From contig OZ251230.1 in the NCBI GenBank assembly GCA_965240325.2, positions 1,178,001 to 1,242,000 of the forward strand: DNA of 64,000 bases, written 5' to 3'. This stretch comes from Rebecca billardiae RCC1528 (Eukaryota > Protista > Haptophyta). Position 1 is the first letter of the stretch; every line of letters starts with the position of its first letter. Under the pieces are notes generated by a model. The model did no database searches, was not told the DNA's origin, and saw only the letters and a list, made by a program, of their open reading frames with translations. Shown here one piece after another: positions 1 through 64,000 of the stretch. A program made the position numbers and the translations under genes.

Positions 1-51
1 CGGTTCATCCATCGAGGCAAGCGGGTAACTGGCTTTAAATAGCGCTATTCA

Positions 52-1739
52 GACAGGTTGCACAGGAAACTGTCCTTGGTGTTACATTTCTGAGAGACGG
101 CGCCTCTGAAGGATGGCGCCCGCCCACTCGCCGCTCGTGGGTGGCGCGCGCCTCGCGTGTCGATGCAGCCCCGCATCATGACTAGCTGAATGCGCGTGTC
201 GTCAGGACTTGTCCGCGTGCGCTACATCCCTTGAGCTAGCACAGCCGGGACCCCCTCGCCGTCGGCAGTGACTGTCATCATCCCATCACACGTCGCGTGA
301 GACGGCAAACAGCCACGGCAGCATCACCCTCTCGTCCAGGATCATCAGGCAGCTGGAGACAGTCCTCCCTTCGACGCGTCTCGGAGCGAGCGCACACGCC
401 CAGCTCTATCTGCGTCACACCGCCCGCGCCATCCGTCTCGAGCCCAACGCCCGTCACCACGCGCAGTATGGCAAACCGTCATGATCGGACCGAGCTCGTC
501 GCCCGAGTGCAGCCTTCGCCCGCAATGCCGCGCGCGAGCATTCGAGTTCGACAATAAGTCGTCAGCGACTTGTGGGCCGGCGGGGAGATCCACGCGTGGC
601 ATAGATACCATGTAGGTCGTCAGCTCCTGCTCGGTGTACGCACGCGCTCTGCATCTGAACACTTGATAGAAGCTCTCGATCATCACCATCGAGCTGTCTA
701 CGTGAGCCTGTGCGACCGTCTGCGCAACACCTCGCGCCTCACCCTTGATGCTGAGCTCACGCGAGACAAAGAAGGCTATGTAGGGCTCAATGACATTCAT
801 ACAGTGAGAGCGTCCTTGCCGCAGCGAGCGACAGCTTCCTTCGCCCGCTTCTTAGCACTCGCCCTGCTGTTCTTGGGCGTGAGTGAGGCGTGGTGCCTCG
901 TCAGCCTGCTGAGCGGTTCTTGTCGATGCGTGTCACAGCGCGGAAGCAGGTGTGCGTTCGCGAGGCGTCGTGCGTGGATGCCGTTCTTCATGCTGACGAC
1001 ATAGATAGACTGCGTAGCGGCCGTCTCCTCATCCAAGAGCCTCGAGCATGCCACGACTCTGACACTTCAGCGCTCCGGCCGGCGCGCATGCACCATCAAG
1101 TGCAACCGAGCGGTTGAGAGGTAGCCGCCGCCAGCTTTTCGAACCTCACCAACACGCGCTGGATGAACATTGCAAAGTTGTCGCATACTATGAGTGTCGC
1201 GTGTCTCTTCCCGCGACTGTTGCTGCGCGACGTGATGTGCAAGACCAGTCGCGCGCGCGCTCCATCCAATACACGCACGGCTGATGAATGGACGTGGCCG
1301 AGCGCAAGCACGCACGCGCGAGTCGTAGGCTGCGAACGTCGTGTGCAGCCAGACTGCGACGTGCACGGCACGTATCCACCTTGCATTGCTACGTCTCTTC
1401 ACACCGGGCCTGGGACTCTTCCAGGCTGAGACGGCCTGCTCTGCTGCCCTCTGTGACTCAGATGCCGCGCGAACGTGCCGCGCGGCTGCGCGATGTCGCG
1501 ATTGGAGCTCAAGGGTGGTTGACTTTCGGTACATGCTACTCAAGCAGGAAGAGGCCGATCGAGGCGCGGAGTGGCGCGCTGCACCCGCAACAGCGGGCAT
1601 CGTGCAGCGCGCGAGAGCGCGCGCCGCTTCCGGGCGCACGGCGACGGCGCCATGTACCGAAAGACGGGTGGACAGGTCGCGTCCACTGGGAATGTAACAT
1701 CTGTCAGTCGCGGGCGGTCATTTTTCCGTGCAACCTGTC
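52..1739. mobile_element. Non-autonomous/decayed TIR DNA transposon (~1.69 kb) with 4-bp TTCA target-site duplication
   Basis: Left end GACAGGTTGCACAGGAAA (52-69) is the inverted copy of right end TTTCCGTGCAACCTGTC (1723-1739). An inner inverted motif is also present (TGTTACATT ~80-88 / AATGTAACA 1691-1699). TTCA flanks both ends (48-51, 1740-1743) and restores the host repeat unit GCGCTA-TTCA-AAAG. The interior has broken minus-strand ORFs. Confidence 0.75.
345..1386 (-). pseudogene. Decayed coding sequence inside the TIR element (family not identified)
   Basis: ORFs 797-1054 and 345-800 overlap by 4 bp in shifted frames and have protein-like composition. A further fragment lies at 1096-1386. 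No catalytic motif recognised. Confidence 0.3.
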
Positions 1740-1904
1740 TTCAAAAGAATCTCTTCAATATGATGAGGAGGTTCATCCAACGAGACAGGTGGGTAACTTG
1801 GTTTAAAAGCGCTATTCAAAAGAATCTCTTTCAATACCATGAGGCGGTTCATCCATCGAGACAGGCGGGTAACTTCTTTTCGCAAGCGCTATTCAAAAGA
1901 ATCT
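1740..1904. repeat. ~75-77-bp degenerate tandem repeat (continues at 1-51 on the other side of the TIR element)
   Basis: Units start TTCAAAAGAATCT at 1740, 1815 and 1892 (partial). Positions 1-50 match the second half of the unit (CGGTTCATCCATCGAG..GCGGGTAACT..AGCGCTATTC). Confidence 0.8.
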
Positions 1905-2110
1905 GGCCTCATAGCTGTTTTCGACCCAAAACAATCAAACGTCGCTCGGCAAACTCGTACTCCAGCATACAAGAAGGACAAAAATACTCACTTGCTTCAC
2001 CCCCGGGGTATCTGATCCCACGTCCGTCCATCGACTTATGCGGAATGGCATGGGCGCGCTTATTTCGTCAAGCGCGTAGTTGCTAATGCAGAGCACTATG
2101 GGCCAACGTA

Positions 2111-2637
2111 TGGGGGGGGCTGGGTTAGTTTTGGGGTGGGGTTAGTTTTGGGGTGCCACTGGCCGCCGCACTGGGGTGGCCGCGCGAACTGGGAGAGCAT
2201 GGCCGCTCCAGCGGCTCGCCATGTCCCACAAGGCGACGCTGGGCAACGGCTCTGCCCGTCTCGGTGGCATCGCGAGTGCTTCGGCGCGTCGCTTCCGCCT
2301 CATCAGGAGTGATTGCGGGGGGATCCCCAGCCTGGGCAGCACGAGAAGGCGGCTCGCTTCGCCAGCAATGCTGCCCACGAGCTCGCGCCGCGCGTGCGCA
2401 CGCGCCTCCCGGGTTAGTTTTGGGGTGGGCTCGTTTGGGGTCATTTTCAAACGCGCCTGGCGCGAGCATGTGCGGCCGCGGCGACCCGGCCCCAGCGGGT
2501 GCCTTACCGACACGGGCGTCCTCCGGCTTGTCCTCGACGGCGAGGGCGAGGGGTGCCCATCTTGCGTCCGTCCAAGCCTCTCCGCGAGGGGTGGTTTTGG
2601 CAGTTGAGGGCACCCCAAAACTAACCCAGCCCCCCCA
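2111..2637. mobile_element. MITE, Tc1/mariner-type (TA TSD, ~28-bp TIR)
   Basis: TGGGGGGGGCTGGGTTAGTTTTGGGGTG at 2111 pairs with CACCCCAAAACTAACCCAGCCCCCCCA ending at 2637. TA lies immediately outside both ends (2109-2110, 2638-2639). Extra copies of GGGTTAGTTTTGGGGTG occur at ~2139 and 2411. Confidence 0.75.
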
Positions 2638-2899
2638 TACCCCTCGAAAAATCGAAAACTCACCCTCCAACAGCCCTCAAAATCGTCCCCCATCCCCTTT
2701 TCTTTGATCAAAAGATCTTTTTGACAACGTAGTGAGGGCCCCCGGCGGGGCTCCACGCTACGCGCTCCGCCCTGCACCGCGGGCCATGAACGAATATCGT
2801 CGCATCATACGGAACAAACGTACAAAACTTGGTCGCCAGTCCGCCGGGACCAACCGGACCCAGAGCCGGCACTCGCCGCCGCGAGTCGGCGCGCGCCGC

Positions 2900-4011
2900 G
2901 CCGCGCTTTGTTAGCAGAGCATTCGAGATCGCGGCGGGGGCGGAGGGCAACAACCTGCCCGCGGGCGCGTTCGCCGCTCGAGGAGGAGCGCGCAAGGGCG
3001 AGCCGAGTCCGGAGCACTCGCGCGAGCTCGTCGCTTGATGAGGACGGGAGCGCGCCGCGAGCACGCAGCGGCAGATGAGCCGGATGCGCCCGGAGCTAGC
3101 GCGGCTGAAGGGCGAGCTCGAGCACGCGAGCTCGCTCCTCCGTCCTCGACGCCGAGCGCGAGCTCCTCCTCAACTCGGTCGACGGCGGCGCGGAGGTGCA
3201 GCAGCCTGAGGACGAGCAGGAGCAGTGGAAGGCCCGCCGGTTCCGGGTCGCACAGCGGCGCCCAGCTGCACGCGAGCGCGGCCACGTCGTGGCGCGCGAG
3301 GAGCTGCGCGGAGAATGCGCCGCGCGCATCGACGCGGCGATCACCGGGCTGCAGGCCTCGGTCATCGACGCGTTGCGCACCCTCGCCGCCAGCTGCGACG
3401 AGTCCGCCGTCGAGCTGCAGCAGCTGCGCGCGCAGTGATTGATGGGCGGCGTCACACCGAGGCCGTGCATGACGGCACGTGCGCGCGGAGGCGCTGCGCG
3501 GAGGCGCTGTGGGCGCCGAGCTGGCGAAGCGCGGCGCCGAGCTCGACGCGCTGCGCGACGCGGCGACGGACGCGCTGGGCGCGCGAGACGCCCTCGTCGC
3601 GACGCCCCGTGCAGCAGCTCGAGCAGCCAGCTGTGGAGTTGACGGCCGTCGAGGCGACCGCGCCGGGTGCCAGCGGCCAGCACGCAAGGGCTCAGCCGCT
3701 GCCGCTGGCTGGCCGCCGCCGTGGCATCGAGGCCGACGCGGCGGAGGAGGCGGCGGGCGAGCACGGCGGCGCTGTGGAGCAGGCACGCACGCGCGGCGGC
3801 AGGCGCGACGCGCCGTTCGCCTCGTTCCACCCCGAGCTCCGCTCGGTCTCGCCTCTCGATCGGTGCGGCCGTGCGCAGCGCATTGTCGGGCCGGGGCAGC
3901 AATGGCGCGCGCTCTCCGGCTCTGCCGGCACGAGTGAGTGACAAGGCGCGCCGGCTGAGCGACCAGCGGCCCGTCGTCGAGCGCATGGCGCAGCGCGAGC
4001 ACCTCAAGCAG
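2900..4011 (+). pseudogene. Frameshifted coiled-coil protein gene remnant
   Basis: E/Q/L/A-rich heptad-like segments occur in shifting frames (ELRGECAARIDAAITGLQ; AELAKRGAELDALRD; ERMAQREHLKQ). A typical donor follows (CAG|GTGCGC at ~4011). There is no continuous ORF. Confidence 0.3.
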
Positions 4012-4239
4012 GTGCGCCCGCACGCCCGCACGCGCCGGCCCGCGCCGCGCGGCGCCTCTCGCCCTGCGCGCGCGCACCGGCCTCGGCGGCCGCTTCGGCC
4101 CCGCGCGGCCCGCGGCGACAGTCCTCGGCCCGCCATGTCTGTGAGACTGAGACAGCAGCCGACGCCGGAGTTTGCACCGCGGGCCCCTAACTACGTTATT
4201 GGTTCTACGCGGAAGGACCGCGGAACGCGGTCATATATT

Positions 4240-4647
4240 TGTCGGGCTATCCGGACTCGCCGGATACCCGTGTGGCACCGAGCGCGAGTAGCTGCTCGAC
4301 CGCTGCTTAAGCGCGAGGTGAGTAATCACTACAAGCTGGTGATTACACCTTTCGTCAAGGATACGTTTCATTCCTTCCACTCCAATAGTCGCTCATTAAC
4401 TACTACCGTATGCGATGCTCTACCCGCTTACCGGGGCGACGCAGATACATACGGAGATCGTGGCTTCCACACGCCACGTTGCCGATGTTAAACCGTTTTG
4501 AGGAAGCTGCCTGATCGGTGCTGAGCCAGACCAGCCAGCCGGAGGCGAGGTTCGGGGCTCATCCTCTGGTTGCCCCCCAGTCGGCCAGGGCCCATTGCTG
4601 TAGGCAGAAGCCACACGCCTTCGTTTCGAGAGCCCTAATGTCTCAGA
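4240..4647 (+). repeat. 5' LTR (408 bp)
   Basis: TGTCGGGCTATCC...CCCTAATGTCTCAGA, repeated at 10818-11229. Confidence 0.95.
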
Positions 4648-4676
4648 TGGTATCGGCGCGCTCGAACGCCTACGGC

Positions 4677-7600
4677 ATGGCCACTGGAGGGCACCTGAAG
4701 GATCCCAAGACGTCGAAGCCTCTCACGACTCACAGCGATTTGACTGCCGCGCGCGTGCGCACCGAGATCAACCACGCGATCTCATGCGTTGCATCAGACG
4801 CGCGCGCGCTCAAGGCCCTCCTCAAGCTCGAGGGGGCCTCGGTCGAGGTGATGATGTTTGAGGACCCCAAGAACCCACTCTCGCGTTCGCTCACCCGGGA
4901 GGAGTCCCTCGAGCGCATCGCCCAGCTCCAGGTGGAGCACGATTTGATGACGGAGTCCATTTTTGGCACGCCGGCGCGGACGCGCGCGCGGCGTGGCCTG
5001 GACTTCGAGCCGGCGTCCGCCATCGGCACGCCCAAGATGTACGCCTCGGAACCGATCACTCCGCGCGCGTACTCCCCGCTCGTCGCCACCTCCGGCTCGG
5101 ACGACTCGGAGGAGGAGCATGACGATGACGCGTCCGCGCGTCCACCCGCACCGCGCGCCGCGCGGCTCAGCAGCGCCCCTTCCACCAGCCCCTCTGTCGC
5201 AGGCGATGTGGAGGACGAGCTCCAGCAGCTCGAGTTGCGCGTCAAGGCGGTATCGATCCGCCTCAAGGCACATCATCAGTTCGTCTACCTCAACATCTCG
5301 GCCATTCTCATGAAGACGCTCCTCACGGACTCGATGTCGAGCGGCTTGGCCGACGCGATCCACGCAAGTCTCCCGCACCGCCCGACGTTCGCGGACGTGC
5401 ACCACTACCTCGTCGTCAACTCTCGGCGCTCGCCATTGACGACTGGGCGGCTCAAGCTGACCGAGCTCCTCTCGCTGAAGCCGCTCACCTCTCATGCCAA
5501 CGTCGACAACTGGATCGCCACCTACGAGCAGACGCTCAGCGAGTTCAACCAGCTGGAGCTGGCGCCAAGCACTTTCAAGCTCATTCTCGCCCTCCATCTC
5601 ACGCAGCAGCGCTACCCGCAGCTCGTTGCGCTCACCGAGGCTGGCTCGATCGAGTCGGAGTCATTCGAGAAGTACGTGACCTCGATCGAGTCGGCGGCCG
5701 CCTCTGCGAACCTCGCCAGGCCGGCCGGCGCGGCGATGGCGGCGCGCGCGCCCGCGCGCGCGCCCCACCGGCACGGCAACGCGCTGCCACCGCGCGGCGC
5801 GCCGCGCACTCCTCACCGCGGCGGCGGCGATCGCCCCAGCGCTCCGGCGGGCCCGTGCCACATCTGCGGCGAGCATGGCCATTGGCGCGACCAGTGCCCG
5901 CAGGGCGAGCGCCCCGAGCGCCCTCGCCCCCGCCAGCGCTCGGGCAAGGCGATCCACAAGGAGCCGCGCACAGACGAGAAGGCCGTGACCTTCGACCTCA
6001 AGGCCAAGTCGACGCGCGGCGCGCCCAACTCGGCAAACGGCGCGCGCATGGCCATCGTCTCGGAGGAGGAGCCCGACTTCACCACGGCGGAGACCAGCCC
6101 GCCCGGCGTGTACTACGCCAACTCCGGCGCCAACCCGCTCTCCGAGGCGGACATCATCTGCTCGGAGATCACGCCGCGGCCGACCGCGCTGATGCCGGAG
6201 CCCTACGTGGCCAAGGGCCCGCGCCCGGAGTACTACTGCCAGCGCGAGGGCTGCCACGGCGCCGGCAACTACATGTGCGGCGGGTGCAACGCGGCCGTGT
6301 ACTGCTCCTTTGCCTGCCGCGACGCCGACCACTTCGGCAACCACGGCCTCATGTGCGACTTCTTCCGCCTCAGCCGCGGCATCGCCATCGAGGACGGCAA
6401 GAGCATTTTGCCGGGCGACGACCGCACCGAGTCCGAGATCCGCGCCGCGGTCAAGCTGCACGCGAAGTTCCTCGACGGCTCGCACCCGATGATCGAGACG
6501 ATCGGCACCGTCGCGTCCGCGCACGAGCAGCTGGCCTTCGTGCACTCCGAGATGCACCGCACCGTCAAGGCGAACAAGAAGTCGTACCTCCTGCGCGCGC
6601 CCATCCCGCCGCTTCATGTTCTCGTCCATTTGGCCGACGCCAAGGGCAAGGTCGCGACCGAGACGGCCGGCGGCGCGTCCAACCTGAAGGGCTCCGAGAC
6701 GACCATCAAGTCCTCGGAGTACGGCGGCACGCCGCCCGGCGCCGTGGCTTCAGTGGCAACCGCGCACGCCACGACGGCCTCACGCGCCGAGGCGAAGGAC
6801 CCGACCTCGGACCTTGACCTCCACTTCTTCCTCGATTCGGGCGCCTCGGACGTCATGATCGGCGACTCGTCGCTCATGTTCAACCTGCGCTACTTCCCGG
6901 AGGACAAGCCCCCCTCAGTCAAGGTGGCCGACGGCGAGTACATGTTCGCCATCGCTCGCGGCACCATCAAGGCCTACATGCTCGACGACCGCGGCAAGCC
7001 GTTCGACGCCAACCTTCACGATGTGCTCCTCGTACCGGCACTCAGCGATCCACTCCTGAGTGTGCACGCTCTCGCTCGCGCCGGCGTCCCCATCAGCTTT
7101 GTCGACGACGTCGGCTGCATCCACTTCAACGAGGACTACAAGCTCACCGTCGATTTCCCGTACCGCGTGCCGTGGCGCGCCCAGCCCCATCGGCTCAACC
7201 TCCTCGCCCTCTCGGTCTCTCGGCCTCCATCGTCCTTATCAACTTTGTGCTCACTTTCTGGGCCGGAAGCTTCTGCCATCTCACTTTCTGATTCCTCATC
7301 TCGCTCTGATGGCGGCACCAGACTGTCGCACTCCATCATCAAGGAGGCCAACCACCGCTCGGGGGGCGCCAATACCCTCGCCGATGAGGCGGCGACGCGC
7401 TCCGGCGACGACGGCGTCGGCGACGGCGACGCTCGCGCTGCTGCTTTAAGCGGCCAGACCGACGCCGCGGACTCGCCGCCCGGCGCCCTCGACGACTCCA
7501 ACCTCAACTCGGACGGCGCGCGAGCCGATCCCGACCGCGAGCGCGGCGCCGACTCGCGCGACGGCGGCAAGCTGACGGACGCGTGGCGCGACACCTGGCA

Positions 7601-10600
7601 TCGCCGCTTCGGACACGCCAACATGGAGGCGATCTTGCGCACGAAGCACGCCGCCACCGGCATGGGCGCCTCGAAGCCCGACGCGATCGACTGCGACATC
7701 TGTGCGGTCTCCAAGATCAAGTTGCTCCCATTCCCGGGCAAGATGGCGCGCGCGACGCGGCGGCTCGAGATCGTGCACGTCGACTTCTTCGGCCCGTACC
7801 GCAAGGGCGTGCCGCACACGGCCGACGGCACGCCGCTCGCGGACATCTACGCGCTCAGCTTCATCGACGACCACTCGGACTACACGCGCATCTACACGTG
7901 CCGCACGCGCGACCTCGCGCCTCAGCTGCTCCGGCAGTACATCCGCGATGTTGGGGCGATGACGTTGCTCTCGATCTCGCTCGGCACCTCGATGGCGGAC
8001 GGGCATTTCCACCCGGACGGAGCCGGCGAGCTCAACTCCCAGGAGTGGCAGGACGTGCTCGACGAGTTCGGCATCCTCATCAACGTCACCTCGGCGCCGC
8101 ACACGCCGCAGCAGAACCCGATCGCCGAGCGCAAGTGGGGCACGCTCGTTGCGGACGCGCGCGCGATGCTCCTGCAGTCGGGCGTCGCGCACAAGTACTG
8201 GCCGGAGGCGATGCTCGTGGCGGCGTACCACCGCAACCACCTCGCCAAGCGCGACGGCAAGACGCCCATCGAGAAGTTCTACGGCTACAAGCCCGACATC
8301 GCGCACCTCCGCCCTTTTGGCTGCAAGGCGATCGTGTACGACCACTCCGCGGTCGGCCCCGGCGGCTACAAGCTCAAGTCGCGCGGAATCATCGGCTGGC
8401 ACGCGGGCTACGCGCGCGACGGCGTCCAGATCGGCAACACGACGCGGAAGATCTTCGGCTACAAGATCTACATCCCCTCCTCCAAGAAGATCGTGATCTC
8501 TCGGCACGTTCTCTTTGATGAGCTCTCGTTCGCGGGCGCTCCGGCGGCGCGACCGACGTGCAGCAAGCAGCACTCGGCCGAGGAGGAGGAGGAGGAGCGC
8601 CAGGCCAACGAGGTGCTTGAGAACGACGAGGACCGCGACGACATCGTGCACCACGACCGCCCCCCACTCGGAGCCGACCGCGTGCTGCGATCGCGCGGCG
8701 CTGCTCTCGACGGCGCTGCCGCCGCGGCCATCCCGCTCCCCAAGGACCTGATGCCCGGACTCGAGCCCATCGATTACTACAACAATGGCGGCGCCGACTC
8801 GCTGGACGACGCGCTGGGCGCGACCGCCAGCCCCTCCATCCATCCACCGCTCGGCGACGAGGCCAACGCCGACGACATCATCGTGCCGAACGACGACGAC
8901 GCGTACGGCACCGCTCAGCCCGCTGACACCGAGGAGGAGCTCCCGGCACCGCGCCGCTCAGCGCGCGTGCGCGCGCGCCGCGACGCAGCTGCCGTGGCCG
9001 ACAAGACGATGCACTACCAGGCGCTACGGGCCATCATCGACGCGCACGCGCCGATCGGCCCGGAGCCCACGTCGTACAAGACGGCCATGGAGTCGCCCGA
9101 GGCGTCCGAGTGGTGCGAGGCCATCGACGACGAGCTCGACTCGCACAAGGTGAACGGCACCTACAAGGAGGCGGCGCTGCCGCCCGGCCGCATGGCGGTC
9201 GGCTCGAAGTACGTGTTCAAGAACAAGCTGAACGCCGACGCCTCGCTCGCGCGGCGCAAGGCGCGGCTCGTCGCCCAGGGCTTCCGCCAGCAGAAGGGCA
9301 TCGACTACGACGAGACCTTCTCGCCCACCGTCAACCACACGACGGTGCGCACGCTCATCGCGCTGTCGGCGGCTCACAACTACTCCACGACCATGTGCGA
9401 CTTCCACACGGCCTACCTCAACGCGCCGCTCGAGGAGGGCGTGGACGTGTACATGCAGGCGCCGCCGGGCTACGTCTTCGAGAAGACGTTCAAGCCGCAC
9501 GAGAAGCCGGTGCTGCATCTCATCAAGTCCATCTACGGCTTGAAGCAGTCGGGCAGGAACTGGTACCTGCTGCTCGACATGAAGCTGAAGAAGATGGGCT
9601 TCAACCAGTCGCACGTCGACCCGTGCCTGTACTACAGATTCACCGCCGGCGGCATCATCATCATCGCCGTCTACGTTGACGACCTGCTGGTCGTGAACGG
9701 CTCGACCAAGCCGAACGAGGTCGGTGAGATCCTCAAGTCACTCGCCGACACGTTCAAGATGCGCGAGCTCGGACGCGTCAGCTACTTCCTCGGCCTAGAG
9801 GTCACGTACAAGGAGGAGGGCATGCTGCTCGCGATGCCGAAGTACATCAAGGAGGTCATCTCGCGCTACGACTTCACCGGCTGCCGCAAGGCGGACGTGC
9901 CGGCTGAGCCGCGGCTGTACTTTGGCGCGCCGACGGACGACGACGAGCCCGCGGACCAGTCTGTCTACCGCTCGATCGTCGGCTCGCTCATCTACGCCTC
10001 GATCACCTGCCGCCCGGACATCTCGTACGCGGTGAGCACGCTCTCTCGCTTCGTGCAGAACCCGCGCGAGCCGCACATGCGCGCCGCAAAGCGCGTGCTG
10101 CGCTACCTCTCGCACACGCCGGACGCCGGCATCCTCTACCGATACGACAACACCGGCGGTCTCAAGGCTTACTCGGACTCGGACTGGGGCAACATCCCGG
10201 ACTCGCGCCGCTCGATCACGGGCAACGTGCTGTTCTACGGCTCGGGCGCGGTCCACTGGAACTCGTACATCCAGACGACCACCGCCCTCTCCTCCTGCGA
10301 GGCCGAGTACATGGCGCTGTCGGACACGGGCAAGTCCGTCGCGTACATGCGCAACATGCTGTCCGAGCTCAAGCTGATCGACACCAAGATCCCGACCAAG
10401 ATCCTCGCGGACAACACCGGCGCGATCAACCTCGCCGTGAACCCGTCCGTGCGCAAGCGCACCAAGCACATCGAGATCCGCTACCACCGCATCCGCGACT
10501 GGGTGGCGGCCGGCGAGATTGACGTGACCTTCGTGAGCTCCCAGGACAACGTGGCCGACGTTCTCACGAAGGGCCTCACTCGCGACAAGTTCAAGCGCTT

Positions 10601-10649
10601 GGTGGACCACCTCTGTGGTGCCACCACGACGCTCACCCGGCTCAAGTAG
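4677..10649 (+). CDS. Copia Gag-Pol polyprotein (Gag CCHC knuckle, zf-MYND, aspartic protease, integrase, RT, RNase H)
   Basis: Motifs: CHICGEHGHWRDQC knuckle; FFLDSGAS protease; WHRRFGH..CDIC (IN HHCC); VHVDFFGP..DGAGE..ERKWGTL (DDE); YVDD (RT); YSDSDWG..EAEY..DNTGAI..ADVLTKGL (RNase H). The first ATG wholly downstream of the PBS is at 4677. The frame is open from 4518. Confidence 0.95.
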   Translation: MATGGHLKDPKTSKPLTTHSDLTAARVRTEINHAISCVASDARALKALLKLEGASVEVMMFEDPKNPLSRSLTREESLERIAQLQVEHDLMTESIFGTPARTRARRGLDFEPASAIGTPKMYASEPITPRAYSPLVATSGSDDSEEEHDDDASARPPAPRAARLSSAPSTSPSVAGDVEDELQQLELRVKAVSIRLKAHHQFVYLNISAILMKTLLTDSMSSGLADAIHASLPHRPTFADVHHYLVVNSRRSPLTTGRLKLTELLSLKPLTSHANVDNWIATYEQTLSEFNQLELAPSTFKLILALHLTQQRYPQLVALTEAGSIESESFEKYVTSIESAAASANLARPAGAAMAARAPARAPHRHGNALPPRGAPRTPHRGGGDRPSAPAGPCHICGEHGHWRDQCPQGERPERPRPRQRSGKAIHKEPRTDEKAVTFDLKAKSTRGAPNSANGARMAIVSEEEPDFTTAETSPPGVYYANSGANPLSEADIICSEITPRPTALMPEPYVAKGPRPEYYCQREGCHGAGNYMCGGCNAAVYCSFACRDADHFGNHGLMCDFFRLSRGIAIEDGKSILPGDDRTESEIRAAVKLHAKFLDGSHPMIETIGTVASAHEQLAFVHSEMHRTVKANKKSYLLRAPIPPLHVLVHLADAKGKVATETAGGASNLKGSETTIKSSEYGGTPPGAVASVATAHATTASRAEAKDPTSDLDLHFFLDSGASDVMIGDSSLMFNLRYFPEDKPPSVKVADGEYMFAIARGTIKAYMLDDRGKPFDANLHDVLLVPALSDPLLSVHALARAGVPISFVDDVGCIHFNEDYKLTVDFPYRVPWRAQPHRLNLLALSVSRPPSSLSTLCSLSGPEASAISLSDSSSRSDGGTRLSHSIIKEANHRSGGANTLADEAATRSGDDGVGDGDARAAALSGQTDAADSPPGALDDSNLNSDGARADPDRERGADSRDGGKLTDAWRDTWHRRFGHANMEAILRTKHAATGMGASKPDAIDCDICAVSKIKLLPFPGKMARATRRLEIVHVDFFGPYRKGVPHTADGTPLADIYALSFIDDHSDYTRIYTCRTRDLAPQLLRQYIRDVGAMTLLSISLGTSMADGHFHPDGAGELNSQEWQDVLDEFGILINVTSAPHTPQQNPIAERKWGTLVADARAMLLQSGVAHKYWPEAMLVAAYHRNHLAKRDGKTPIEKFYGYKPDIAHLRPFGCKAIVYDHSAVGPGGYKLKSRGIIGWHAGYARDGVQIGNTTRKIFGYKIYIPSSKKIVISRHVLFDELSFAGAPAARPTCSKQHSAEEEEEERQANEVLENDEDRDDIVHHDRPPLGADRVLRSRGAALDGAAAAAIPLPKDLMPGLEPIDYYNNGGADSLDDALGATASPSIHPPLGDEANADDIIVPNDDDAYGTAQPADTEEELPAPRRSARVRARRDAAAVADKTMHYQALRAIIDAHAPIGPEPTSYKTAMESPEASEWCEAIDDELDSHKVNGTYKEAALPPGRMAVGSKYVFKNKLNADASLARRKARLVAQGFRQQKGIDYDETFSPTVNHTTVRTLIALSAAHNYSTTMCDFHTAYLNAPLEEGVDVYMQAPPGYVFEKTFKPHEKPVLHLIKSIYGLKQSGRNWYLLLDMKLKKMGFNQSHVDPCLYYRFTAGGIIIIAVYVDDLLVVNGSTKPNEVGEILKSLADTFKMRELGRVSYFLGLEVTYKEEGMLLAMPKYIKEVISRYDFTGCRKADVPAEPRLYFGAPTDDDEPADQSVYRSIVGSLIYASITCRPDISYAVSTLSRFVQNPREPHMRAAKRVLRYLSHTPDAGILYRYDNTGGLKAYSDSDWGNIPDSRRSITGNVLFYGSGAVHWNSYIQTTTALSSCEAEYMALSDTGKSVAYMRNMLSELKLIDTKIPTKILADNTGAINLAVNPSVRKRTKHIEIRYHRIRDWVAAGEIDVTFVSSQDNVADVLTKGLTRDKFKRLVDHLCGATTTLTRLK

Positions 10650-10817
10650 GTGAGTGTCATCCGAAGACGAAGATCGTCCGCGTGCATCGCTCGCCCGCTG
10701 ATCGCGGGCACGCACACGAGCTGCACGCACACGCGCGCACGCGCGCACACGCGCGCGCGCGCGCACCGCACACACGCACACGCTTACTCGCACCTCACCG
10801 CACTCGGTGAGGAGGAG

Positions 10818-11229
10818 TGTCGGGCTATCCGGACTCGCCGGATACCCGTGTGGCACCGAGCGCGAGTAGCTGCTCGACCGCTGCTTAAGCGCGAGGTGAG
10901 TAATCACTACAAGCTGGTGATTACACCTTTCGTCAAGGATACGTTTCATTCCTTCCACAGTCCACTCCAATAGTCGCTCATTAACTACTACCGTATGCGA
11001 TGCTCTACCCGCTTACCGGGGCGACGCAGATACATACGGAGATCGTGGCTTCCACACGCCACGTTGCCGATGTTAAACCGTTTTGAAGCTGCCTGATCGG
11101 TGCTGAGCCAGACCAGCCAGCCGGAGGCGAGGTTCGGGGCTCATCCTCTGGTTGCCCCCCAGTCGGCCAGGGCCCATTGCTGTAGGCAGAAGCCACACGC
11201 CTTCGTTTCGAGAGCCCTAATGTCTCAGA
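10818..11229 (+). repeat. 3' LTR (412 bp)
   Basis: Matches the 5' LTR except a 7-bp insertion (AGTCCAC) and a 3-bp deletion seen by eye. Confidence 0.95.
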
Positions 11230-11473
11230 ATAGTATTAATTGATTGATATATATATACTATATATGATGCATGGCTAGTAATTCAGGCGGCGGATATATA
11301 TACTACTATGATGCATGGCTATAGAGTATAGTAATGGCAGGCGGCGGCGGATGACTGCTGAGCAGATAAGTATATATATCATCTGCATCATGAGACTACG
11401 ACAAGGGCACTGATGATGCCGATGGGGCGCGGCGGAGTCTCGTCTTATTATCATCATCACTCATGATGAAGCC

Positions 11474-14400
11474 TCAGCAGTCGTCGCCGTAGACCACCTG
11501 CGTGCGAACGTGACGAGGCTGGCTGCCTGGCGGCGGTGATTCGATGGTCGTCCCTGCTGTCGTGCCTGCTGTCAAGCGCAGGCTGCGGCGGCGCTCGGGT
11601 AGCGTGGCTGCGCTCGCCCTCGGCACTGCTCGCGCTGCGCCATCTCGCGCTTCGGTGGCTGAGGGCGGCTCCGGCTGCTCCGGCTGCTCCGGCGGCGTGG
11701 CAGACGCGGCAGCGCGCGCCGCGGCTGCGCCACACGCTGGCAGCGCGCTCCCAGCCGGCTCCGCAGCCGCGCGCTCGGCCGGCTCGAGCGGCTGCTGCTC
11801 GGGCTCCGAGTCGGAGGAGGGCTCTGCCTCGGGGTCGGACGGGTTGTCCAGTGCATAGTGCTTGAGGCAGTGCGCCCTGCCCAGCCGTGCGTTGGCCGGC
11901 TTGGCGCGCTTCTGCCCACGGCCGCCGTCGTGCGCACCCTCCGGCACGGCCGCGTCATCTGCGCGGGCGCCCTTGCGCCCGCGGCTGGCAGCGCGCTTGC
12001 CGCGCGCGCCACGCCCGCCGCCGGGCTCCGCGCCGAGGTCCGGCTGCGCATCGCCGCCCTCGTCGGGCCGCCCGGCGCAGCGTGCGAGCACCTCCGCCAT
12101 CTCGAGATGCGGGTACGTGCACTCGTCGCCGCGCGCGCAGCTGCCGTGCTGCGCGTAGCTGTAGCAGTAGGCGAAGGGAGGCTTGGCGTGCGCGAGGGAG
12201 CAGCCTGCGCGCGTGCACCGGCCGAACTGCACGAAGCGGGGGCACAGCTTCAGGCCGCGCTGCTCGCGCTTGCTGGGCGGGGCGGGCCGCGCGCCGCGCC
12301 GCGCGCGCTCCTGCCCAGCCTGCGCGCCGCCGCCGTCGGCGCCGGCCGCGGGCGCGCTGCTGGCCGCACCGCTGTCCAGCGCGCCCGCCTGCTGCGCAGG
12401 CGTGGGCGTGCGCCGCACGCGCCGCCCGGTCGGCTGCGCGTGCGCGTCCGCCTCGGCGGCGTGGGGTGCCGCTCGCGAGGGGCTGCGGCCACCACCACGC
12501 TGGCCCGCACCAGCCTTGGCGGGCGAGGCTGGGGCGGCGGCGCCTGCCGCCCCGGCCGCCGCCGCCGCTGCCGCCGCCCCGCGCCGCGCCCCCGCGCGCG
12601 GCGCAGCGGCCGCGGCGCTCGACGCCCCGTGCGGTGCCGCCGGTGTGCGCGTGTGCTCAGGCGCGTGCGTGTACGGGATGCGCGCGCCCTCGGGCCCATG
12701 CGCACCGCCGGGCGGCGGGAGGGACCACGCGGGCAGGTTGAAGTCGAGCCGCGAGCCGTCCGTCGCGCCCGCGCCGTGCAGCAGCGGAGCAAGGCTCACG
12801 ACTTGGCCGTCGCACGCGGCGGGCGCTGCCGTGCTCGCCGGCGCCGGCTGCGCGCTCGGCACGGCGCCCGGCGCGGCGCACGTCTCGTCCGCGCGGCGCA
12901 GCACGCACGCGTCGCCCTCGCCCCTCGCCGGGAGCACCAGCAGGTAGTGCCCGGCCTCGAGCCCCTGCAGCGAGCGCAGGAGCGCGCCGAGCGCACGCAG
13001 CGCGGGCGCGGGCTCAAACGCGGCGCTCGGTGCCTGGAAGTGTGAGGCTGGGAGTGTCTCCGTGCAGAGCAGCTCGCCCGTGCTCGCGCTCACGCGGCCG
13101 AGCAGCACGAGCGAGTGCGGCCGCAGCGCGCACGCCGCCCACATCGCGACGCACTCCTCCTCCGGGATCGTCTCCCACGCCGGCGTGCGCTGCTCCCGCT
13201 CGAGCGCCGCGCGCCGCCGCGCGCGCGAGACAGCGGGCTCGGGCGCCGCGCGCGCGGGCGGAGGCAGGAGGGCGGGCTGGAGGTGCTCGACCTTCACCCT
13301 GGGCGTGAGCACGCGCACCGCGCCGCTGTGCGGGTCGCGCTCGCACGCGCGCCGCTGCGTGCGCACGAGCATCGACTCGCCGCACAGCAGCCACTGCTCG
13401 TACACCAGGTTGTCAGCAGCGGCACTGAACGTGCCGCCAGGCGCCGCCGCCGCGCCTGCCGAGCCATCCAGGCCGGGGCCGGCCGCGGCCGGCGCCGAGC
13501 CGCCGCCCTCCCCTGCACGCTCCGCGCTGGCTCGCGCGCCGGCGGGCACGGCGCCGGGCACCGCGCTCGCCGCTGCGCGCACGAGGTGCTCCGGCGGCTC
13601 CGGCGGCCTCGCATCATCCGGCAGCAGGCTGTACTCGGCCGCGGCCGCGTCGCGCGCGCCGAGGTGCTGCGCGTCGGGAACGCTCGATGGGTGCGCGCGG
13701 CCGTGGCCGCCGTCGACGGCGGCGGCGCCGTCCGCCGCGCCGTGCGCTCCGGCGGCGCCGCCGCTGCCGCCGGCCGGCGCGTCGTCCGCCGGCGCCACGC
13801 CGCGCGCAGCCAGCCGCAGCAGCTCGCGCAAGCGCCACTTGCCCGCGGAGGCCTTCTGCTCGCGCGCCGTGTACGCGGGCCGCGGCAGCGGCTTGTCCAC
13901 GAGCACGGACAGGGGCGGCGGCTGCTGCTGCCGCGGCGAGCGCGGCTGGGGCTGCGCGGGCTGCAGCGCGCACACGCGGACTGGGAGGACGAGGGCGTCC
14001 GGCTGCTCGGCCGACGCGACACGCGGCTCGCCGCCGGCCTCCGCGCCCCCCTCCGCCGCCCTCCGCACCGCCGCCTGCACAGCCACAAGCAGCGCCCCAA
14101 ACGCGCTCGTGCATAGCAGCAGCCGCGCGCCCGTCGCGGCGCCCAGCCGCGCCGCCTCCGCGTCCTCCGAGATGAGCGGGCACCAGCGGGGCGTCGGCCA
14201 CGGCCGCGAGCTCGCGGCGCGACTGAGCGCGTACAGCTCGTCGTGCCCCGGCGTGCGCACGCACGGCACGCGCCCGAGCGCGCGCAGCGTCTGCACGTGA
14301 GCAAGGGGCGGCGGGCCGTGCGCGTCCGCGCCGTCCGCGGGGCGCGCGCACAGCGGGAGGCGCTCGCGCACGCGCACGTACGCGGCGGTCCGCCCATACC

Positions 14401-15259
14401 GCCCGAGCGCTCGCCACGCGCTCGCGCGCACGCGCGCCTCGAATGCGCCGCGCACCGCCGCCGGCAGCTCGCGGATGCTCTCGACCGGCGCGCGCGCGCG
14501 CAGCTCGGCCACGTAGTTCGCCTGTGCGCGCCGCACGCGCGCGGCGAGGTGGATGAGCCGCGCGTCGTCGGCGGCGGCCTCGTCCGCCTCGGCGTCCGGC
14601 GTGGGGCCGAGCGCGCCCGTCGCCTCCGCCGCCGCGGCGCGCGCCTGCAGCCGCAGCTGCTCCGACGTGCTCAGCGCCTGCCACGCCTCGTGCTCGGCGG
14701 AGCTCAGCGCCGGCGGCGCTGGCGCGGCGGCGGCGGCGGGGCTGACGGGGCTGACGGGGCTGTCGGGCCGACCGGCGGCAGGCGTCTCATCCAGCTCCAC
14801 GCGCGCGTCGTGCGCGTCCTCACCGGTGGCCATCGTCGCTGATGCGGGCGCACCGACGTGCACACCGGCGACCTGCCTGCCGCGCGAGTCGTGCACACCC
14901 ACCACGGCGGCGCTGGCGCCGCCGGTGGGGATGGCTCGGAGGCTGGCCGCCGGGGCGTGCGTGGTGACAAAGTCACCCGTGTGCACATCTGCCACCAATG
15001 CCGCCGCGGGCGCGCGCGACGTGACGCGCTCAGCCACGCGCGCGGGCGCCGCCGCCGTCAGGCCGTCATCGCCAGCATCCACCGTGTCGGCACACTCGAT
15101 GGAGTAGCGCTCGAACGCGTCCAGATCGCAGTCATATGGCGCCGCTGGGGCGGGGATGGCGCCAAAGGCGTCCGTCAGCGGCTCGATGAGCGGCATGAGT
15201 GCGTCCACGCGCGTGAAGGCCAGGCGTAGCGCCTCCACGTGGGGCGCGGAGTCGGCCAT
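11474..15259 (-). CDS. ICE2/NARG2-like (little elongation complex subunit 2-like) protein with two C-terminal CCCH zinc fingers
   Basis: Segments LVLPVRV..VLVDKPLPRPAYTARE and NLVYEQWLLCGESMLVR..VKVEH..EEECVAMWAACALRPHSLVLLGRVSASTGELL resemble ICE2 and the NARG2_C domain. CCCH fingers are CPRFVQFGRCTRAGCSLAH and CYSYAQHGSCARGDECTYPH. The likely start is MADSAPH (15259); the frame is open to 15592. Confidence 0.72.
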   Translation of the reverse strand: MADSAPHVEALRLAFTRVDALMPLIEPLTDAFGAIPAPAAPYDCDLDAFERYSIECADTVDAGDDGLTAAAPARVAERVTSRAPAAALVADVHTGDFVTTHAPAASLRAIPTGGASAAVVGVHDSRGRQVAGVHVGAPASATMATGEDAHDARVELDETPAAGRPDSPVSPVSPAAAAAPAPPALSSAEHEAWQALSTSEQLRLQARAAAAEATGALGPTPDAEADEAAADDARLIHLAARVRRAQANYVAELRARAPVESIRELPAAVRGAFEARVRASAWRALGRYGRTAAYVRVRERLPLCARPADGADAHGPPPLAHVQTLRALGRVPCVRTPGHDELYALSRAASSRPWPTPRWCPLISEDAEAARLGAATGARLLLCTSAFGALLVAVQAAVRRAAEGGAEAGGEPRVASAEQPDALVLPVRVCALQPAQPQPRSPRQQQPPPLSVLVDKPLPRPAYTAREQKASAGKWRLRELLRLAARGVAPADDAPAGGSGGAAGAHGAADGAAAVDGGHGRAHPSSVPDAQHLGARDAAAAEYSLLPDDARPPEPPEHLVRAAASAVPGAVPAGARASAERAGEGGGSAPAAAGPGLDGSAGAAAAPGGTFSAAADNLVYEQWLLCGESMLVRTQRRACERDPHSGAVRVLTPRVKVEHLQPALLPPPARAAPEPAVSRARRRAALEREQRTPAWETIPEEECVAMWAACALRPHSLVLLGRVSASTGELLCTETLPASHFQAPSAAFEPAPALRALGALLRSLQGLEAGHYLLVLPARGEGDACVLRRADETCAAPGAVPSAQPAPASTAAPAACDGQVVSLAPLLHGAGATDGSRLDFNLPAWSLPPPGGAHGPEGARIPYTHAPEHTRTPAAPHGASSAAAAAPRAGARRGAAAAAAAAGAAGAAAPASPAKAGAGQRGGGRSPSRAAPHAAEADAHAQPTGRRVRRTPTPAQQAGALDSGAASSAPAAGADGGGAQAGQERARRGARPAPPSKREQRGLKLCPRFVQFGRCTRAGCSLAHAKPPFAYCYSYAQHGSCARGDECTYPHLEMAEVLARCAGRPDEGGDAQPDLGAEPGGGRGARGKRAASRGRKGARADDAAVPEGAHDGGRGQKRAKPANARLGRAHCLKHYALDNPSDPEAEPSSDSEPEQQPLEPAERAAAEPAGSALPACGAAAARAAASATPPEQPEQPEPPSATEARDGAARAVPRASAATLPERRRSLRLTAGTTAGTTIESPPPGSQPRHVRTQVVYGDDC

Positions 15260-15795
15260 CGTGGATGCCTTCCTCCGGCGTCGAGGACAGTGCCGCGTGG
15301 GCGCGGCTGATCGAGCCTGCCCTGGCCCAGGCCGGTGCAGCCAACGGCCGAGCGAGCTCCGGAGTCCGGACCCACCCGCCCGTGATTCTCGAGTTCGGGA
15401 CAGACCAGGCCAGGATCCACGCCTGGGCGCGACTGAATAAAAAGTACCAAACTTCCCTCCCGCGAGCCCGATTTCGTTCTCCTGTCCTTCCGTGCGGCTC
15501 GATTCTTTCGATCTGCCTCCATACATGCGCCATACGATCTCGACGGGCACTGATGATATTCCCTCCCGCCTCATGAGATCAGACACAATCAAGGACGGCC
15601 TTCCGCTCCCACTTTTTATTAGAGAGCGCGCTCAGCGCGCCCGCGGCTCTCCGTACAGTATCTTCTAGAACTCTGTGGAAGCGCGTTCCCTTCGTCAACG
15701 CTTCCAGCTGCACCACGTGACATCGCGCCCGTCTTCGGCCGTCGTCTTGGACCCTGGACCGCAACGCCTACTCCGCGCACCGCCAGTCCGCTCCA

Positions 15796-17325
15796 ATGTG
15801 CCAGCAGGCCCCCAACGAGGACAACACACAGCCGCGCGCGGTCGTGGTGGTCGACCCGCTCTCCACCGGCGCGCTCATCGGCACCCGCGCGCAGGAGCGC
15901 GGCTACGCCGTGATCCGCGTCTGGTCGAGCGACTGCCCCGTGGAGCTGCGCACGCACACGGCGCCCGGCACCAAGGACTGCTTCGCGGCGACGGTGGTGC
16001 ACGAGGGCAGCACGGCGGCGGGGGCGAGCGCGCTCGAGACCACTGCGGCCAAGCTCCGCGCCCTCCCCTTCTCCATCGTCGCCATCCTCTGCGGCGCCGA
16101 GCCGGGCGTCACCCTGACCGACTCGCTCGCCGAGCACATGTGCCTGCGCGGCAACGGGACGGCACTCGCGCACGTGCGGCGAAACAAGTTCAACCAGAGC
16201 GAGGCGGTGCGGTCGAGCGGGCTGCGCGCGGTGAAGCAGATCCTCGCCGCGAGCGTCGCCGAGGCGTCCGCCTTCCTCGCGGAGCTCCGGCCCTCGCCGT
16301 TCCGCTGCATCGTCAAGCCGGTCGAGAGCGCCGGCTCGGAGGACGTGAAGCTGTGCCGCTCGGAGGAGGAGGCGTACGAGCACGTGCGCGCGACGCTGGG
16401 CAAGATGAACGCGCTCGGCGTGCGCAACGACGCCGTGCTCGTGCAGGAGTTCCTCGCCGGCACCGAGTACATCGTCGACTTTGTGAGCTGCGCGGGCGTG
16501 CACAAGTGCGTCGCGGTGTGGGAGTATGACAAGCGCCCGCTCAACGGCGGCTCGTTCGTGTACTTCGGGCAGCGCCCGCTGAGCGAGGAGTCGGCGCTGG
16601 CTCGCACGATCGCCGCGTACACCGCGGGCGTGCTCGACGCGCTCGCCATCTCCAACGGCGCCACCCACTCCGAGGTGATTGTCGACGCGTCCGGCACGCC
16701 CTGCCTGGTCGAGTGCAACTGCCGCACGCACGGCGGCAACGGCGAGTTCGAGCCGATCGCGCACGCGCTGCTCGGGTACACGCAGGTGAGCGCGCTGCTG
16801 GACGCGTTCCTCGACCCGCCCGCCTTCGACGCGCTCCCGCCGCTGCCGCCCAAGTTCTCGGGCTACGGCATCCTCGCCTTCCTCGCCTCGTACAAGGAAG
16901 GCGTGTTGGCGGCAGCGCCGGGCGTCGAGCGCGCGCGGCGCGCGCTGCGCTCGGCGACGCGCGTCGAGCTCGAGACGGCGATTGGGGAGCGCGTGGTGAA
17001 GACGGTGAACGTGTTCACGGAGCTCGGCATCGCGCACCTCGTCCACGACGACGCGCGCGTCGTCGAGGACGACTACGCCGCGCTGCACGAGCTGTGCGCG
17101 CAGGACGACTTTGTGACCGTGCGCGCGGACGAGGGCGGCGCGGAGGACGCGAGCTGCGGCACGAGCAGCGGCGACGAGGAGGCGGCGTGGGGCGCGGGCG
17201 AGCGCGACGAGGCGCGCGAGGCGTGCGCGGACGCCGCGGCGAGGCCGTCGTGCGGCGCCGACGCGGCGGATGCGGCCGCCGCCGACCTGATCGCCCCTGA
17301 GTGCGCGACGGCCACGGCGCACTGA
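15796..17325 (+). CDS. ATP-grasp ligase (L-amino-acid ligase / DdaF-NikS / carnosine-synthase-like family)
   Basis: Motifs VVVDPLSTG, GAEPGV, RRNKF, CIVKPVESAGS, VLVQEFLAGTEY, GATHSEV, LVECNCRTHGG. Strong GC3 codon bias. Intronless. Confidence 0.88.
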   Translation: MCQQAPNEDNTQPRAVVVVDPLSTGALIGTRAQERGYAVIRVWSSDCPVELRTHTAPGTKDCFAATVVHEGSTAAGASALETTAAKLRALPFSIVAILCGAEPGVTLTDSLAEHMCLRGNGTALAHVRRNKFNQSEAVRSSGLRAVKQILAASVAEASAFLAELRPSPFRCIVKPVESAGSEDVKLCRSEEEAYEHVRATLGKMNALGVRNDAVLVQEFLAGTEYIVDFVSCAGVHKCVAVWEYDKRPLNGGSFVYFGQRPLSEESALARTIAAYTAGVLDALAISNGATHSEVIVDASGTPCLVECNCRTHGGNGEFEPIAHALLGYTQVSALLDAFLDPPAFDALPPLPPKFSGYGILAFLASYKEGVLAAAPGVERARRALRSATRVELETAIGERVVKTVNVFTELGIAHLVHDDARVVEDDYAALHELCAQDDFVTVRADEGGAEDASCGTSSGDEEAAWGAGERDEAREACADAAARPSCGADAADAAAADLIAPECATATAH

Positions 17326-17796
17326 GAGCGCGCTCGGTTCCCCCATCATGTCTGTCTGCCCTCAGCCAGCAGCGGTCTGCCGCCTCAGGCGGCTGCCCTC
17401 CCTCTGTCCACCCGTGTGGGCCTCCACGGCGAAAGCCGAGAGGCCCGGCCCACCGCCCACACCGGCGACCTCCTCGGGGTCGTCCCTGCCCGTCCTCGTC
17501 AGCACCACAGCGTCAAGTGAACCGTCCGGCAGCAGCGCTCGATGATTTCGATCGCCTCGCTGCGCAGTCCCGTCGCACGGCCGTGGCCGTCAGTGAGTCC
17601 AGTCCCAGAGTCATGCACGCACCGTAGACTTGCAAGTCTGCCAGCACCAACGCGGTGCATCCTGCCATCAGCGGTCAACCCCCTGGCCCGCCGTCGCCCG
17701 GCCTCGCGCGCGGTCGGGCGCGCAGTCGCAGTCGGTCTGAAGTGGAGGACTACGTCGGGCGGTCATTCGACACATATCACAAACATTGCTGGTGCC

Positions 17797-18916
17797 AAGG
17801 GAGGTCCGGGCCGGGAGCTCCCAGCGAGCGGCCAGCGCGACGTCACTGCAAAGTTTTCCCTTGAGCGCCGGGCGGCGGCGGCAGCGGCGAGGGCGAGTAC
17901 TCCGCTGGCGGGGCGCGCACGGGGCACAGCGCTGCGGGCGCGGATGTGCCCGCAGAGCCGGCGCGCGCGGACGGGCTGTTGCGGGAGAGCACTCGGCGCC
18001 CTCCTGCGCCGCGCGTCTTGCGCCACGCCTCTTTCGCCTCGGCTCAGGGCAGCGCGCACATGCGCGCCGCGTCAAGGCCAGCCTTGCCTGCGCCGCAGCC
18101 GACCGCGCGCGCGCCGTGCGCGGCGTGGTCGGGAAGGAACGAGCGCTGCTGCCGGGCGAGATGGCGACACCATGCGCGCACGCCATGCCGCCCCGCCACG
18201 CCTTGACGAGCGTGTCGTCGGTCCGTTTGCATGCCTCTTTGACTTGTCACAAATGGTGTGGCACGGCCGGCGCGGTCGTGACCCTTGTCGGGACGATCAT
18301 TGAGACGCAGAACAGTGCCAGACGGGCGCGCGGGCTACTCTTACATGGATATTCGTCACCGTGTGGTCAAGTAGAGGTGCTGGATGCGACGCTTTCCTCG
18401 CGCTGATGCTCTTTCATCATCTTCTTCGAGCTCAGGTCCGTGGCTTGGCACGACAAGTGATCAGCACTCGTCAACAGCTGTGCAGATCTATTGCCGTGCC
18501 CTTTCGCGGCATCACGGGGCGGCATGGCGTGCGCGCATGGTGTCGCCATCTCGCCCGGCAGCAGCGCTCGTTCCTTCCCGACCACGCCGCGCACGGCGCG
18601 CGCGCGGTCGGCTGCGGCGCAGGCAAGGCTGGCCTTGACGCGGCGCGCATGTGCGCGCTGCCCTGAGCCGAGGCGAAAGAGGCGTGGCGCAAGACGCGCG
18701 GCGCAGGAGGGCGCCGAGTGCTCTCCCGCAACAGCCCGTCCGCGCGCGCCGGCTCTGCGGGCACATCCGCGCCCGCAGCGCTGTGCCCCGTGCGCGCCCC
18801 GCCAGCGGAGTACTCGCCCTCGCCGCTGCCGCCGCCGCCCGGCGCTCAAGGGAAAACTTTGCAGTGATGACGTCGCGCTGGCCGCTCGCTGGGAGCTCCC
18901 GGCCCGGACCTCCCTT
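17797..18916. mobile_element. Non-autonomous Mutator-like element (MULE) with ~400-bp TIRs and 9-bp TSD
   Basis: Arms 17797-18195 and 18515-18916 are near-perfect inverted copies, with one 3-bp indel seen. GCTGGTGCC is duplicated at 17788-17796 and 18917-18925. The interior is 319 bp. Confidence 0.92.
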
Positions 18917-19034
18917 GCTGGTGCCGTGGCAAAATAATGTGCGGCTCACAACACGCGCCCAAAATCCAACGAGGCTGGCCGTTGGCCGCCCCGGCTGGTC
19001 GTCGCTCGTCGACGCGGGGCATTCAAGTTCCAGC

Positions 19035-21857
19035 ATGGAGCTTGCGCCGGCGGGGCCGGCGCCGAAGCGCAGCCGCTACTTCGCCCAGCGCGCCGTGCGT
19101 GCAGAGCCGAGCGTGGTGCTGTCCAAGTACTTCTCGCCATACTTTGTCCAAGAGTACGCCCCTGGCGAGCGCCGACGGTGGCACCTTGACGACGACTCGA
19201 TGAGCGCGATGGACGCGGGCAGCACCAGCAGCTGCGACGATGGCCACACGAGCGAGGATGACGACGAGGGCGGCTGGTTTGCCAGCGACGAGGACGACGA
19301 GGCGGCTGATGACGCCGCGGGCGCAGAGCTCCCGCTGCAGTGGCCCATGCCTCACGGCGCAGCCGGCGATGGTCAGCCTGACGGCGCGGCGGAGGGCACC
19401 TTTTGCACACAGCCGTGCGTCCAGCCTGCGGCGGAGGACGAGAGCCGCGCGCTGCTGAGCGCGCTGCGCGCGTACCTCACGTCCGTGCGCGCCTCAACCG
19501 ACGCGCTCGCCGATCTGGACAGCGGCGAGTGGTCGGCGCACAGCGTCACGCGCCGCGCGGGCAGGTCAGCGGGCACGCGCGATGTGTACTACGTGCGCGG
19601 CCCTCGGCGCTTTCGCAGCCGACGGGAGGTGGCGGCATTCCTGTGCAGCCCACCGACGGGGCCCCGCGATCTGGGCGCGGGCACGAGTGCTCGCGCCGAT
19701 GCCGCCGCGAGCGTCGTCAACGTCGACGGCGGCGCGAGCGGCGCAGATGCGCGCGCGCTGCTGGCGCGCGCCCACCGTCCTCGGCCTCACCACGTGGCCT
19801 CGGCGCATGCGCGCCTCCGCCAGGGCCGCCTTGGAGACGAGGGCTGCTTCGGCACGCGCGGCGCGCAGCTGCGAAGCCTCGCCGCGTCCGCGTGCGCGTC
19901 CGCCGCCGCCGAGCTGACCCCGCTCGACGCCGCGGCCGACGCCGCGAGCGCCGGCTCGATGGCGGCGACCGCGCTGCGCGAGGCGGGCGCGGCCCTGCGC
20001 CCTTTCGGTGAGGCTGTGGCACGCACGGGCAACGACGCGTTCCCCTCGCAGCGCGACGCGGCGCTGAGCGTGCTCGCGCCGCTGGAGGCGATGGCAGCGG
20101 CCGGCGTGCCCTCGCTCGGCGTCGCAGCCGCCTCCGGGCACGCGCTCCGCGCCGTGCGCCACGACCTGCACCGGCTGAGAATCAACTTCTCGTGCAGAAA
20201 TCGGCAGCGCGCCTCGAGCGTGCGCGCGGCGCGCGACGAGCTGACGGCCCTGCTGCGCCGCGTCGCAGCGGCCGAGGCGCGACTAGACCCGCTGGGCGCC
20301 GCCGAGGCCCGCGCCGCGGCGGAGCGCCGGCGCCGTCGGTCCGAGCGGCAGCGGGCCCGAGAGCTTCGGCTCGGCGTGCCGTGCGTGCCGCCGGGCTCGA
20401 CGGATGAGAGCGCAGACGGCGGCGGCAGCTCTGGCTCCGATTCGGAGGGCGGCCATGCTGCCGGCGCGGAGGGGCAGGGCGGCGGCGCGCGGCACGCCGA
20501 GCCGCTGCCGCCGCCGTGCTCGGCGAGCGAGCTGCGCCTGCGCTGCCCGACCTTTGCGCGCACGCGCAGCTGCGAGCACCTGTGCGCGCACCTCTGCTAC
20601 TACCGCGAGCACGAGCCCGCGCGCCAGCTGTTCGAGCTGAGGCGCCGCGTCGCGGAGGCGACGGGCAGCGCGGCGCCGCTCGACGGCTGGCGCGCCACGC
20701 TGGCGGTGGGCAGGCCCGCCGCGGCAGCTGGCGCGCCCCCGCGCGCGCCTCGCGGCTGGCACGTCCAGTTCACCAGCCCAGCAGCCGCCGTACTGTGCAG
20801 CGCGGCAGAGGTGCTCCGCGCTGTGGGCGTGGACGCCGCGCTCGCGCCCTCGTGGCCGCAGGCATCGCACGGCGGCGCGGGCGTGCGGCTGACAAAGCCT
20901 CAGCTCGACCGGCTCGACCTCGGCGAGCAGAGCGCGTGCCTGCGCGCCGCGCTGTGGCGGGCCGAGGACGAGACCGCGCCCGGGCCCAGCGAGCTCGCAG
21001 CCGCTGCTGCGCCGACGGTGGCGGCGCACATGCCAGCTGCTGCCGCAAGCGCCCGCGCTCCCGAGGCCGGGCAGGGCGCGCATCGCGTGAGCTCATCAGA
21101 GAGCCTGTCAGGACGCCGATCGCCGCTCCGAGGGATCCAGCCTCCCGAGGCGCCCGCCGGCGCTGGGGTTGGCGCTGCGGCATGGGCACTGCCGTGCAAC
21201 GCCGCCCTGCCAGCCGTCGCGCGGCCGCCTCCGCCCGCAGACTTTGACGGCGGCGTGGCGCGAGATCGGCGGCTCGCGCTCGCGGGCCGCGCAGACGGGC
21301 ACGCGCGCGCGCCGCCGCCGCCGCGCTCGCCGTTCGGGCTGCTGGAGGAGATCCTGTGGCACGACGAGCACAAGCTGCTGGTGGCGTGCGTGCTGCTGAA
21401 CGTGACGACGCGCATGCAGGTGGATGTCGTTCTGTGGCGCCTGTTTGCTGCGTTCCCGAGCGCGCGCGCGCTCGCGGCCACGCTCGACGAGCCGCGCGCC
21501 GCTCGCTGCCTTCGCCGGCTGCTGCACCCGCTGGGCTTGCAGCGCAAGCGCGCGCGCAGGCTTGCGCTGCTCTCGCGCGACTGGCTCGAGGCACGGCGCG
21601 CGCTCGCGCGGCGAAGAGACGACGGCCACGCTCCTTTGCCTCCGCCGCACGCCGAGGCGGACGACGACGACGACCCGGATGCGCACCTTGGCGCAGCGCC
21701 GCTACCAACAGAGACTGTGGCGGCCCTGCACGGCGTGGGCGACTACGCGAGCGACGCGCACGAGCTGTTCGTGCTCGGGCGCGTGTGTGAGCACCAGCCG
21801 CCGCGCGACCACGCGCTGCGCTGGTACCACGCGTGGGTGCTGCAGCAGCTGACGTAG
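19035..21857 (+). CDS. MBD4: MBD4-like methyl-CpG-binding HhH-GPD DNA glycosylase
   Basis: MBD-like segment EWSAHSVTRRAGRSAGTRDVYYVRGPRRFRSRREVAAFL. The C-terminus PPRSPFGLLEEILWHDEHKLLVACVLLN..PLGL..LHGVGDYASD..PRDHALRWYHAW matches the MBD4 glycosylase, with the catalytic Asp kept. ATG at 19035; the longer ORF start lies inside the MULE TIR. Confidence 0.88.
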   Translation: MELAPAGPAPKRSRYFAQRAVRAEPSVVLSKYFSPYFVQEYAPGERRRWHLDDDSMSAMDAGSTSSCDDGHTSEDDDEGGWFASDEDDEAADDAAGAELPLQWPMPHGAAGDGQPDGAAEGTFCTQPCVQPAAEDESRALLSALRAYLTSVRASTDALADLDSGEWSAHSVTRRAGRSAGTRDVYYVRGPRRFRSRREVAAFLCSPPTGPRDLGAGTSARADAAASVVNVDGGASGADARALLARAHRPRPHHVASAHARLRQGRLGDEGCFGTRGAQLRSLAASACASAAAELTPLDAAADAASAGSMAATALREAGAALRPFGEAVARTGNDAFPSQRDAALSVLAPLEAMAAAGVPSLGVAAASGHALRAVRHDLHRLRINFSCRNRQRASSVRAARDELTALLRRVAAAEARLDPLGAAEARAAAERRRRRSERQRARELRLGVPCVPPGSTDESADGGGSSGSDSEGGHAAGAEGQGGGARHAEPLPPPCSASELRLRCPTFARTRSCEHLCAHLCYYREHEPARQLFELRRRVAEATGSAAPLDGWRATLAVGRPAAAAGAPPRAPRGWHVQFTSPAAAVLCSAAEVLRAVGVDAALAPSWPQASHGGAGVRLTKPQLDRLDLGEQSACLRAALWRAEDETAPGPSELAAAAAPTVAAHMPAAAASARAPEAGQGAHRVSSSESLSGRRSPLRGIQPPEAPAGAGVGAAAWALPCNAALPAVARPPPPADFDGGVARDRRLALAGRADGHARAPPPPRSPFGLLEEILWHDEHKLLVACVLLNVTTRMQVDVVLWRLFAAFPSARALAATLDEPRAARCLRRLLHPLGLQRKRARRLALLSRDWLEARRALARRRDDGHAPLPPPHAEADDDDDPDAHLGAAPLPTETVAALHGVGDYASDAHELFVLGRVCEHQPPRDHALRWYHAWVLQQLT

Positions 21858-22150
21858 CGCTGAACGCACGCGACTAACTGCACGCGACGCTTGTCCAGCT
21901 GCATGTAGCTAGCACATCAGCAGTATCTTTACTGCTGCTAAGATCGACTACTGCTTTGACGCGGTGAGCAGTTTTATATTATATTGACGATGACGATGAT
22001 GACGATGATATCAGAATTGATGGTCGCCGGTCGTCTCGACTCTCGTCCGCGTCATCGAACTCGAATAAGCCTGCGCTGCTGCTCGGATCACGATCGTCGA
22101 GGCTAGCAGACGACTCCGACTCGTCAGACGTAGTCGGCCGAGTCGTAGGA

Positions 22151-23935
22151 CTACTGCGATGCTGCTGAACTTACTACCAACGTCGCGTCCACATTGAGAA
22201 CGGTCATCGCAACGCTCGCGCCATTCGCGAGCGCCTGCATCCGTGTGAGCGCGTGGTCGATCACGAGCGCCTCCGTGACGCGGTGCACGGCGCGTCGGCC
22301 CGCGCCGCGAGCAGAGCTCGTGCGTCGCGGCGCGGGCTCGGCGCGCATCACAGCGCGGACGGCGGATGCATCGGCGCTCCAGCCCCAGCGGACCACCTGC
22401 GCCCCGTCCGCGTGCTCACACGCGCGCATGCGCTCGAGGAAGTCGTCACCCGCGAGCTCGCCCGCGCGAGCGTCCCGAGCGAGCGCGCGCGGAACGCGCT
22501 CGAGCGCGCGCGCGTACACGTCTGCAGCCGCGCGCAGCTCGGGGTGGCTCAGGCCGCGGGCAAGCGCTGCGTGCTCGCCGGCGGTCCCGAGCGCGCGCTG
22601 GCGCACGGCGTGGGCGAGCGCCGCCTCGGTGCAGCCCCCGCCGGGCAGCACGCGCGCGTCGCGCACCACGAGGGCCAGCGCGTTGAGCGCAGTGGCCGCT
22701 GCCTCCTGCAGCTCGTCCAGTGCGGACGCCGTGCGCGCGCCGAGCAGCACCGTGGTGACCGGCTGCGCTCGAGGCGCGCGGCTGTCCGCCGCGGGGAGCG
22801 GGACGAGCTCGAGCAGCGTGCGACGGCCGAGCTGACGCGTGTACAGCCCGCCGATCACACCGAGCGCGCCCGCGTCGTCGCCCGCGTCTGCGAGCGACGA
22901 GAGCACGCGCGCGCCCGAGACGCGCGCGACCGTGCTCAGGTGGCGGAGGGAGAGCCGCTCCAAGGGCGCGATGCCGCACTCGAGCAGCAGCGACTGCAGC
23001 TCGGGGGCGATGCCCTTCTGCGAGGCGACGAGCCCGACGCGGAGCGCGGCCATGCGCTCGGCGAACACGCGGAGCGCGTGCGAATCCGCCTCGGCGGCGA
23101 GCGAGCCAGAGTCGTCGGCGTGACCAGACTCTGCGTCAGCGGCGGCGCTCTCGGCGCCGGCGCGGCCTGCGCCGTCGGCATCGGCCGCGCGGACGGCAGC
23201 GTACTCGCGCCGAATGCCGTCGTCGGGCGCAGCGCCGGTGAGCGCGACGTCGAACAGCGCCACGGATGCGCCGGCGGGCAGTGACTCCGGTGCGCCGCTC
23301 GGCGGAAGCACGTCGAGCCACGCACCCTCCGCCACTGAGGAGCGGGCGGGAGCCATGCCGAGCAGCGGCAGCGTGCGCACGCACGGCGGCGGCGCGTTCG
23401 GCGCGCGCTCGCCGTCGGGGATGGCGGTGACGAAGGCCTCGACGAGGAGGAAGCTGATGTGCTCGAGCTCGGGCGCGGAGAGCAGGCAGCCGTGCTTCGG
23501 CGCGAGCACCGAGCGCACGAGCGCGAGCGGGCCTCGCAGCTGGTCCTCCCAGCCGATCGACGCGCACAGCGGCGCGTCCCCGGACAGCGCGCACTCGTCG
23601 CACCACGAGACGCACTGCTCGATCGCGGCGGCGAGGCGGTACCCGGGCATGCGCAGCTCCCTGCCGTCGCGCACGAGGCCCGCAGCCACCACCGTCGCCA
23701 GCAGGCCGCCATCCGCCGCGCTGCCGCGTCGCGCGCGCAGAAGGTCAGCGACGAGCCGCGCGCACGGATCATCCAGGCGCGCATTGGCGAAGAGGCGGCG
23801 CGAGGAGGAGGTGACCGTCACATGCCCGCCCGAGGGCACGCTCTGCACCAGCTTGAGCCGGCCACCCGGCCCCATGCTCGAGAGGGCGAGCTCGAGGATC
23901 GTCTGCAGCTCGTCGACGCCATCGTGCGCTTGCAT
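22151..23935 (-). CDS. MKKS: MKKS/BBS6 chaperonin-like protein
   Basis: SSMGPGGRLKLV..GGHVTVTSSSRRL, DGGLL, LVASQKGIAPELQSLL..IAPLERL and LPGGGCTEAALA are characteristic of MKKS rather than canonical CCT subunits (no GDGTT). Likely start is MQAHDG. Confidence 0.82.
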   Translation of the reverse strand: MQAHDGVDELQTILELALSSMGPGGRLKLVQSVPSGGHVTVTSSSRRLFANARLDDPCARLVADLLRARRGSAADGGLLATVVAAGLVRDGRELRMPGYRLAAAIEQCVSWCDECALSGDAPLCASIGWEDQLRGPLALVRSVLAPKHGCLLSAPELEHISFLLVEAFVTAIPDGERAPNAPPPCVRTLPLLGMAPARSSVAEGAWLDVLPPSGAPESLPAGASVALFDVALTGAAPDDGIRREYAAVRAADADGAGRAGAESAAADAESGHADDSGSLAAEADSHALRVFAERMAALRVGLVASQKGIAPELQSLLLECGIAPLERLSLRHLSTVARVSGARVLSSLADAGDDAGALGVIGGLYTRQLGRRTLLELVPLPAADSRAPRAQPVTTVLLGARTASALDELQEAAATALNALALVVRDARVLPGGGCTEAALAHAVRQRALGTAGEHAALARGLSHPELRAAADVYARALERVPRALARDARAGELAGDDFLERMRACEHADGAQVVRWGWSADASAVRAVMRAEPAPRRTSSARGAGRRAVHRVTEALVIDHALTRMQALANGASVAMTVLNVDATLVVSSAASQ

Positions 23936-24625
23936 CTCTACGGCACCTTTTTTTCCCCCCACAAAACACAAGAAAACCCCAGTTCCACTGTCACTGCGGA
24001 TCCACAGATCCTCCCCGTTACCCATGTAATGTTGGTCATGTGACCCCCATAACTCATTCTATGATTTAATGAATCACGAACGAACCGTTGTTTTTCACAC
24101 CGTGCACTGGTTGCACTGCATCGCGATTTGGGGAGGATCTGCCGATCGGGGTACGATGTGCATATTCATCACGGTTGGTTTAAACACCACATATCCACGT
24201 CGCCATCACCCGTATGGAGGTCCTCCTGAATCACAATTATGTGATGTTTGAAAAACGCCGGTTCAGTCGGGGGCTGGCCAGGGTAGGGCTGGAGGCTTCG
24301 GCCGCCAGTCTGATCACCCGGAGCCCGTTATAAAGGGGAATTTAAAAAAGTCGCATCGCGTCGCATGACTAATATGAACTTCGAATGAATCAGGGTTCCA
24401 AACTATATACATACACGTCAGAACCTCTCATATCAGTTTGTGCGTGTGGGTAAAATACCTCGGCAAAATTCGCCAGGCGGTCAGACCATCTGGGGAGCCT
24501 GTGGACCGGAGTAAATCGACCGATTGGCGAAACGAATCGGCGGGTAACTTTTACCCCGGCCGTCGACGAAGACCGGTGGACCACCCTTCGGTGGACCCAC
24601 CCAAGGTCCGCTGCCCCGCCTTTCG
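23936..24625. promoter_or_regulatory. AT-richer divergent intergenic region (putative bidirectional promoter, MKKS / C2H2 gene)
   Basis: Marked GC drop, a TATAAA at ~24328, and a position between head-to-head genes. Confidence 0.4.
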
Positions 24626-25297
24626 ATGGACTTCCAGATCCTCGCACACCGCATGCTCGTGGACTCGGAGATGCGGCGTGCCAACGCTTTGCTGCACAAC
24701 GCCAACAAGGGGATGCTCGCCTTTGTTGATCGCACTCTTCTGCTCTCCGCGCAGGTCGGCATCTCTCGCGCCCTGGCCACGCCCGCGCAGGCGCCCGTCC
24801 AAGACTCGCACGCGATCGGCTCGCTCAGTGCTGGCCAAGAAGAGGATCAGCACGCACTCCATTTCGCATCGAACACGCGGTGGGACGAGCCGACGCACTG
24901 CCCAGAGTGCAAGCACCTCTTCCGGACCAAGTACCAGGCGAAGAAGCATTTCATGCGCGTGCACTACACCGGGCCCAAGGACTACGGCTGCGAGCGCTGT
25001 GGCAAGGCGTATGCCATCCAGGAGGACATCACAACGCATCGCAAGTCGTGCGGCCTCGAGTTCCCGTGCTCGTGTGGCCAGCGCCTGCGCTCGCGCGCAA
25101 CGCTCATGCGTCACTGCCGGCGTACGGGCCACAACAGCAACAGCGCCCCGTCGTCTTCGGCTCCTCCCGCCTCTGATGAGCAGCAGCCGGCGCAGGCAGT
25201 GCGCGCGCCATCTTTGGGATCATCGGCGGACGGTGAGAGTGCTGATGACCTCTTCGCCGCATTGCTGGACTGGTGCATCCTGGCGAAGGCTGACTGA
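24626..25297 (+). CDS. C2H2/C2HC zinc-finger transcription factor, ATMIN(ASCIZ)/WIP/STOP1-type finger array
   Basis: CPECKHLF..KKHFMRVH..YGCERCGKAY..DITTHRKSCG.EFPCSCG..LMRHCRRTGH shows the typical H-x3-CG-x3-4-CxCG linkage. The HFMxxH and H..RTGH endings are ATMIN-like. Confidence 0.8.
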   Translation: MDFQILAHRMLVDSEMRRANALLHNANKGMLAFVDRTLLLSAQVGISRALATPAQAPVQDSHAIGSLSAGQEEDQHALHFASNTRWDEPTHCPECKHLFRTKYQAKKHFMRVHYTGPKDYGCERCGKAYAIQEDITTHRKSCGLEFPCSCGQRLRSRATLMRHCRRTGHNSNSAPSSSAPPASDEQQPAQAVRAPSLGSSADGESADDLFAALLDWCILAKAD

Positions 25298-25522
25298 TTC
25301 GTGCGCTGGCGACGACGACTCAGACTCAGTCACGGACTGGCAACACTATTGATGCGCGGTCGCTGCGCTCCGGATGCCGTCCATTCGCGCCGCGCCCGCG
25401 GCCCGCCGCGCCGCGCCGGACGCGCCGGTGCCAGCCGCCCCGCGCGCCGCTCTCAGCGCTCTGGAGCCTGCATGTGACCACGTGCTGCGCCAGTATCAGA
25501 GGCGGGCGGCATTATGCAGTAG

Positions 25523-27218
25523 AGCCACAGTAAACACGCCCCAGCGGGCGATCATCCGTGGGCCCATCCCGTACTGGGCGGACCGTATAGCTGGCCATTA
25601 CATGGGACACTAGCTCGGGTGTCGCGCCACGACTCTGCCACGAGAAGAGCCCGCGTCCGAAGCAGGCGTGTTCGAGCTCGCAGCAGCACGCGACCGACAT
25701 GTGATGCTTGCTCCCACCCGTCCCGATGGATGGCGGGCCTGGGTGGCTATCTGAGCGGGGGATTGGGTGCCAAGACTTGCCCGCATGCCTCTTCGGGACG
25801 GCTGGAAATGTCTCGCCCCCAATATCCTCCACCTCAAAAGTGCTGATGCACTTTTGTGGGCTCGAGCGGCACATCGAGCGCATGCCCGTCGGGTCACATC
25901 CTCAAGCAATCAAGGCGGACTTGAGCGTTGTTTGTGACGCGCCTGGTGTCCAGATGTCCATCGAGTGCGTGCTTCTTGTCCGACCTGGCGGTTCATGCCT
26001 TCACATCTACGATGTTTATGGATCGGACACAGGTGATGGACTGCTGCGAGAGCTCTGGACAGCGACGGCCAGTACACCAGGCGAATGGTGCCGACCATGG
26101 CTGACGGTGCGTGTGCCTGCACACTTCGGGCGTGCTTTCGAGCGCCCACCTCCCCGACCGCCAGCGCCTCTGCTTCCCACGCTAGGGCTGCATGATTCCC
26201 ACCCAGTTGTGTGCTCATGCAATGATGCCGTCTGCGCGGCCCCGTCTGCGCACGCGCGCAGAACAGCTCGTTTGCGCTGACTCAGGGCGACCTGAGCGAG
26301 CTTGACTACCTTCACGACCTCGTTGCGCACTTGCGCACTCGACGACGTGCCGAGGTCGCGGTTCTGCCGATGGTTGCATCTCGTTCAGGCGCACATCACA
26401 GCAGTGTGCATCAGTCGGATGACCGTGACGAATGCGAGCAGCTCAGCGAGGCACAACCATGCCCAGTCGGGTGCGCTTTGGGGTGCCGCGCCAGTGCGAA
26501 GGCCTCGCATTCCACGATTCACATCGCTCACGTCACCCTCTCTGCGTCGACCCACTGCCCACGCGCTTCGCGCGCCGTCGCGCAGATCACTGCTCATCAG
26601 CTTGCAGCTCAAAGGAGACGAAGCGGTCGCGGCAGTGCGCTGGCTCGTCGAGCTGACGTGCCGCGGTCGCGGCAGCTGGGCGCCAGCTTGGCAGCTCGTG
26701 TGCGCTCTTCTTCCGCGAGCAGCTGCCGGCCTGCTTCAGCTTCGTGGGCAAGCGCGCGCGATGTCTTTCCGCGGGAGTGCGCAGGGTGCAGCTGCGGCAG
26801 CAAACGCATCGTGCTCGAGCAGCGCGCGAGGAGGCGGCACGGGCGATTCGAGGCTCATTCGAGTCGCGGTGACTCTGCCAGGGCATATACTCTCCACACC
26901 TCACCTACCGAGCTGGACCCTGTCTTCGCTTCCTCCAGCGATCCGCGCGCGCACACGCGGTGTTGACAGCTCGATCAGCCAGTCTCGGTGCCGTTCGGCG
27001 CCGAGCTCGAGGACGGGCAGGGCGAGCAGCTGCGCTGGCATGAGAGCTCTCTGACGCTTCTGACAGGGCGCTATGCGTGTCTAGCTGTCCGCTGACATGT
27101 CCCAGTCGCCGCAGGCCCTCCGTGGGCTCGGCCATCGAGCCTCACGCGAGCGACCCGCGAGGCGGGCGTCCGCCATTTTGTTTGTCCGCTTCGCCGCTGG
27201 GGCGTGTTCACTGTGGCT
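25523..27218. mobile_element. Decayed TIR DNA transposon (~1.7 kb, possibly PIF/Harbinger-like)
   Basis: AGCCACAGTAAACACGCCCCAGCGG (25523-25547) is inverted relative to CCGCTGGGGCGTGTTCACTGTGGCT (27194-27218), with 1 mismatch. The interior has lower GC and fragmented ORFs. The TSD is not clean. Confidence 0.6.
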
Positions 27219-27296
27219 ATATATCGATCGATCTGCCATGATTATTGCTGCTGGCTCAGAGGCCGCTAGTCGTCCGTCCGATCACCATCATCAGCA

Positions 27297-29002
27297 ATGG
27301 TTGTATAACCGCTCGGTTATGCGGGTATAACTCACCGGTAGCCCTCATGAGGGCGGGCTGGCAGCCAGGGTCCGGCTGCCTGGAGGTTTTCCGGTCGTCA
27401 AGCCGAGCCAGGCCCGGATTGGGCGCGGGCCTGGATTGGCTCAGCAGCTTGGCAAGCGATGCGCGTCTGGGTGCGGCCGCGCTCGCTGGCTGCACCCGCG
27501 GCGCGGCGGCCGGCGTGGCTGCTCTGGTCACCGCTGCGCTGGTGGCTGCTCCTCCTCTGGGAGTTGTTTCTTCCAGGTGCGTGTGCGTCGGCGGTAGGCC
27601 GCCCTCAGCCCTCGCTCTCTCCACTCGTGCACCTGCCCTGCTTGCTCTCTGCTTTCGATGGGGGCGCCTCGGAGCCGCTTCGAGGCGTCCCCGTCTGCAA
27701 TCTTCTCATGCTCTATCTGCTTTCGATGGGGGCGCCTCGGAGCCGCTTCGAGGCGTCCCCGTCTGCAATCTATCTTCTCATGCTCTGCTTTCGATGGGGG
27801 CGCCTCGGAACCGCTTCGAGGCGTCCCCGTCTGCAATCTTCTCATGCTCTGCTTTCAATGGGGGCGCCTCGGAACCGCTTCGAGGCGTCCCCGTCTGCAA
27901 TCTTCTCATGCTCTGCTTTCGATGGGGGCGCCTGGGAACCGCTCCCAGGCGTCCCCGTCTGCAATCTTCTCACGCTTCGCAGTCTCGCTTGCCTTCATCG
28001 CCTGGCGGGTGGGTGCTGCTCTTTCCTTCTCTGCCGCCTCCTCTGCAGTCTGCCGTGCACTGCTGTGTGTGGGATGCGACCTGCTACCTTATCTGACGCT
28101 ACGCGTGCGTGTCTCGCGCCTGCTTCCCGCCTGCGCCGCCGCCGCCGCGCATGTCTTCGTGCCCACTGTCTCATGCCGTCTGGATCGTCCTTACTCATAC
28201 AACCCTGCGGGGAGCCCCTCTGGGCCTCTGCCGCCTTCGGTCCTCGCGCTACCCCTTCGGCGGCCTCGGCCTCTTCGGGCCCCCGGCCACCACCCCTGCG
28301 GGGTGTGGCATTCCACACCTCCTTCTGGGTGGAGGCCCTCGAGGCCTCTGCCTCCTGCGGCGCCGCGCTCTGCCCAAACTTGCGTTGGGGGGGGGCGTCG
28401 GCTGCCAGCGCCTGCGGTCTACGTGCTCCATCGAGTACTTCCTCTTCGGCGTCTAGGCGGTCATCGGCTTCTGTCGGCGTAGTTGCTCGAATGCATCGGC
28501 GAGTCCTTCCTGGTCGGCGTCGCATCCTGGACGGCTTCGGGGGTGTGACCTAGTCACCTCACGCGTTTATCAACGCGGCCCCCACCTCAATCTACTCTCA
28601 TGTGGGTCTACCGAGTGAGTTATGGTTGTATAACCGCTCGGTTATGCGGGTATAACTCACCGGTAGCCCTCATGAGGGCGGGCTGGCAGCCAGGGTCCGG
28701 CTGCCTGGAGGTTTTCCGGTCGTCAAGCCGAGCCAGGCCCGGATTGGGCGCGGGCCTGGATTGGCTCAGCAGCTTGGCAAGCGATGCGCGTCTGGGTGCG
28801 GCCGCGCTCGCTGGCTGCACCCGCGGCGCGGCGGCCGGCGTGGCTGCTCTGGTCACCGCTGCGCTGGTGGCTGCTCCTCCTCTGGGAGTTGTTTCTCCCT
28901 GCCCTCCCACCCTGCTGGTTGCTGGGTGGGCATGGCCTTGGGTGCGCGCGGTGTCGGGGGGGTGGAGGCCCTCGAGGCCTCTGCCTCCTGCGGCGCCGCG
29001 CT
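27297..29002. mobile_element. Non-autonomous element with split direct repeats A1...B1..A2.B2 (PAT/Ngaro/TOC1-like tyrosine-recombinase retroelement architecture)
   Basis: A (275 bp) lies at 27297-27571 and 28622-28896. B (43 bp) lies at 28327-28369 and 28960-29002. There is no TSD, PBS or PPT, and no RT/YR ORF. Confidence 0.55.
27644..27975 (+). repeat. 5 x 64-68-bp tandem repeat, each unit forming a ~17-bp stem-loop
   Basis: GATGGGGGCGCCTCGGA-ACCGC-TTCGAGGCGTCCCCGTC stems start at 27657, 27725, 27793, 27857 and 27921. Confidence 0.92.
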
Positions 29003-29122
29003 AAGGTCTGCTTTAGTGCTACGACTGCGCTATATATATATACACACACACCGCGCCCGATAATAACTAGTCATCACGCATGCCGCGATCGCGGATCGGA
29101 CGCGGTCACTTGCTCGCGCGAC

Positions 29123-32100
29123 TCAGGCGGAGGTGAAGAGCGATTTCATGGCGCCGATCACCGCACCGACCGTAGACGCGAGAATGTCGTTGATGATCTC
29201 GGCCATCACCTCGTTGGCGGTGAGCCGGTCGATGAGCCATGGCATCGCGGCGCCGATTGCGATCATGATGGGCTCCTGCCAAGCCGCACGCGCGGGGGGG
29301 GTGCGAGGCGGACGCGCGCGCGGGGTGATGCGTGGCGCGCACGCCTCGAGCGCCCTGCCCCGCCCCGCGCACGCTGGCTCGCGCGCGCATGCGCCCAGCC
29401 GTGCCCAAGGCGCAGCGCACCTCGACAGAAAGTGTCTGAACCTCTGCGACCGTCCACGAGACGAGCAGCTCGCGCGTCGTCGAGTTCCCAAACGTGACCG
29501 AGAAGACGATGGCGATCATCGCCATCGCGGTGAAGATGGCCCACATGCACAGCCACGCGAGCGCGATGCGCACGTACGGGTGCGGCGTGAGCGCGCGCTG
29601 CAGCGTGGCCGCGTGCTTGCGCCAGCCGTGCTTGCGACGCTCGTCGCGCACGGCGGCCTCCTGCGCGCGCGCGCGCGCATGCGCGCGGCGGTCACGGCGC
29701 GGGACCGCACGCTGGCGACGTGAGCGAGTGCCCGCGCGCACGCGGCAGGCGGGCGCGCGATGCGGTGCGCACGGCACGCGCGCGCACCGTCGTCATGTTG
29801 TCATACCACACGATCAGCTCGTTGAACGAGATCTCCGAGTTGCCGTCCTTGTCGAGGGCGAGGGCCAGCCGCTGCACGCGCCGGCGCGACATCTTGAAGC
29901 CGACCTCGTGCAGCAGCGTCTTGAGCTCGTACACGTCCATGTGCCCGGAGTGGTCCGAGTCGAACTTGACAAACTTGGCGCGCAGCAGCCGAACGACCGG
30001 CTCTGAGAGGCTGTGCGGCACCGTCACCTCCATCGACTCGATGTGCTTCGCGGCCGTCGCGGGAGGGCCGCTCTGACTGCCGGCGGAGGGGCCGGCCGCG
30101 AGCGCGGGCGGCTGCGGCGGCGCGCCCGTCGAGGGGGGACCTGCCGCGCTGGGCCCCTCCTCCGCCGGCGGCGGTGGGATCGGCGGCGGCGGCGGCGGCT
30201 TGGTCGGCAGCGGCCTGCCCGCCGCCGCCGCCTCTGGCATCGAGGCCCGAGGCGGCGGCGGAGGCTGCGAGATGGTGGCAGCGCTGCCTGCCTTGGCACT
30301 CGGCGGCGGGCGCGGGGGCATGCGCGAGCGCGGCGGCGCGGCAGTGGTGGCGGGCGCGCCCGTGCGGCTCTTTGTGCGCGGCGGTGGCGGCACCGCGACG
30401 CGCGAGGAGAGAGCGCGGCGCGCGCCCGCGCTGCTCGCAGCGTCCGTGCTGGCCGCCGCGCCGGCGCGCGGCGGCGGCAGCGGCTCCAGCTGCCCGGCCG
30501 CCGCGGCGCCGTCCGCCGCCGGCTCTGCCGGCAGCGGCGGAGAGGAGGACGGGGACTGGGCGATCGATGCCGGCCGTCGGCTCACGCTCAGAGGCGAGCT
30601 CTGCGGCGAGGGCACGACGGCTGCCGGCGGCTGCCGGCGCGGGCGGCCAGCGCGCACGGGCCACATCGGCGACCTGCGGGGTGGCGACGGCTGAGCGGGC
30701 GACGGCGGCGCGCTCGCACCCGCGCGCTCGGCGGCGGAGGGGGACAGCCGCAGGCTCTGCGCCGCGGCGGTCTGCGTCGGCGTGACGCTCGACTCGAACT
30801 TCTTCGGAGCCCCGCTCGAGGACGAGCCGCTCGCCGGGCTCAGCGCCGCCGCCGCCGCGCTGTCCTTGGAGCGCGCCGTGGCCTCGGGCGAGATGGGCGC
30901 GTCGACGGCGCGCTTGGAGGCGCGCGCGGCGGCGAAGATGGTGGCGACGCCGGCGCCGGAGGCCGGCGGCGTGGGCGGCGGCGTGGGCGCGCCCTTCACC
31001 CGGTGCCGCACCATCATCTTGTCCTCCGCCTCGTTCGGGTCGATGATCGCCTTGAACACGCGCTGCGCGAGCGGCGTGTCTCGGCCGTACCCCAGCAGGA
31101 AGATGGTCTTGAAGAGCGCGAGCGCGGGCAACGAGAGGCCCGCGGTGATCGAGGCGAAGATGACCATCTGCACGAGGTTGAACGAGATCGCCGCGCCCGA
31201 CGAGCCGTCGTCCGACGAGGGCGCCGTGTTGTACAGCATGCACTCGATCACGAGGCCGAGCATGCACACGTTCCAGAACGACTGGCACAGCTCGGCGCGC
31301 TTGGCCGTCTCCGGGTCGCCAAACCAGAGGCCGAGCACGGTGTGCTCCGTCTCGAGCGCGTCGACCATCAGCCGGTACAGCCGCGTGAACGAGTGGTCCT
31401 TGGTGCGGTCGCCGCGCTTGAAGAGCATGTTCGCCTGCGCCACCTCCTTCCGCGCCATCTTGCCGCGCATCACCGCCTGGATCGCCAGCGCCGCCTTCTC
31501 CGTCTGCTCGGCGACAGCGTCGTCGAACTTGTCGAGCCGCGCCTCGAGCGCCTGCGCGCGCGCCTCCTGCTTCTTGAGCTTGGCCGCCTCGGCGGCGGCG
31601 CGCTTGGCGCGCTTCGCCTCCGTGTCGGTGTGGTCCTTGTAGCAGAAGAGGCACAGCGAGAGGAAGCAGCCGCCCGCCATGCCGAGCACCAGCCCGAAGA
31701 TGTACGGGTTGTTCTGCACGCGCTCGGCGAGCCCCTCCGCGCTCAGCGCGCTCTTCGCGTCGTCCGCAGAGAAGGTGTTCACCTGGATGGCGGAGGCGTC
31801 CTCGGCGATGTCGTCGGTCGAGGTGGGCACGTCGACGGCGATGCCGCCAAAGTCGGTGAGGTGCGTGCAGCTGCAGTACAGCAGGCTCGGGTCGGCGCCG
31901 TCGGGCGGCGCGATGCGCGTGCACCCGTCCTGGCTCCACTCCGCCAGCGTCTCGTCCCAGTAGAAGCACTGCGCCTCCTCCGCGCACGACGGTCCCGTGT
32001 ACGGCGAGACGCAGTCGCACGCGCCGTCGGCCGCGCACGCGCCGCGCCCCTTCGCCGCGTTGCAGCCCTCGAGCTCGGCGCAGCTCCCCGACGCGCCCAC

Positions 32101-35100
32101 CACGCGCTCCGAGCCCGCGGTGATCGGGATGGCGACCACGATCGGCTCGTCGAGGCTCTGCACCTGCAGCGCGACGCCGTCCGTGCCGAGGAGCGAGACG
32201 GAGAAGACGCCGGTCTGCAGCGCGCCGGTGGAGGAAGAGCCGCCCTGCAGCCGGCGGCGCGCGCGGCGCCGCGCGTCCGCCGCCGAGCCCGCCGACGCGT
32301 TCGTCGTGCCGTTCGGCTCGGGGCAGCCGAGGTCGGCGTAGATGTTGTCGGCGATGATGGACGAGTGCAGCACGACGCCGCCGCCCGTCGCGTTTGCGAG
32401 CGCGGCCGCCGAGATGTCGAGCGCGCCCTGCCCGCCGGGGCCGGCGAGCGTGCCGTTGGCGAGCGCGCCCTTCGTCGCGACGACGGCCGTCACGTTCACC
32501 TTGGCCGTCGACGCCTCCGTCGCCGGCTCGCCGGGCACGCCGCCCGCCGTCATCGTCGACGCGACCGCGGCCGCCGCCTGCTTGGTCGCGGCGTTCACGG
32601 CCGCGAGCGCCGACGCGGTGCAGTTGGTCTCGTTGCCCGCGTCGGCGAGGCGGCGGCGCCGGCTGGCGGACGCGTCGGCGGACTGCAGCACGCAGCTGAT
32701 CGTGCCCACCACGTCGCCCGCGAACGAGTCCGACGAGCCGTCGCTCGACGCGGCGCTCGCGGCGTTGGCGACCGTCGTGATGGCGAGCGTCTGCCCGCTG
32801 TCGTCGAGCGCGCAGCCCGAGCCGCCCGCGATCGACGCGACGACGGAGGCGGTCTGCTGCGTCGAGTCGGAGGTGGAGACGGAGGAGGAGGCGACGCTGC
32901 TCGCGGTGCTCAGCATCAGCGTCGACACCGACGTGCTCGCGTCCGCGCCCGTCGCGTTGGCCTCGTCCAGCCGGCGCCGCCGTCGGCTCAGCTGGCTCGC
33001 GTCGCACGCCAGCGCGTCACCGGTGCCCTTGCCCGCCGCGCCCGAGAGCGATTTGAGCAGCTGCATCGCCGCGGCGCCCGAGCCGGTGCCGGCCGCCGTG
33101 TTGGCCGCGTCGAGCGCCGCGGCCACCGCGTCGCAGTCCAGCGCCGGCGCCTCGTCGACGAGCACGCCCGCCACGGACGCGCGCGCGGACGCGCCGTAGT
33201 AGTCGAAGACCGAGACGGTCACGGTCAGGTTGCCCGCGGGCAGGAACGCGTTGGACGACTTGGCCTTGACGCGCTCGCCGAGCGACTGCGCGGCGTCGGC
33301 GCCGCTCGGCAGGTACGCGTAGCCGTACTCGATCGGCGAGTCCTCCGGGTCGTCCGTCCACCCGTTCGCGCGCAGCTTGAACTTGGTCTCCAGCTCGACG
33401 CCGCCGGCCATCGGCGAGACCGTCAGGTCGCCGCCGTACGGCGGTCGGTTCATCTGCACGCTCACCGACGCGACCGCGGGCTGCGAGCCGCCAAAGACGC
33501 GGAGCTCGAAGACGTAGAGCGCGCCCGCGGTGAGCACGCCCGAGCGGAACGCGAGCGACGGCCCGTCCGCGCCCGTCGTCGTCACGCCCGCCGCGTCCGC
33601 GAGGTCGAGGCCGGCGTCGAGCAGCTCGCCCGCGACCGCCACGCGCGCGCTCCACTCGTAGGAGTAGGCGTCCAGACCCGCCGCCTCGCGCGCGGCCGAG
33701 ACGGCGTCGAGGCTGGTGGAGAGCGAGACGCGCTGCGTGGGCAGCGACCAGGTGGGGTTGTACTTGAGCGCGGTGAGCGGCGCGAACGAGACCACCGGCA
33801 CCGCGCCGTTCACCACCTCGAGCACCACGGCCGCGCTCGCGTCCGCAAGGCCGCCCTTTGAGAGCGTGAGGCTGATCGTGTAGTTGCCCTCCGCGAGCTG
33901 CACCGCCTCGGGCACGGCGAGCACCGGGCCGTCGACGGCGACGCTCGCGTCGAAGGCGGCGGGCGTGCCGTGCGTCGCGTTCAGCCGCCGCGCCACCGAC
34001 CACGCGAACGAGAGCTCCGGGTCGAGCCCGGCGCTGTCGCCGTCGGGCACGTTGGGGTCGTACGAGGCGGACGCGTCAATCTCGAGATCGGCCGTGGTGC
34101 TCACGCGGCGGTCGCCGCCCGAGATGATGGCCTGCAGCGGCTGCGCGACGACGACGAGGCGGACGGACGCGCTCGTCGCCGAGCTCGGGTCCGCGCCCAT
34201 CGCCGCCGAGAGCGCCAGCGTGTACGTGCGCGACGGCGCGAGCGAGAAGGCGGGGATGCGCAGCGACGCGCGCTCGGGCTCGGCGAGCGCGAGCGACGTG
34301 TCGGCGGTCGCGTCGGCGCCCGCCGCGTCCGTGATCGACGTGACCGACCACGCGAAGTCGATCTGCGCGGAGTCGTCGGCGGGCCAGCAGTCGGCGAGCG
34401 CCGCCACGCCCTTGAGCAGCACGCTCGACGACGGCCGCGCGGTCAGCTCGAACGGCCCGTCGATCGAGAGCGAGGGCGTGGCGCCGCCCGCGCGCGTGAC
34501 CGCCCAGCGCTTGAGCGCGGACGTGCGGCCGACAAAGGACGAGACGCGCAGCAGGAAGACAAAGTTCGAGCCCTCGAGCCCGTCGATCGTGAGCACCGAC
34601 GTCGTGGGCGGGTACGCCGTCGTGTCCGCCAGCCGCGCGTTGATCTGCGCCGCGAAGTCGGAGACGCTCGGGTCGACGCGCCACGTGTACGTGATGTCCT
34701 TGATGCCGCCGCCGGTCGAGCCGCTGCCGTCGAGCACGAGCACCTCGCCCGGGCACGACGAGATCTGGGTGGGCCCGTTGAGCGCGGCGACGGGGACGGG
34801 GCACGAGCCGACGCACGGGAAGTCCGCGTCGATCGTCGCGCTCGAGCTCGCGCACACCTCGTCCGGGCAGCTGCCGCCAAACGCCTTGGGCCAGATCGTG
34901 TTCTCGCGCAGCGCCACGCTCGAGCCCGGGCCCATCGCCGTCAGGTAGTTGAGCTCGGCGACCAGCGTGCTGTCGTCGGCCCAGTAGCACGAGGGCTCGG
35001 CGCTGAAGCTGCCGCGGATCGTCGCGACCGTCGCGTCGTCGAGCACGCGCGCGCACGGCCCCGAGCCCACCATCCCGCCGCGGTTGGTCGGCTGGCCGTC

Positions 35101-38100
35101 GAACTGCACGACCAGCGCGGTCGCCTCCGAGTTGAACGCGGCAGATACAATCTCGGGCGCGTGCAGCCCGACAAAGGTGAAGGAGCCGGCGTCGGCCGCG
35201 GCGGCGGGCGCGAACTGGCGGCCGTTGAGCGCGACGCGCACCGCGGCGCCGCCCTCCGCGCCCCAGCTCGCCACCTGCACGATGCGCGTGTCGCTGAACT
35301 CGAGCGGCGCCGCGGCGGTCGTCGGCCCAAACTTGACGCGCAAGAAGGAGGCCGGGTCGGCGCCGTACCCGAAGGCCGCGTCGGCGAGCGCGGCAAAGCC
35401 CGAGCCCACGATGGTGGTGCGCGTGCCGCCGAGGGCGTCGCCCTCGGCCGGGCTCACCTCGAGCACGCTCGGCTCGTCGTAGTACACGAAGGGCCGCCCC
35501 GCGTCGGTGGTGGACGCGAGGCTGCCGCCGCCGAGCGAGACGTCGAGCGTGCGGTTGCCCGACGCGTCGACCGCGGGCATCGCGCACAGCGCGCGGTCGG
35601 TGCCGTCAGCCGCGGGCGCGAGGAGCGTCGCCTTGACGGCGCACTCGCCCGCGCGGTCGAGCACGCAGCACAGCAGCTTGGTCGCGTCGCTCGAGTCGTC
35701 GCCGTACTCCTTGAACCCCGTGCCGAACACGGTGACGAGCGTGCCGCCCGCCACCGGCCCGCCGGGCGGCACGAGCCGCGTCACGCCCACGTTCGAGGCG
35801 TCGTACAGCTCGAAGCCGATCTCGTCGAAGAAGAGCGGGGCGAGGTGCACGCCGCCGTTGAGCGAGAGCGAGACGGTGTACTCGCCCGCGCCCGCGCCCA
35901 CCGGCGTGTCGCACTCCGCCGTCGCCGCGTCGACCACGGTGGCGGGCGCCTGGAAGACCGCGCCTCCGCCGGCCGCGCCGACAAAGAAGCAGAGCGGCGC
36001 GCCCGCGCCGAGGTCGACAAAGCCCGAGCCGCTCAGCGTGATCGCGGTGGAGCCCGCGAGCGCGCGCCGGCGCGCGCCGTCGCTGCCGTCGACCGGCGCG
36101 CCCTGCGGCTCGCCCGACTCGACGAGCGCGGTGTACAGCGTGAACTGCGCGCCGGAGGTGCTGAAGGCCTGGCCGTTGAGCGACACCTCGACCACGATCA
36201 AGCCCGCGCTCACGGTGGGCGACACGTACGGCGCGGCGCAGAGCAGCTCGGACGTGCCCGCGTCGGGCAGCGTCGCCGCCACCTCGACGCGGCCAAAGGC
36301 GAAGTTGGTCCCGATGAACGCGCAGCGCAGGCCGCCGTAGTCGGCGTAGTTGGTGCCGGAGACCGCGACCTCCACGTCGGCCGTGCCCTGCGGCGCGCCC
36401 GGCGGCGCGAGCGCGCCCACCGTCACGCCCGCCATGTCGAAGTAGGCGAACTCGTTGGTGATGGCGATGGGCTCGCGCGGCTCGCCGTCCTCGTCGTCCT
36501 CGTCCGCGACGAGCGAGAGCGTCACCTCGCCCGCGGCGCTGAAGGCGGGCGCGGTGCACGCGATCTCGGTGGGCGTGATCGAGCTGACGCGCACGCGCGT
36601 GCCGTCAAACACGCAGTAGATGATGTCCGCCTTGCTCTGCGCGCCCAGGTCGAACTGCGAGCCGAAGATGGTCACGTTGGTCGCGATGCCGCTGTTGGCG
36701 AGCGTCGCGCCCGTCGGCGAGAGCGACTCGAAGTTGGCGAGCGCGAACGGGTCGCCGGGCACGGTGACCGAGAGCGTGACGCCGGCGAAGCGGCGCCAAG
36801 GCAGGCCGCCGGACGCGCCGCCGAAGCGGAAACACAGCCGGTGGCCTGTCGCGACCGCGCCAAACGTGAACGAGGCGGTGCGGTCGGCGGCGACGACGGC
36901 CGCGGCGCCGCTCACGCTCGCCGCCTCGTCGCACGCCGTTGCGGCCGCCGGCACAAAGTACGCCTCGTCGCCCGCGCCGACGCCCACGCCCTGGAAGGCG
37001 AAGGTGCGCTCGAGCGTGACGACCGCGAGCACGACGAACGGCCCGCTCACCTCGAGCACGTCCAGCTGCAGGCTGGCGTACAGCGCGAACGGCTCGGCGC
37101 GGAAGCGGTAGCAGAGCATGTACCCGAGGCCGCCAAACTTGCGCAGGAAGGTGTAGCTCGCGGAGAGCCCGCTCAGCGTCCGCAGCCCGCCCCACTGCAC
37201 GAGCGGCGGCTCGTCCGCGCACGAGGCCGTGCCCGCGGGCACCCAGTACGCGGCGTCGCCGTCTGCCACGCCAAACCCCGAGAAGGTGACGGCGTGCGGC
37301 TCGCCCACGACGGCGCGGCTGCCGCCGCCGAGCGCGTCGAGCTGGTACACGTCGAGCGTCACGCCCGCGTAGTGCGCCCACGGCTCGGCCGCGAAGCGGT
37401 GGCACAGCGAGAGGCCGGCCTTGGGCGCGAGCGGCGTGAAGGTGCCCACGCCGAGGCCGGTCGTGTTGAACACGCCGCCGTACTCGTCGAGCGCGCCGCC
37501 GCCCGCCGGCGGGCACGCTGACGCGTCCTCGACCCAGTACGCCTGGTCGCCCGCCGCGAGGCCGACGCCCTCGAACGGCAGCGCCTCCTCCACGCCCGCC
37601 ACCGCGACGGTGAACGCCGGGCCCTGCACCTCGGCCACGACCAGCGTGATCGCCGCGCCGTACGAGCGCACGGGCTCGTCCGCGTGCGTGTAACACAGGC
37701 GCAGGTCCGGGTGGGCGACGTCAAAGGTGAAGGAAGCGGCGAGGGCGGCGTCGAGGGTCTGCGCGCCGCCGTACGCAGCGCGTGGCGCGCCGTCCACCGG
37801 GTCGGCGCAGTCGACCGCCGTGCCGTTGTACGGCAGCCAGTACGCGCCGTCGCCCGGCACGAGGCCGTAGCCATCGAAGCGCACCGCCTCCGGCACGCCG
37901 ACGACCGCGAGGCTCGCGGTGGGCGCGCTCACGACGAGCGCGTCGAGCGTGAGCGACGGGTACCGCTTGAACGGCTCGCCCGCGAACGCAAAGCAAAGCG
38001 CCAGGCCCAGCCCGCCCGCGGGCAGCGTGAAGCTCGCGCTCAGGCCGGCGCCGAGCGTGCGCGCCGCACCGAACGCGACGCCCGCGCAGTCGGCCGCGGC

Positions 38101-41100
38101 CGCGCCCACCCACTTGGCGCGGTCGCCCGCGCGCACGCCGTAGCCGCTGAAGGCCACGGTCTCGGGCACGCCGACGACGACGCGCGAGAACGCGGGGCCG
38201 GCCACATCGTACACCTCGACGCGCATCGCGGCGTACAGCTTGTACGGCTCGCCCTCGAAGGCGTAACACAGGCGCAGCCCGCCGAGCTCGAGCTCGGTCG
38301 TCGCGCCAAAGGTGAATGCGGCCGTGCCGACGGCGGAGACGTTGCGCAAGCCGCCGCGCTCGTCGGCTGGAGCGGCGGTGGGGCACGCGTCCGCGCTCGC
38401 CGGCGCCCAGTACGCGCGGTCGCCCGCGCCCACGCCCACCCCCGCGAACGCGAACGTCTCCGCGACGCCGAGCACCGCGACCGTCGAGAGAGGCGCGCTC
38501 AGCCCGAGTGCGTCCAGCAGCATCGGCTCGGCGGTCGACGGGCCGTACAGCTTGGCGGGCTTGGTGGCGAAGGCGTAGCAGAGCTGCCACTGCAGCCCAG
38601 CCGTGGTGAACGTGACGACGACCGCGCCGTCGCTCGAGACGGCGTACCCCGTCTCCGAGCCGAGCGCGCAGTCCGTCGCGTCCGCACGCACCCACCACGC
38701 GACGTCGCCCGCGCCGACGCCCACGCCGGAGAAGGCGAGCTGCTCGGGCACGTCCACGACGACGGTCGAGCGCGCCGGGCCGAGGATCTGGCGCGTGCGC
38801 AGCACGATGGCCGGGTAGTGCGCCCACGCCTCGGCCGCGTGCCGGAAGCACAGCGCGAGCGCGCCCGAGGGCGCGGCGGCGAGCAGCGTGAACGTGACGA
38901 CGCCGCCCGCCGTCACGTTGAGCTCGCCGCCGTACGCGGCGCGCGCGCCGCCCGCCGCGCACTCGGCGGCGGCTTCGACCCAGAAGGCGCCGTCGCCGGC
39001 CTGGACGCCGACGCCGGCGAAGACGACGGTCTCGCTCACGTTCACCACCGCCACGCTCTCCGCGGGCGCCTGCACCTGCGCGGCGCGCAGTCTGATCGCC
39101 TCGTACGGCGCCCACGGCTCTTGCGCGTGCTCATAGCACAAACGCAGCTCCGCGTGCGGTTGGCTGAAGAGGAAGGTGGCCGAGCCGTTGGTGACGGGCT
39201 GCGCGCCGCCGTACGCGTCGAGCGGCTCGGCCTCGCACGCGAGGCTCGCGCCCTCCACCAGCGGCACCCACTTGGCGAGGTCGCCGTCCTCCAGCCCGAC
39301 CACGCCAAACGCGACGGCCTCGGGCACGCCCACGACCGCGAGCGTGTACGACGGCTCGGTCACCTGCAGCGCGTCGAGCGTGATCGCGTCGGCGGTGCCC
39401 GCGGCGTAGAGCCGGAACGGCCGGCTGCCGAAGGCAAAGCACAGCTGCAAGCCGAGCGCGGCCGCCTCGAGCGTGAACTCGGCGCGCCCCGCGGCGAGCG
39501 GCAGCGCGCCGCCGTGCGCGTACGGCGGCGCGTTGCAGTCGGCCGCGTCGGGCGCGACCCACTTGGCGCGGTCGCCGTCGGCGAGGCCGTGGCCCACGAA
39601 CACGATCGTCTCGGCGACGCCCACGACCACCTGCGTGAACGCGGGCGCGCGCACCGCGTACACGTCGAGCTGCACGCCGCCGAACAGCGCAAACGGCTCG
39701 TCGCCAAACGCATAGCACAAGACGTGCCGCCCGAGCGGCGTCGGCGCGTCGAGGCTGAACGTGGCGTTGGCGCCGAGCACGGGCTGCACGCCGCCGCGCG
39801 CGGCGGACGGCGGCGCGGCGGCGCACGAGGGCGTGCCCGCCGGCGCCCAGTACGCGCGGTCGCCGTCGGCCAGCCCGACGCCACCGAACGCCACGCGCTC
39901 CGCCACGCCCGCCACGGCGACGCTGAGCGCGGGCGCGCTCACCTGCAGCACGTCCAGACCGAGCGCGCCGTACAGCCGGAACGGCTTGGAGGCGAACTGG
40001 TAGCACAACCGCAGCCCGAGCGCGGGCTCGCTGAAGGTGAAGTTGGCGCCGCCGCGCGGCACCGCCTGCACGCCGCCGCCCGCCGCGGCCGCGGCCGCGT
40101 CGCACGCCGTCGCGGCCGCGTCCGCCCAGAAGGCTCGGTCCGAGTCGGACGCGCCCACCGCGTCGAACGAGATCGGCTCGAGCGCGCCCACGGCGGCGAC
40201 GGTGCTCGCCGGGCCGAGCACGTGCAGCGTGCGCAGCGCGATGGCGGCGTAGTGCGCCCACGGCTCCGCCCCGAACCGGTAGCACGCCGAGAGCGCGCCC
40301 GAGGGCGCGGGCGCGAGCAGCGTGAACGTGACGACGCCGCCCGCCGTCACGTTGAGCGCGCCGCCGTACTCGGCGCGCGCGCCGCCCTCGGCGCAGCCCG
40401 AGCCCGCCTCGACCCAGAACGCGCCGTCGGGCTGCTCGCCGGCGCCCACTCCGACGCCGGTGAAGCCCACGCTCTCCTCCGCGCCCACCACCGCGCGCGA
40501 CTCCGCGGGGCCGCCCAACGCGTACGCGGACAGGCGCAGCGCGGGGTACAGCTTGAAGGCGGCCGCGCCGTGCGCAAAGCAGAGCTGCAGGCCCAGCCGC
40601 GGCGCGCCGAGGACGAAGGTGGCGGTGGCGGCGGCGTCGAGCACCGCCTCGGCGCTCGCGTCGTCCGCCGCGTCGGCGCAGCCCGCCGCGCCCGGCGCCA
40701 CCCACTTGGCGCGGTCGCCCGCCCGCAGGCCGACGCCCGCAAACGCGAGCAGCTCGGACGCGCCGACGACGGCGACCGTGGCCGCGGGGCCGGTGACCGC
40801 GCGCACGATGAGCGTGTGGTCGGCGTACCGCGCGAACGGCTGCGCGCCGAAGGCGTAGCACAGCGCGAGCGCCGCCGCGCCCGCGGTGGGCACGAACGAC
40901 GCGCCCACCGGCTGCACGCCGCCGTACGCCGCGAGCGGCGCGCGCGCGCAGCTGCTGTCCGAAGCGGGCACCCAGTACGCGCGGTCAGCGCCGCTCACGC
41001 CCGGGCCGCTCACGTTGAGCGCGACGCTCGCGCCGACGACCGTGTCGAGCGCGAGCGGTCCGGAGTCCAGGCCGTACACGCTCAGCGTGATCCCCGCGTA

Positions 41101-44100
41101 CAGCGCGAACGGCTGGTCGCGGAAGCGAAAACACAGCCGAAGCGCGGACGCCGTCTGCGCAAACGTGAAGAGCGCGCGCGAGCCGACGAGGGTCTGCTCG
41201 CCGCCGAGCGCGGCCGACGGCGCGGCGGCGTCGCAGTCGGGCGCGGAGGCGTCGACCCAGTACGCGCCGTCGCCCGTGGCGACGCCGACGCCGCCGAAGC
41301 CCACGCGCGCCTCGACGCCCGCCACCGCCACGGCGCGGCTCGCCGAGCTCAGCTCGAACACGTCGAGCAGGAAGAGCGGCTCGAGGCGCCACTCGGCCGC
41401 GCCGCCCGGGTTGAAGTAGCAGAAGCGGTAGCCGTACCCGGATGCGTCCAAGGTGAGGCTGGCGCGCAGCTCGGCGCCGAGCGTGGCCTCGCCGCCCAGC
41501 TCGGGCAGCGCGTCGGCTGCGCAGTCGGTGCCCGCGCTGCCGCCGTTGGGCACCCACTTGAGCACGCTGCCCTCGCCCAGCCACGGCACGTCGGAGAAGT
41601 CGAGGCTGGTGGGCACGGCGCGCACGGCGATGAACGAGGTCACGTTCTCCGAGCGCTTGGGCGGCGGCGGGCTGGGCGGCGGCGGGCTGGGCGGCAGCGG
41701 GCTGGGCGGCGGCGGGCTGGGCGGTAGAGGGCTCGGCGGCGGCGGGCTGGGCGGCGGCGGCGGGTTTGGCGGCGGCGGGCTGGGCGGTGGAGGTGGGCTC
41801 GGAGGCGGTGGTCTCGGCGGCGGAGGTGGGCTTGGCGGCGGCGGGCTCGGTGGCGGCGGCGGGCTCGGCGGCAGCGGGCTCGGCGGCGGCGGCGAGCCCG
41901 GCGGCGACGGCGAGGGCGGCGGCGGCGGCGACTCGTACGCGCACGCACCGTCGGGCTCGTAGCTCGCGTCCAGCGCGTAGTTGGACGCGCCCGTGTCCAT
42001 GCAGCCCACGCGCAACACCGCCGGCGGCTCCACGAGCTCGAGGCCGATCGCCGCGCTCGCGTCCGCGCGCGTCAGGTTGGCCAGTGCCGCCTCCAGCTCG
42101 AGCGGCCCGTGCGCGGCGCGCTGGAAGACGCGCACGACGACCGAGGTGGACGACGGCTTGAACTCGACCACCTCCATGCTGACCGCGGGCACGCCCGTGA
42201 GCGCCTCGAGCCCGCCCAGCAGCTCCGCCTGCGCGGCGGCGCCAAAGTCGGAGACGTCCATGCTGAGGCGCAGCGCGAGGTAGCTCTCGCGGCCGGGCGG
42301 CGGGGGCGGCGCGGCCGGGGGCGTCGAGGGTGGCGGCGGCGGCGGGTGCGAGGGCGGGGCGGGCGGTGGGAACGGCTCCACGCGCGGCGGCGGCGGCGCC
42401 GCCGGAGGTGGCGTCGGCGGGGTGGGGGGCGGGGGCGGCGGGTGCGCGGGCGGCGGCGGCGACGGTGACGGCGGCGGCGGCTGCCTTGGTGGCGGTGGCG
42501 GCGCGCGGGGAGGAGGTGCCGGCGGCGGCGATGGCGGGGGCGCTGGCGGCGCGCGTGGCGGCGGGCTGGGGGGCGGCAGAGGCGGCGGGCTGGGCGGCGG
42601 GCGCGGTGGCTGCGTGGGTGGTGGGCTTGGCGGCGGGCTCGGCGGTGGGCTTGGCGGCGCGGCGGGTGGCGGCGACGGCGGCGGGCTCGGCGGCGGGCGC
42701 GGGGGCGGCGAGGGCGGTGGGGTCGGCGGCGGGCTGGGCGGAGGCGTCGGGTCGGGAGAAGGCGGTGGCGAGGGCGGCGGCAAGGGCGGTGGGGTCGGCG
42801 GCGGGCTGGGCGGCGGTGCGGGCGGCGGGCTCGGAGGGGGCTGCGGCGGGGGCGAGGGCGGCGGGCTGGGCGGCGGCCTGGGCGGCGGGCTGGGCGGCGG
42901 GCTCGGCGGCGGCGTCGGTGGTGGACTCGGCGGCGGCGCCGGCGGAGGTGATGGCGGCAAGCTCGGCGGCGGGCTGGGTGGCGGGCGTGGCGGTGGGCTC
43001 GGCGGCGGGCTCGGTGGCGGCGACGGCGGGGGCGAGGGCGGCGGCGAAGGTGGTAGGCTCGGCGGCGGCGATGGCGGCGGCGATGGCGGTGGAGATGGCG
43101 GAGGGCTCGGCGGAGGCGATGGCGGCGTCATCGGCGGTGGAGAGGGTGGCGGGCTCGGCGGCGGGCTCGGCGGCGGCAGGGGGGGCGGGCTCGGCGGAGG
43201 GGAGGGCGGCGCGGTCGGGGGCGGCGGGCTGGGCGGCGGGCTGGGCGGCGGGGACGGTGGCGGCGACGGGGGAGGGCTGGGAGGTGGCGGGCTGGGCGGT
43301 GGCCTTGGCGGCGGAGACGGCGGCGGCGACGGTGGCGGACGCGGCGGCGGTGGGCTCGGTGGCGGTGATGGCGGCGGCGACGGAGGGCGTGCCGGCGGTG
43401 GGGATGGCGGAGGCGCTGGCGGCGGCGAAGGCGGGGGGCTTGGCGGCGGGAGCGGCGGCGGTGGGCTTGGGGGCGGCGATGGCGGTGGGCTCGGCGGCGG
43501 GCGCGGTGGCGAGGACGGCGGCGGTGGGCTCGGCGGCGGCGACGGCGGCGGAAACGGCGGCGGGCTGGGCGGCGGGCTGGGCGGCGGCGGACTCGGCGGC
43601 GGCGACGGCGGCGGACTTGGTGGCGGGCTTGGTGGCGGGCTCGGCGGCGGAGGGCTTGGCGGCGGAAACGGTGGCGGCGATGGCGGCGGGCTCGGTGGCG
43701 GGCTTGGCGGTGGCGACGGAGGGGGCAGTGGTGGCGGGCTTGGTGGCGGCGATGGCGGCGGCGGGCTTGGAGGTGGCATCGGTGGTGGGCTTGGCGGAGG
43801 GCTGGGCGGCGGCACTGGCGGTGGGCTGGGAGGCGGTGAGGGTGGCGGGCTTGGCGGCGGGCTCGGAGGCGGCGGGCTCGGTGGCGGGCTCGGTGGCGGT
43901 GAAGGCGGCGGTGCTGGCGGCGGGCTTGGCGGCGGAGGGCTGGGGGGCGGCGAGGGCGGCGGGAAGGGCGGTGGGAAGGGCGGCGGAGCTGGCGGCGGCG
44001 GGCTCGGCGGCGGGCTCGGCGGAGGCGACGGCGGCGGGCTAGGTGGCGGGCTTGGTGGCGGGGGACTCGGCGGGGGTGAAGGCGGCGGGCTGGGCGGCGG

Positions 44101-47100
44101 GCTGGGCGGCGGGCTGGGCGGCGGCGGGCTAGGTGGCGGGAGTGGCGGTGGTGATGGCGGCGGGCTCGGGGGCGGGCGTGGTGGCGGGGATGGCGGCGGC
44201 TGCGGTGGCGGCGAGGGCGGCGGGCTGGGCGGTGGCGAGGGCGGTGGATGGGGCGGCGGGCTGGGCGGCGGAGAGGGCGGCGGTGGCGACGGTGGCGGCG
44301 AGGGCGGTGCAGACGGTGGCGGGCTTGGCGGCGGGCTGGGCGGTGGTGGGCTGGGTGGTGGCGTGGGCGGCGGCGACGGCGGCGGGCTGGGCGGCGGACT
44401 CGGCGGCGGGCTTGGCGGCGGTGCTGGCGGCGGGCTTGGCGGCGGGCTCGGGGGCGGGGGGCTCGGAGGCGGTGACGGGGGAGGCTGGGGTGGCGGGCTG
44501 GGCGGCGGGCTCGGTGGCGGTGGGCTCGGTGGTGGGCTTGGTGGCGGCGATGGTGGCGGGCTTGGCGGTGGAGAGGGCGGCGGCGGGCTGGGTGGCGGTG
44601 CAGGCGGCGGAGACGGCGGCGGGCTTGGCGGCGGGCTCGGTGGCGGCGGGCTCGGCGGCGGGCTCGGCGGTGGCACTGGCGGTGGGCTTGGTGGCGGACT
44701 CGGCGGCGGCGGGCTTGGCGGTGGTGACGGCGGGGGGCTGGGGGGCGGGCTTGGCGGAGGGCTCGGCGGCGGCGGGCTCGGCGGCGGTGAGGGGGGTGGC
44801 GATGGCGGCGGGCTGGGGGGTGGGCTCGGGGGAGGTGGGCTTGGCGGCGGGCTTGGCGGAGGCGACGGGGGCGGGCTTGGTGGCGGCGAGGGCGGCGGTG
44901 GACTTGGCGGCGGCGCGGGTGGTGGCGACGGCGGTGGGCTTGGTGGAGGGCTGGGTGGCGGCGGGCTCGGAGGTGGCGATGGCGGTGGAGCCGGCGGAGG
45001 ACTCGGCGGTGGCGATGGCGGTGGCGGCGATGGCGGTGGCGATGGCGGTGGCTGCGGTGGCGGACTGGGTGGCGGGCTCGGCGGCGGCGACGGCGGTGGC
45101 GATGGAGGCGGGCTCGGAGGTGGGCTTGGCGGTGGTGGACTCGGCGGCGGTTTTGGCGGTGGCGAGGGCGGCGGCGACGGTGGCGGACTTGGCGGCGGCG
45201 GGCTGGGTGGCGGCGATGGAGGCGGTGATGGCGGCGGCGATGGTGGCGGACTGGGTGGCGGAGGGCTCGGGGGCGGTGATGGAGGTGGGCTCGGCGGCGG
45301 GCTCGGCGGCGGGCTGGGTGGCGGCGGGCTCGGTGGCGGGCTCGGCGGTGGGGAGGGCGGCGGGCTCGGTGGTGGTGAGGGTGGCGGCGGGCTTGGCGGT
45401 GGTGCTGGCGGCGGCGACGGGGGCGGTGAGGGCGGCGGGCTCGGAGGCGGTGGGCTTGGCGGCGGTGATGGCGGTGGAGAAGGTGGCGGGGAGGGTGGCG
45501 GGCTCGGGGGCGGCGGGCTTGGTGGTGGCGATGGCGGCGGTGACGGAGGCGGAGACGGCGGCGGGCTGGGAGGAGGTGGGCTCGGCGGTGGGCTTGGCGG
45601 CGGTATGGGCGGGGGGCTTGGTGGTGGGCTCGGAGGCGGCGGACTGGGAGGTGGTGACGGCGGCGGGGAGGGCGGTGGGCTTGGTGGTGGCGAAGGTGGT
45701 GGAGGGCTGGGCGGCGGGCTCGGCGGTGGGCTAGGGGGCGGGCTCGGCGGCGGCGAGGGCGGGGGTGGACTCGGAGGGGGCGACGGTGGCGGCGACGGTG
45801 GCGGGCTCGGTGGCGGGCTCGGTGGTGGTGGGCTAGGCGGCGGCGACGGGGGCGGCGATGGCGGCGGCGACGGCGGCGGGCTGGGCGGCGGCGGGCTTGG
45901 CGGTGGCGACGGCGGTGGCGATGGTGGCGGGCTCGGTGGCGGGCTCGGTGGCGGCGGACTCGGCGGCGGCGATGGCGGAGGGCTCGGCGGTGGGCTCGGT
46001 GGTGGGCTCGGTGGCGGTGGGCTGGGCGGTGGTGATGGCGGCGGCGATGGTGGCGGGCTTGGCGGTGGCGACGGTGGCGGCGGGCTCGGCGGCGGTGACG
46101 GCGGCGGCGATGGAGGCGGGCTGGGCGGTGGGCTGGGCGGTGGCGGGCTGGGCGGCGGGCTCGGGGGCGGACTCGGGGGCGGGCTGGGCGGTGGGCTGGG
46201 TGGTGGACTGGGCGGTGGGCTCGGCGGCGGGCTCGGCGGCGGGCTGGGCGGCGGCGGGCTCGGCGGTGGCGACGGCGGTGGCGATGGTGGCGGGCTCGGC
46301 GGCGGGCTCGGCGGCGGCGGACTCGGCGGCGGCGATGGCGGTGGCGATGGCGGAGGGCTCGGTGGTGGGCTCGGTGGCGGTGGACTGGGCGGTGGCGATG
46401 GCGGCGGCGATGGTGGTGGGCTAGGCGGAGGCGAGGGCGGTGGTGGGCTGGGCGGCGGCGACGGTGGAGGCGATGGTGGCGGGCTCGGCGGTGGGCTGGG
46501 CGGTGGCGGGCTGGGCGGTGGGTTTGGTGGCGGACTCGGCGGCGGGCTGGGCGGTGGGCTGGGTGGCGGCGGGCTGGGCGGTGGCGAGGGTGGTGGTGAC
46601 GGTGGTGGACTCGGTGGGGGACTGGGGGGTGGCGGGCTGGGCGGCGGGCTCGGGGGCGGACTCGGGGGCGGGCTGGGCGGTGGGCTGGGTGGTGGACTGG
46701 GCGGTGGGCTCGGCGGCGGGCTGGGCGGCGGGCTGGGCGGCGGCGGGCTCGGCGGTGGTGACGGCGGTGGCGATGGTGGCGGGCTCGGCGGAGGCGAGGG
46801 CGGTGGTGGGCTGGGCGGCGGCGATGGCGGTGGCGATGGCGGAGGGCTCGGTGGTGGGCTCGGTGGCGGTGGGCTGGGCGGTGGTGATGGCGGCGGTGAT
46901 GGTGGCGGGCTTGGCGGTGGCGACGGTGGCGGCGGGCTTGGCGGCGGAGACGGCGGCGGCGATGGTGGTGGGCTGGGCGGTGGGCTGGGCGGTGGCGGGC
47001 TGGGCGGCGGGCTCGGGGGCGGACTCGGGGGCGGGCTGGGCGGTGGGCTGGGTGGTGGACTGGGCGGTGGGCTCGGCGGCGGGCTGGGCGGCGGGCTGGG

Positions 47101-50100
47101 CGGCGGCGGGCTCGGCGGTGGCGACGGCGGTGGCGATGGTGGCGGGCTCGGCGGCGGGCTCGGTGGCGGCGGACTTGGCGGCGGCGATGGCGGAGGGCTC
47201 GGCGGTGGGCTCGGTGGTGGGCTCGGTGGCGGTGGGCTGGGCGGTGGTGATGGCGGCGGTGATGGTGGTGGGCTTGGCGGTGGCGACGGTGGCGGCGGGC
47301 TCGGCGGCGGTGACGGCGGCGGCGATGGAGGCGGGCTGGGCGGTGGGCTGGGCGGTGGCGGGCTGGGTGGCGGGCTCGGGGGCGGGCTCGGGGGCGGGCT
47401 GGGCGGTGGGCTGGGTGGTGGACTGGGCGGTGGGCTCGGCGGCGGGCTGGGCGGCGGGCTGGGCGGCGGCGGGCTCGGCGGTGGCGACGGCGGTGGCGAT
47501 GGTGGCGGGCTCGGCGGCGGGCTCGGTGGCGGCGGACTCGGCGGCGGCGATGGCGGTGGCGATGGCGGAGGGCTCGGTGGTGGGCTCGGTGGCGGTGGGC
47601 TGGGCGGTGGTGATGGCGGCGGTGATGGTGGTGGGCTTGGCGGTGGCGACGGTGGCGGCGGGCTCGGCGGCGGTGACGGCGGCGGCGATGGAGGCGGGCT
47701 GGGCGGTGGGCTGGGCGGTGGCGGGCTGGGCGGCGGGCTCGGGGGCGGACTCGGGGGCGGGCTGGGCGGTGGGCTGGGTGGTGGACTGGGCGGTGGGCTC
47801 GGCGGCGGGCTGGGCGGCGGGCTGGGCGGCGGCGGGCTCGGCGGTGGCGACGGCGGTGGCGATGGTGGCGGGCTCGGCGGCGGGCTCGGTGGCGGCGGAC
47901 TCGGCGGCGGCGATGGCGGAGGGCTCGGCGGTGGGCTCGGTGGTGGGCTCGGTGGCGGTGGGCTGGGCGGTGGTGATGGCGGCGGTGATGGTGGTGGGCT
48001 TGGCGGTGGCGACGGTGGCGGCGGGCTCGGCGGCGGTGACGGCGGCGGCAATGGAGGCGGGCTGGGCGGTGGGCTGGGCGGTGGCGGGCTGGGTGGCGGG
48101 CTCGGGGGCGGGCTCGGGGGCGGGCTGGGCGGTGGGCTGGGTGGTGGACTGGGCGGTGGGCTCGGCGGCGGGCTGGGCGGCGGGCTGGGCGGCGGCGGGC
48201 TCGGCGGTGGCGACGGCGGTGGCGATGGTGGCGGGCTCGGCGGCGGGCTCGGTGGCGGCGGACTCGGCGGCGGCGATGGCGGTGGCGATGGCGGAGGGCT
48301 CGGTGGTGGGCTCGGTGGCGGTGGGCTGGGCGGTGGTGATGGCGGCGGTGATGGTGGTGGGCTTGGCGGTGGCGACGGTGGCGGCGGGCTCGGCGGTGGT
48401 GACGGCGGCGGCGATGGAGGCGGGCTGGGCGGTGGGCTGGGCGGTGGCGGGCTGGGCGGCGGGCTCGGGGGCGGACTCGGGGGCGGGCTGGGCGGTGGGC
48501 TGGGTGGTGGACTGGGCGGCGGGCTCGGCGGCGGGCTGGGCGGCGGGCTGGGCGGCGGCGGGCTCGGCGGTGGCGACGGCGGTGGCGATGGTGGCGGGCT
48601 CGGCGGCGGGCTCGGTGGCGGCGGACTCGGCGGCGGCGATGGCGGTGGCGATGGTGGAGGGCTCGGCGGTGGGCTCGGTGGCGGTGGACTGGGCGGTGGC
48701 GATGGCGGCGGTGACGGTGGTGGGCTCGGCGGAGGCGAGGGCGGTGGTGGGCTGGGCGGCGGCGACGGTGGAGGCGATGGTGGCGGGCTGGGTGGCGGGC
48801 TTGGTGGTGGCGGGCTGGGCGGTGGGTTTGGTGGTGGGCTCGGTGGCGGGCTGGGCGGTGGGCTGGGTGGCGGCGGGCTGGGCGGCGGCGAGGGTGGTGG
48901 TGACGGTGGTGGACTCGGTGGGGGACTGGGGGGTGGCGGGCTCGGTGGTGGCGACGGGGGCGGAGACGGCGGTGGCGACGGCGGCGGGCTAGGGGGCGGC
49001 GGGCTAGGTGGTGGTGACGGTGGCGGCGACGGTGGCGGGCTCGGCGGAGGCGAGGGCGGTGGTGGGCTCGGCGGTGGCGATGGCGGCGGCGACGGCGGTG
49101 GGCTTGGCGGCGGGCTAGGGGGTGGCGGGCTGGGCGGTGGTGATGGCGGCGGCGATGGTGGTGGGCTTGGCGGTGGCGACGGTGGCGGCGGGCTCGGCGG
49201 CGGAGACGGCGGCGGCGATGGTGGTGGGCTGGGCGGTGGGCTGGGCGGTGGCGGGCTGGGCGGCGGGCTCGGCGGCGGACTCGGGGGCGGGCTGGGCGGT
49301 GGGCTGGGTGGTGGACTGGGCGGTGGGCTCGGCGGTGGGCTGGGCGGCGGGCTGGGCGGCGGCGGGCTCGGCGGTGGCGACGGCGGTGGCGATGGTGGCG
49401 GGCTCGGCGGCGGGCTCGGTGGCGGCGGACTCGGCGGCGGCGATGGCGGAGGGCTCGGCGGTGGGCTCGGTGGTGGGCTCGGTGGCGGTGGGCTGGGCGG
49501 TGGTGATGGCGGCGGTGATGGTGGCGGGCTCGGCGGTGGTGACGGTGGCGGCGGGCTCGGCGGCGGTGACGGCGGCGGCGATGGAGGCGGGCTGGGCGGT
49601 GGGCTGGGCGGTGGCGGACTCGGTGGCGGGCTCGGCGGCGGACTCGGGGGCGGGCTGGGCGGCGGGCTTGGCGGTGGGCTTGGCGGTGGGCTCGGCGGCG
49701 GGCTGGGCGGCGGGCTGGGCGGCGGCGGGCTCGGCGGTGGCGACGGCGGTGGCGATGGTGGCGGGCTCGGCGGCGGGCTCGGCGGCGGCGGACTCGGCGG
49801 CGGCGATGGCGGTTGCGATGGCGGAGGGCTCGGTGGTGGGCTCGGTGGCGGTGGGCTGGGCGGTGGTGATGGCGGCGGCGATGGTGGTGGGCTCGGCGGC
49901 GGCGACGGTGGCGGCGGGCTCGGCGGCGGTGACGGCGGCGGCGACGGAGGTGGGCTGGGCGGTGGGCTTGGCGGTGGCGGGCTGGGCGGCGGACTCGGTG
50001 GCGGACTTGGTGGCGGGCTGGGCGGTGGGCTGGGTGGTGGGCTAGGCGGCGGGCTCGGCGGGGGTCTTGGCGGCGGCGAGGGCGGTGGCGCCGGTGGTGG

Positions 50101-53100
50101 CGATGGCGGTGGGATGGGCGGCGGGCTGGGCGGTGGGGGGCTCGGCGGCGGCGACGGTGGCGGCGACGGCGGTGGGCTCGGCGGGGGACTTGGAGGCGGC
50201 GGGCTTGGCGGAGGCGCCGGTGGCGGTGAGGGCGGCGGGCTCGGCGGTGGGCTGGGCGGTGGGGGGCTCGGTGGCGGCGACGGTGGCGGCGACGGCGGCG
50301 GGCTCGGCGGTGGGCTCGGCGGCGGCGGGCTCGGCGGAGGCGACGGTGGCGGTGTTGGCGGCGGGCTCGGCGGCGGGCTCGGTGGCGGCGGGCTTGGCGG
50401 CGGGGTCGGCGGTGGCGATGGCGGCGGGCTCGGCGGTGGCGACGGTGGCGGTGGGCTGGGGGGCGGGCTAGGAGGTGGGCCGGGCGGCGGACTCGGCGGC
50501 GGCGTCGGCGGCGGCGGGCTGGGTGGCGGGCTGGGCGGCGGGCTCGGCGGCGGGCGCGGCGGGGGTGACGGCGGTGGCGCCGGTGGCGGTGAGGGCGGCG
50601 GGCTCGGCGGTGGGCTGGGCGGTGGGGGGCTCGGTGGCGGCGACGGTGGCGGCGACGGTGGCGGGCTCGGCGGTGGGCTCGGCGGCGGCGGGCTCGGCGG
50701 AGGCGACGGTGGCGGTGTTGGCGGCGGGCTCGGCGGCGGGCTCGGTGGCGGCGGACTTGGCGGCGGGGTCGGCGGTGGCGATGGCGGCGGGCTCGGCGGT
50801 GGCGACGGTGGCGGTGGGCTGGGGGGCGGGCTCGGAGGTGGGCCGGGCGGCGGACTCGGCGGCGGCGACGGCGGCGGCGGGCTCGGCGGCGGGCTTGGCG
50901 GCGGGCTCGGCGGCAGGCCTGGCGGCGGGCTCGGCGGCGGGCTCGGCGGCGGGCCCGGCGGCGGGCTCGGCGGCGGGCTCGGCGGCGGGCTCGGCGGCGG
51001 GCTCGGCGGCGGGCCCGGCGGCGGGCTCGGCGGCGGGCTCGGCGGCAGGTTCGGTGGCGGGCTCGGCGGCGGGCTCGGCGGCGGGCTCGGCGGCGGGCCG
51101 GGCGGCGGCGAGCAATCGGGCAGCGGGTCCGGCGTGAGCACGCCCGTGCCGTTGAATGCGCCGGAGTCGCCGCACACGCCTGTCGAAGCCACGTTGAGCG
51201 TGACGAGCGCGGTCAGCAGCTCGAGCTCGGTGGGCAGCGTGCCGAACACGTCCACGTTGCCGTCGAAGCGCAAGTACTGCATCGCCGTGAGCGTGCCGAG
51301 CTCGCTGGGCAGCTCGCCGCTCAGCGCGTTGCTCGGAGTCTCGAGCAAGTACAGCCGCGTGAGCAGACCGAGCTGCGTCGGCAGCGTGCCGCTCAGCGCG
51401 TTGGTCGCTGACTTCCACTCGACCAGCGAAGTGAGCTGGCCGAGCTCGGTCGGCAGCGTGCCCAGCAGCCCTGCGCTCACGAACGCGACGCGCTCGAGCT
51501 TGGCCAGGTTCTCCAGCCCCGTGCTGTTCAGCGGCGCGGCCAGCGTCAGGTACTGCATGCCGATCTGCGTGAGCGCCGTCGCCGCCCCGAGCGAGCTCGG
51601 GATCGCTCCAGTGATCGAGACGCCGGAGATCGCGACGTGTTCGAGCACGGGCTTGTTGGCGAACAGCTCGTGCGGCAGCTGGCCCGTCACGCCGTTCCAG
51701 CTGATCGCCGGCTTCGAGATCGCCGTCCACGCGCCCAGCTCCGTCGGCACGCTGCCGCTCACCTGGTTCGAGGAGCAGTCGAAAGTGACCATGCGCGTGA
51801 GAACGCCGAGCTGCGAGGGCAGCGTGCCGCCGAGCGTGCCGCCGTTGAGCTGGAGGCTCGTCAGCGCCGGCGCCCACGCCGCCAGCTCCGTAGGTACTGT
51901 GCCGGTGAGCAGATTGCCCGCCAGGTCGAGGGTGACGAGCGCGCTCATGTTGGCGAGCACGGACACGTCGAGGCTCGGCCCGGTGAGCTGGTTGGTCCTC
52001 AAATTGAGCGTCGTCAGGTTGGTCAGCCGCGCCAGCTCGGTGGGGATCGGCCCGGTGAGGCTGTTCGCGTCCACGATCAGCTCAGTGAGCACGCTGAAGA
52101 GGCCGAGCTCGGTGGGCAGCGTGCCCGTGAGCGCGCGGCTGCCGAGGCCGAGCGAGGTGCACGTGCTCGGGTCGGCGATGCACGCCTGGAACTCGGGCTG
52201 CGCACGCACCGTCGGCGCGGGCGGCGGGCTCGGGGGCGGCGACGGTGGCGGGCTCGGCGGCGGCGTGGGCGACGCGCACGCGGTCAGCGGGTCCGGGTCG
52301 ATCACGCCTGTGCCGTTCAGCCCCGTCGCTGCCGTGTCGCCGCACACCCCCGTCGACGTCACGACAAAGGAAGTGAGCGCGCCGAGCGCGCCGATCTCGG
52401 AGGGCAGCGTGCCCAGCACGTCCGGGTTCGTATCGATGCTGAAAAGCGCGAGCGCGGCGAGCTGGCCGAGCGTCGTCGGCAGCGTGCCGCTCAGCGAGTT
52501 CGTGTGGAGCTCCAGGCGCGACATCGCGGTCAGCAGCCCAATCTCAGACGGCAGCGTGCCGCGCAGCGAGTTGACTCCGAGCTGGAAGTCGAGCATGCGC
52601 GTGAGACTGCCCAGCGTCGTTGGTAGCGTGCCGTTCAGACTGTTGAGGAAGAGTTGGGTTCTCTCGAGCGCGTTCAGCGCGCCGAGCTCCGTCGGCAGCG
52701 GGCCCGTGAACGCGTTGTCCCCCATTAAGAGAGAGGTCAAGCTGGCCAACCGGCCCAGCTCCGTCGGCAGCGTGGCCGTCAGCGCGTTGCCGCCGAGGTC
52801 CGTATTCAGGACCGCCGCCAGGTCGCCAAACTCGGTGGGCAGCCCGCCGGTCAGTTGCGCATACCTGATGACCATGGTTGTGAGGCTCGTCAGCTGGCCC
52901 AGCTCCCTCGGCAATGACGCCTGAAACGAGTTCGAGTAGAGCTCGAGATTGACCATGCTGGCTGCGAGGCCGATCTCGGTCGGGATCGGCCCCGTCAGCG
53001 AGTTGATTTGCAGCTGAAGGCGCGTGAGGGCGGTCATGTTGCCGAGCTCGGTGGGCATCTGGCCCGTGATCGAGTTGGTGTGCAAATGGAGCAAACGGAG

Positions 53101-56100
53101 CGCGCGCATCGTGCCCACCTCCGTCGGCACCGTGCCGTTGAGCCTGTTCTGGTTCCAGACAAACCAGTCGAGAGCGGTGAGCACGCCGACCTCTGTGGGC
53201 ACGGAGCCCGTGAACGAATTGGCCTCAAAGTTGAAACGATTGTCAGCAGCGGTCAGCTGCCCAATCTCCGTCGGGATCGTGCCGGTGATGGAGTTGGTGC
53301 CGGCGTTGAAGTTGCTCAGCTGCATCAGGTTGCCAAACTCGGTGGGCAGCGAGCCCGTCAGCCCGGCCTGGTAGGTGCGCACTTCAGTGAGGCTGGTCAT
53401 GAGGCCGATCTGTGTCGGCAGCGGCGCGCCGAACGCGTTGTTGTTTGCCAAGAATGACTGCAAGCTCGTCAGACCGCCAATCTCTGTGGGCCACTGGCCA
53501 GTGAGGCTGTTCGCGTCCACAATCAGCTCGGTGAGCGCGCTGAAGAGGCCGAGCTCGGTCGGCAGCGTGCCCGTGAGACCGCGGCTGCTGAGGTCGAGCG
53601 AGGTGCACGTGCTCGGGTCGGCCTCGCACGCCTGGAACTCGGGCTGCGCGCGCACCGTCGGCGCGGGCGGTGGGCTCGGTGGCGGGCCGGGTGGCGGCGG
53701 CGTGGGCGACGCGCACGCGGTCAGCGGGTCCGGGTCGATCACGCCTGTGCCGTTCAGCCCGGTCGCCGCCGTGTCGCCGCACATCCCCGTCGACGTCACG
53801 ACAAAGGAAGTGAGCGCGCCGAGCGCGCCGATCTCGGAGGGCAGCGTGCCCAGCACGTCCGGGTTGGTGCCGATGTTGAAAAGCGCGAGCGCTGCGAGCT
53901 GGCCGAGTGCCGTTGGCAGCGTGCCGCTCAGCGAGTTCGTGTCTAGCTCCAGACGCGATATCGCTGTGAGCAGCCCAATCTCCGACGGCAGCGTGCCGCG
54001 TAGCGAGTTGGATCCGAGCTGGATGTTGCTCGTGCGCGTGAGACTGCCCAGCGTCGTCGGCAGCGTGCCGTTCAGACTGTTGAGGAAGAGTTGGATGTGA
54101 TCGAGCGCGTTCAGCGCGCCGAGCTCCGTCGGCAGCGGGCCCGTGAACGCGTTGATCGCTGCAGCAAGCTTGGTCAGGCTGGCCAGCCGGCCCAGCTCCG
54201 TCGGCAGCGTGGCCGCCAGCGCGTTGTTGCCAAGGTCCATGTTCGTGAGCGCTGCCAGGTCGCCGAACTCGGTGGGCAGCCCGCCGGTCAGTGGCCCAGC
54301 ATAGATGATCATGCTTGCGAGGCTCGCCAGCTGGCCCAGCTCCCTCGGCAGTGACGCCTGAAACGAGTTCGAGTAGAGCTCGAGATTGACCATGCTGGCT
54401 GCGAGGCCGAGCTCGGTCGGGATTGGCCCCGTCAGCGAGTTGGCTTGCAGCTGTAGGGTTGTGAGGGCGGTCATGTTGCCGAGCTCGGTGGGCATCTGGC
54501 CCGTGATCGAGTTGGTGTGCAAATGGAGCCAACTGAGCGCGCGCATCGTGCCCACCTCCGTCGGCACCGTGCCGTTGAGCCTGTTCCCGCTCCAGCCAAA
54601 TCGGTCGAGGGCCGTGAGCCCGCCGACCTCTGTGGGCACGGAGCCCGTGAACGAATTGACCTCGAAGACAAGAAGCACGTCCGCAGCGGTCAGCTGCCCA
54701 ATCTCCGTCGGGATCGTGCCCGTGAACGAGTTGCCGCCGGCCGAGAACTCACCCAACTGCGTCATGTTGCCAAACTCGGTGGGCAGCGAGCCCGTCAGCC
54801 CGGCCTGAAAGGTGCGCACTTCGGTGAGGCTGGTCATGAGGCCGATCTCTGTCGGCAGCGGCGCGCCGATCACGTAGTTGTTGTACAGCCAGAAGGACTG
54901 CAAGCTCGTCAGACCGCCGATCTCTGTCGGCAGCGGCGCGTCGAACGCGTTGTTGTTTAACAAGAGGGACTGCAAGCTCGTCAGACCGCCAATCTCTGTG
55001 GGCCACTGGCCCGTGAGGCCGTTCAGGTGGGCGTGGATAACAGTGAGCGCGCTGAAGAGGCCGAGCTCGGTCGGCAGCGTGCCCGTGAGAGCGCGGTTGG
55101 CCACGCCGAGAGCCGTGCACGTGCTCGGGTCGGCCTCGCACGCCTGGAACTCGGGCTGCGCGCGCACCGTCGGCGCGGGCGGCGGGCTCGGCGGCGGCGA
55201 CGGCGGCGGGCTCGGCGGCGGGGCGGGCGGGCTCGGCGGGTAGTAGCCCGACAGCTTGAGCACCCACGCCGCGCCTTGGGCATCCTTGGGCGCGCCCACG
55301 ATGATCGACGGATTGCCGCCCCCGTCCAGGTCGCCGAGCAGGGCCACCTTCCTGCCGAACTCGTCGTCGTGCGCGAGCGGCCCAGTGAAGCCGCCCGCGT
55401 CCGCGCTGATCTCGTCCACGTGCTTGGCGCTGCCGTCAGCGTTCAGGTAGACCACAAACGCGGCGCCGGTCTTGCCGGCGGTGCGGACAACGCCCGTCGC
55501 GCCGACCAGAGCATCAGGCACGCCGTCGCCGTCCAGGTCGCCCGCGCCGCCCACCGCGACTCCAAACACCCACGACGCGCTCGCCGTGAGCGGCATGGCG
55601 CTCCCGTCAGGCACGAGCTTCCGCTCCGCTTTCACCGTGCCATTCGCGTGCAGGAAGAGCACGTACAAGGCGCCTGCGTTCGTGGCGGCGGTGTCGTCGC
55701 CGGGCGCGCCGACCAGCACGTCGACGACGCCGTCACCGTCAACGTCGCCCAGTGTCGCCACGCCGCCCCCAAAGAAGTCATCGGCAGCCAAGCTCGCGCT
55801 CAGCCCGCCCGTGCCCGAGGCGATCTTCTGCTCCGCCTTCACCGTGCCATCCGCGTTGAGCAGGAGCACGTACACCGCGCCGCCGCCGCTCACGCCCGTG
55901 TCGTCACTCGTCGCGCCCGCGATCGCGTCCGGCACGCCGTCACCGTCCAGATCGCCGAGCCCCGACAGGCTCTCCCCGAACAAGTCGCCCGCGTCGAGCG
56001 TCGACGTGAATCCGCCCACGCCCTGCGCGAGCTTCTGGTACTCGCGCACGGTGCCGTTGCGATGCATGAACAGCACGAAGAGCGCGCCCTTGTTCGCGCT

Positions 56101-59100
56101 GTCCAGCGAGTTCACCATCAGCTCGGTCACGTTGTCGCCGTCGAGGTCACCGAGCCGGTCCGCGCCAAAGCCGAACTGATCCAGGTTGCTCAGCGCGTTG
56201 GTGAAGCCGCCGATCCCGTTCGCGATCTTCTGCTGTGCCCGCACAGTCCCGTCCGAGTTGAGGAAGAGCACGTACGCCGCGCCCTGCCTGTCGAACACGT
56301 CGTGCACCGCGCCGGACAGCGCGTCCGGGATGCCGTCGCCATCCAGGTCGCCGATGCCCGCGACCCAGCCCCACCACGCGACGCTGGGCACGACCACGCC
56401 ATTCGTGCCGTTCGCGAGCTTCACCTCGGACAGGACCACGCTGGGCGGCGGGGAGGGCGGGCTCGGTGGCGGCGCCGGCGGCGGGCTCGGCGGCGGCGCG
56501 GGCGGCGGGCTCGGCGGCGGCGTGGGCGACGCGCACAGCGGCAGCGGGTCAGGCTGCACCACGCCCGTCCCGTTCCACGCGGCCGAGAAGCCACACACGC
56601 CAGTGGCCTCCACGTTGAAGCTCGTGAGCGCGGTCAGCAGGTCAATCTCGGTCGGCAGCGCGCCGGTGACGGGCGTGTTGTTCGTGGCCAAGAACTCCAC
56701 GAGCCTGGTCAGCAGGCCGAGCTCGCTGGGCAGCCTGCCGCTCAGCGAGTTGGACTGCAGCCCCACCGCCGTCAGCGCGGTCAGGAGTCCGAGCTGGCTC
56801 GGCACGGGGCCGCTGAGCGAATTGGCGGCGACGTCGAGGTGAGCGAGCGAAGTGAGCAGGCCAAGCACGGTGGGGAGCGTGCCCGTGAGCGAGAGCGCCG
56901 CGAGATCGAGGGTGTGCAGCGCGGTGAGCGCGCCGAGCGAGAAGTTGAGCGCGCCGCCGAGGCTCATCGTGTTGACCGAGAGCTTGGTGAGCGCCGTCGT
57001 TCCGCCGAGCGCCACGGGCAACCCGCCGGTGAACTGCGCGCTCGCGACGACCACCTCTGCGAGCGACGGCTTGGAGGCGAAGAGCTCGGCCGGCAAAGCG
57101 CCGCTCAGCGAGGGCGAGCTGAGCGTGAGCGTGGAGAGCCCCACCGCTCGGCCGATCTCTGTCGGCACCGTCCCCGCGAGCGAGGTCCCCGCCACGAACA
57201 GCCTCCCCAGGCTGCTGAGCTCACCAAGCTCAGTCGGCAGCGTGCCACTGAGCGTGCTCCCGCCGTCGCCAAAGGCCAGGTCTTCCAGCGCCGGCATCCA
57301 CAGAGCGAGCTCTGACGGCACCGTGCCGCTCAGCGGGTTGGCCGTCAGGAAGAGCGTCGTGAGTGAGCCGAGCGCGCCAAACGTGGCGTTGTCAAACGTC
57401 GGGCCGGTGAGCAGGTTCGAGTTCGCCGAGAGCTTCGTCAGGTTGACCAGCCGGCCGAGCTCCGTCGGCAGTGGGCCGGTGATTGAGTTGGACGCCACGA
57501 TCAGCTCGGTGAGCGCGCTGAAGAGGCCGAGCTCGGTCGGCAGCGTGCCCGTGAGCGCACGGCTGCTGAGGCTGAGCGAGGTGCACGTGCTCGGGTCGGC
57601 CTCGCACGCCTGGAACTCGGGCTGCGCGCGCACCGTCGGCGCGGGCGGCGGGCTCGGCGGCGGACCGGGTGGCGGCGGCGTGGGCGACGCGCACGCGGTC
57701 AGCGGGTCCGGGTCGATCACGCCAGTGCCGTTCAGCCCCGTCTCCGCCGTGTCGCCGCACACCCCCGTCGACGTCACGACAAAGGAAGTGAGCGCGCCAA
57801 GCGCGCCGATCTCGGAGGGCAGCGTGCCCAGCACGTCCTGGTTCGTGCCGATGTTGAAGAGCACGAGCGCGGCGAGCTGGCCGAGCGCCGTCGGCAGCGT
57901 GCCGCTCAGCGAGTTCGTGTCTAGCTCCAGACGCGTCATCGCTGTGAGCAGCCCAATCTCCGATGGCAGCATGCCGCGCAGCGAGTTGTATCCGAGCTGG
58001 ATGTCAAGCATGCGCGTGAGACTGCCCAGCGTCGTCGGCAGCGTGCCGTTCAGACTGTTGAGGAAGAGCCGGAACTGATCGAGCGCGTTCAGTGCGCCGA
58101 GCTCCGTCGGCAAGCCGCCAGAGAGCGCGTTCTGGTAGAGCTCGAGATTGACCATGCTGGCTGCGAGGCCGAGCTCGGTCGGGATCGGCCCCGTCAGCGA
58201 GTTGATTTGCAGCTGAAGGTGCGTGAGGGCGGTCATGTTGCCGAGCTCGGTGGGCATCTGGCCCGTGATCGAGTTGGTGTGCAAATGGAGCCAACTGAGC
58301 GCGCGCATCGTGCCCACCTCCGTCGGCACCGTGCCGTTGAGCCTGTTCTGGTTCCAGCCAAACCGGTCGAGGGCCGTGAGCCCGCCGACCTCTGTGGGCA
58401 CTGAGCCCGTGAACGAATTGGCGTCGAAGACGAGAAGCACGTCAGCAGCGGTCAGCTGCCCAACCTCCGTCGGGATCGTGCCCGTGAACGAGTTGCCGCC
58501 GGCCGAGAACTCACCCAACTGCGTCATGTTGCCAAACTCGGTGGGCAGCGAGCCCGTCAGCCCGGCCTGAAAGGTGCGCACTTCGGTGAGGCTGGTCATG
58601 AGGCCGATCTCTGTCGGCAGCGGCGCGCCGATCACATAGTTGTTGTACAGCCAGAAGGACTGCAAGCTCGTCAGACCGCCGATCTCTGTCGGCAGCGGCG
58701 CGTCGAACGCGTTGTTGTTTAACAAGAGGGACTGCAAGCTCGTCAGACCGCCAATCTCTGTGGGCCACTGGCCCGTGAGGCCGTTCAGGTGGGCGTGGAT
58801 AACAGTGAGCGCGCTGAAGAGGCCGAGCTCGGTCGGCAGCGTGCCCGTGAGAGCGCGGTTGGCCACGCCGAGAGCCGTGCACGTGCTCGGGTCGGCCTCG
58901 CACGCCTGGAACTCGGGCTGCGCGCGCACCGTCGGCGCGGGCGGCGGGCTCGGCGGCGGCGACGGCGGCGCGCTCGGCGGCGGGCTCGGCGGCGGGCTCG
59001 GCGGCGGGCTCGGCGGCGGGCTTGGCGGCGGGCTCGGCGGCGGGCTCGGCGGCGGGCTCGGCGGCGGTGGGGAGGGCGGTGGCGACGGCGGCAGCAACGG

Positions 59101-61425
59101 TGGTGGGCTCGGCGGCGGGGCGGGTGGCGGCGGGCTGGGCGGTGGGCTGGGCGGCGGGCTGGGCGGCGGGCTGGGCGGCGGGCCTGGCGGCGGGCTCGGC
59201 GGCGGGCTCGGCGGCGGGCTTGGTGGCTGGCTGGGCGGGGGGCTCGGAGGCGGCCTGGGTGGCGGGCTCGGCGGCGGGCTCGGCGGCGGCAAGGGCGGTG
59301 GTGATGGTGGCGGCACCGGCGGTGGGTTCGGTGGTGGGTTCGGCGGCGGCGGGCTCGGCGGCGGGGATGGCGGAGGCAATGGTGGCGGGCTTGGCGGCGG
59401 GCTCGGCGGCGGCGGGCTCGGCGGCGGGCTCGGCGGTGGGCTCGGCGGTGGGCTTGGCGGCGGTGTCGGCGGGGGAGTAGGAGGCGGGGTTGGTGGGCTG
59501 GCGGGCGGCGGGGATGGGGGTGGACTCGGAGGTAGCCGAGGTGGCGGGCTCGGCGGCGGGCTCGGCGGCGGGCTCGGCGGCGGGCTCGGCGGCGGGCTTG
59601 GCGGCGGGCTCGGCGGCGGGCTCGGCGGCGGGCTCGGCGGCGGTGGGGAGGGCGGTGGCGACGGCGGCAGCAACGGTGGTGGGCTCGGCGGCGGGGCGGG
59701 TGGCGGCGGGCTGGGCGGTGGGCTGGGCGGCGGGCTGGGCGGCGGGCTGGGCGGCGGGCCTGGCGGCGGGCTCGGCGGCGGGCTCGGCGGCGGGCTTGGT
59801 GGCTGGCTGGGCGGGGGGCTTGGAGGCGGCCTGGGTGGCGGGCTCGGCGGCGGGCTCGGCGGCGGCAAGGGCGGTGGTGATGGTGGCGGCACCGGCGGTG
59901 GGTTCGGTGGTGGGTTCGGCGGCGGCGGGCTCGGCGGCGGGGATGGCGGAGGCAATGGTGGCGGGCTTGGCGGCGGGCTCGGCGGCGGCGGGCTCGGCGG
60001 CGGGCTCGGCGGTGGGCTCGGCGGTGGGCTTGGCGGCGGTGTCGGCGGGGGCGTAGGAGGCGGGGTTGGTGGGCTGGCGGGCGGCGGGGATGGGGGCGGA
60101 CTCGGAGGTAGCCGAGGTGGCGGGCTCGGCGGCGGGCTCGGCGGCGGGAGTGGCGGGCTGCTGGGCGCAAAAGAGGCTGCCGATGGGTCGATCGTGAAGA
60201 GGTGAACGACGCGGCCCGGGTTGGCCTCCAACGCCACACCCGTGACCAGCACGTCCAGCCGTGTGCTGTTGAGGCTGCTGTTCGTCTGCTCGCGCACATC
60301 GATGTGGTAGCCAAACCGCGCGAAATTGACCAGGGCCGTCGTCGCTTCCTCAAGACCGCCGCCCGTGGCGCCAATGACGTCGTAGCCAGCCACTGTGCCG
60401 TTGGCGCCCATGTAGCACACGTACACGATGCCGTCATCCGTGCCGCCGTCGTCGGCCAAGAACGCGCCAATCAGCAGGTCGGGCTGACCGTCCGCGTTGA
60501 GGTCATGTGCCTTGCCGTTCGTGTTGCCAGCATGGCCGAAGTTGTCCGACAAGGCGATCGGCAGCTCCGTGCCGCCCGGGTCGACGCGCACCTCGCTCTT
60601 CACCGTGCCGTCCGCATTGAGCAGCAGTAGGAAGGCAGTGCCACCGGACACGGCGTAGAAGCCGTCTAAGGCCGCCGAGACGAGCGCGTCGGGCACGCCA
60701 TCGCCATCATAGTCGCCGATGCCACCGCACGAGCCACCAAAGTTGCCGGCCGTGTCGGAAAGCACCGACGTGTACTCGACCTCGGCCTTGACGGTGCCGT
60801 CAGTGTTGAGCATGAGGACGAAGATCGTCGTGGTCAACGTGCCCACCACGATGTCGGGCACGCCGTCAGCGTCCACGTCGCCGAGCACGCCGATGCCGTG
60901 CCCAAAGTTCATCGATATGGTGCTGAACGTGGCCTTCCCGTTCGTGTTGGAGGCGATCTTGGTGTTGGAGACGACGGCGCCGGCGGTGCTCAGAAAGACG
61001 ACGTGCACGCTGTCGTCCAGGTCGTCCCCGACGATGAGCTCGGGCAAGCCATCGCCGTCGATGTCGACGCCGCGGGGCTCCTGCCCAAATTGGCCGACGA
61101 CACTCGGTGCCGTGGTCCACGTGCCTCCGGTCGGCCCGGCACCGAGCGATGCCTGACTCATGACGGCGCGCTGCTCGTTGAGGAACGTGATGTCGCACAG
61201 CCTCGACGTCCGCTGGCAGATCACGATCTCGTCCACGCCGTTGCCGTCCAGATCACCCAAGAAGGACGCGGCATTCCCATCGCCCTGCGGGAACGTAAAC
61301 GTGGTGCCGGAGCTGACCAAGTTGAGCGACATGACGGCGCGCGGCCCGAGTAGGAGAAGCGCACATGAGAGCGCAAACGCCATGGTCAACGGCGTCGCGC
61401 GCCGCGCTGCCGGCACGCGCTGCAT
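29123..61425 (-). CDS. Giant polycystin-1 (PKD1/REJ)-like GPS adhesion receptor, ~10,676 aa; exons 61425-29788, 29660-29421, 29275-29123
   Basis: Order of domains: signal peptide (MAFALSCALLLLGPRAVMS), FG-GAP propellers, LRRs, (SPPP)n, IPT x5, REJ (NRPPYGGDLTVSP..ETKF..WTDDPED), GPS (CFYWD..WSQDGC..CSCTHLTDFG), five TM helices, IQ, EF-hand pair. Two phase-0 GT-AG introns (29787-29661, 29420-29276) join PKD1-like TM4/TM5 exons. An alternative ATG lies at 61383. Confidence 0.85.
36765..41640 (-). repeat. 17 tandem ~95-aa Cys-containing beta-rich protein repeats (unrecognised family)
   Basis: The consensus AVVGVxExVxFxGVGxxxGDxAyWV..C..yGG..atFtF..LxLCYxFxxePFxxY was counted 17 times. Confidence 0.85.
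42290..51110 (-). repeat. Coding Ser-Pro3/Pro4 extensin-like (HRGP) array, ~2,900 aa; 63-bp unit, 363-bp higher-order repeat
   Basis: The peptide unit is SPPPP(SPPP)4. A marker CTCGGGGGCGG recurs at 46649, 47012, 47375, 47738, 48101 and 48464. Confidence 0.95.
58980..60140 (-). repeat. Near-exact 576-bp (192-aa) tandem duplication in the N-proximal SP-rich linker
   Basis: Markers GCAGCAACGG at 59091/59667 and GGTAGCCGAG at 59531/60107 are each 576 bp apart. Confidence 0.9.
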
Positions 61426-62749
61426 CGAGCTCCCGAGCCGCGGCGCCCCTCGCCAAGGATGCCACAAGGTGGCTCCTTGCCCTCGAGGTCAGGCGGCGAG
61501 CCAGGTAAAAAATACGCACTCTGCATCAGAGTCTGATTTTTCGATACGCGGGAGGCGGTTCACAACGGTTCACAGCCGCGCGCTCTTTTTACGGTCGAAA
61601 CAGCATATCCGTCAAATATTTTGATGATGACTAGTCCCATAATAATGATAGATGACTTCTCATAAGCAAAAAACCACCGTTGGCGTAGTATCATAGGGAC
61701 GATACCCTACCTGCGTCGTTAAATCATAGAATGAGTACCGCTGAGTACAATAGCGGAGGCGTGTCCGGCAGCATGGGCCACGCGCTACTTGCGTCGCGCC
61801 ACGCTCTTGGTTGCGTCTCCATCCGCAGCTCGCGTGAGCTGAGTGTGAAGCCGCTATCGCGACGGCTGACTGCGCGAGCTGCGCGGATACAGCGCCGTCG
61901 GTACACCGAGCCATGTCGTGAAGCGCGTGCGAGCACGCACGTGCTCGCACGTGCTCAGAGAGGTGGCAAGATGGGCGCTTGCCGGCGCCGAGGGCTTGAG
62001 GCCGCTGGGCGCCAGTATGGCGCTTGGCACGCGGTCGCACGCACCCCTCACCGCCGGCCCCGGCCAGGGGTTTGGATCACAGGCCAACACAAGCGCCGTA
62101 GTAGCATACTAGTTTTCATTGGCCAGGCACATGCAGCCCGCCGCCGCCGAACAGCTGGCTGATGGCACCGCCTGCCGCAGGGCGCACGCCGACCGCGGTG
62201 CGACTCGTGCACACTACACGCACGTTCTGCCACAGTGGCGCCGCACTCGGCACCACGGCCTGCAGCAGCTTGATGATGCCCGAGCACGCAGAACCGGGGA
62301 CGGCATGAACACGGCGCGGCGCACTCGCCTCTCGGGTGTCTGATCGGAGTACAGTATGTATCGGACGATCAGCATGTAGTGGCGGCAGCAGCCTGCCGGC
62401 AGCAGGTGGACGCCACCGTGCGCATCCATCATCCATGATGATGGCCGGCGCCCATCAACCATCTGGTGGCCCTTGGCGCTGGCCATCCTTGGCCTTCCGG
62501 AGCTTCTAGTCTACTGGCGGCCCGGCCTGAGTCAAGTGCCTGAGTGGCCTGACTGGCGGCGGCTGACGACCGGGCGGCCGGCCCGCGCCGCCGCTTTTGC
62601 GCCTTGCCCGCGCTAGGCCTAGGACTAGGACAAGGAGTGGACTGGTCGCATGTGGTGATCGATGATCCTGGCCCACCGCCCTTTGAATAAGCACTGCGAT
62701 AGCAGATGTGAGATGAGCCAGATCAGGCAGATGCCGATGCCATCAATAT

Positions 62750-64000
62750 TCATGGCATCGGGCTCGGCGGCGGCGACCGAGGGCCGCGGCCGCTCGTGAT
62801 GCCGCGATCGTCATTGATGGAGCTCCCCATCCCGCCCTGGGCCGGCGGCGCTCTGAGACTGCCAGAGCAGCTCCCGACACCACCGACGTTACGACCAGCA
62901 CTCGTCAAGTCATCACCATCAGCCGCCGCCGCGGGGTCAACCCACAGCGGCGTGTACGCAGCGACGTGCTCTTCTAGCGAGACCACGTCCCCCGCCGAGG
63001 CGGCGCTGATGTAACGGTCGATGCCGGCCTGCACCACGTCGAGCCGACGCACCGAGATCTGGAAGAGGCCGGAAAGCGGCAGGCCCATCTCCGCGAGGAA
63101 GTTGAACACCGCGGCGAGCAGGCCGCAGAGGACCGCAAAGGTGGTGCGCACCGCTGCGACGGGAGAGAACGCGGGGTGGCACGGTGGTGCAGTCAGCGTG
63201 GGTCCACAGCGCGGCGGAGCGCGGGCGCGGCCGCGTGCTTCTCGGCGAGGCACGCGCGGCGCACCGAGCGTACGCCCGAGCTCGAGGCCGGTCTCGCCGC
63301 TCAGACTCAGCAGTAGCAGCAGTGCCAGTGGCAGGCAGGCGCCCAGGAGGGCCATCAGCGCCCAGTGCGCGAACGGAAAGGTGTGCTCCAGGTTGGCGGA
63401 GCGCGAGGCGCGCAGCTGCGCCGTCGAGACGACCAGGTCCCACGCGCGGAAGTGCGAGTCCTGCGCGTGGGCGGCGCGCGCGCGCAGCACCGGCGCCACG
63501 CGGCATCAGCCGCACGAGCGCGCGCGGGGCCATGCTCCTGCGACCGCACGCGTGCAGCGCGTGCCTTTGCCACATTCGGGCTGAAGTTGAAGGCGGCGGT
63601 GGTGAGCTCGCGGTCGCTGACGGCGGCGAGTGCGGCCTGCACGCGCAGCAAGCAGCCGCGCTGCCCATCGAATGCAGCGAGCACGCGCTCGTCCCGCGCG
63701 TCCGGCACGCCGAGCTGCATGCGCAAATGATCGAGATACGATCTGAGCGCGCGCTCTGATTCGAGCAGGCGCGCTGGGTCGTGCATGAACGTCTTCGCGA
63801 GGATGTGCGAGAGCGCGTCGATGCACGCCACCTCGCGGTACAACACATCGCGCACGTTGAGCTGCCGCTGCCGCAGCACATTCGCCGTCATCGAGACGAG
63901 CGTGCCAAACACGATCGAGATCGCGCCTAGCAACACGCCGAGGAGAGCGTCCGACGCGGGTGCGCGCTCGAGCGAGCCGAGAGAGAAGGGCTGCACCGCA
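62750..64000 (-). CDS. DUF4239 / bestrophin-like membrane protein, 3' part (exons >64000-63565, 63460-63265, 63153-62750)
   Basis: A TM followed by RQRQ..VLYREVA, then LRASRSA..FPFAHWALM, then FNFLAEMGLPLSGLFQI. A phase-0 GC-AG intron (63564-63461) joins the two ORFs. A 111-bp in-frame GT-AG intron lies at 63264-63154. Confidence 0.65.

What the first reader, a model, noticed from the sequence alone, without database searches (positions are those of the whole stretch)
29123..61425. A ~10,700-aa channel-less polycystin-1-like receptor combining integrin-type propellers, plant-type LRRs and an extensin stalk
Seen in sequence, N to C: signal peptide; FG-GAP propeller (~60190-61300); SP linker; 2 LRR cassettes; second FG-GAP propeller (~55245-56440); 3 LRR cassettes; ~2,900-aa (SPPP)n; SEA-like domain plus GCMD..ASNY motif; 17 novel repeats; 5 IPT/TIG; REJ; GAIN with an inserted EGF-like module; intact GPS site H-L|T (31855-31863); 5 TMs. 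Established: REJ-GAIN/GPS-TM is the PKD1 family core, FG-GAP propellers form integrin-alpha heads, and LTGxLPTELG LRRs and SP3/4 arrays are typical of plant receptor kinases and wall HRGPs. Inference: a long-reach, autoproteolysed cell-surface sensor (adhesion, mating, prey or pathogen recognition) built from animal-like and plant-like modules. I do not recognise this architecture as described.
Basis: partly seen in the sequence, partly recalled or inferred. Interest (0 to 1): 0.9.

Follow-up and report, generated by a model that had tools for sequence, protein, structure and literature searches.

The report
Giant head-on-stalk REJ/GAIN surface receptor
One three-exon gene of a very GC-rich alga, probably a pavlovophyte haptophyte, encodes a 10,676-residue surface protein with integrin-like and plant-receptor-like binding heads on a roughly 0.9-micrometre proline rod, anchored by a self-cleaving polycystin-1-type base; it belongs to a protein family that no paper I could search describes.

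Summary
The minus strand carries one uninterrupted 10,591-codon frame. With two short 3' exons, supported by homologues, it gives a 10,676-aa protein (61425 to 29123).

- **Confirmed by tools:** two FG-GAP propellers (best solved matches are integrin alpha), five plant-type LRR cassettes (GSO1/FLS2, E to 1e-113), a 2,935-aa Ser-Pro rod, and 17 copies of a ~95-aa repeat. Also five TIG units (three above the Pfam cut-off), REJ (E 1.5e-47), a GAIN fold with an intact C-x-C-x-HL|T-x-F site, an IQ motif and a canonical EF-hand pair.
- **Not confirmed:** the SEA identity of a conserved domain, and exactly five membrane helices (four clear, one or two weak).
- **Absent:** PLAT and a channel domain. 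The membrane module shows no detectable similarity to solved polycystin chains.
- **The repeat is not unique.** It folds as an Ig-like sandwich and occurs in 324 cluster representatives, oomycetes included.
- **The base is a family.** It is 35-42% identical to proteins from Pavlovales and from unnamed assemblies, where stalks and a different head appear.

The scan had already noted about ten similar genes on other DNA of this genome.

Verdict: a new variant of the REJ/GAIN receptor kind, most likely an adhesion or tension sensor. No RNA data were available, so the single transcript is untested.

The parts
29788..61425 (-). Exon 1: 10,546 codons from the first ATG to the donor site after ...WYDNMTT.
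   Evidence: no stop in 10,591 codons, and every Pfam domain lies in this frame.
29661..29787 (-). Intron 1 (GT..AG, 127 nt).
   Evidence: One search gives the sequence. Removing it joins the EF-hand to ...EAAVRDERRKHGWRKH, which matches CCMP2436 P0002.
29421..29660 (-). Exon 2 (80 aa), which carries TM4 at 29496-29567.
   Evidence: the combined exon 2+3 peptide (label CT45) matches P0002 at E 1e-33. Hydropathy is 2.41.
29276..29420 (-). Intron 2 (GT..AG, 145 nt).
   Evidence: The junction SVE|EPIMI equals the contiguous FEEPIMI in P0002. The CCMP2436 locus has an intron at the same place.
29123..29275 (-). Exon 3 (50 aa plus stop), with two weak hydrophobic segments at 29231-29272 and 29147-29197.
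   Evidence: hydropathy 1.39 and 1.66.
61327..61425 (-). Signal-peptide-like N-terminus (…MAFALSCALLLLGPRAVMS).
   Evidence: Read from the translation; hydrophobic peak. No dedicated predictor was run.
60178..61326 (-). FG-GAP propeller 1, with five DxDxDG-type loops.
   Evidence: (FG-GAP_3 at 4e-14, FG-GAP at 5e-12).
58933..60177 (-). Ser-Pro linker of about 415 aa, an internal tandem duplication (96.8% identity over 652 nt).
56431..58932 (-). LRR cassettes 1 (type A) and 2 (type B), each with Cys-containing caps.
   Evidence: LRR_14 at 7.7e-30; GSO1 at 1.5e-113, FLS2 at 3e-104.
55228..56430 (-). FG-GAP propeller 2.
   Evidence: FG-GAP at 2.4e-21; integrin alpha-6, -4, -L and -V, E to 4e-9; 34-36% identical to propeller 1.
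51103..55227 (-). LRR cassettes 3, 4 (type A) and 5 (type B).
   Evidence: LRR_14 at 5.9e-53. One search gives DNA identities between cassettes of 74-96%.
42298..51102 (-). Ser-Pro3-4 stalk of 2,935 aa. The DNA periods are 12, 63 and 363 nt, and a central zone is 97% identical at lag 363.
41893..42297 (-). Conserved domain of about 95 aa (SEA-like by pattern only) plus the Cys motif GCMDTGASNY...C.
   Evidence: 31% identical to the P0013 N-terminus, E 3e-10. No hit in Pfam, the Atlas or the solved chains.
41653..41892 (-). Second Pro-rich linker.
   Evidence: The same linker precedes the repeats in P0013, P0012 and P0009.
36769..41652 (-). 17 tandem Ig-like repeats of about 95 aa, with two invariant Cys each.
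   Evidence: (pLDDT 89.9).
35158..36720 (-). Five IPT/TIG units.
   Evidence: TIG at 5.9e-25; unit by unit: 1e-8, 0.074, 0.011, 7e-6, 2e-5.
33151..35157 (-). REJ module. The Pfam match covers ORF residues about 9033-9431.
   Evidence: REJ at 1.5e-47, 162.7 bits.
31693..33150 (-). GAIN domain: helical subdomain A, beta subdomain B with an EGF-like insert (31933-32100), the GPS motif and the post-cleavage stalk.
   Evidence: GPS Pfam at 6e-7.
31855..31863 (-). The His-Leu|Thr cleavage triplet within C-x-C-x-H-L-T-x-F.
   Evidence: The motif is present in all nine relatives printed there. The upstream C-x2-W...W-x4-C is also present.
31639..31707 (-). TM1.
   Evidence: hydropathy 2.24; conserved in alignment A3.
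31444..31500 (-). IQ motif in the first cytosolic loop, where PKD1 has PLAT.
   Evidence: IQ at 21.5 bits, above the 20.3 cut-off; IQ-type matches; conserved A-x-x-I-Q-R-H-x-R-G.
31093..31296 (-). TM2 and TM3, preceded by the conserved EHTVLGLWFGD...RAEL motif.
29788..29985 (-). EF-hand pair with two canonical 12-residue loops (DSDHSGHMDVYE and DKDGNSEISFNE).
   Evidence: EF-hand_7 at 7e-10; centrin and calmodulin, E to 2e-9.

Best explanation
This is one nuclear gene for a giant type-I-start, multi-pass surface receptor built on a 'head, stalk, base' plan.

**Shown by tools.**
- The heads are seven binding modules: two FG-GAP propellers with Ca-loop motifs and five plant-type LRR solenoids.
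- The stalk is a 2,935-residue Ser-Pro3-4 array.
- The base is a conserved domain, 17 Ig-like repeats, five TIG units, REJ and a GAIN domain with an intact HL|T site.
- The membrane part has four clear helices and one or two weak ones. An IQ motif sits in the first cytosolic loop and a canonical EF-hand pair in the second.
- There is no PLAT and no channel domain.
- The base is a conserved family, 35-42% identical across about 3,100 aa.

**Inferred mechanism.**
1. The signal peptide takes the protein into the ER.
2. The Ser-Pro array is hydroxylated and glycosylated into a stiff polyproline-II rod, about 0.9 micrometre long if fully extended.
3. The GAIN domain cuts itself at HL|T, so a ~9,850-aa outer fragment stays bound non-covalently to a ~825-aa membrane fragment that starts TDFGGIAV.
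4. The heads bind a ligand on another cell, particle or surface.
5. Pull or shear on the long tether strains or removes the outer fragment and exposes the conserved stalk (T-D-F-G/A-G...V-P-T-S...V-N-T-F-S).
6. That changes the helical bundle, whose IQ and EF-hand loops couple it to calmodulin and Ca2+. Any ion flux must come from a separate, unidentified partner channel.

The most likely biological role is cell-to-cell or cell-to-particle adhesion with signalling: mating, or recognition of prey, bacteria or pathogens.
For: - **Single frame and gene model:**
- **Domains:** Pfam and solved-chain matches.
- **GAIN fold:** (4dlq at E 1.7e-8; the top 11 hits are all GAIN domains).
- **Cleavage motif:** the full GPS consensus is present in the window and in all nine relatives printed.
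- **Post-cleavage stalk and membrane module:** conserved in alignment A3.
- **Topology is self-consistent.** IQ and EF-hands both fall on the cytosolic side, and an N-x-T sequon lies in the predicted outer loop after TM4.
- **Family of bases:** P0012 is 42.5% identical over 3,143 aa; P0013, P0009, P0021 and P0015 are also related.
- **A stalk sits upstream of the base in another organism:** locus L002 has at least 576 aa of in-frame Ser-Pro sequence.
- **CCMP2436 shows a different head** (Ice_binding), then a Ser-Pro run interrupted by an assembly gap, then TIG-REJ-GAIN-TM-EF.
- **No sign of a chimeric join inside the stalk:** codon use is stable and repeat identity decays smoothly from a homogenised centre. 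Head cassettes are 74-96% identical, not 100%.
- **Established background:** GAIN is necessary and sufficient for autoproteolysis (PMC3321182). PKD1-family members with 1, 2 or 6 membrane helices and no channel exist (PMC1934368).
Against: - There is no RNA or protein evidence. No RNA run holds the locus, and the one run laid on it gave only short, low-depth contigs.
- Autoproteolysis, glycosylation, localisation and ligand are all untested.
- The membrane module has no detectable similarity to any solved chain, polycystins included, so its transducing role is assumed.
- GC3 differs between heads (0.87-0.91) and base (0.95-0.98). That is unexplained, and it would also fit a mis-join between two stalk-bearing genes.
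- The copy number in the 97%-identical central zone of the stalk may be mis-assembled.
- The absence of heads in database relatives may only reflect truncated contigs.
Confidence: 0.6

Rival explanations
1. It is a structural coat or glycocalyx protein, an algal analogue of membrane mucins or wall hydroxyproline-rich glycoproteins. The rod and repeats would build a brush or anchor scales and fibrils. GAIN (and perhaps SEA) cleavage would act as a mechanical fuse that lets the outer part shed, with no signalling role.
For: - 27% of the protein is a Ser-Pro array.
- The base carries 22 Ig-like or TIG spacer domains.
- A conserved domain with a SEA-like pattern sits just under the rod.
- No known signalling enzyme or channel domain is present.
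- The genome is said to hold many such genes (unchecked notes).
Against: - Seven specific binding modules sit at the tip.
- The multi-pass membrane module is conserved, with an IQ motif and canonical EF-hands in its cytosolic loops. A plain anchor would not need these.
- The post-cleavage stalk is conserved.
Confidence: 0.2
2. The locus is not one gene as assembled. Either the assembler joined a head gene to a base gene through their similar Ser-Pro arrays, or the cell makes separate head and base transcripts from internal start and stop signals.
For: - The stalk is 8.8 kb of repeats with a zone about 1.5 kb long that is 97% identical at lag 363.
- GC3 differs between the two halves.
- Other stalk-bearing genes are said to exist in the genome.
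- No RNA data exist.
- The public CCMP2436 assembly breaks exactly in such a stalk.
Against: - There is no stop in 31.7 kb.
- The head half has a signal peptide but no anchor, and the base half has no signal peptide of its own. Neither is complete alone.
- Outside the central zone the stalk DNA is only about 70% self-identical, so long reads can place it.
- Codon use and repeat type do not jump anywhere in the array.
- Relatives also carry a stalk directly upstream of the base.
Confidence: 0.12
3. It is a gamete-recognition protein, the pavlovophyte counterpart of the Chlamydomonas sexual agglutinins and of the sea-urchin and brown-algal REJ proteins. On this reading it is expressed only in a sexual stage. 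This is a special case of the best explanation rather than a contradiction of it.
For: - REJ/GPS proteins act in, or are candidates for, gamete recognition in sea urchin (PMC1934368) and Ectocarpus (PMC4700764).
- Chlamydomonas agglutinins are cane-shaped molecules with the head directed outward from the flagellar membrane (PMC2113723).
- A distant relative, P0010, combines REJ/GPS with a GEX2-type Ig domain and filamin repeats.
Against: - There are no expression data.
- A large family with many different heads fits a broad recognition repertoire better than one mating pair.
- I checked nothing here about sexual stages in this alga.
Confidence: 0.15

Closest known systems
Polycystin-1 / REJ family (human PKD1, PKDREJ; sea-urchin SpREJ1-10)
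   Same: - A REJ domain followed by GAIN/GPS directly before the first membrane helix.
- A large modular ectodomain with Ig-like repeats above REJ.
- Channel-less members with 1, 2 or 6 helices exist in sea urchin (PMC1934368).
   Different: - No PLAT/LH2 after TM1; an IQ-bearing coiled coil sits there instead.
- No PKD_channel half and no PF00801 PKD repeats.
- An EF-hand pair lies in a cytosolic loop.
- The membrane module is not detectably similar to solved polycystin chains.
- The heads and the micrometre-scale stalk are unknown in this family.
Adhesion GPCRs (latrophilin, BAI, CELSR, GPR126)
   Same: - The GAIN fold with the HL|T site.
- A modular adhesive ectodomain.
- A conserved stalk after the cut, in the position of the tethered agonist.
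   Different: - No 7TM_2 domain.
- Four to six helices, interrupted by long cytosolic loops.
- REJ lies upstream of GAIN.
Hypothetical proteins of Pavlovales: T492DRAFT_959500 (Pavlovales sp. CCMP2436) and KFE25_002410 (Diacronema lutheri), plus unnamed proteins P0012, P0013 and P0009
   Same: These are true relatives. They share TIG-REJ-GAIN/GPS-TM1-IQ-TM2,3-EF-TM4,5 at 31-49% identity. The exon 2/3 intron position is conserved in CCMP2436.
   Different: - None shows FG-GAP or LRR heads.
- CCMP2436 appears to carry an Ice_binding head.
- The D. lutheri paralogue has no head or stalk.
- The public gene models are truncated and unnamed.
Ectocarpus Esi0130_0068 (male-gamete REJ/GPS protein)
   Same: An algal REJ + GPS multi-pass membrane protein, proposed as a recognition receptor (PMC4700764).
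   Different: - It has 1,427 aa and no heads or stalk.
- The authors report a polycystin channel signature.
- It comes from a stramenopile, not a haptophyte.
- I did not compare the sequences here.
Chlamydomonas sexual agglutinins and plant LRR-extensins (LRX)
   Same: - A binding head on a hydroxyproline-rich Ser-Pro shaft that projects from the cell surface (PMC2113723).
- LRX chains appear among the solved matches of the LRR cassette.
   Different: - Those proteins have no REJ/GAIN base and no multi-pass membrane module.
- Here the array has essentially no Tyr, so extensin-type Tyr cross-link motifs are absent.
Integrin alpha subunits and plant LRR receptor kinases
   Same: - The propeller sequence is closest to integrin alpha chains.
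- The LRR cassettes are closest to the GSO1, FLS2, MIK2 and PEPR1 ectodomains.
   Different: - No thigh or calf domains and no beta-subunit partner is known.
- No kinase domain.
- Both domain types are only heads of a larger chain here.

Membership tests
PKD1 / REJ family | REJ domain | tested here: met
   Pfam PF02010 at E 1.5e-47, 162.7 bits against a cut-off of 25.
PKD1 / REJ family | GPS motif inside a GAIN domain, directly before TM1 | tested here: met
   Pfam GPS at E 6e-7. C-x-C-x-HLT-x-F with the upstream Cys and Trp residues. GAIN fold. TM1 lies about 52 residues after the cut.
PKD1 / REJ family | PLAT/LH2 domain in the first cytosolic loop | tested here: not met
   No PF01477 hit at E up to 1 on the loop. 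The loop is a charged helix of about 115 aa with an IQ motif. According to PMC1934368, half of the sea-urchin REJ proteins also lack PLAT.
PKD1 / REJ family | 11 membrane helices, the last six channel-like (PKD_channel) | tested here: not met
   No PF08016 or ion-channel hit. Only four clear and one or two weak hydrophobic segments.
PKD1 / REJ family | Sequence similarity of the membrane module to polycystin TM1-5 | tested here: inconclusive
   Profiles A3 and A5 find no solved chain at E up to 10. I recall a motif resemblance, but only from memory.
Adhesion GPCR (class B2) | GAIN domain | tested here: met
   The 11 best Foldseek hits are all adhesion-GPCR GAIN domains, E 1.7e-8 to 6e-4.
Adhesion GPCR (class B2) | Secretin-type seven-helix domain | tested here: not met
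   No 7tm_2 hit. The helix count and spacing do not fit.
Integrin alpha | FG-GAP seven-blade propeller with Ca-binding loops | tested here: met
   The number of blades was not modelled.
Integrin alpha | Thigh and calf domains, a single helix and a GFFKR tail | tested here: not met
   Nothing of the kind appears in the translation or in Pfam.
Plant LRR receptor kinase | 24-residue plant-type LRR ectodomain with Cys caps | tested here: met
   (GSO1 at 1.5e-113).
Plant LRR receptor kinase | Cytosolic protein kinase domain | tested here: not met
   No Pkinase hit.
Extensin / hydroxyproline-rich glycoprotein | Ser-Pro3-5 repeats | tested here: met
   2,935 aa, 2,209 Pro and 622 Ser.
Extensin / hydroxyproline-rich glycoprotein | Tyr cross-link motifs; Pro hydroxylation and O-glycosylation | tested here: not met
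   Tyr is not among the eight commonest residues of the array. Hydroxylation and glycosylation cannot be tested with these tools.
SEA domain | SEA fold and the G|SVVV cleavage site | tested here: inconclusive
   No Pfam, Atlas or solved-chain hit. The domain is conserved with P0013. The window reads TSVVV where P0013 reads GSIVV.
Undescribed pavlovophyte head-stalk-REJ/GAIN-5TM-EF family | Colinear base: Ig-like repeats, TIG, REJ, GAIN/GPS, TM1, IQ, TM2-3, EF pair, TM4-5 | tested here: met
   38-43% identity to P0012, P0013 and P0009 along the shared base. Conserved membrane module. Stalk upstream in L002 and L004.

The most novel reading that the evidence does not exclude
Pavlovophyte haptophytes carry a diversified repertoire of micrometre-long 'receptors on a pole'. 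Interchangeable heads (FG-GAP, LRR, ice-binding-like, and others according to scan notes) are shuffled onto a constant stalk and base. The base is a new kind of signal transducer: GAIN self-cleavage exposes a tethered stalk peptide that activates a lineage-specific bundle of about five helices, read out through its own IQ and EF-hand loops. On this reading it is a third output type for GAIN receptors, beside seven-helix GPCRs and 11-helix polycystins, serving recognition of mates, prey, bacteria or viruses at a distance from the cell.
Probability: 0.25. Interest if true: 0.85.

Novelty: new variant of a known kind. Interest (0 to 1): 0.62.

Why it matters
- **It widens the known range of GAIN/REJ receptors.** These are studied almost only in animals, in polycystic kidney disease, adhesion GPCRs and sperm-egg recognition. 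Here the same autoproteolytic core sits in a haptophyte on a different membrane module with built-in Ca2+/calmodulin elements. That offers a simple outgroup for asking what the REJ-GAIN unit does by itself.
- **It combines modules usually treated as animal or plant hallmarks.** Integrin-type propellers, plant-type LRRs and an extensin-type rod occur in one chain. This bears on how old these modules are and how freely they move between proteins.
- **Public annotation hides such genes.** In Pavlovales sp. CCMP2436 the relative is split by an assembly gap in its stalk and truncated. Surface-receptor repertoires of GC-rich algae are therefore probably under-counted.
- **Possible ecology.** A receptor reaching about 0.9 micrometre from a small flagellate could shape encounters with bacteria, viruses, prey or mates.

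Tried and rejected
- **Giant relatives.** A search among proteins of 5,500-17,500 aa using the TIG-REJ-GPS part found none. The gap at 2,475-7,875 aa was then covered and gave only P0009 and P0010.
- **Expression evidence.** The run index gave one low-share run of unknown kind. Laying it gave nine short contigs, one of them identical over 151 nt at the GPS site. It showed no joints and said nothing about splicing.
- **SEA identity.** Pfam, the Atlas feature search and a two-sequence profile against the solved chains all came back blank.
- **Link of the membrane module to polycystins.** A phmmer search, two profiles and an Atlas search found nothing. Only IQ-type and EF-hand matches appeared.
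- **Partner channel nearby.** The neighbours are a Copia element, a NARG2-like ORF, an ATP-grasp ORF and a TCP-1 chaperonin; none is a channel.
- **Long plus-strand ORFs opposite the gene** (for example 42422-52924, 3,500 aa). I rejected these as mirror frames of a GC3-rich gene, because all family hits lie on the minus strand.
- **Metagenome scan with the membrane module.** Only six weak loci came back.
- **Literature.** Five full-text searches on REJ, GPS, polycystin, haptophytes and Diacronema found no description of the family. Most 'polycystin' hits were the radiolarian group Polycystina.

Full report
**1. Is the thing there?**

Yes. The minus strand has one frame open from 61467 to 29692, 10,591 codons, with its first ATG at 61425. 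The window is 65-83% G+C. At that composition a stop is expected about every 73 codons, so a 31.7-kb frame is not chance. The long ORFs on the plus strand opposite it (for example 42422-52924) have no family support, and I read them as mirror frames of a gene with GC3 of 0.9 or more.

That requires two introns. The sequence shows GT..AG introns at 29787-29661 and 29420-29276. Splicing them gives ...NELIVWYDNMTT|EAAVRDERRKHGWRKH...SVE|EPIMIAIGAAMPWL...SLFTSA*. The product aligns without a break to the C-terminus of Pavlovales sp. CCMP2436 protein T492DRAFT_959500 (P0002), which reads ...TGWRKHWARAKRA...TFEEPIMIAMSILLPWL (E 1e-33). A tblastn search of the CCMP2436 locus shows an intron at the same exon 2/3 position. 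The product is 10,676 aa.

**2. Domain by domain (residues in ORF numbering)**

- *N-terminus.* It is hydrophobic and signal-peptide-like.
- *FG-GAP propellers.* Residues 48-430 and 1680-2080 are FG-GAP regions (Pfam E 4e-14 and 2e-21). They carry five and four strict DxDxDG-type loops and are 34-36% identical to each other. Every one of the 60 listed solved-chain matches of the second propeller is an integrin alpha subunit, with E down to 4e-9.
- *LRR cassettes.* There are five, each with the cap APTVRAQPEFQACEADPSTCT and a C-terminal Cys cap, arranged 2 + 3 around the second propeller. Pfam LRR_14 scores 8e-30 and 6e-53. Cassette 1 matches plant receptor-kinase ectodomains: GSO1 at 1.5e-113, FLS2 at 3e-104, then MIK2, PEPR1, TDR and BRI1. 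At the DNA level the cassettes fall into two types, A (cassettes 1, 3, 4) and B (2, 5), with 74-96% identity. They are diverged duplicates, not assembly copies.
- *Stalk.* Residues 3456-6390 are a Ser-Pro3-4 array of 2,935 aa with 2,209 Pro and 622 Ser. The DNA periods are 12, 63 and 363 nt. At 0.31 nm per residue that is about 910 nm if fully extended as polyproline II. The extended conformation is an assumption.
- *Conserved domain under the stalk.* About 95 aa, followed by the motif GCMDTGASNY...C. It has no Pfam, Atlas or solved-chain hit but is 31% identical (E 3e-10) to the N-terminus of P0013. 'SEA-like' therefore remains a guess from its strand-helix pattern.
- *The 17 repeats.* They are real: about 95 aa each, two invariant Cys, 44% mean column identity. 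AlphaFold with the 17 copies as alignment gives a seven-strand sandwich at pLDDT 89.9 and pTM 0.83. The nearest solved folds are generic Ig-like or E-set domains: the CNNM4 ectodomain at Z 7.5, plexin and EBF IPT at Z about 7, and Siglec V-set by Foldseek at E 9e-4. The nearest Atlas clusters are haptophyte and euglenozoan hypotheticals.
- *How widespread the repeat is.* A profile of the repeats finds 324 cluster representatives at E up to 1e-3 among 1.84 billion. They include a 7,348-aa protein with 48 matched stretches and Plasmopara halstedii XP_024575440.1. The repeat is missing from Pfam, but it is a widespread protist domain.
- *TIG units.* Five follow the repeats. Three pass the Pfam cut-off and two score E 0.011 and 0.074 over most of the profile.
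- *REJ.* It is unambiguous at E 1.5e-47.
- *GAIN.* Residues 9440-9925 were modelled with eight relatives as alignment, giving pLDDT 67.9 and pTM 0.69. The model shows eight helices followed by a beta subdomain. The 11 Foldseek hits at E up to 1e-3 are all GAIN domains: latrophilin-1 at 1.7e-8, latrophilin-3 (ADGRL3), CELSR1, GPR110, GPR126, BAI3, BAI2, CD97 and GPR56.
- *Cleavage site.* The GPS consensus is complete: C-x2-W, W-x4-C and C-x-C-x-H-L-T-x-F, with H-L-T at 31863-31855 (Pfam GPS at 6e-7).
- *EGF-like insert.* It lies just upstream of the GPS and is weak in the window (E 3e-4, below the cut-off). It passes in relatives P0007 and P0008 and is absent in P0013, P0009 and P0021, so it is a variable insert.

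**3. Membrane part**

Hydropathy gives four clear segments and two weak ones:
- TM1: 2.24
- TM2: about 1.35
- TM3: 2.01
- TM4, in exon 2: 2.41
- Two weak C-terminal segments: 1.39 and 1.66

'Five TMs' is therefore plausible but not settled.

The first cytosolic loop is a charged helix of about 115 aa with an IQ motif (21.5 bits against a 20.3 cut-off; IQ-type matches). No PLAT is found at E up to 1. The loop between TM3 and TM4 is about 460 aa of low-complexity sequence ending in an EF-hand pair. That pair scores E 7e-10 in Pfam and matches centrin and calmodulin to 2e-9, and both of its 12-residue loops are canonical.

With the N-terminus outside, IQ and EF-hands both fall in the cytosol, and an NST sequon falls in the outer loop after TM4, so the topology is self-consistent. 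No channel domain is found. The other ORFs tested in the window are a Copia element, a NARG2-like ORF, an ATP-grasp ORF and a TCP-1 chaperonin; three further ORFs had no Pfam match.

Profiles of the membrane module (A3 with six sequences, A5 with ten) find no solved chain at E up to 10 apart from IQ-like stretches. I recalled a resemblance between the EHTVLGLWFGD...RAEL motif and the segment after PLAT in polycystin-1. That is memory only and was not confirmed.

**4. Relatives**

- No protein of 5,500-17,500 aa in the 5.8-billion set matches the TIG-REJ-GPS part.
- Smaller proteins do match. P0012 (3,179 aa) is 42.5% identical over 3,143 aa, P0013 41%, P0009 38-40%, P0021 39% and P0015 35%. 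P0001 also matches.
- Two named proteins match: T492DRAFT_959500 of Pavlovales sp. CCMP2436, and KFE25_002410 of Diacronema lutheri.
- All share the colinear base: Ig-like repeats, TIG, REJ, GAIN/GPS, TM1, an IQ-like helix, TM2-3, the EF pair and TM4-5.
- The best named hits point to a pavlovophyte haptophyte as the source, but at 31-49% identity they are paralogues or come from other genera.
- None of the retrieved proteins has FG-GAP, LRR or a long Pro array.

The DNA around them shows why the Pro arrays are missing:
- *L002 (carrying P0013).* The frame continues upstream through at least 576 aa of Ser-Pro sequence to the contig end.
- *L003 (carrying P0012).* The contig starts in the Pro linker.
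- *CCMP2436.* The annotated model is truncated. TIG and a full REJ (49% identity, E 2.5e-167) lie upstream of its start. Before them comes an in-frame Ser-Pro run that abuts an 876-N assembly gap. On the far side of the gap, a separately called gene with an Ice_binding domain ends in ...TLPSPPPPS.
- *D. lutheri.* The paralogue is a short form: signal peptide, REJ, GAIN, helices and EF-hands, with no head or stalk.

The head-stalk-base plan is therefore a family trait with variable heads. Short-read assemblies and annotation break these genes at the stalk.

Notes of this scan on other pieces of the same genome describe about ten further genes of the plan, with RCC1, LRR, FG-GAP or kringle heads. 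I could not check them. They agree with what the public loci show.

**5. One gene or an artefact?**

For one gene:
- There is no stop in 31.7 kb.
- The head half has a signal peptide but no anchor, and the base half has no signal peptide.
- Ser-Pro linkers occur in both halves.
- Relatives have the stalk directly above the base.
- Inside the stalk, codon use (CCG above CCA above CCC; AGC for Ser) is stable. Repeat identity falls smoothly from a 97% centre (about residues 4250-4750) to degenerate edges, as expected of a natural array. Outside that centre the DNA is only about 70% self-identical at the short period.

Against:
- GC3 is 0.87-0.91 in the heads and 0.95-0.98 in the base.
- No reads were available. 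The only run found held short, low-depth contigs.

I put a mis-join or separate transcripts at about 0.12.

**6. How it most likely works**

Shown: the parts list above. Established elsewhere: GAIN is necessary and sufficient for autoproteolysis and keeps the two fragments together (PMC3321182). PKD1-family proteins are cleaved at the GPS, regulate partner channels and include channel-less members (PMC1934368).

Inferred here:
1. The rod is modified into a stiff shaft.
2. The chain is cut at HL|T into a ~9,850-aa outer fragment and a ~825-aa membrane fragment that begins TDFGGIAV.
3. The seven heads bind ligand multivalently, the propellers probably with Ca2+.
4. Force on the tether strains or removes the outer fragment and exposes the conserved post-cleavage stalk (T-D-F-G/A-G..V-P-T-S...V-N-T-F-S).
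5. The helical bundle passes this to the cytosol through its IQ and EF-hand loops.

The ligand and the partner are unknown. A purely structural coat role (0.2) and a gamete-specific role (0.15, a special case) are the main alternatives. The second draws on REJ proteins of sea urchin and Ectocarpus (PMC1934368, PMC4700764) and on the cane-shaped Chlamydomonas agglutinins with outward heads (PMC2113723).

**7. Comparison and novelty**

It works like a GAIN/REJ receptor. As to membership, it meets two PKD1-family criteria (REJ, and GPS/GAIN before TM1). It fails two others (PLAT, and the 11-helix channel half). Similarity of the membrane module is undetected. It is not an adhesion GPCR (no seven-helix domain), not an integrin and not an LRR kinase.

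It is a clear member of an unnamed pavlovophyte family. Five full-text searches found no description of such proteins.

I rate it a new variant of a known kind, with interest 0.62. The combination and scale are striking, and the base may be a new output module for GAIN receptors. Function, however, rests on inference, and the gene is one of many similar ones in this genome.

Noticed in passing
L004 (Pavlovales sp. CCMP2436, GCA_026770615.1 MU631356.1) 4292-16366: The public model T492DRAFT_959500 is truncated. TIG and a full REJ lie upstream of its start. An in-frame Ser-Pro run abuts an 876-N gap, and the gene called before the gap carries an Ice_binding domain and ends in ...TLPSPPPPS. This is probably one head-stalk-base gene split into two models.
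   Followed up: partly
window 29692-61467, minus strand: GC3 differs within the one frame: heads 0.87-0.91, stalk 0.72, base 0.95-0.98. I have no explanation. It might reflect a different conversion or shuffling history of heads and bases.
   Followed up: partly
window about 32965-32985, 32650-32665 and 32245-32270, minus strand (ORF residues ~9494, ~9601, ~9733): Three Arg4-5-Leu motifs (SRRRRRL, SRRRRL, RRRARRRL) lie in or beside the low-confidence loops of the GAIN model. An RR is partly conserved in relatives. They may be dibasic processing sites.
   Followed up: no
P0010 (7,559 aa, Logan assemblies): Another giant protist REJ/GPS protein has a different ectodomain: filamin repeats and a GEX2-type N-terminal Ig domain, the kind found in gamete-attachment proteins.
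   Followed up: partly
P0011 (7,348 aa) and P0176 (Plasmopara halstedii XP_024575440.1): The ~95-aa Ig-like repeat of this gene occurs as 48 matched stretches in one unnamed protein. It also occurs in an oomycete protein annotated only as 'Concanavalin A-like lectin/glucanase'. This is a widespread protist repeat with no Pfam model.
   Followed up: partly
window 4518-10649, plus strand: A Copia-type retrotransposon ORF of 2,043 aa (RVT_2 at E 1e-57, retroviral SH3-like and Pol beta-barrel domains).
   Followed up: partly
window 22151-24025 (minus), 15796-17325 (plus), 11474-15592 (minus): The neighbouring ORFs carry TCP-1/cpn60, ATP-grasp and NARG2_C domains. This is an ordinary nuclear context with no channel gene.
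   Followed up: partly
window 58940-60167, minus strand: The first Ser-Pro linker is itself a recent tandem duplication: 652 nt at 96.8% identity, so about 210 aa are repeated.
   Followed up: partly
window 42422-52924, plus strand: A 3,500-aa ORF lies opposite the stalk, and several ORFs of 1,000-1,300 aa lie opposite the base. They have no family support, and I read them as mirror frames of a GC3-rich gene.
   Followed up: partly
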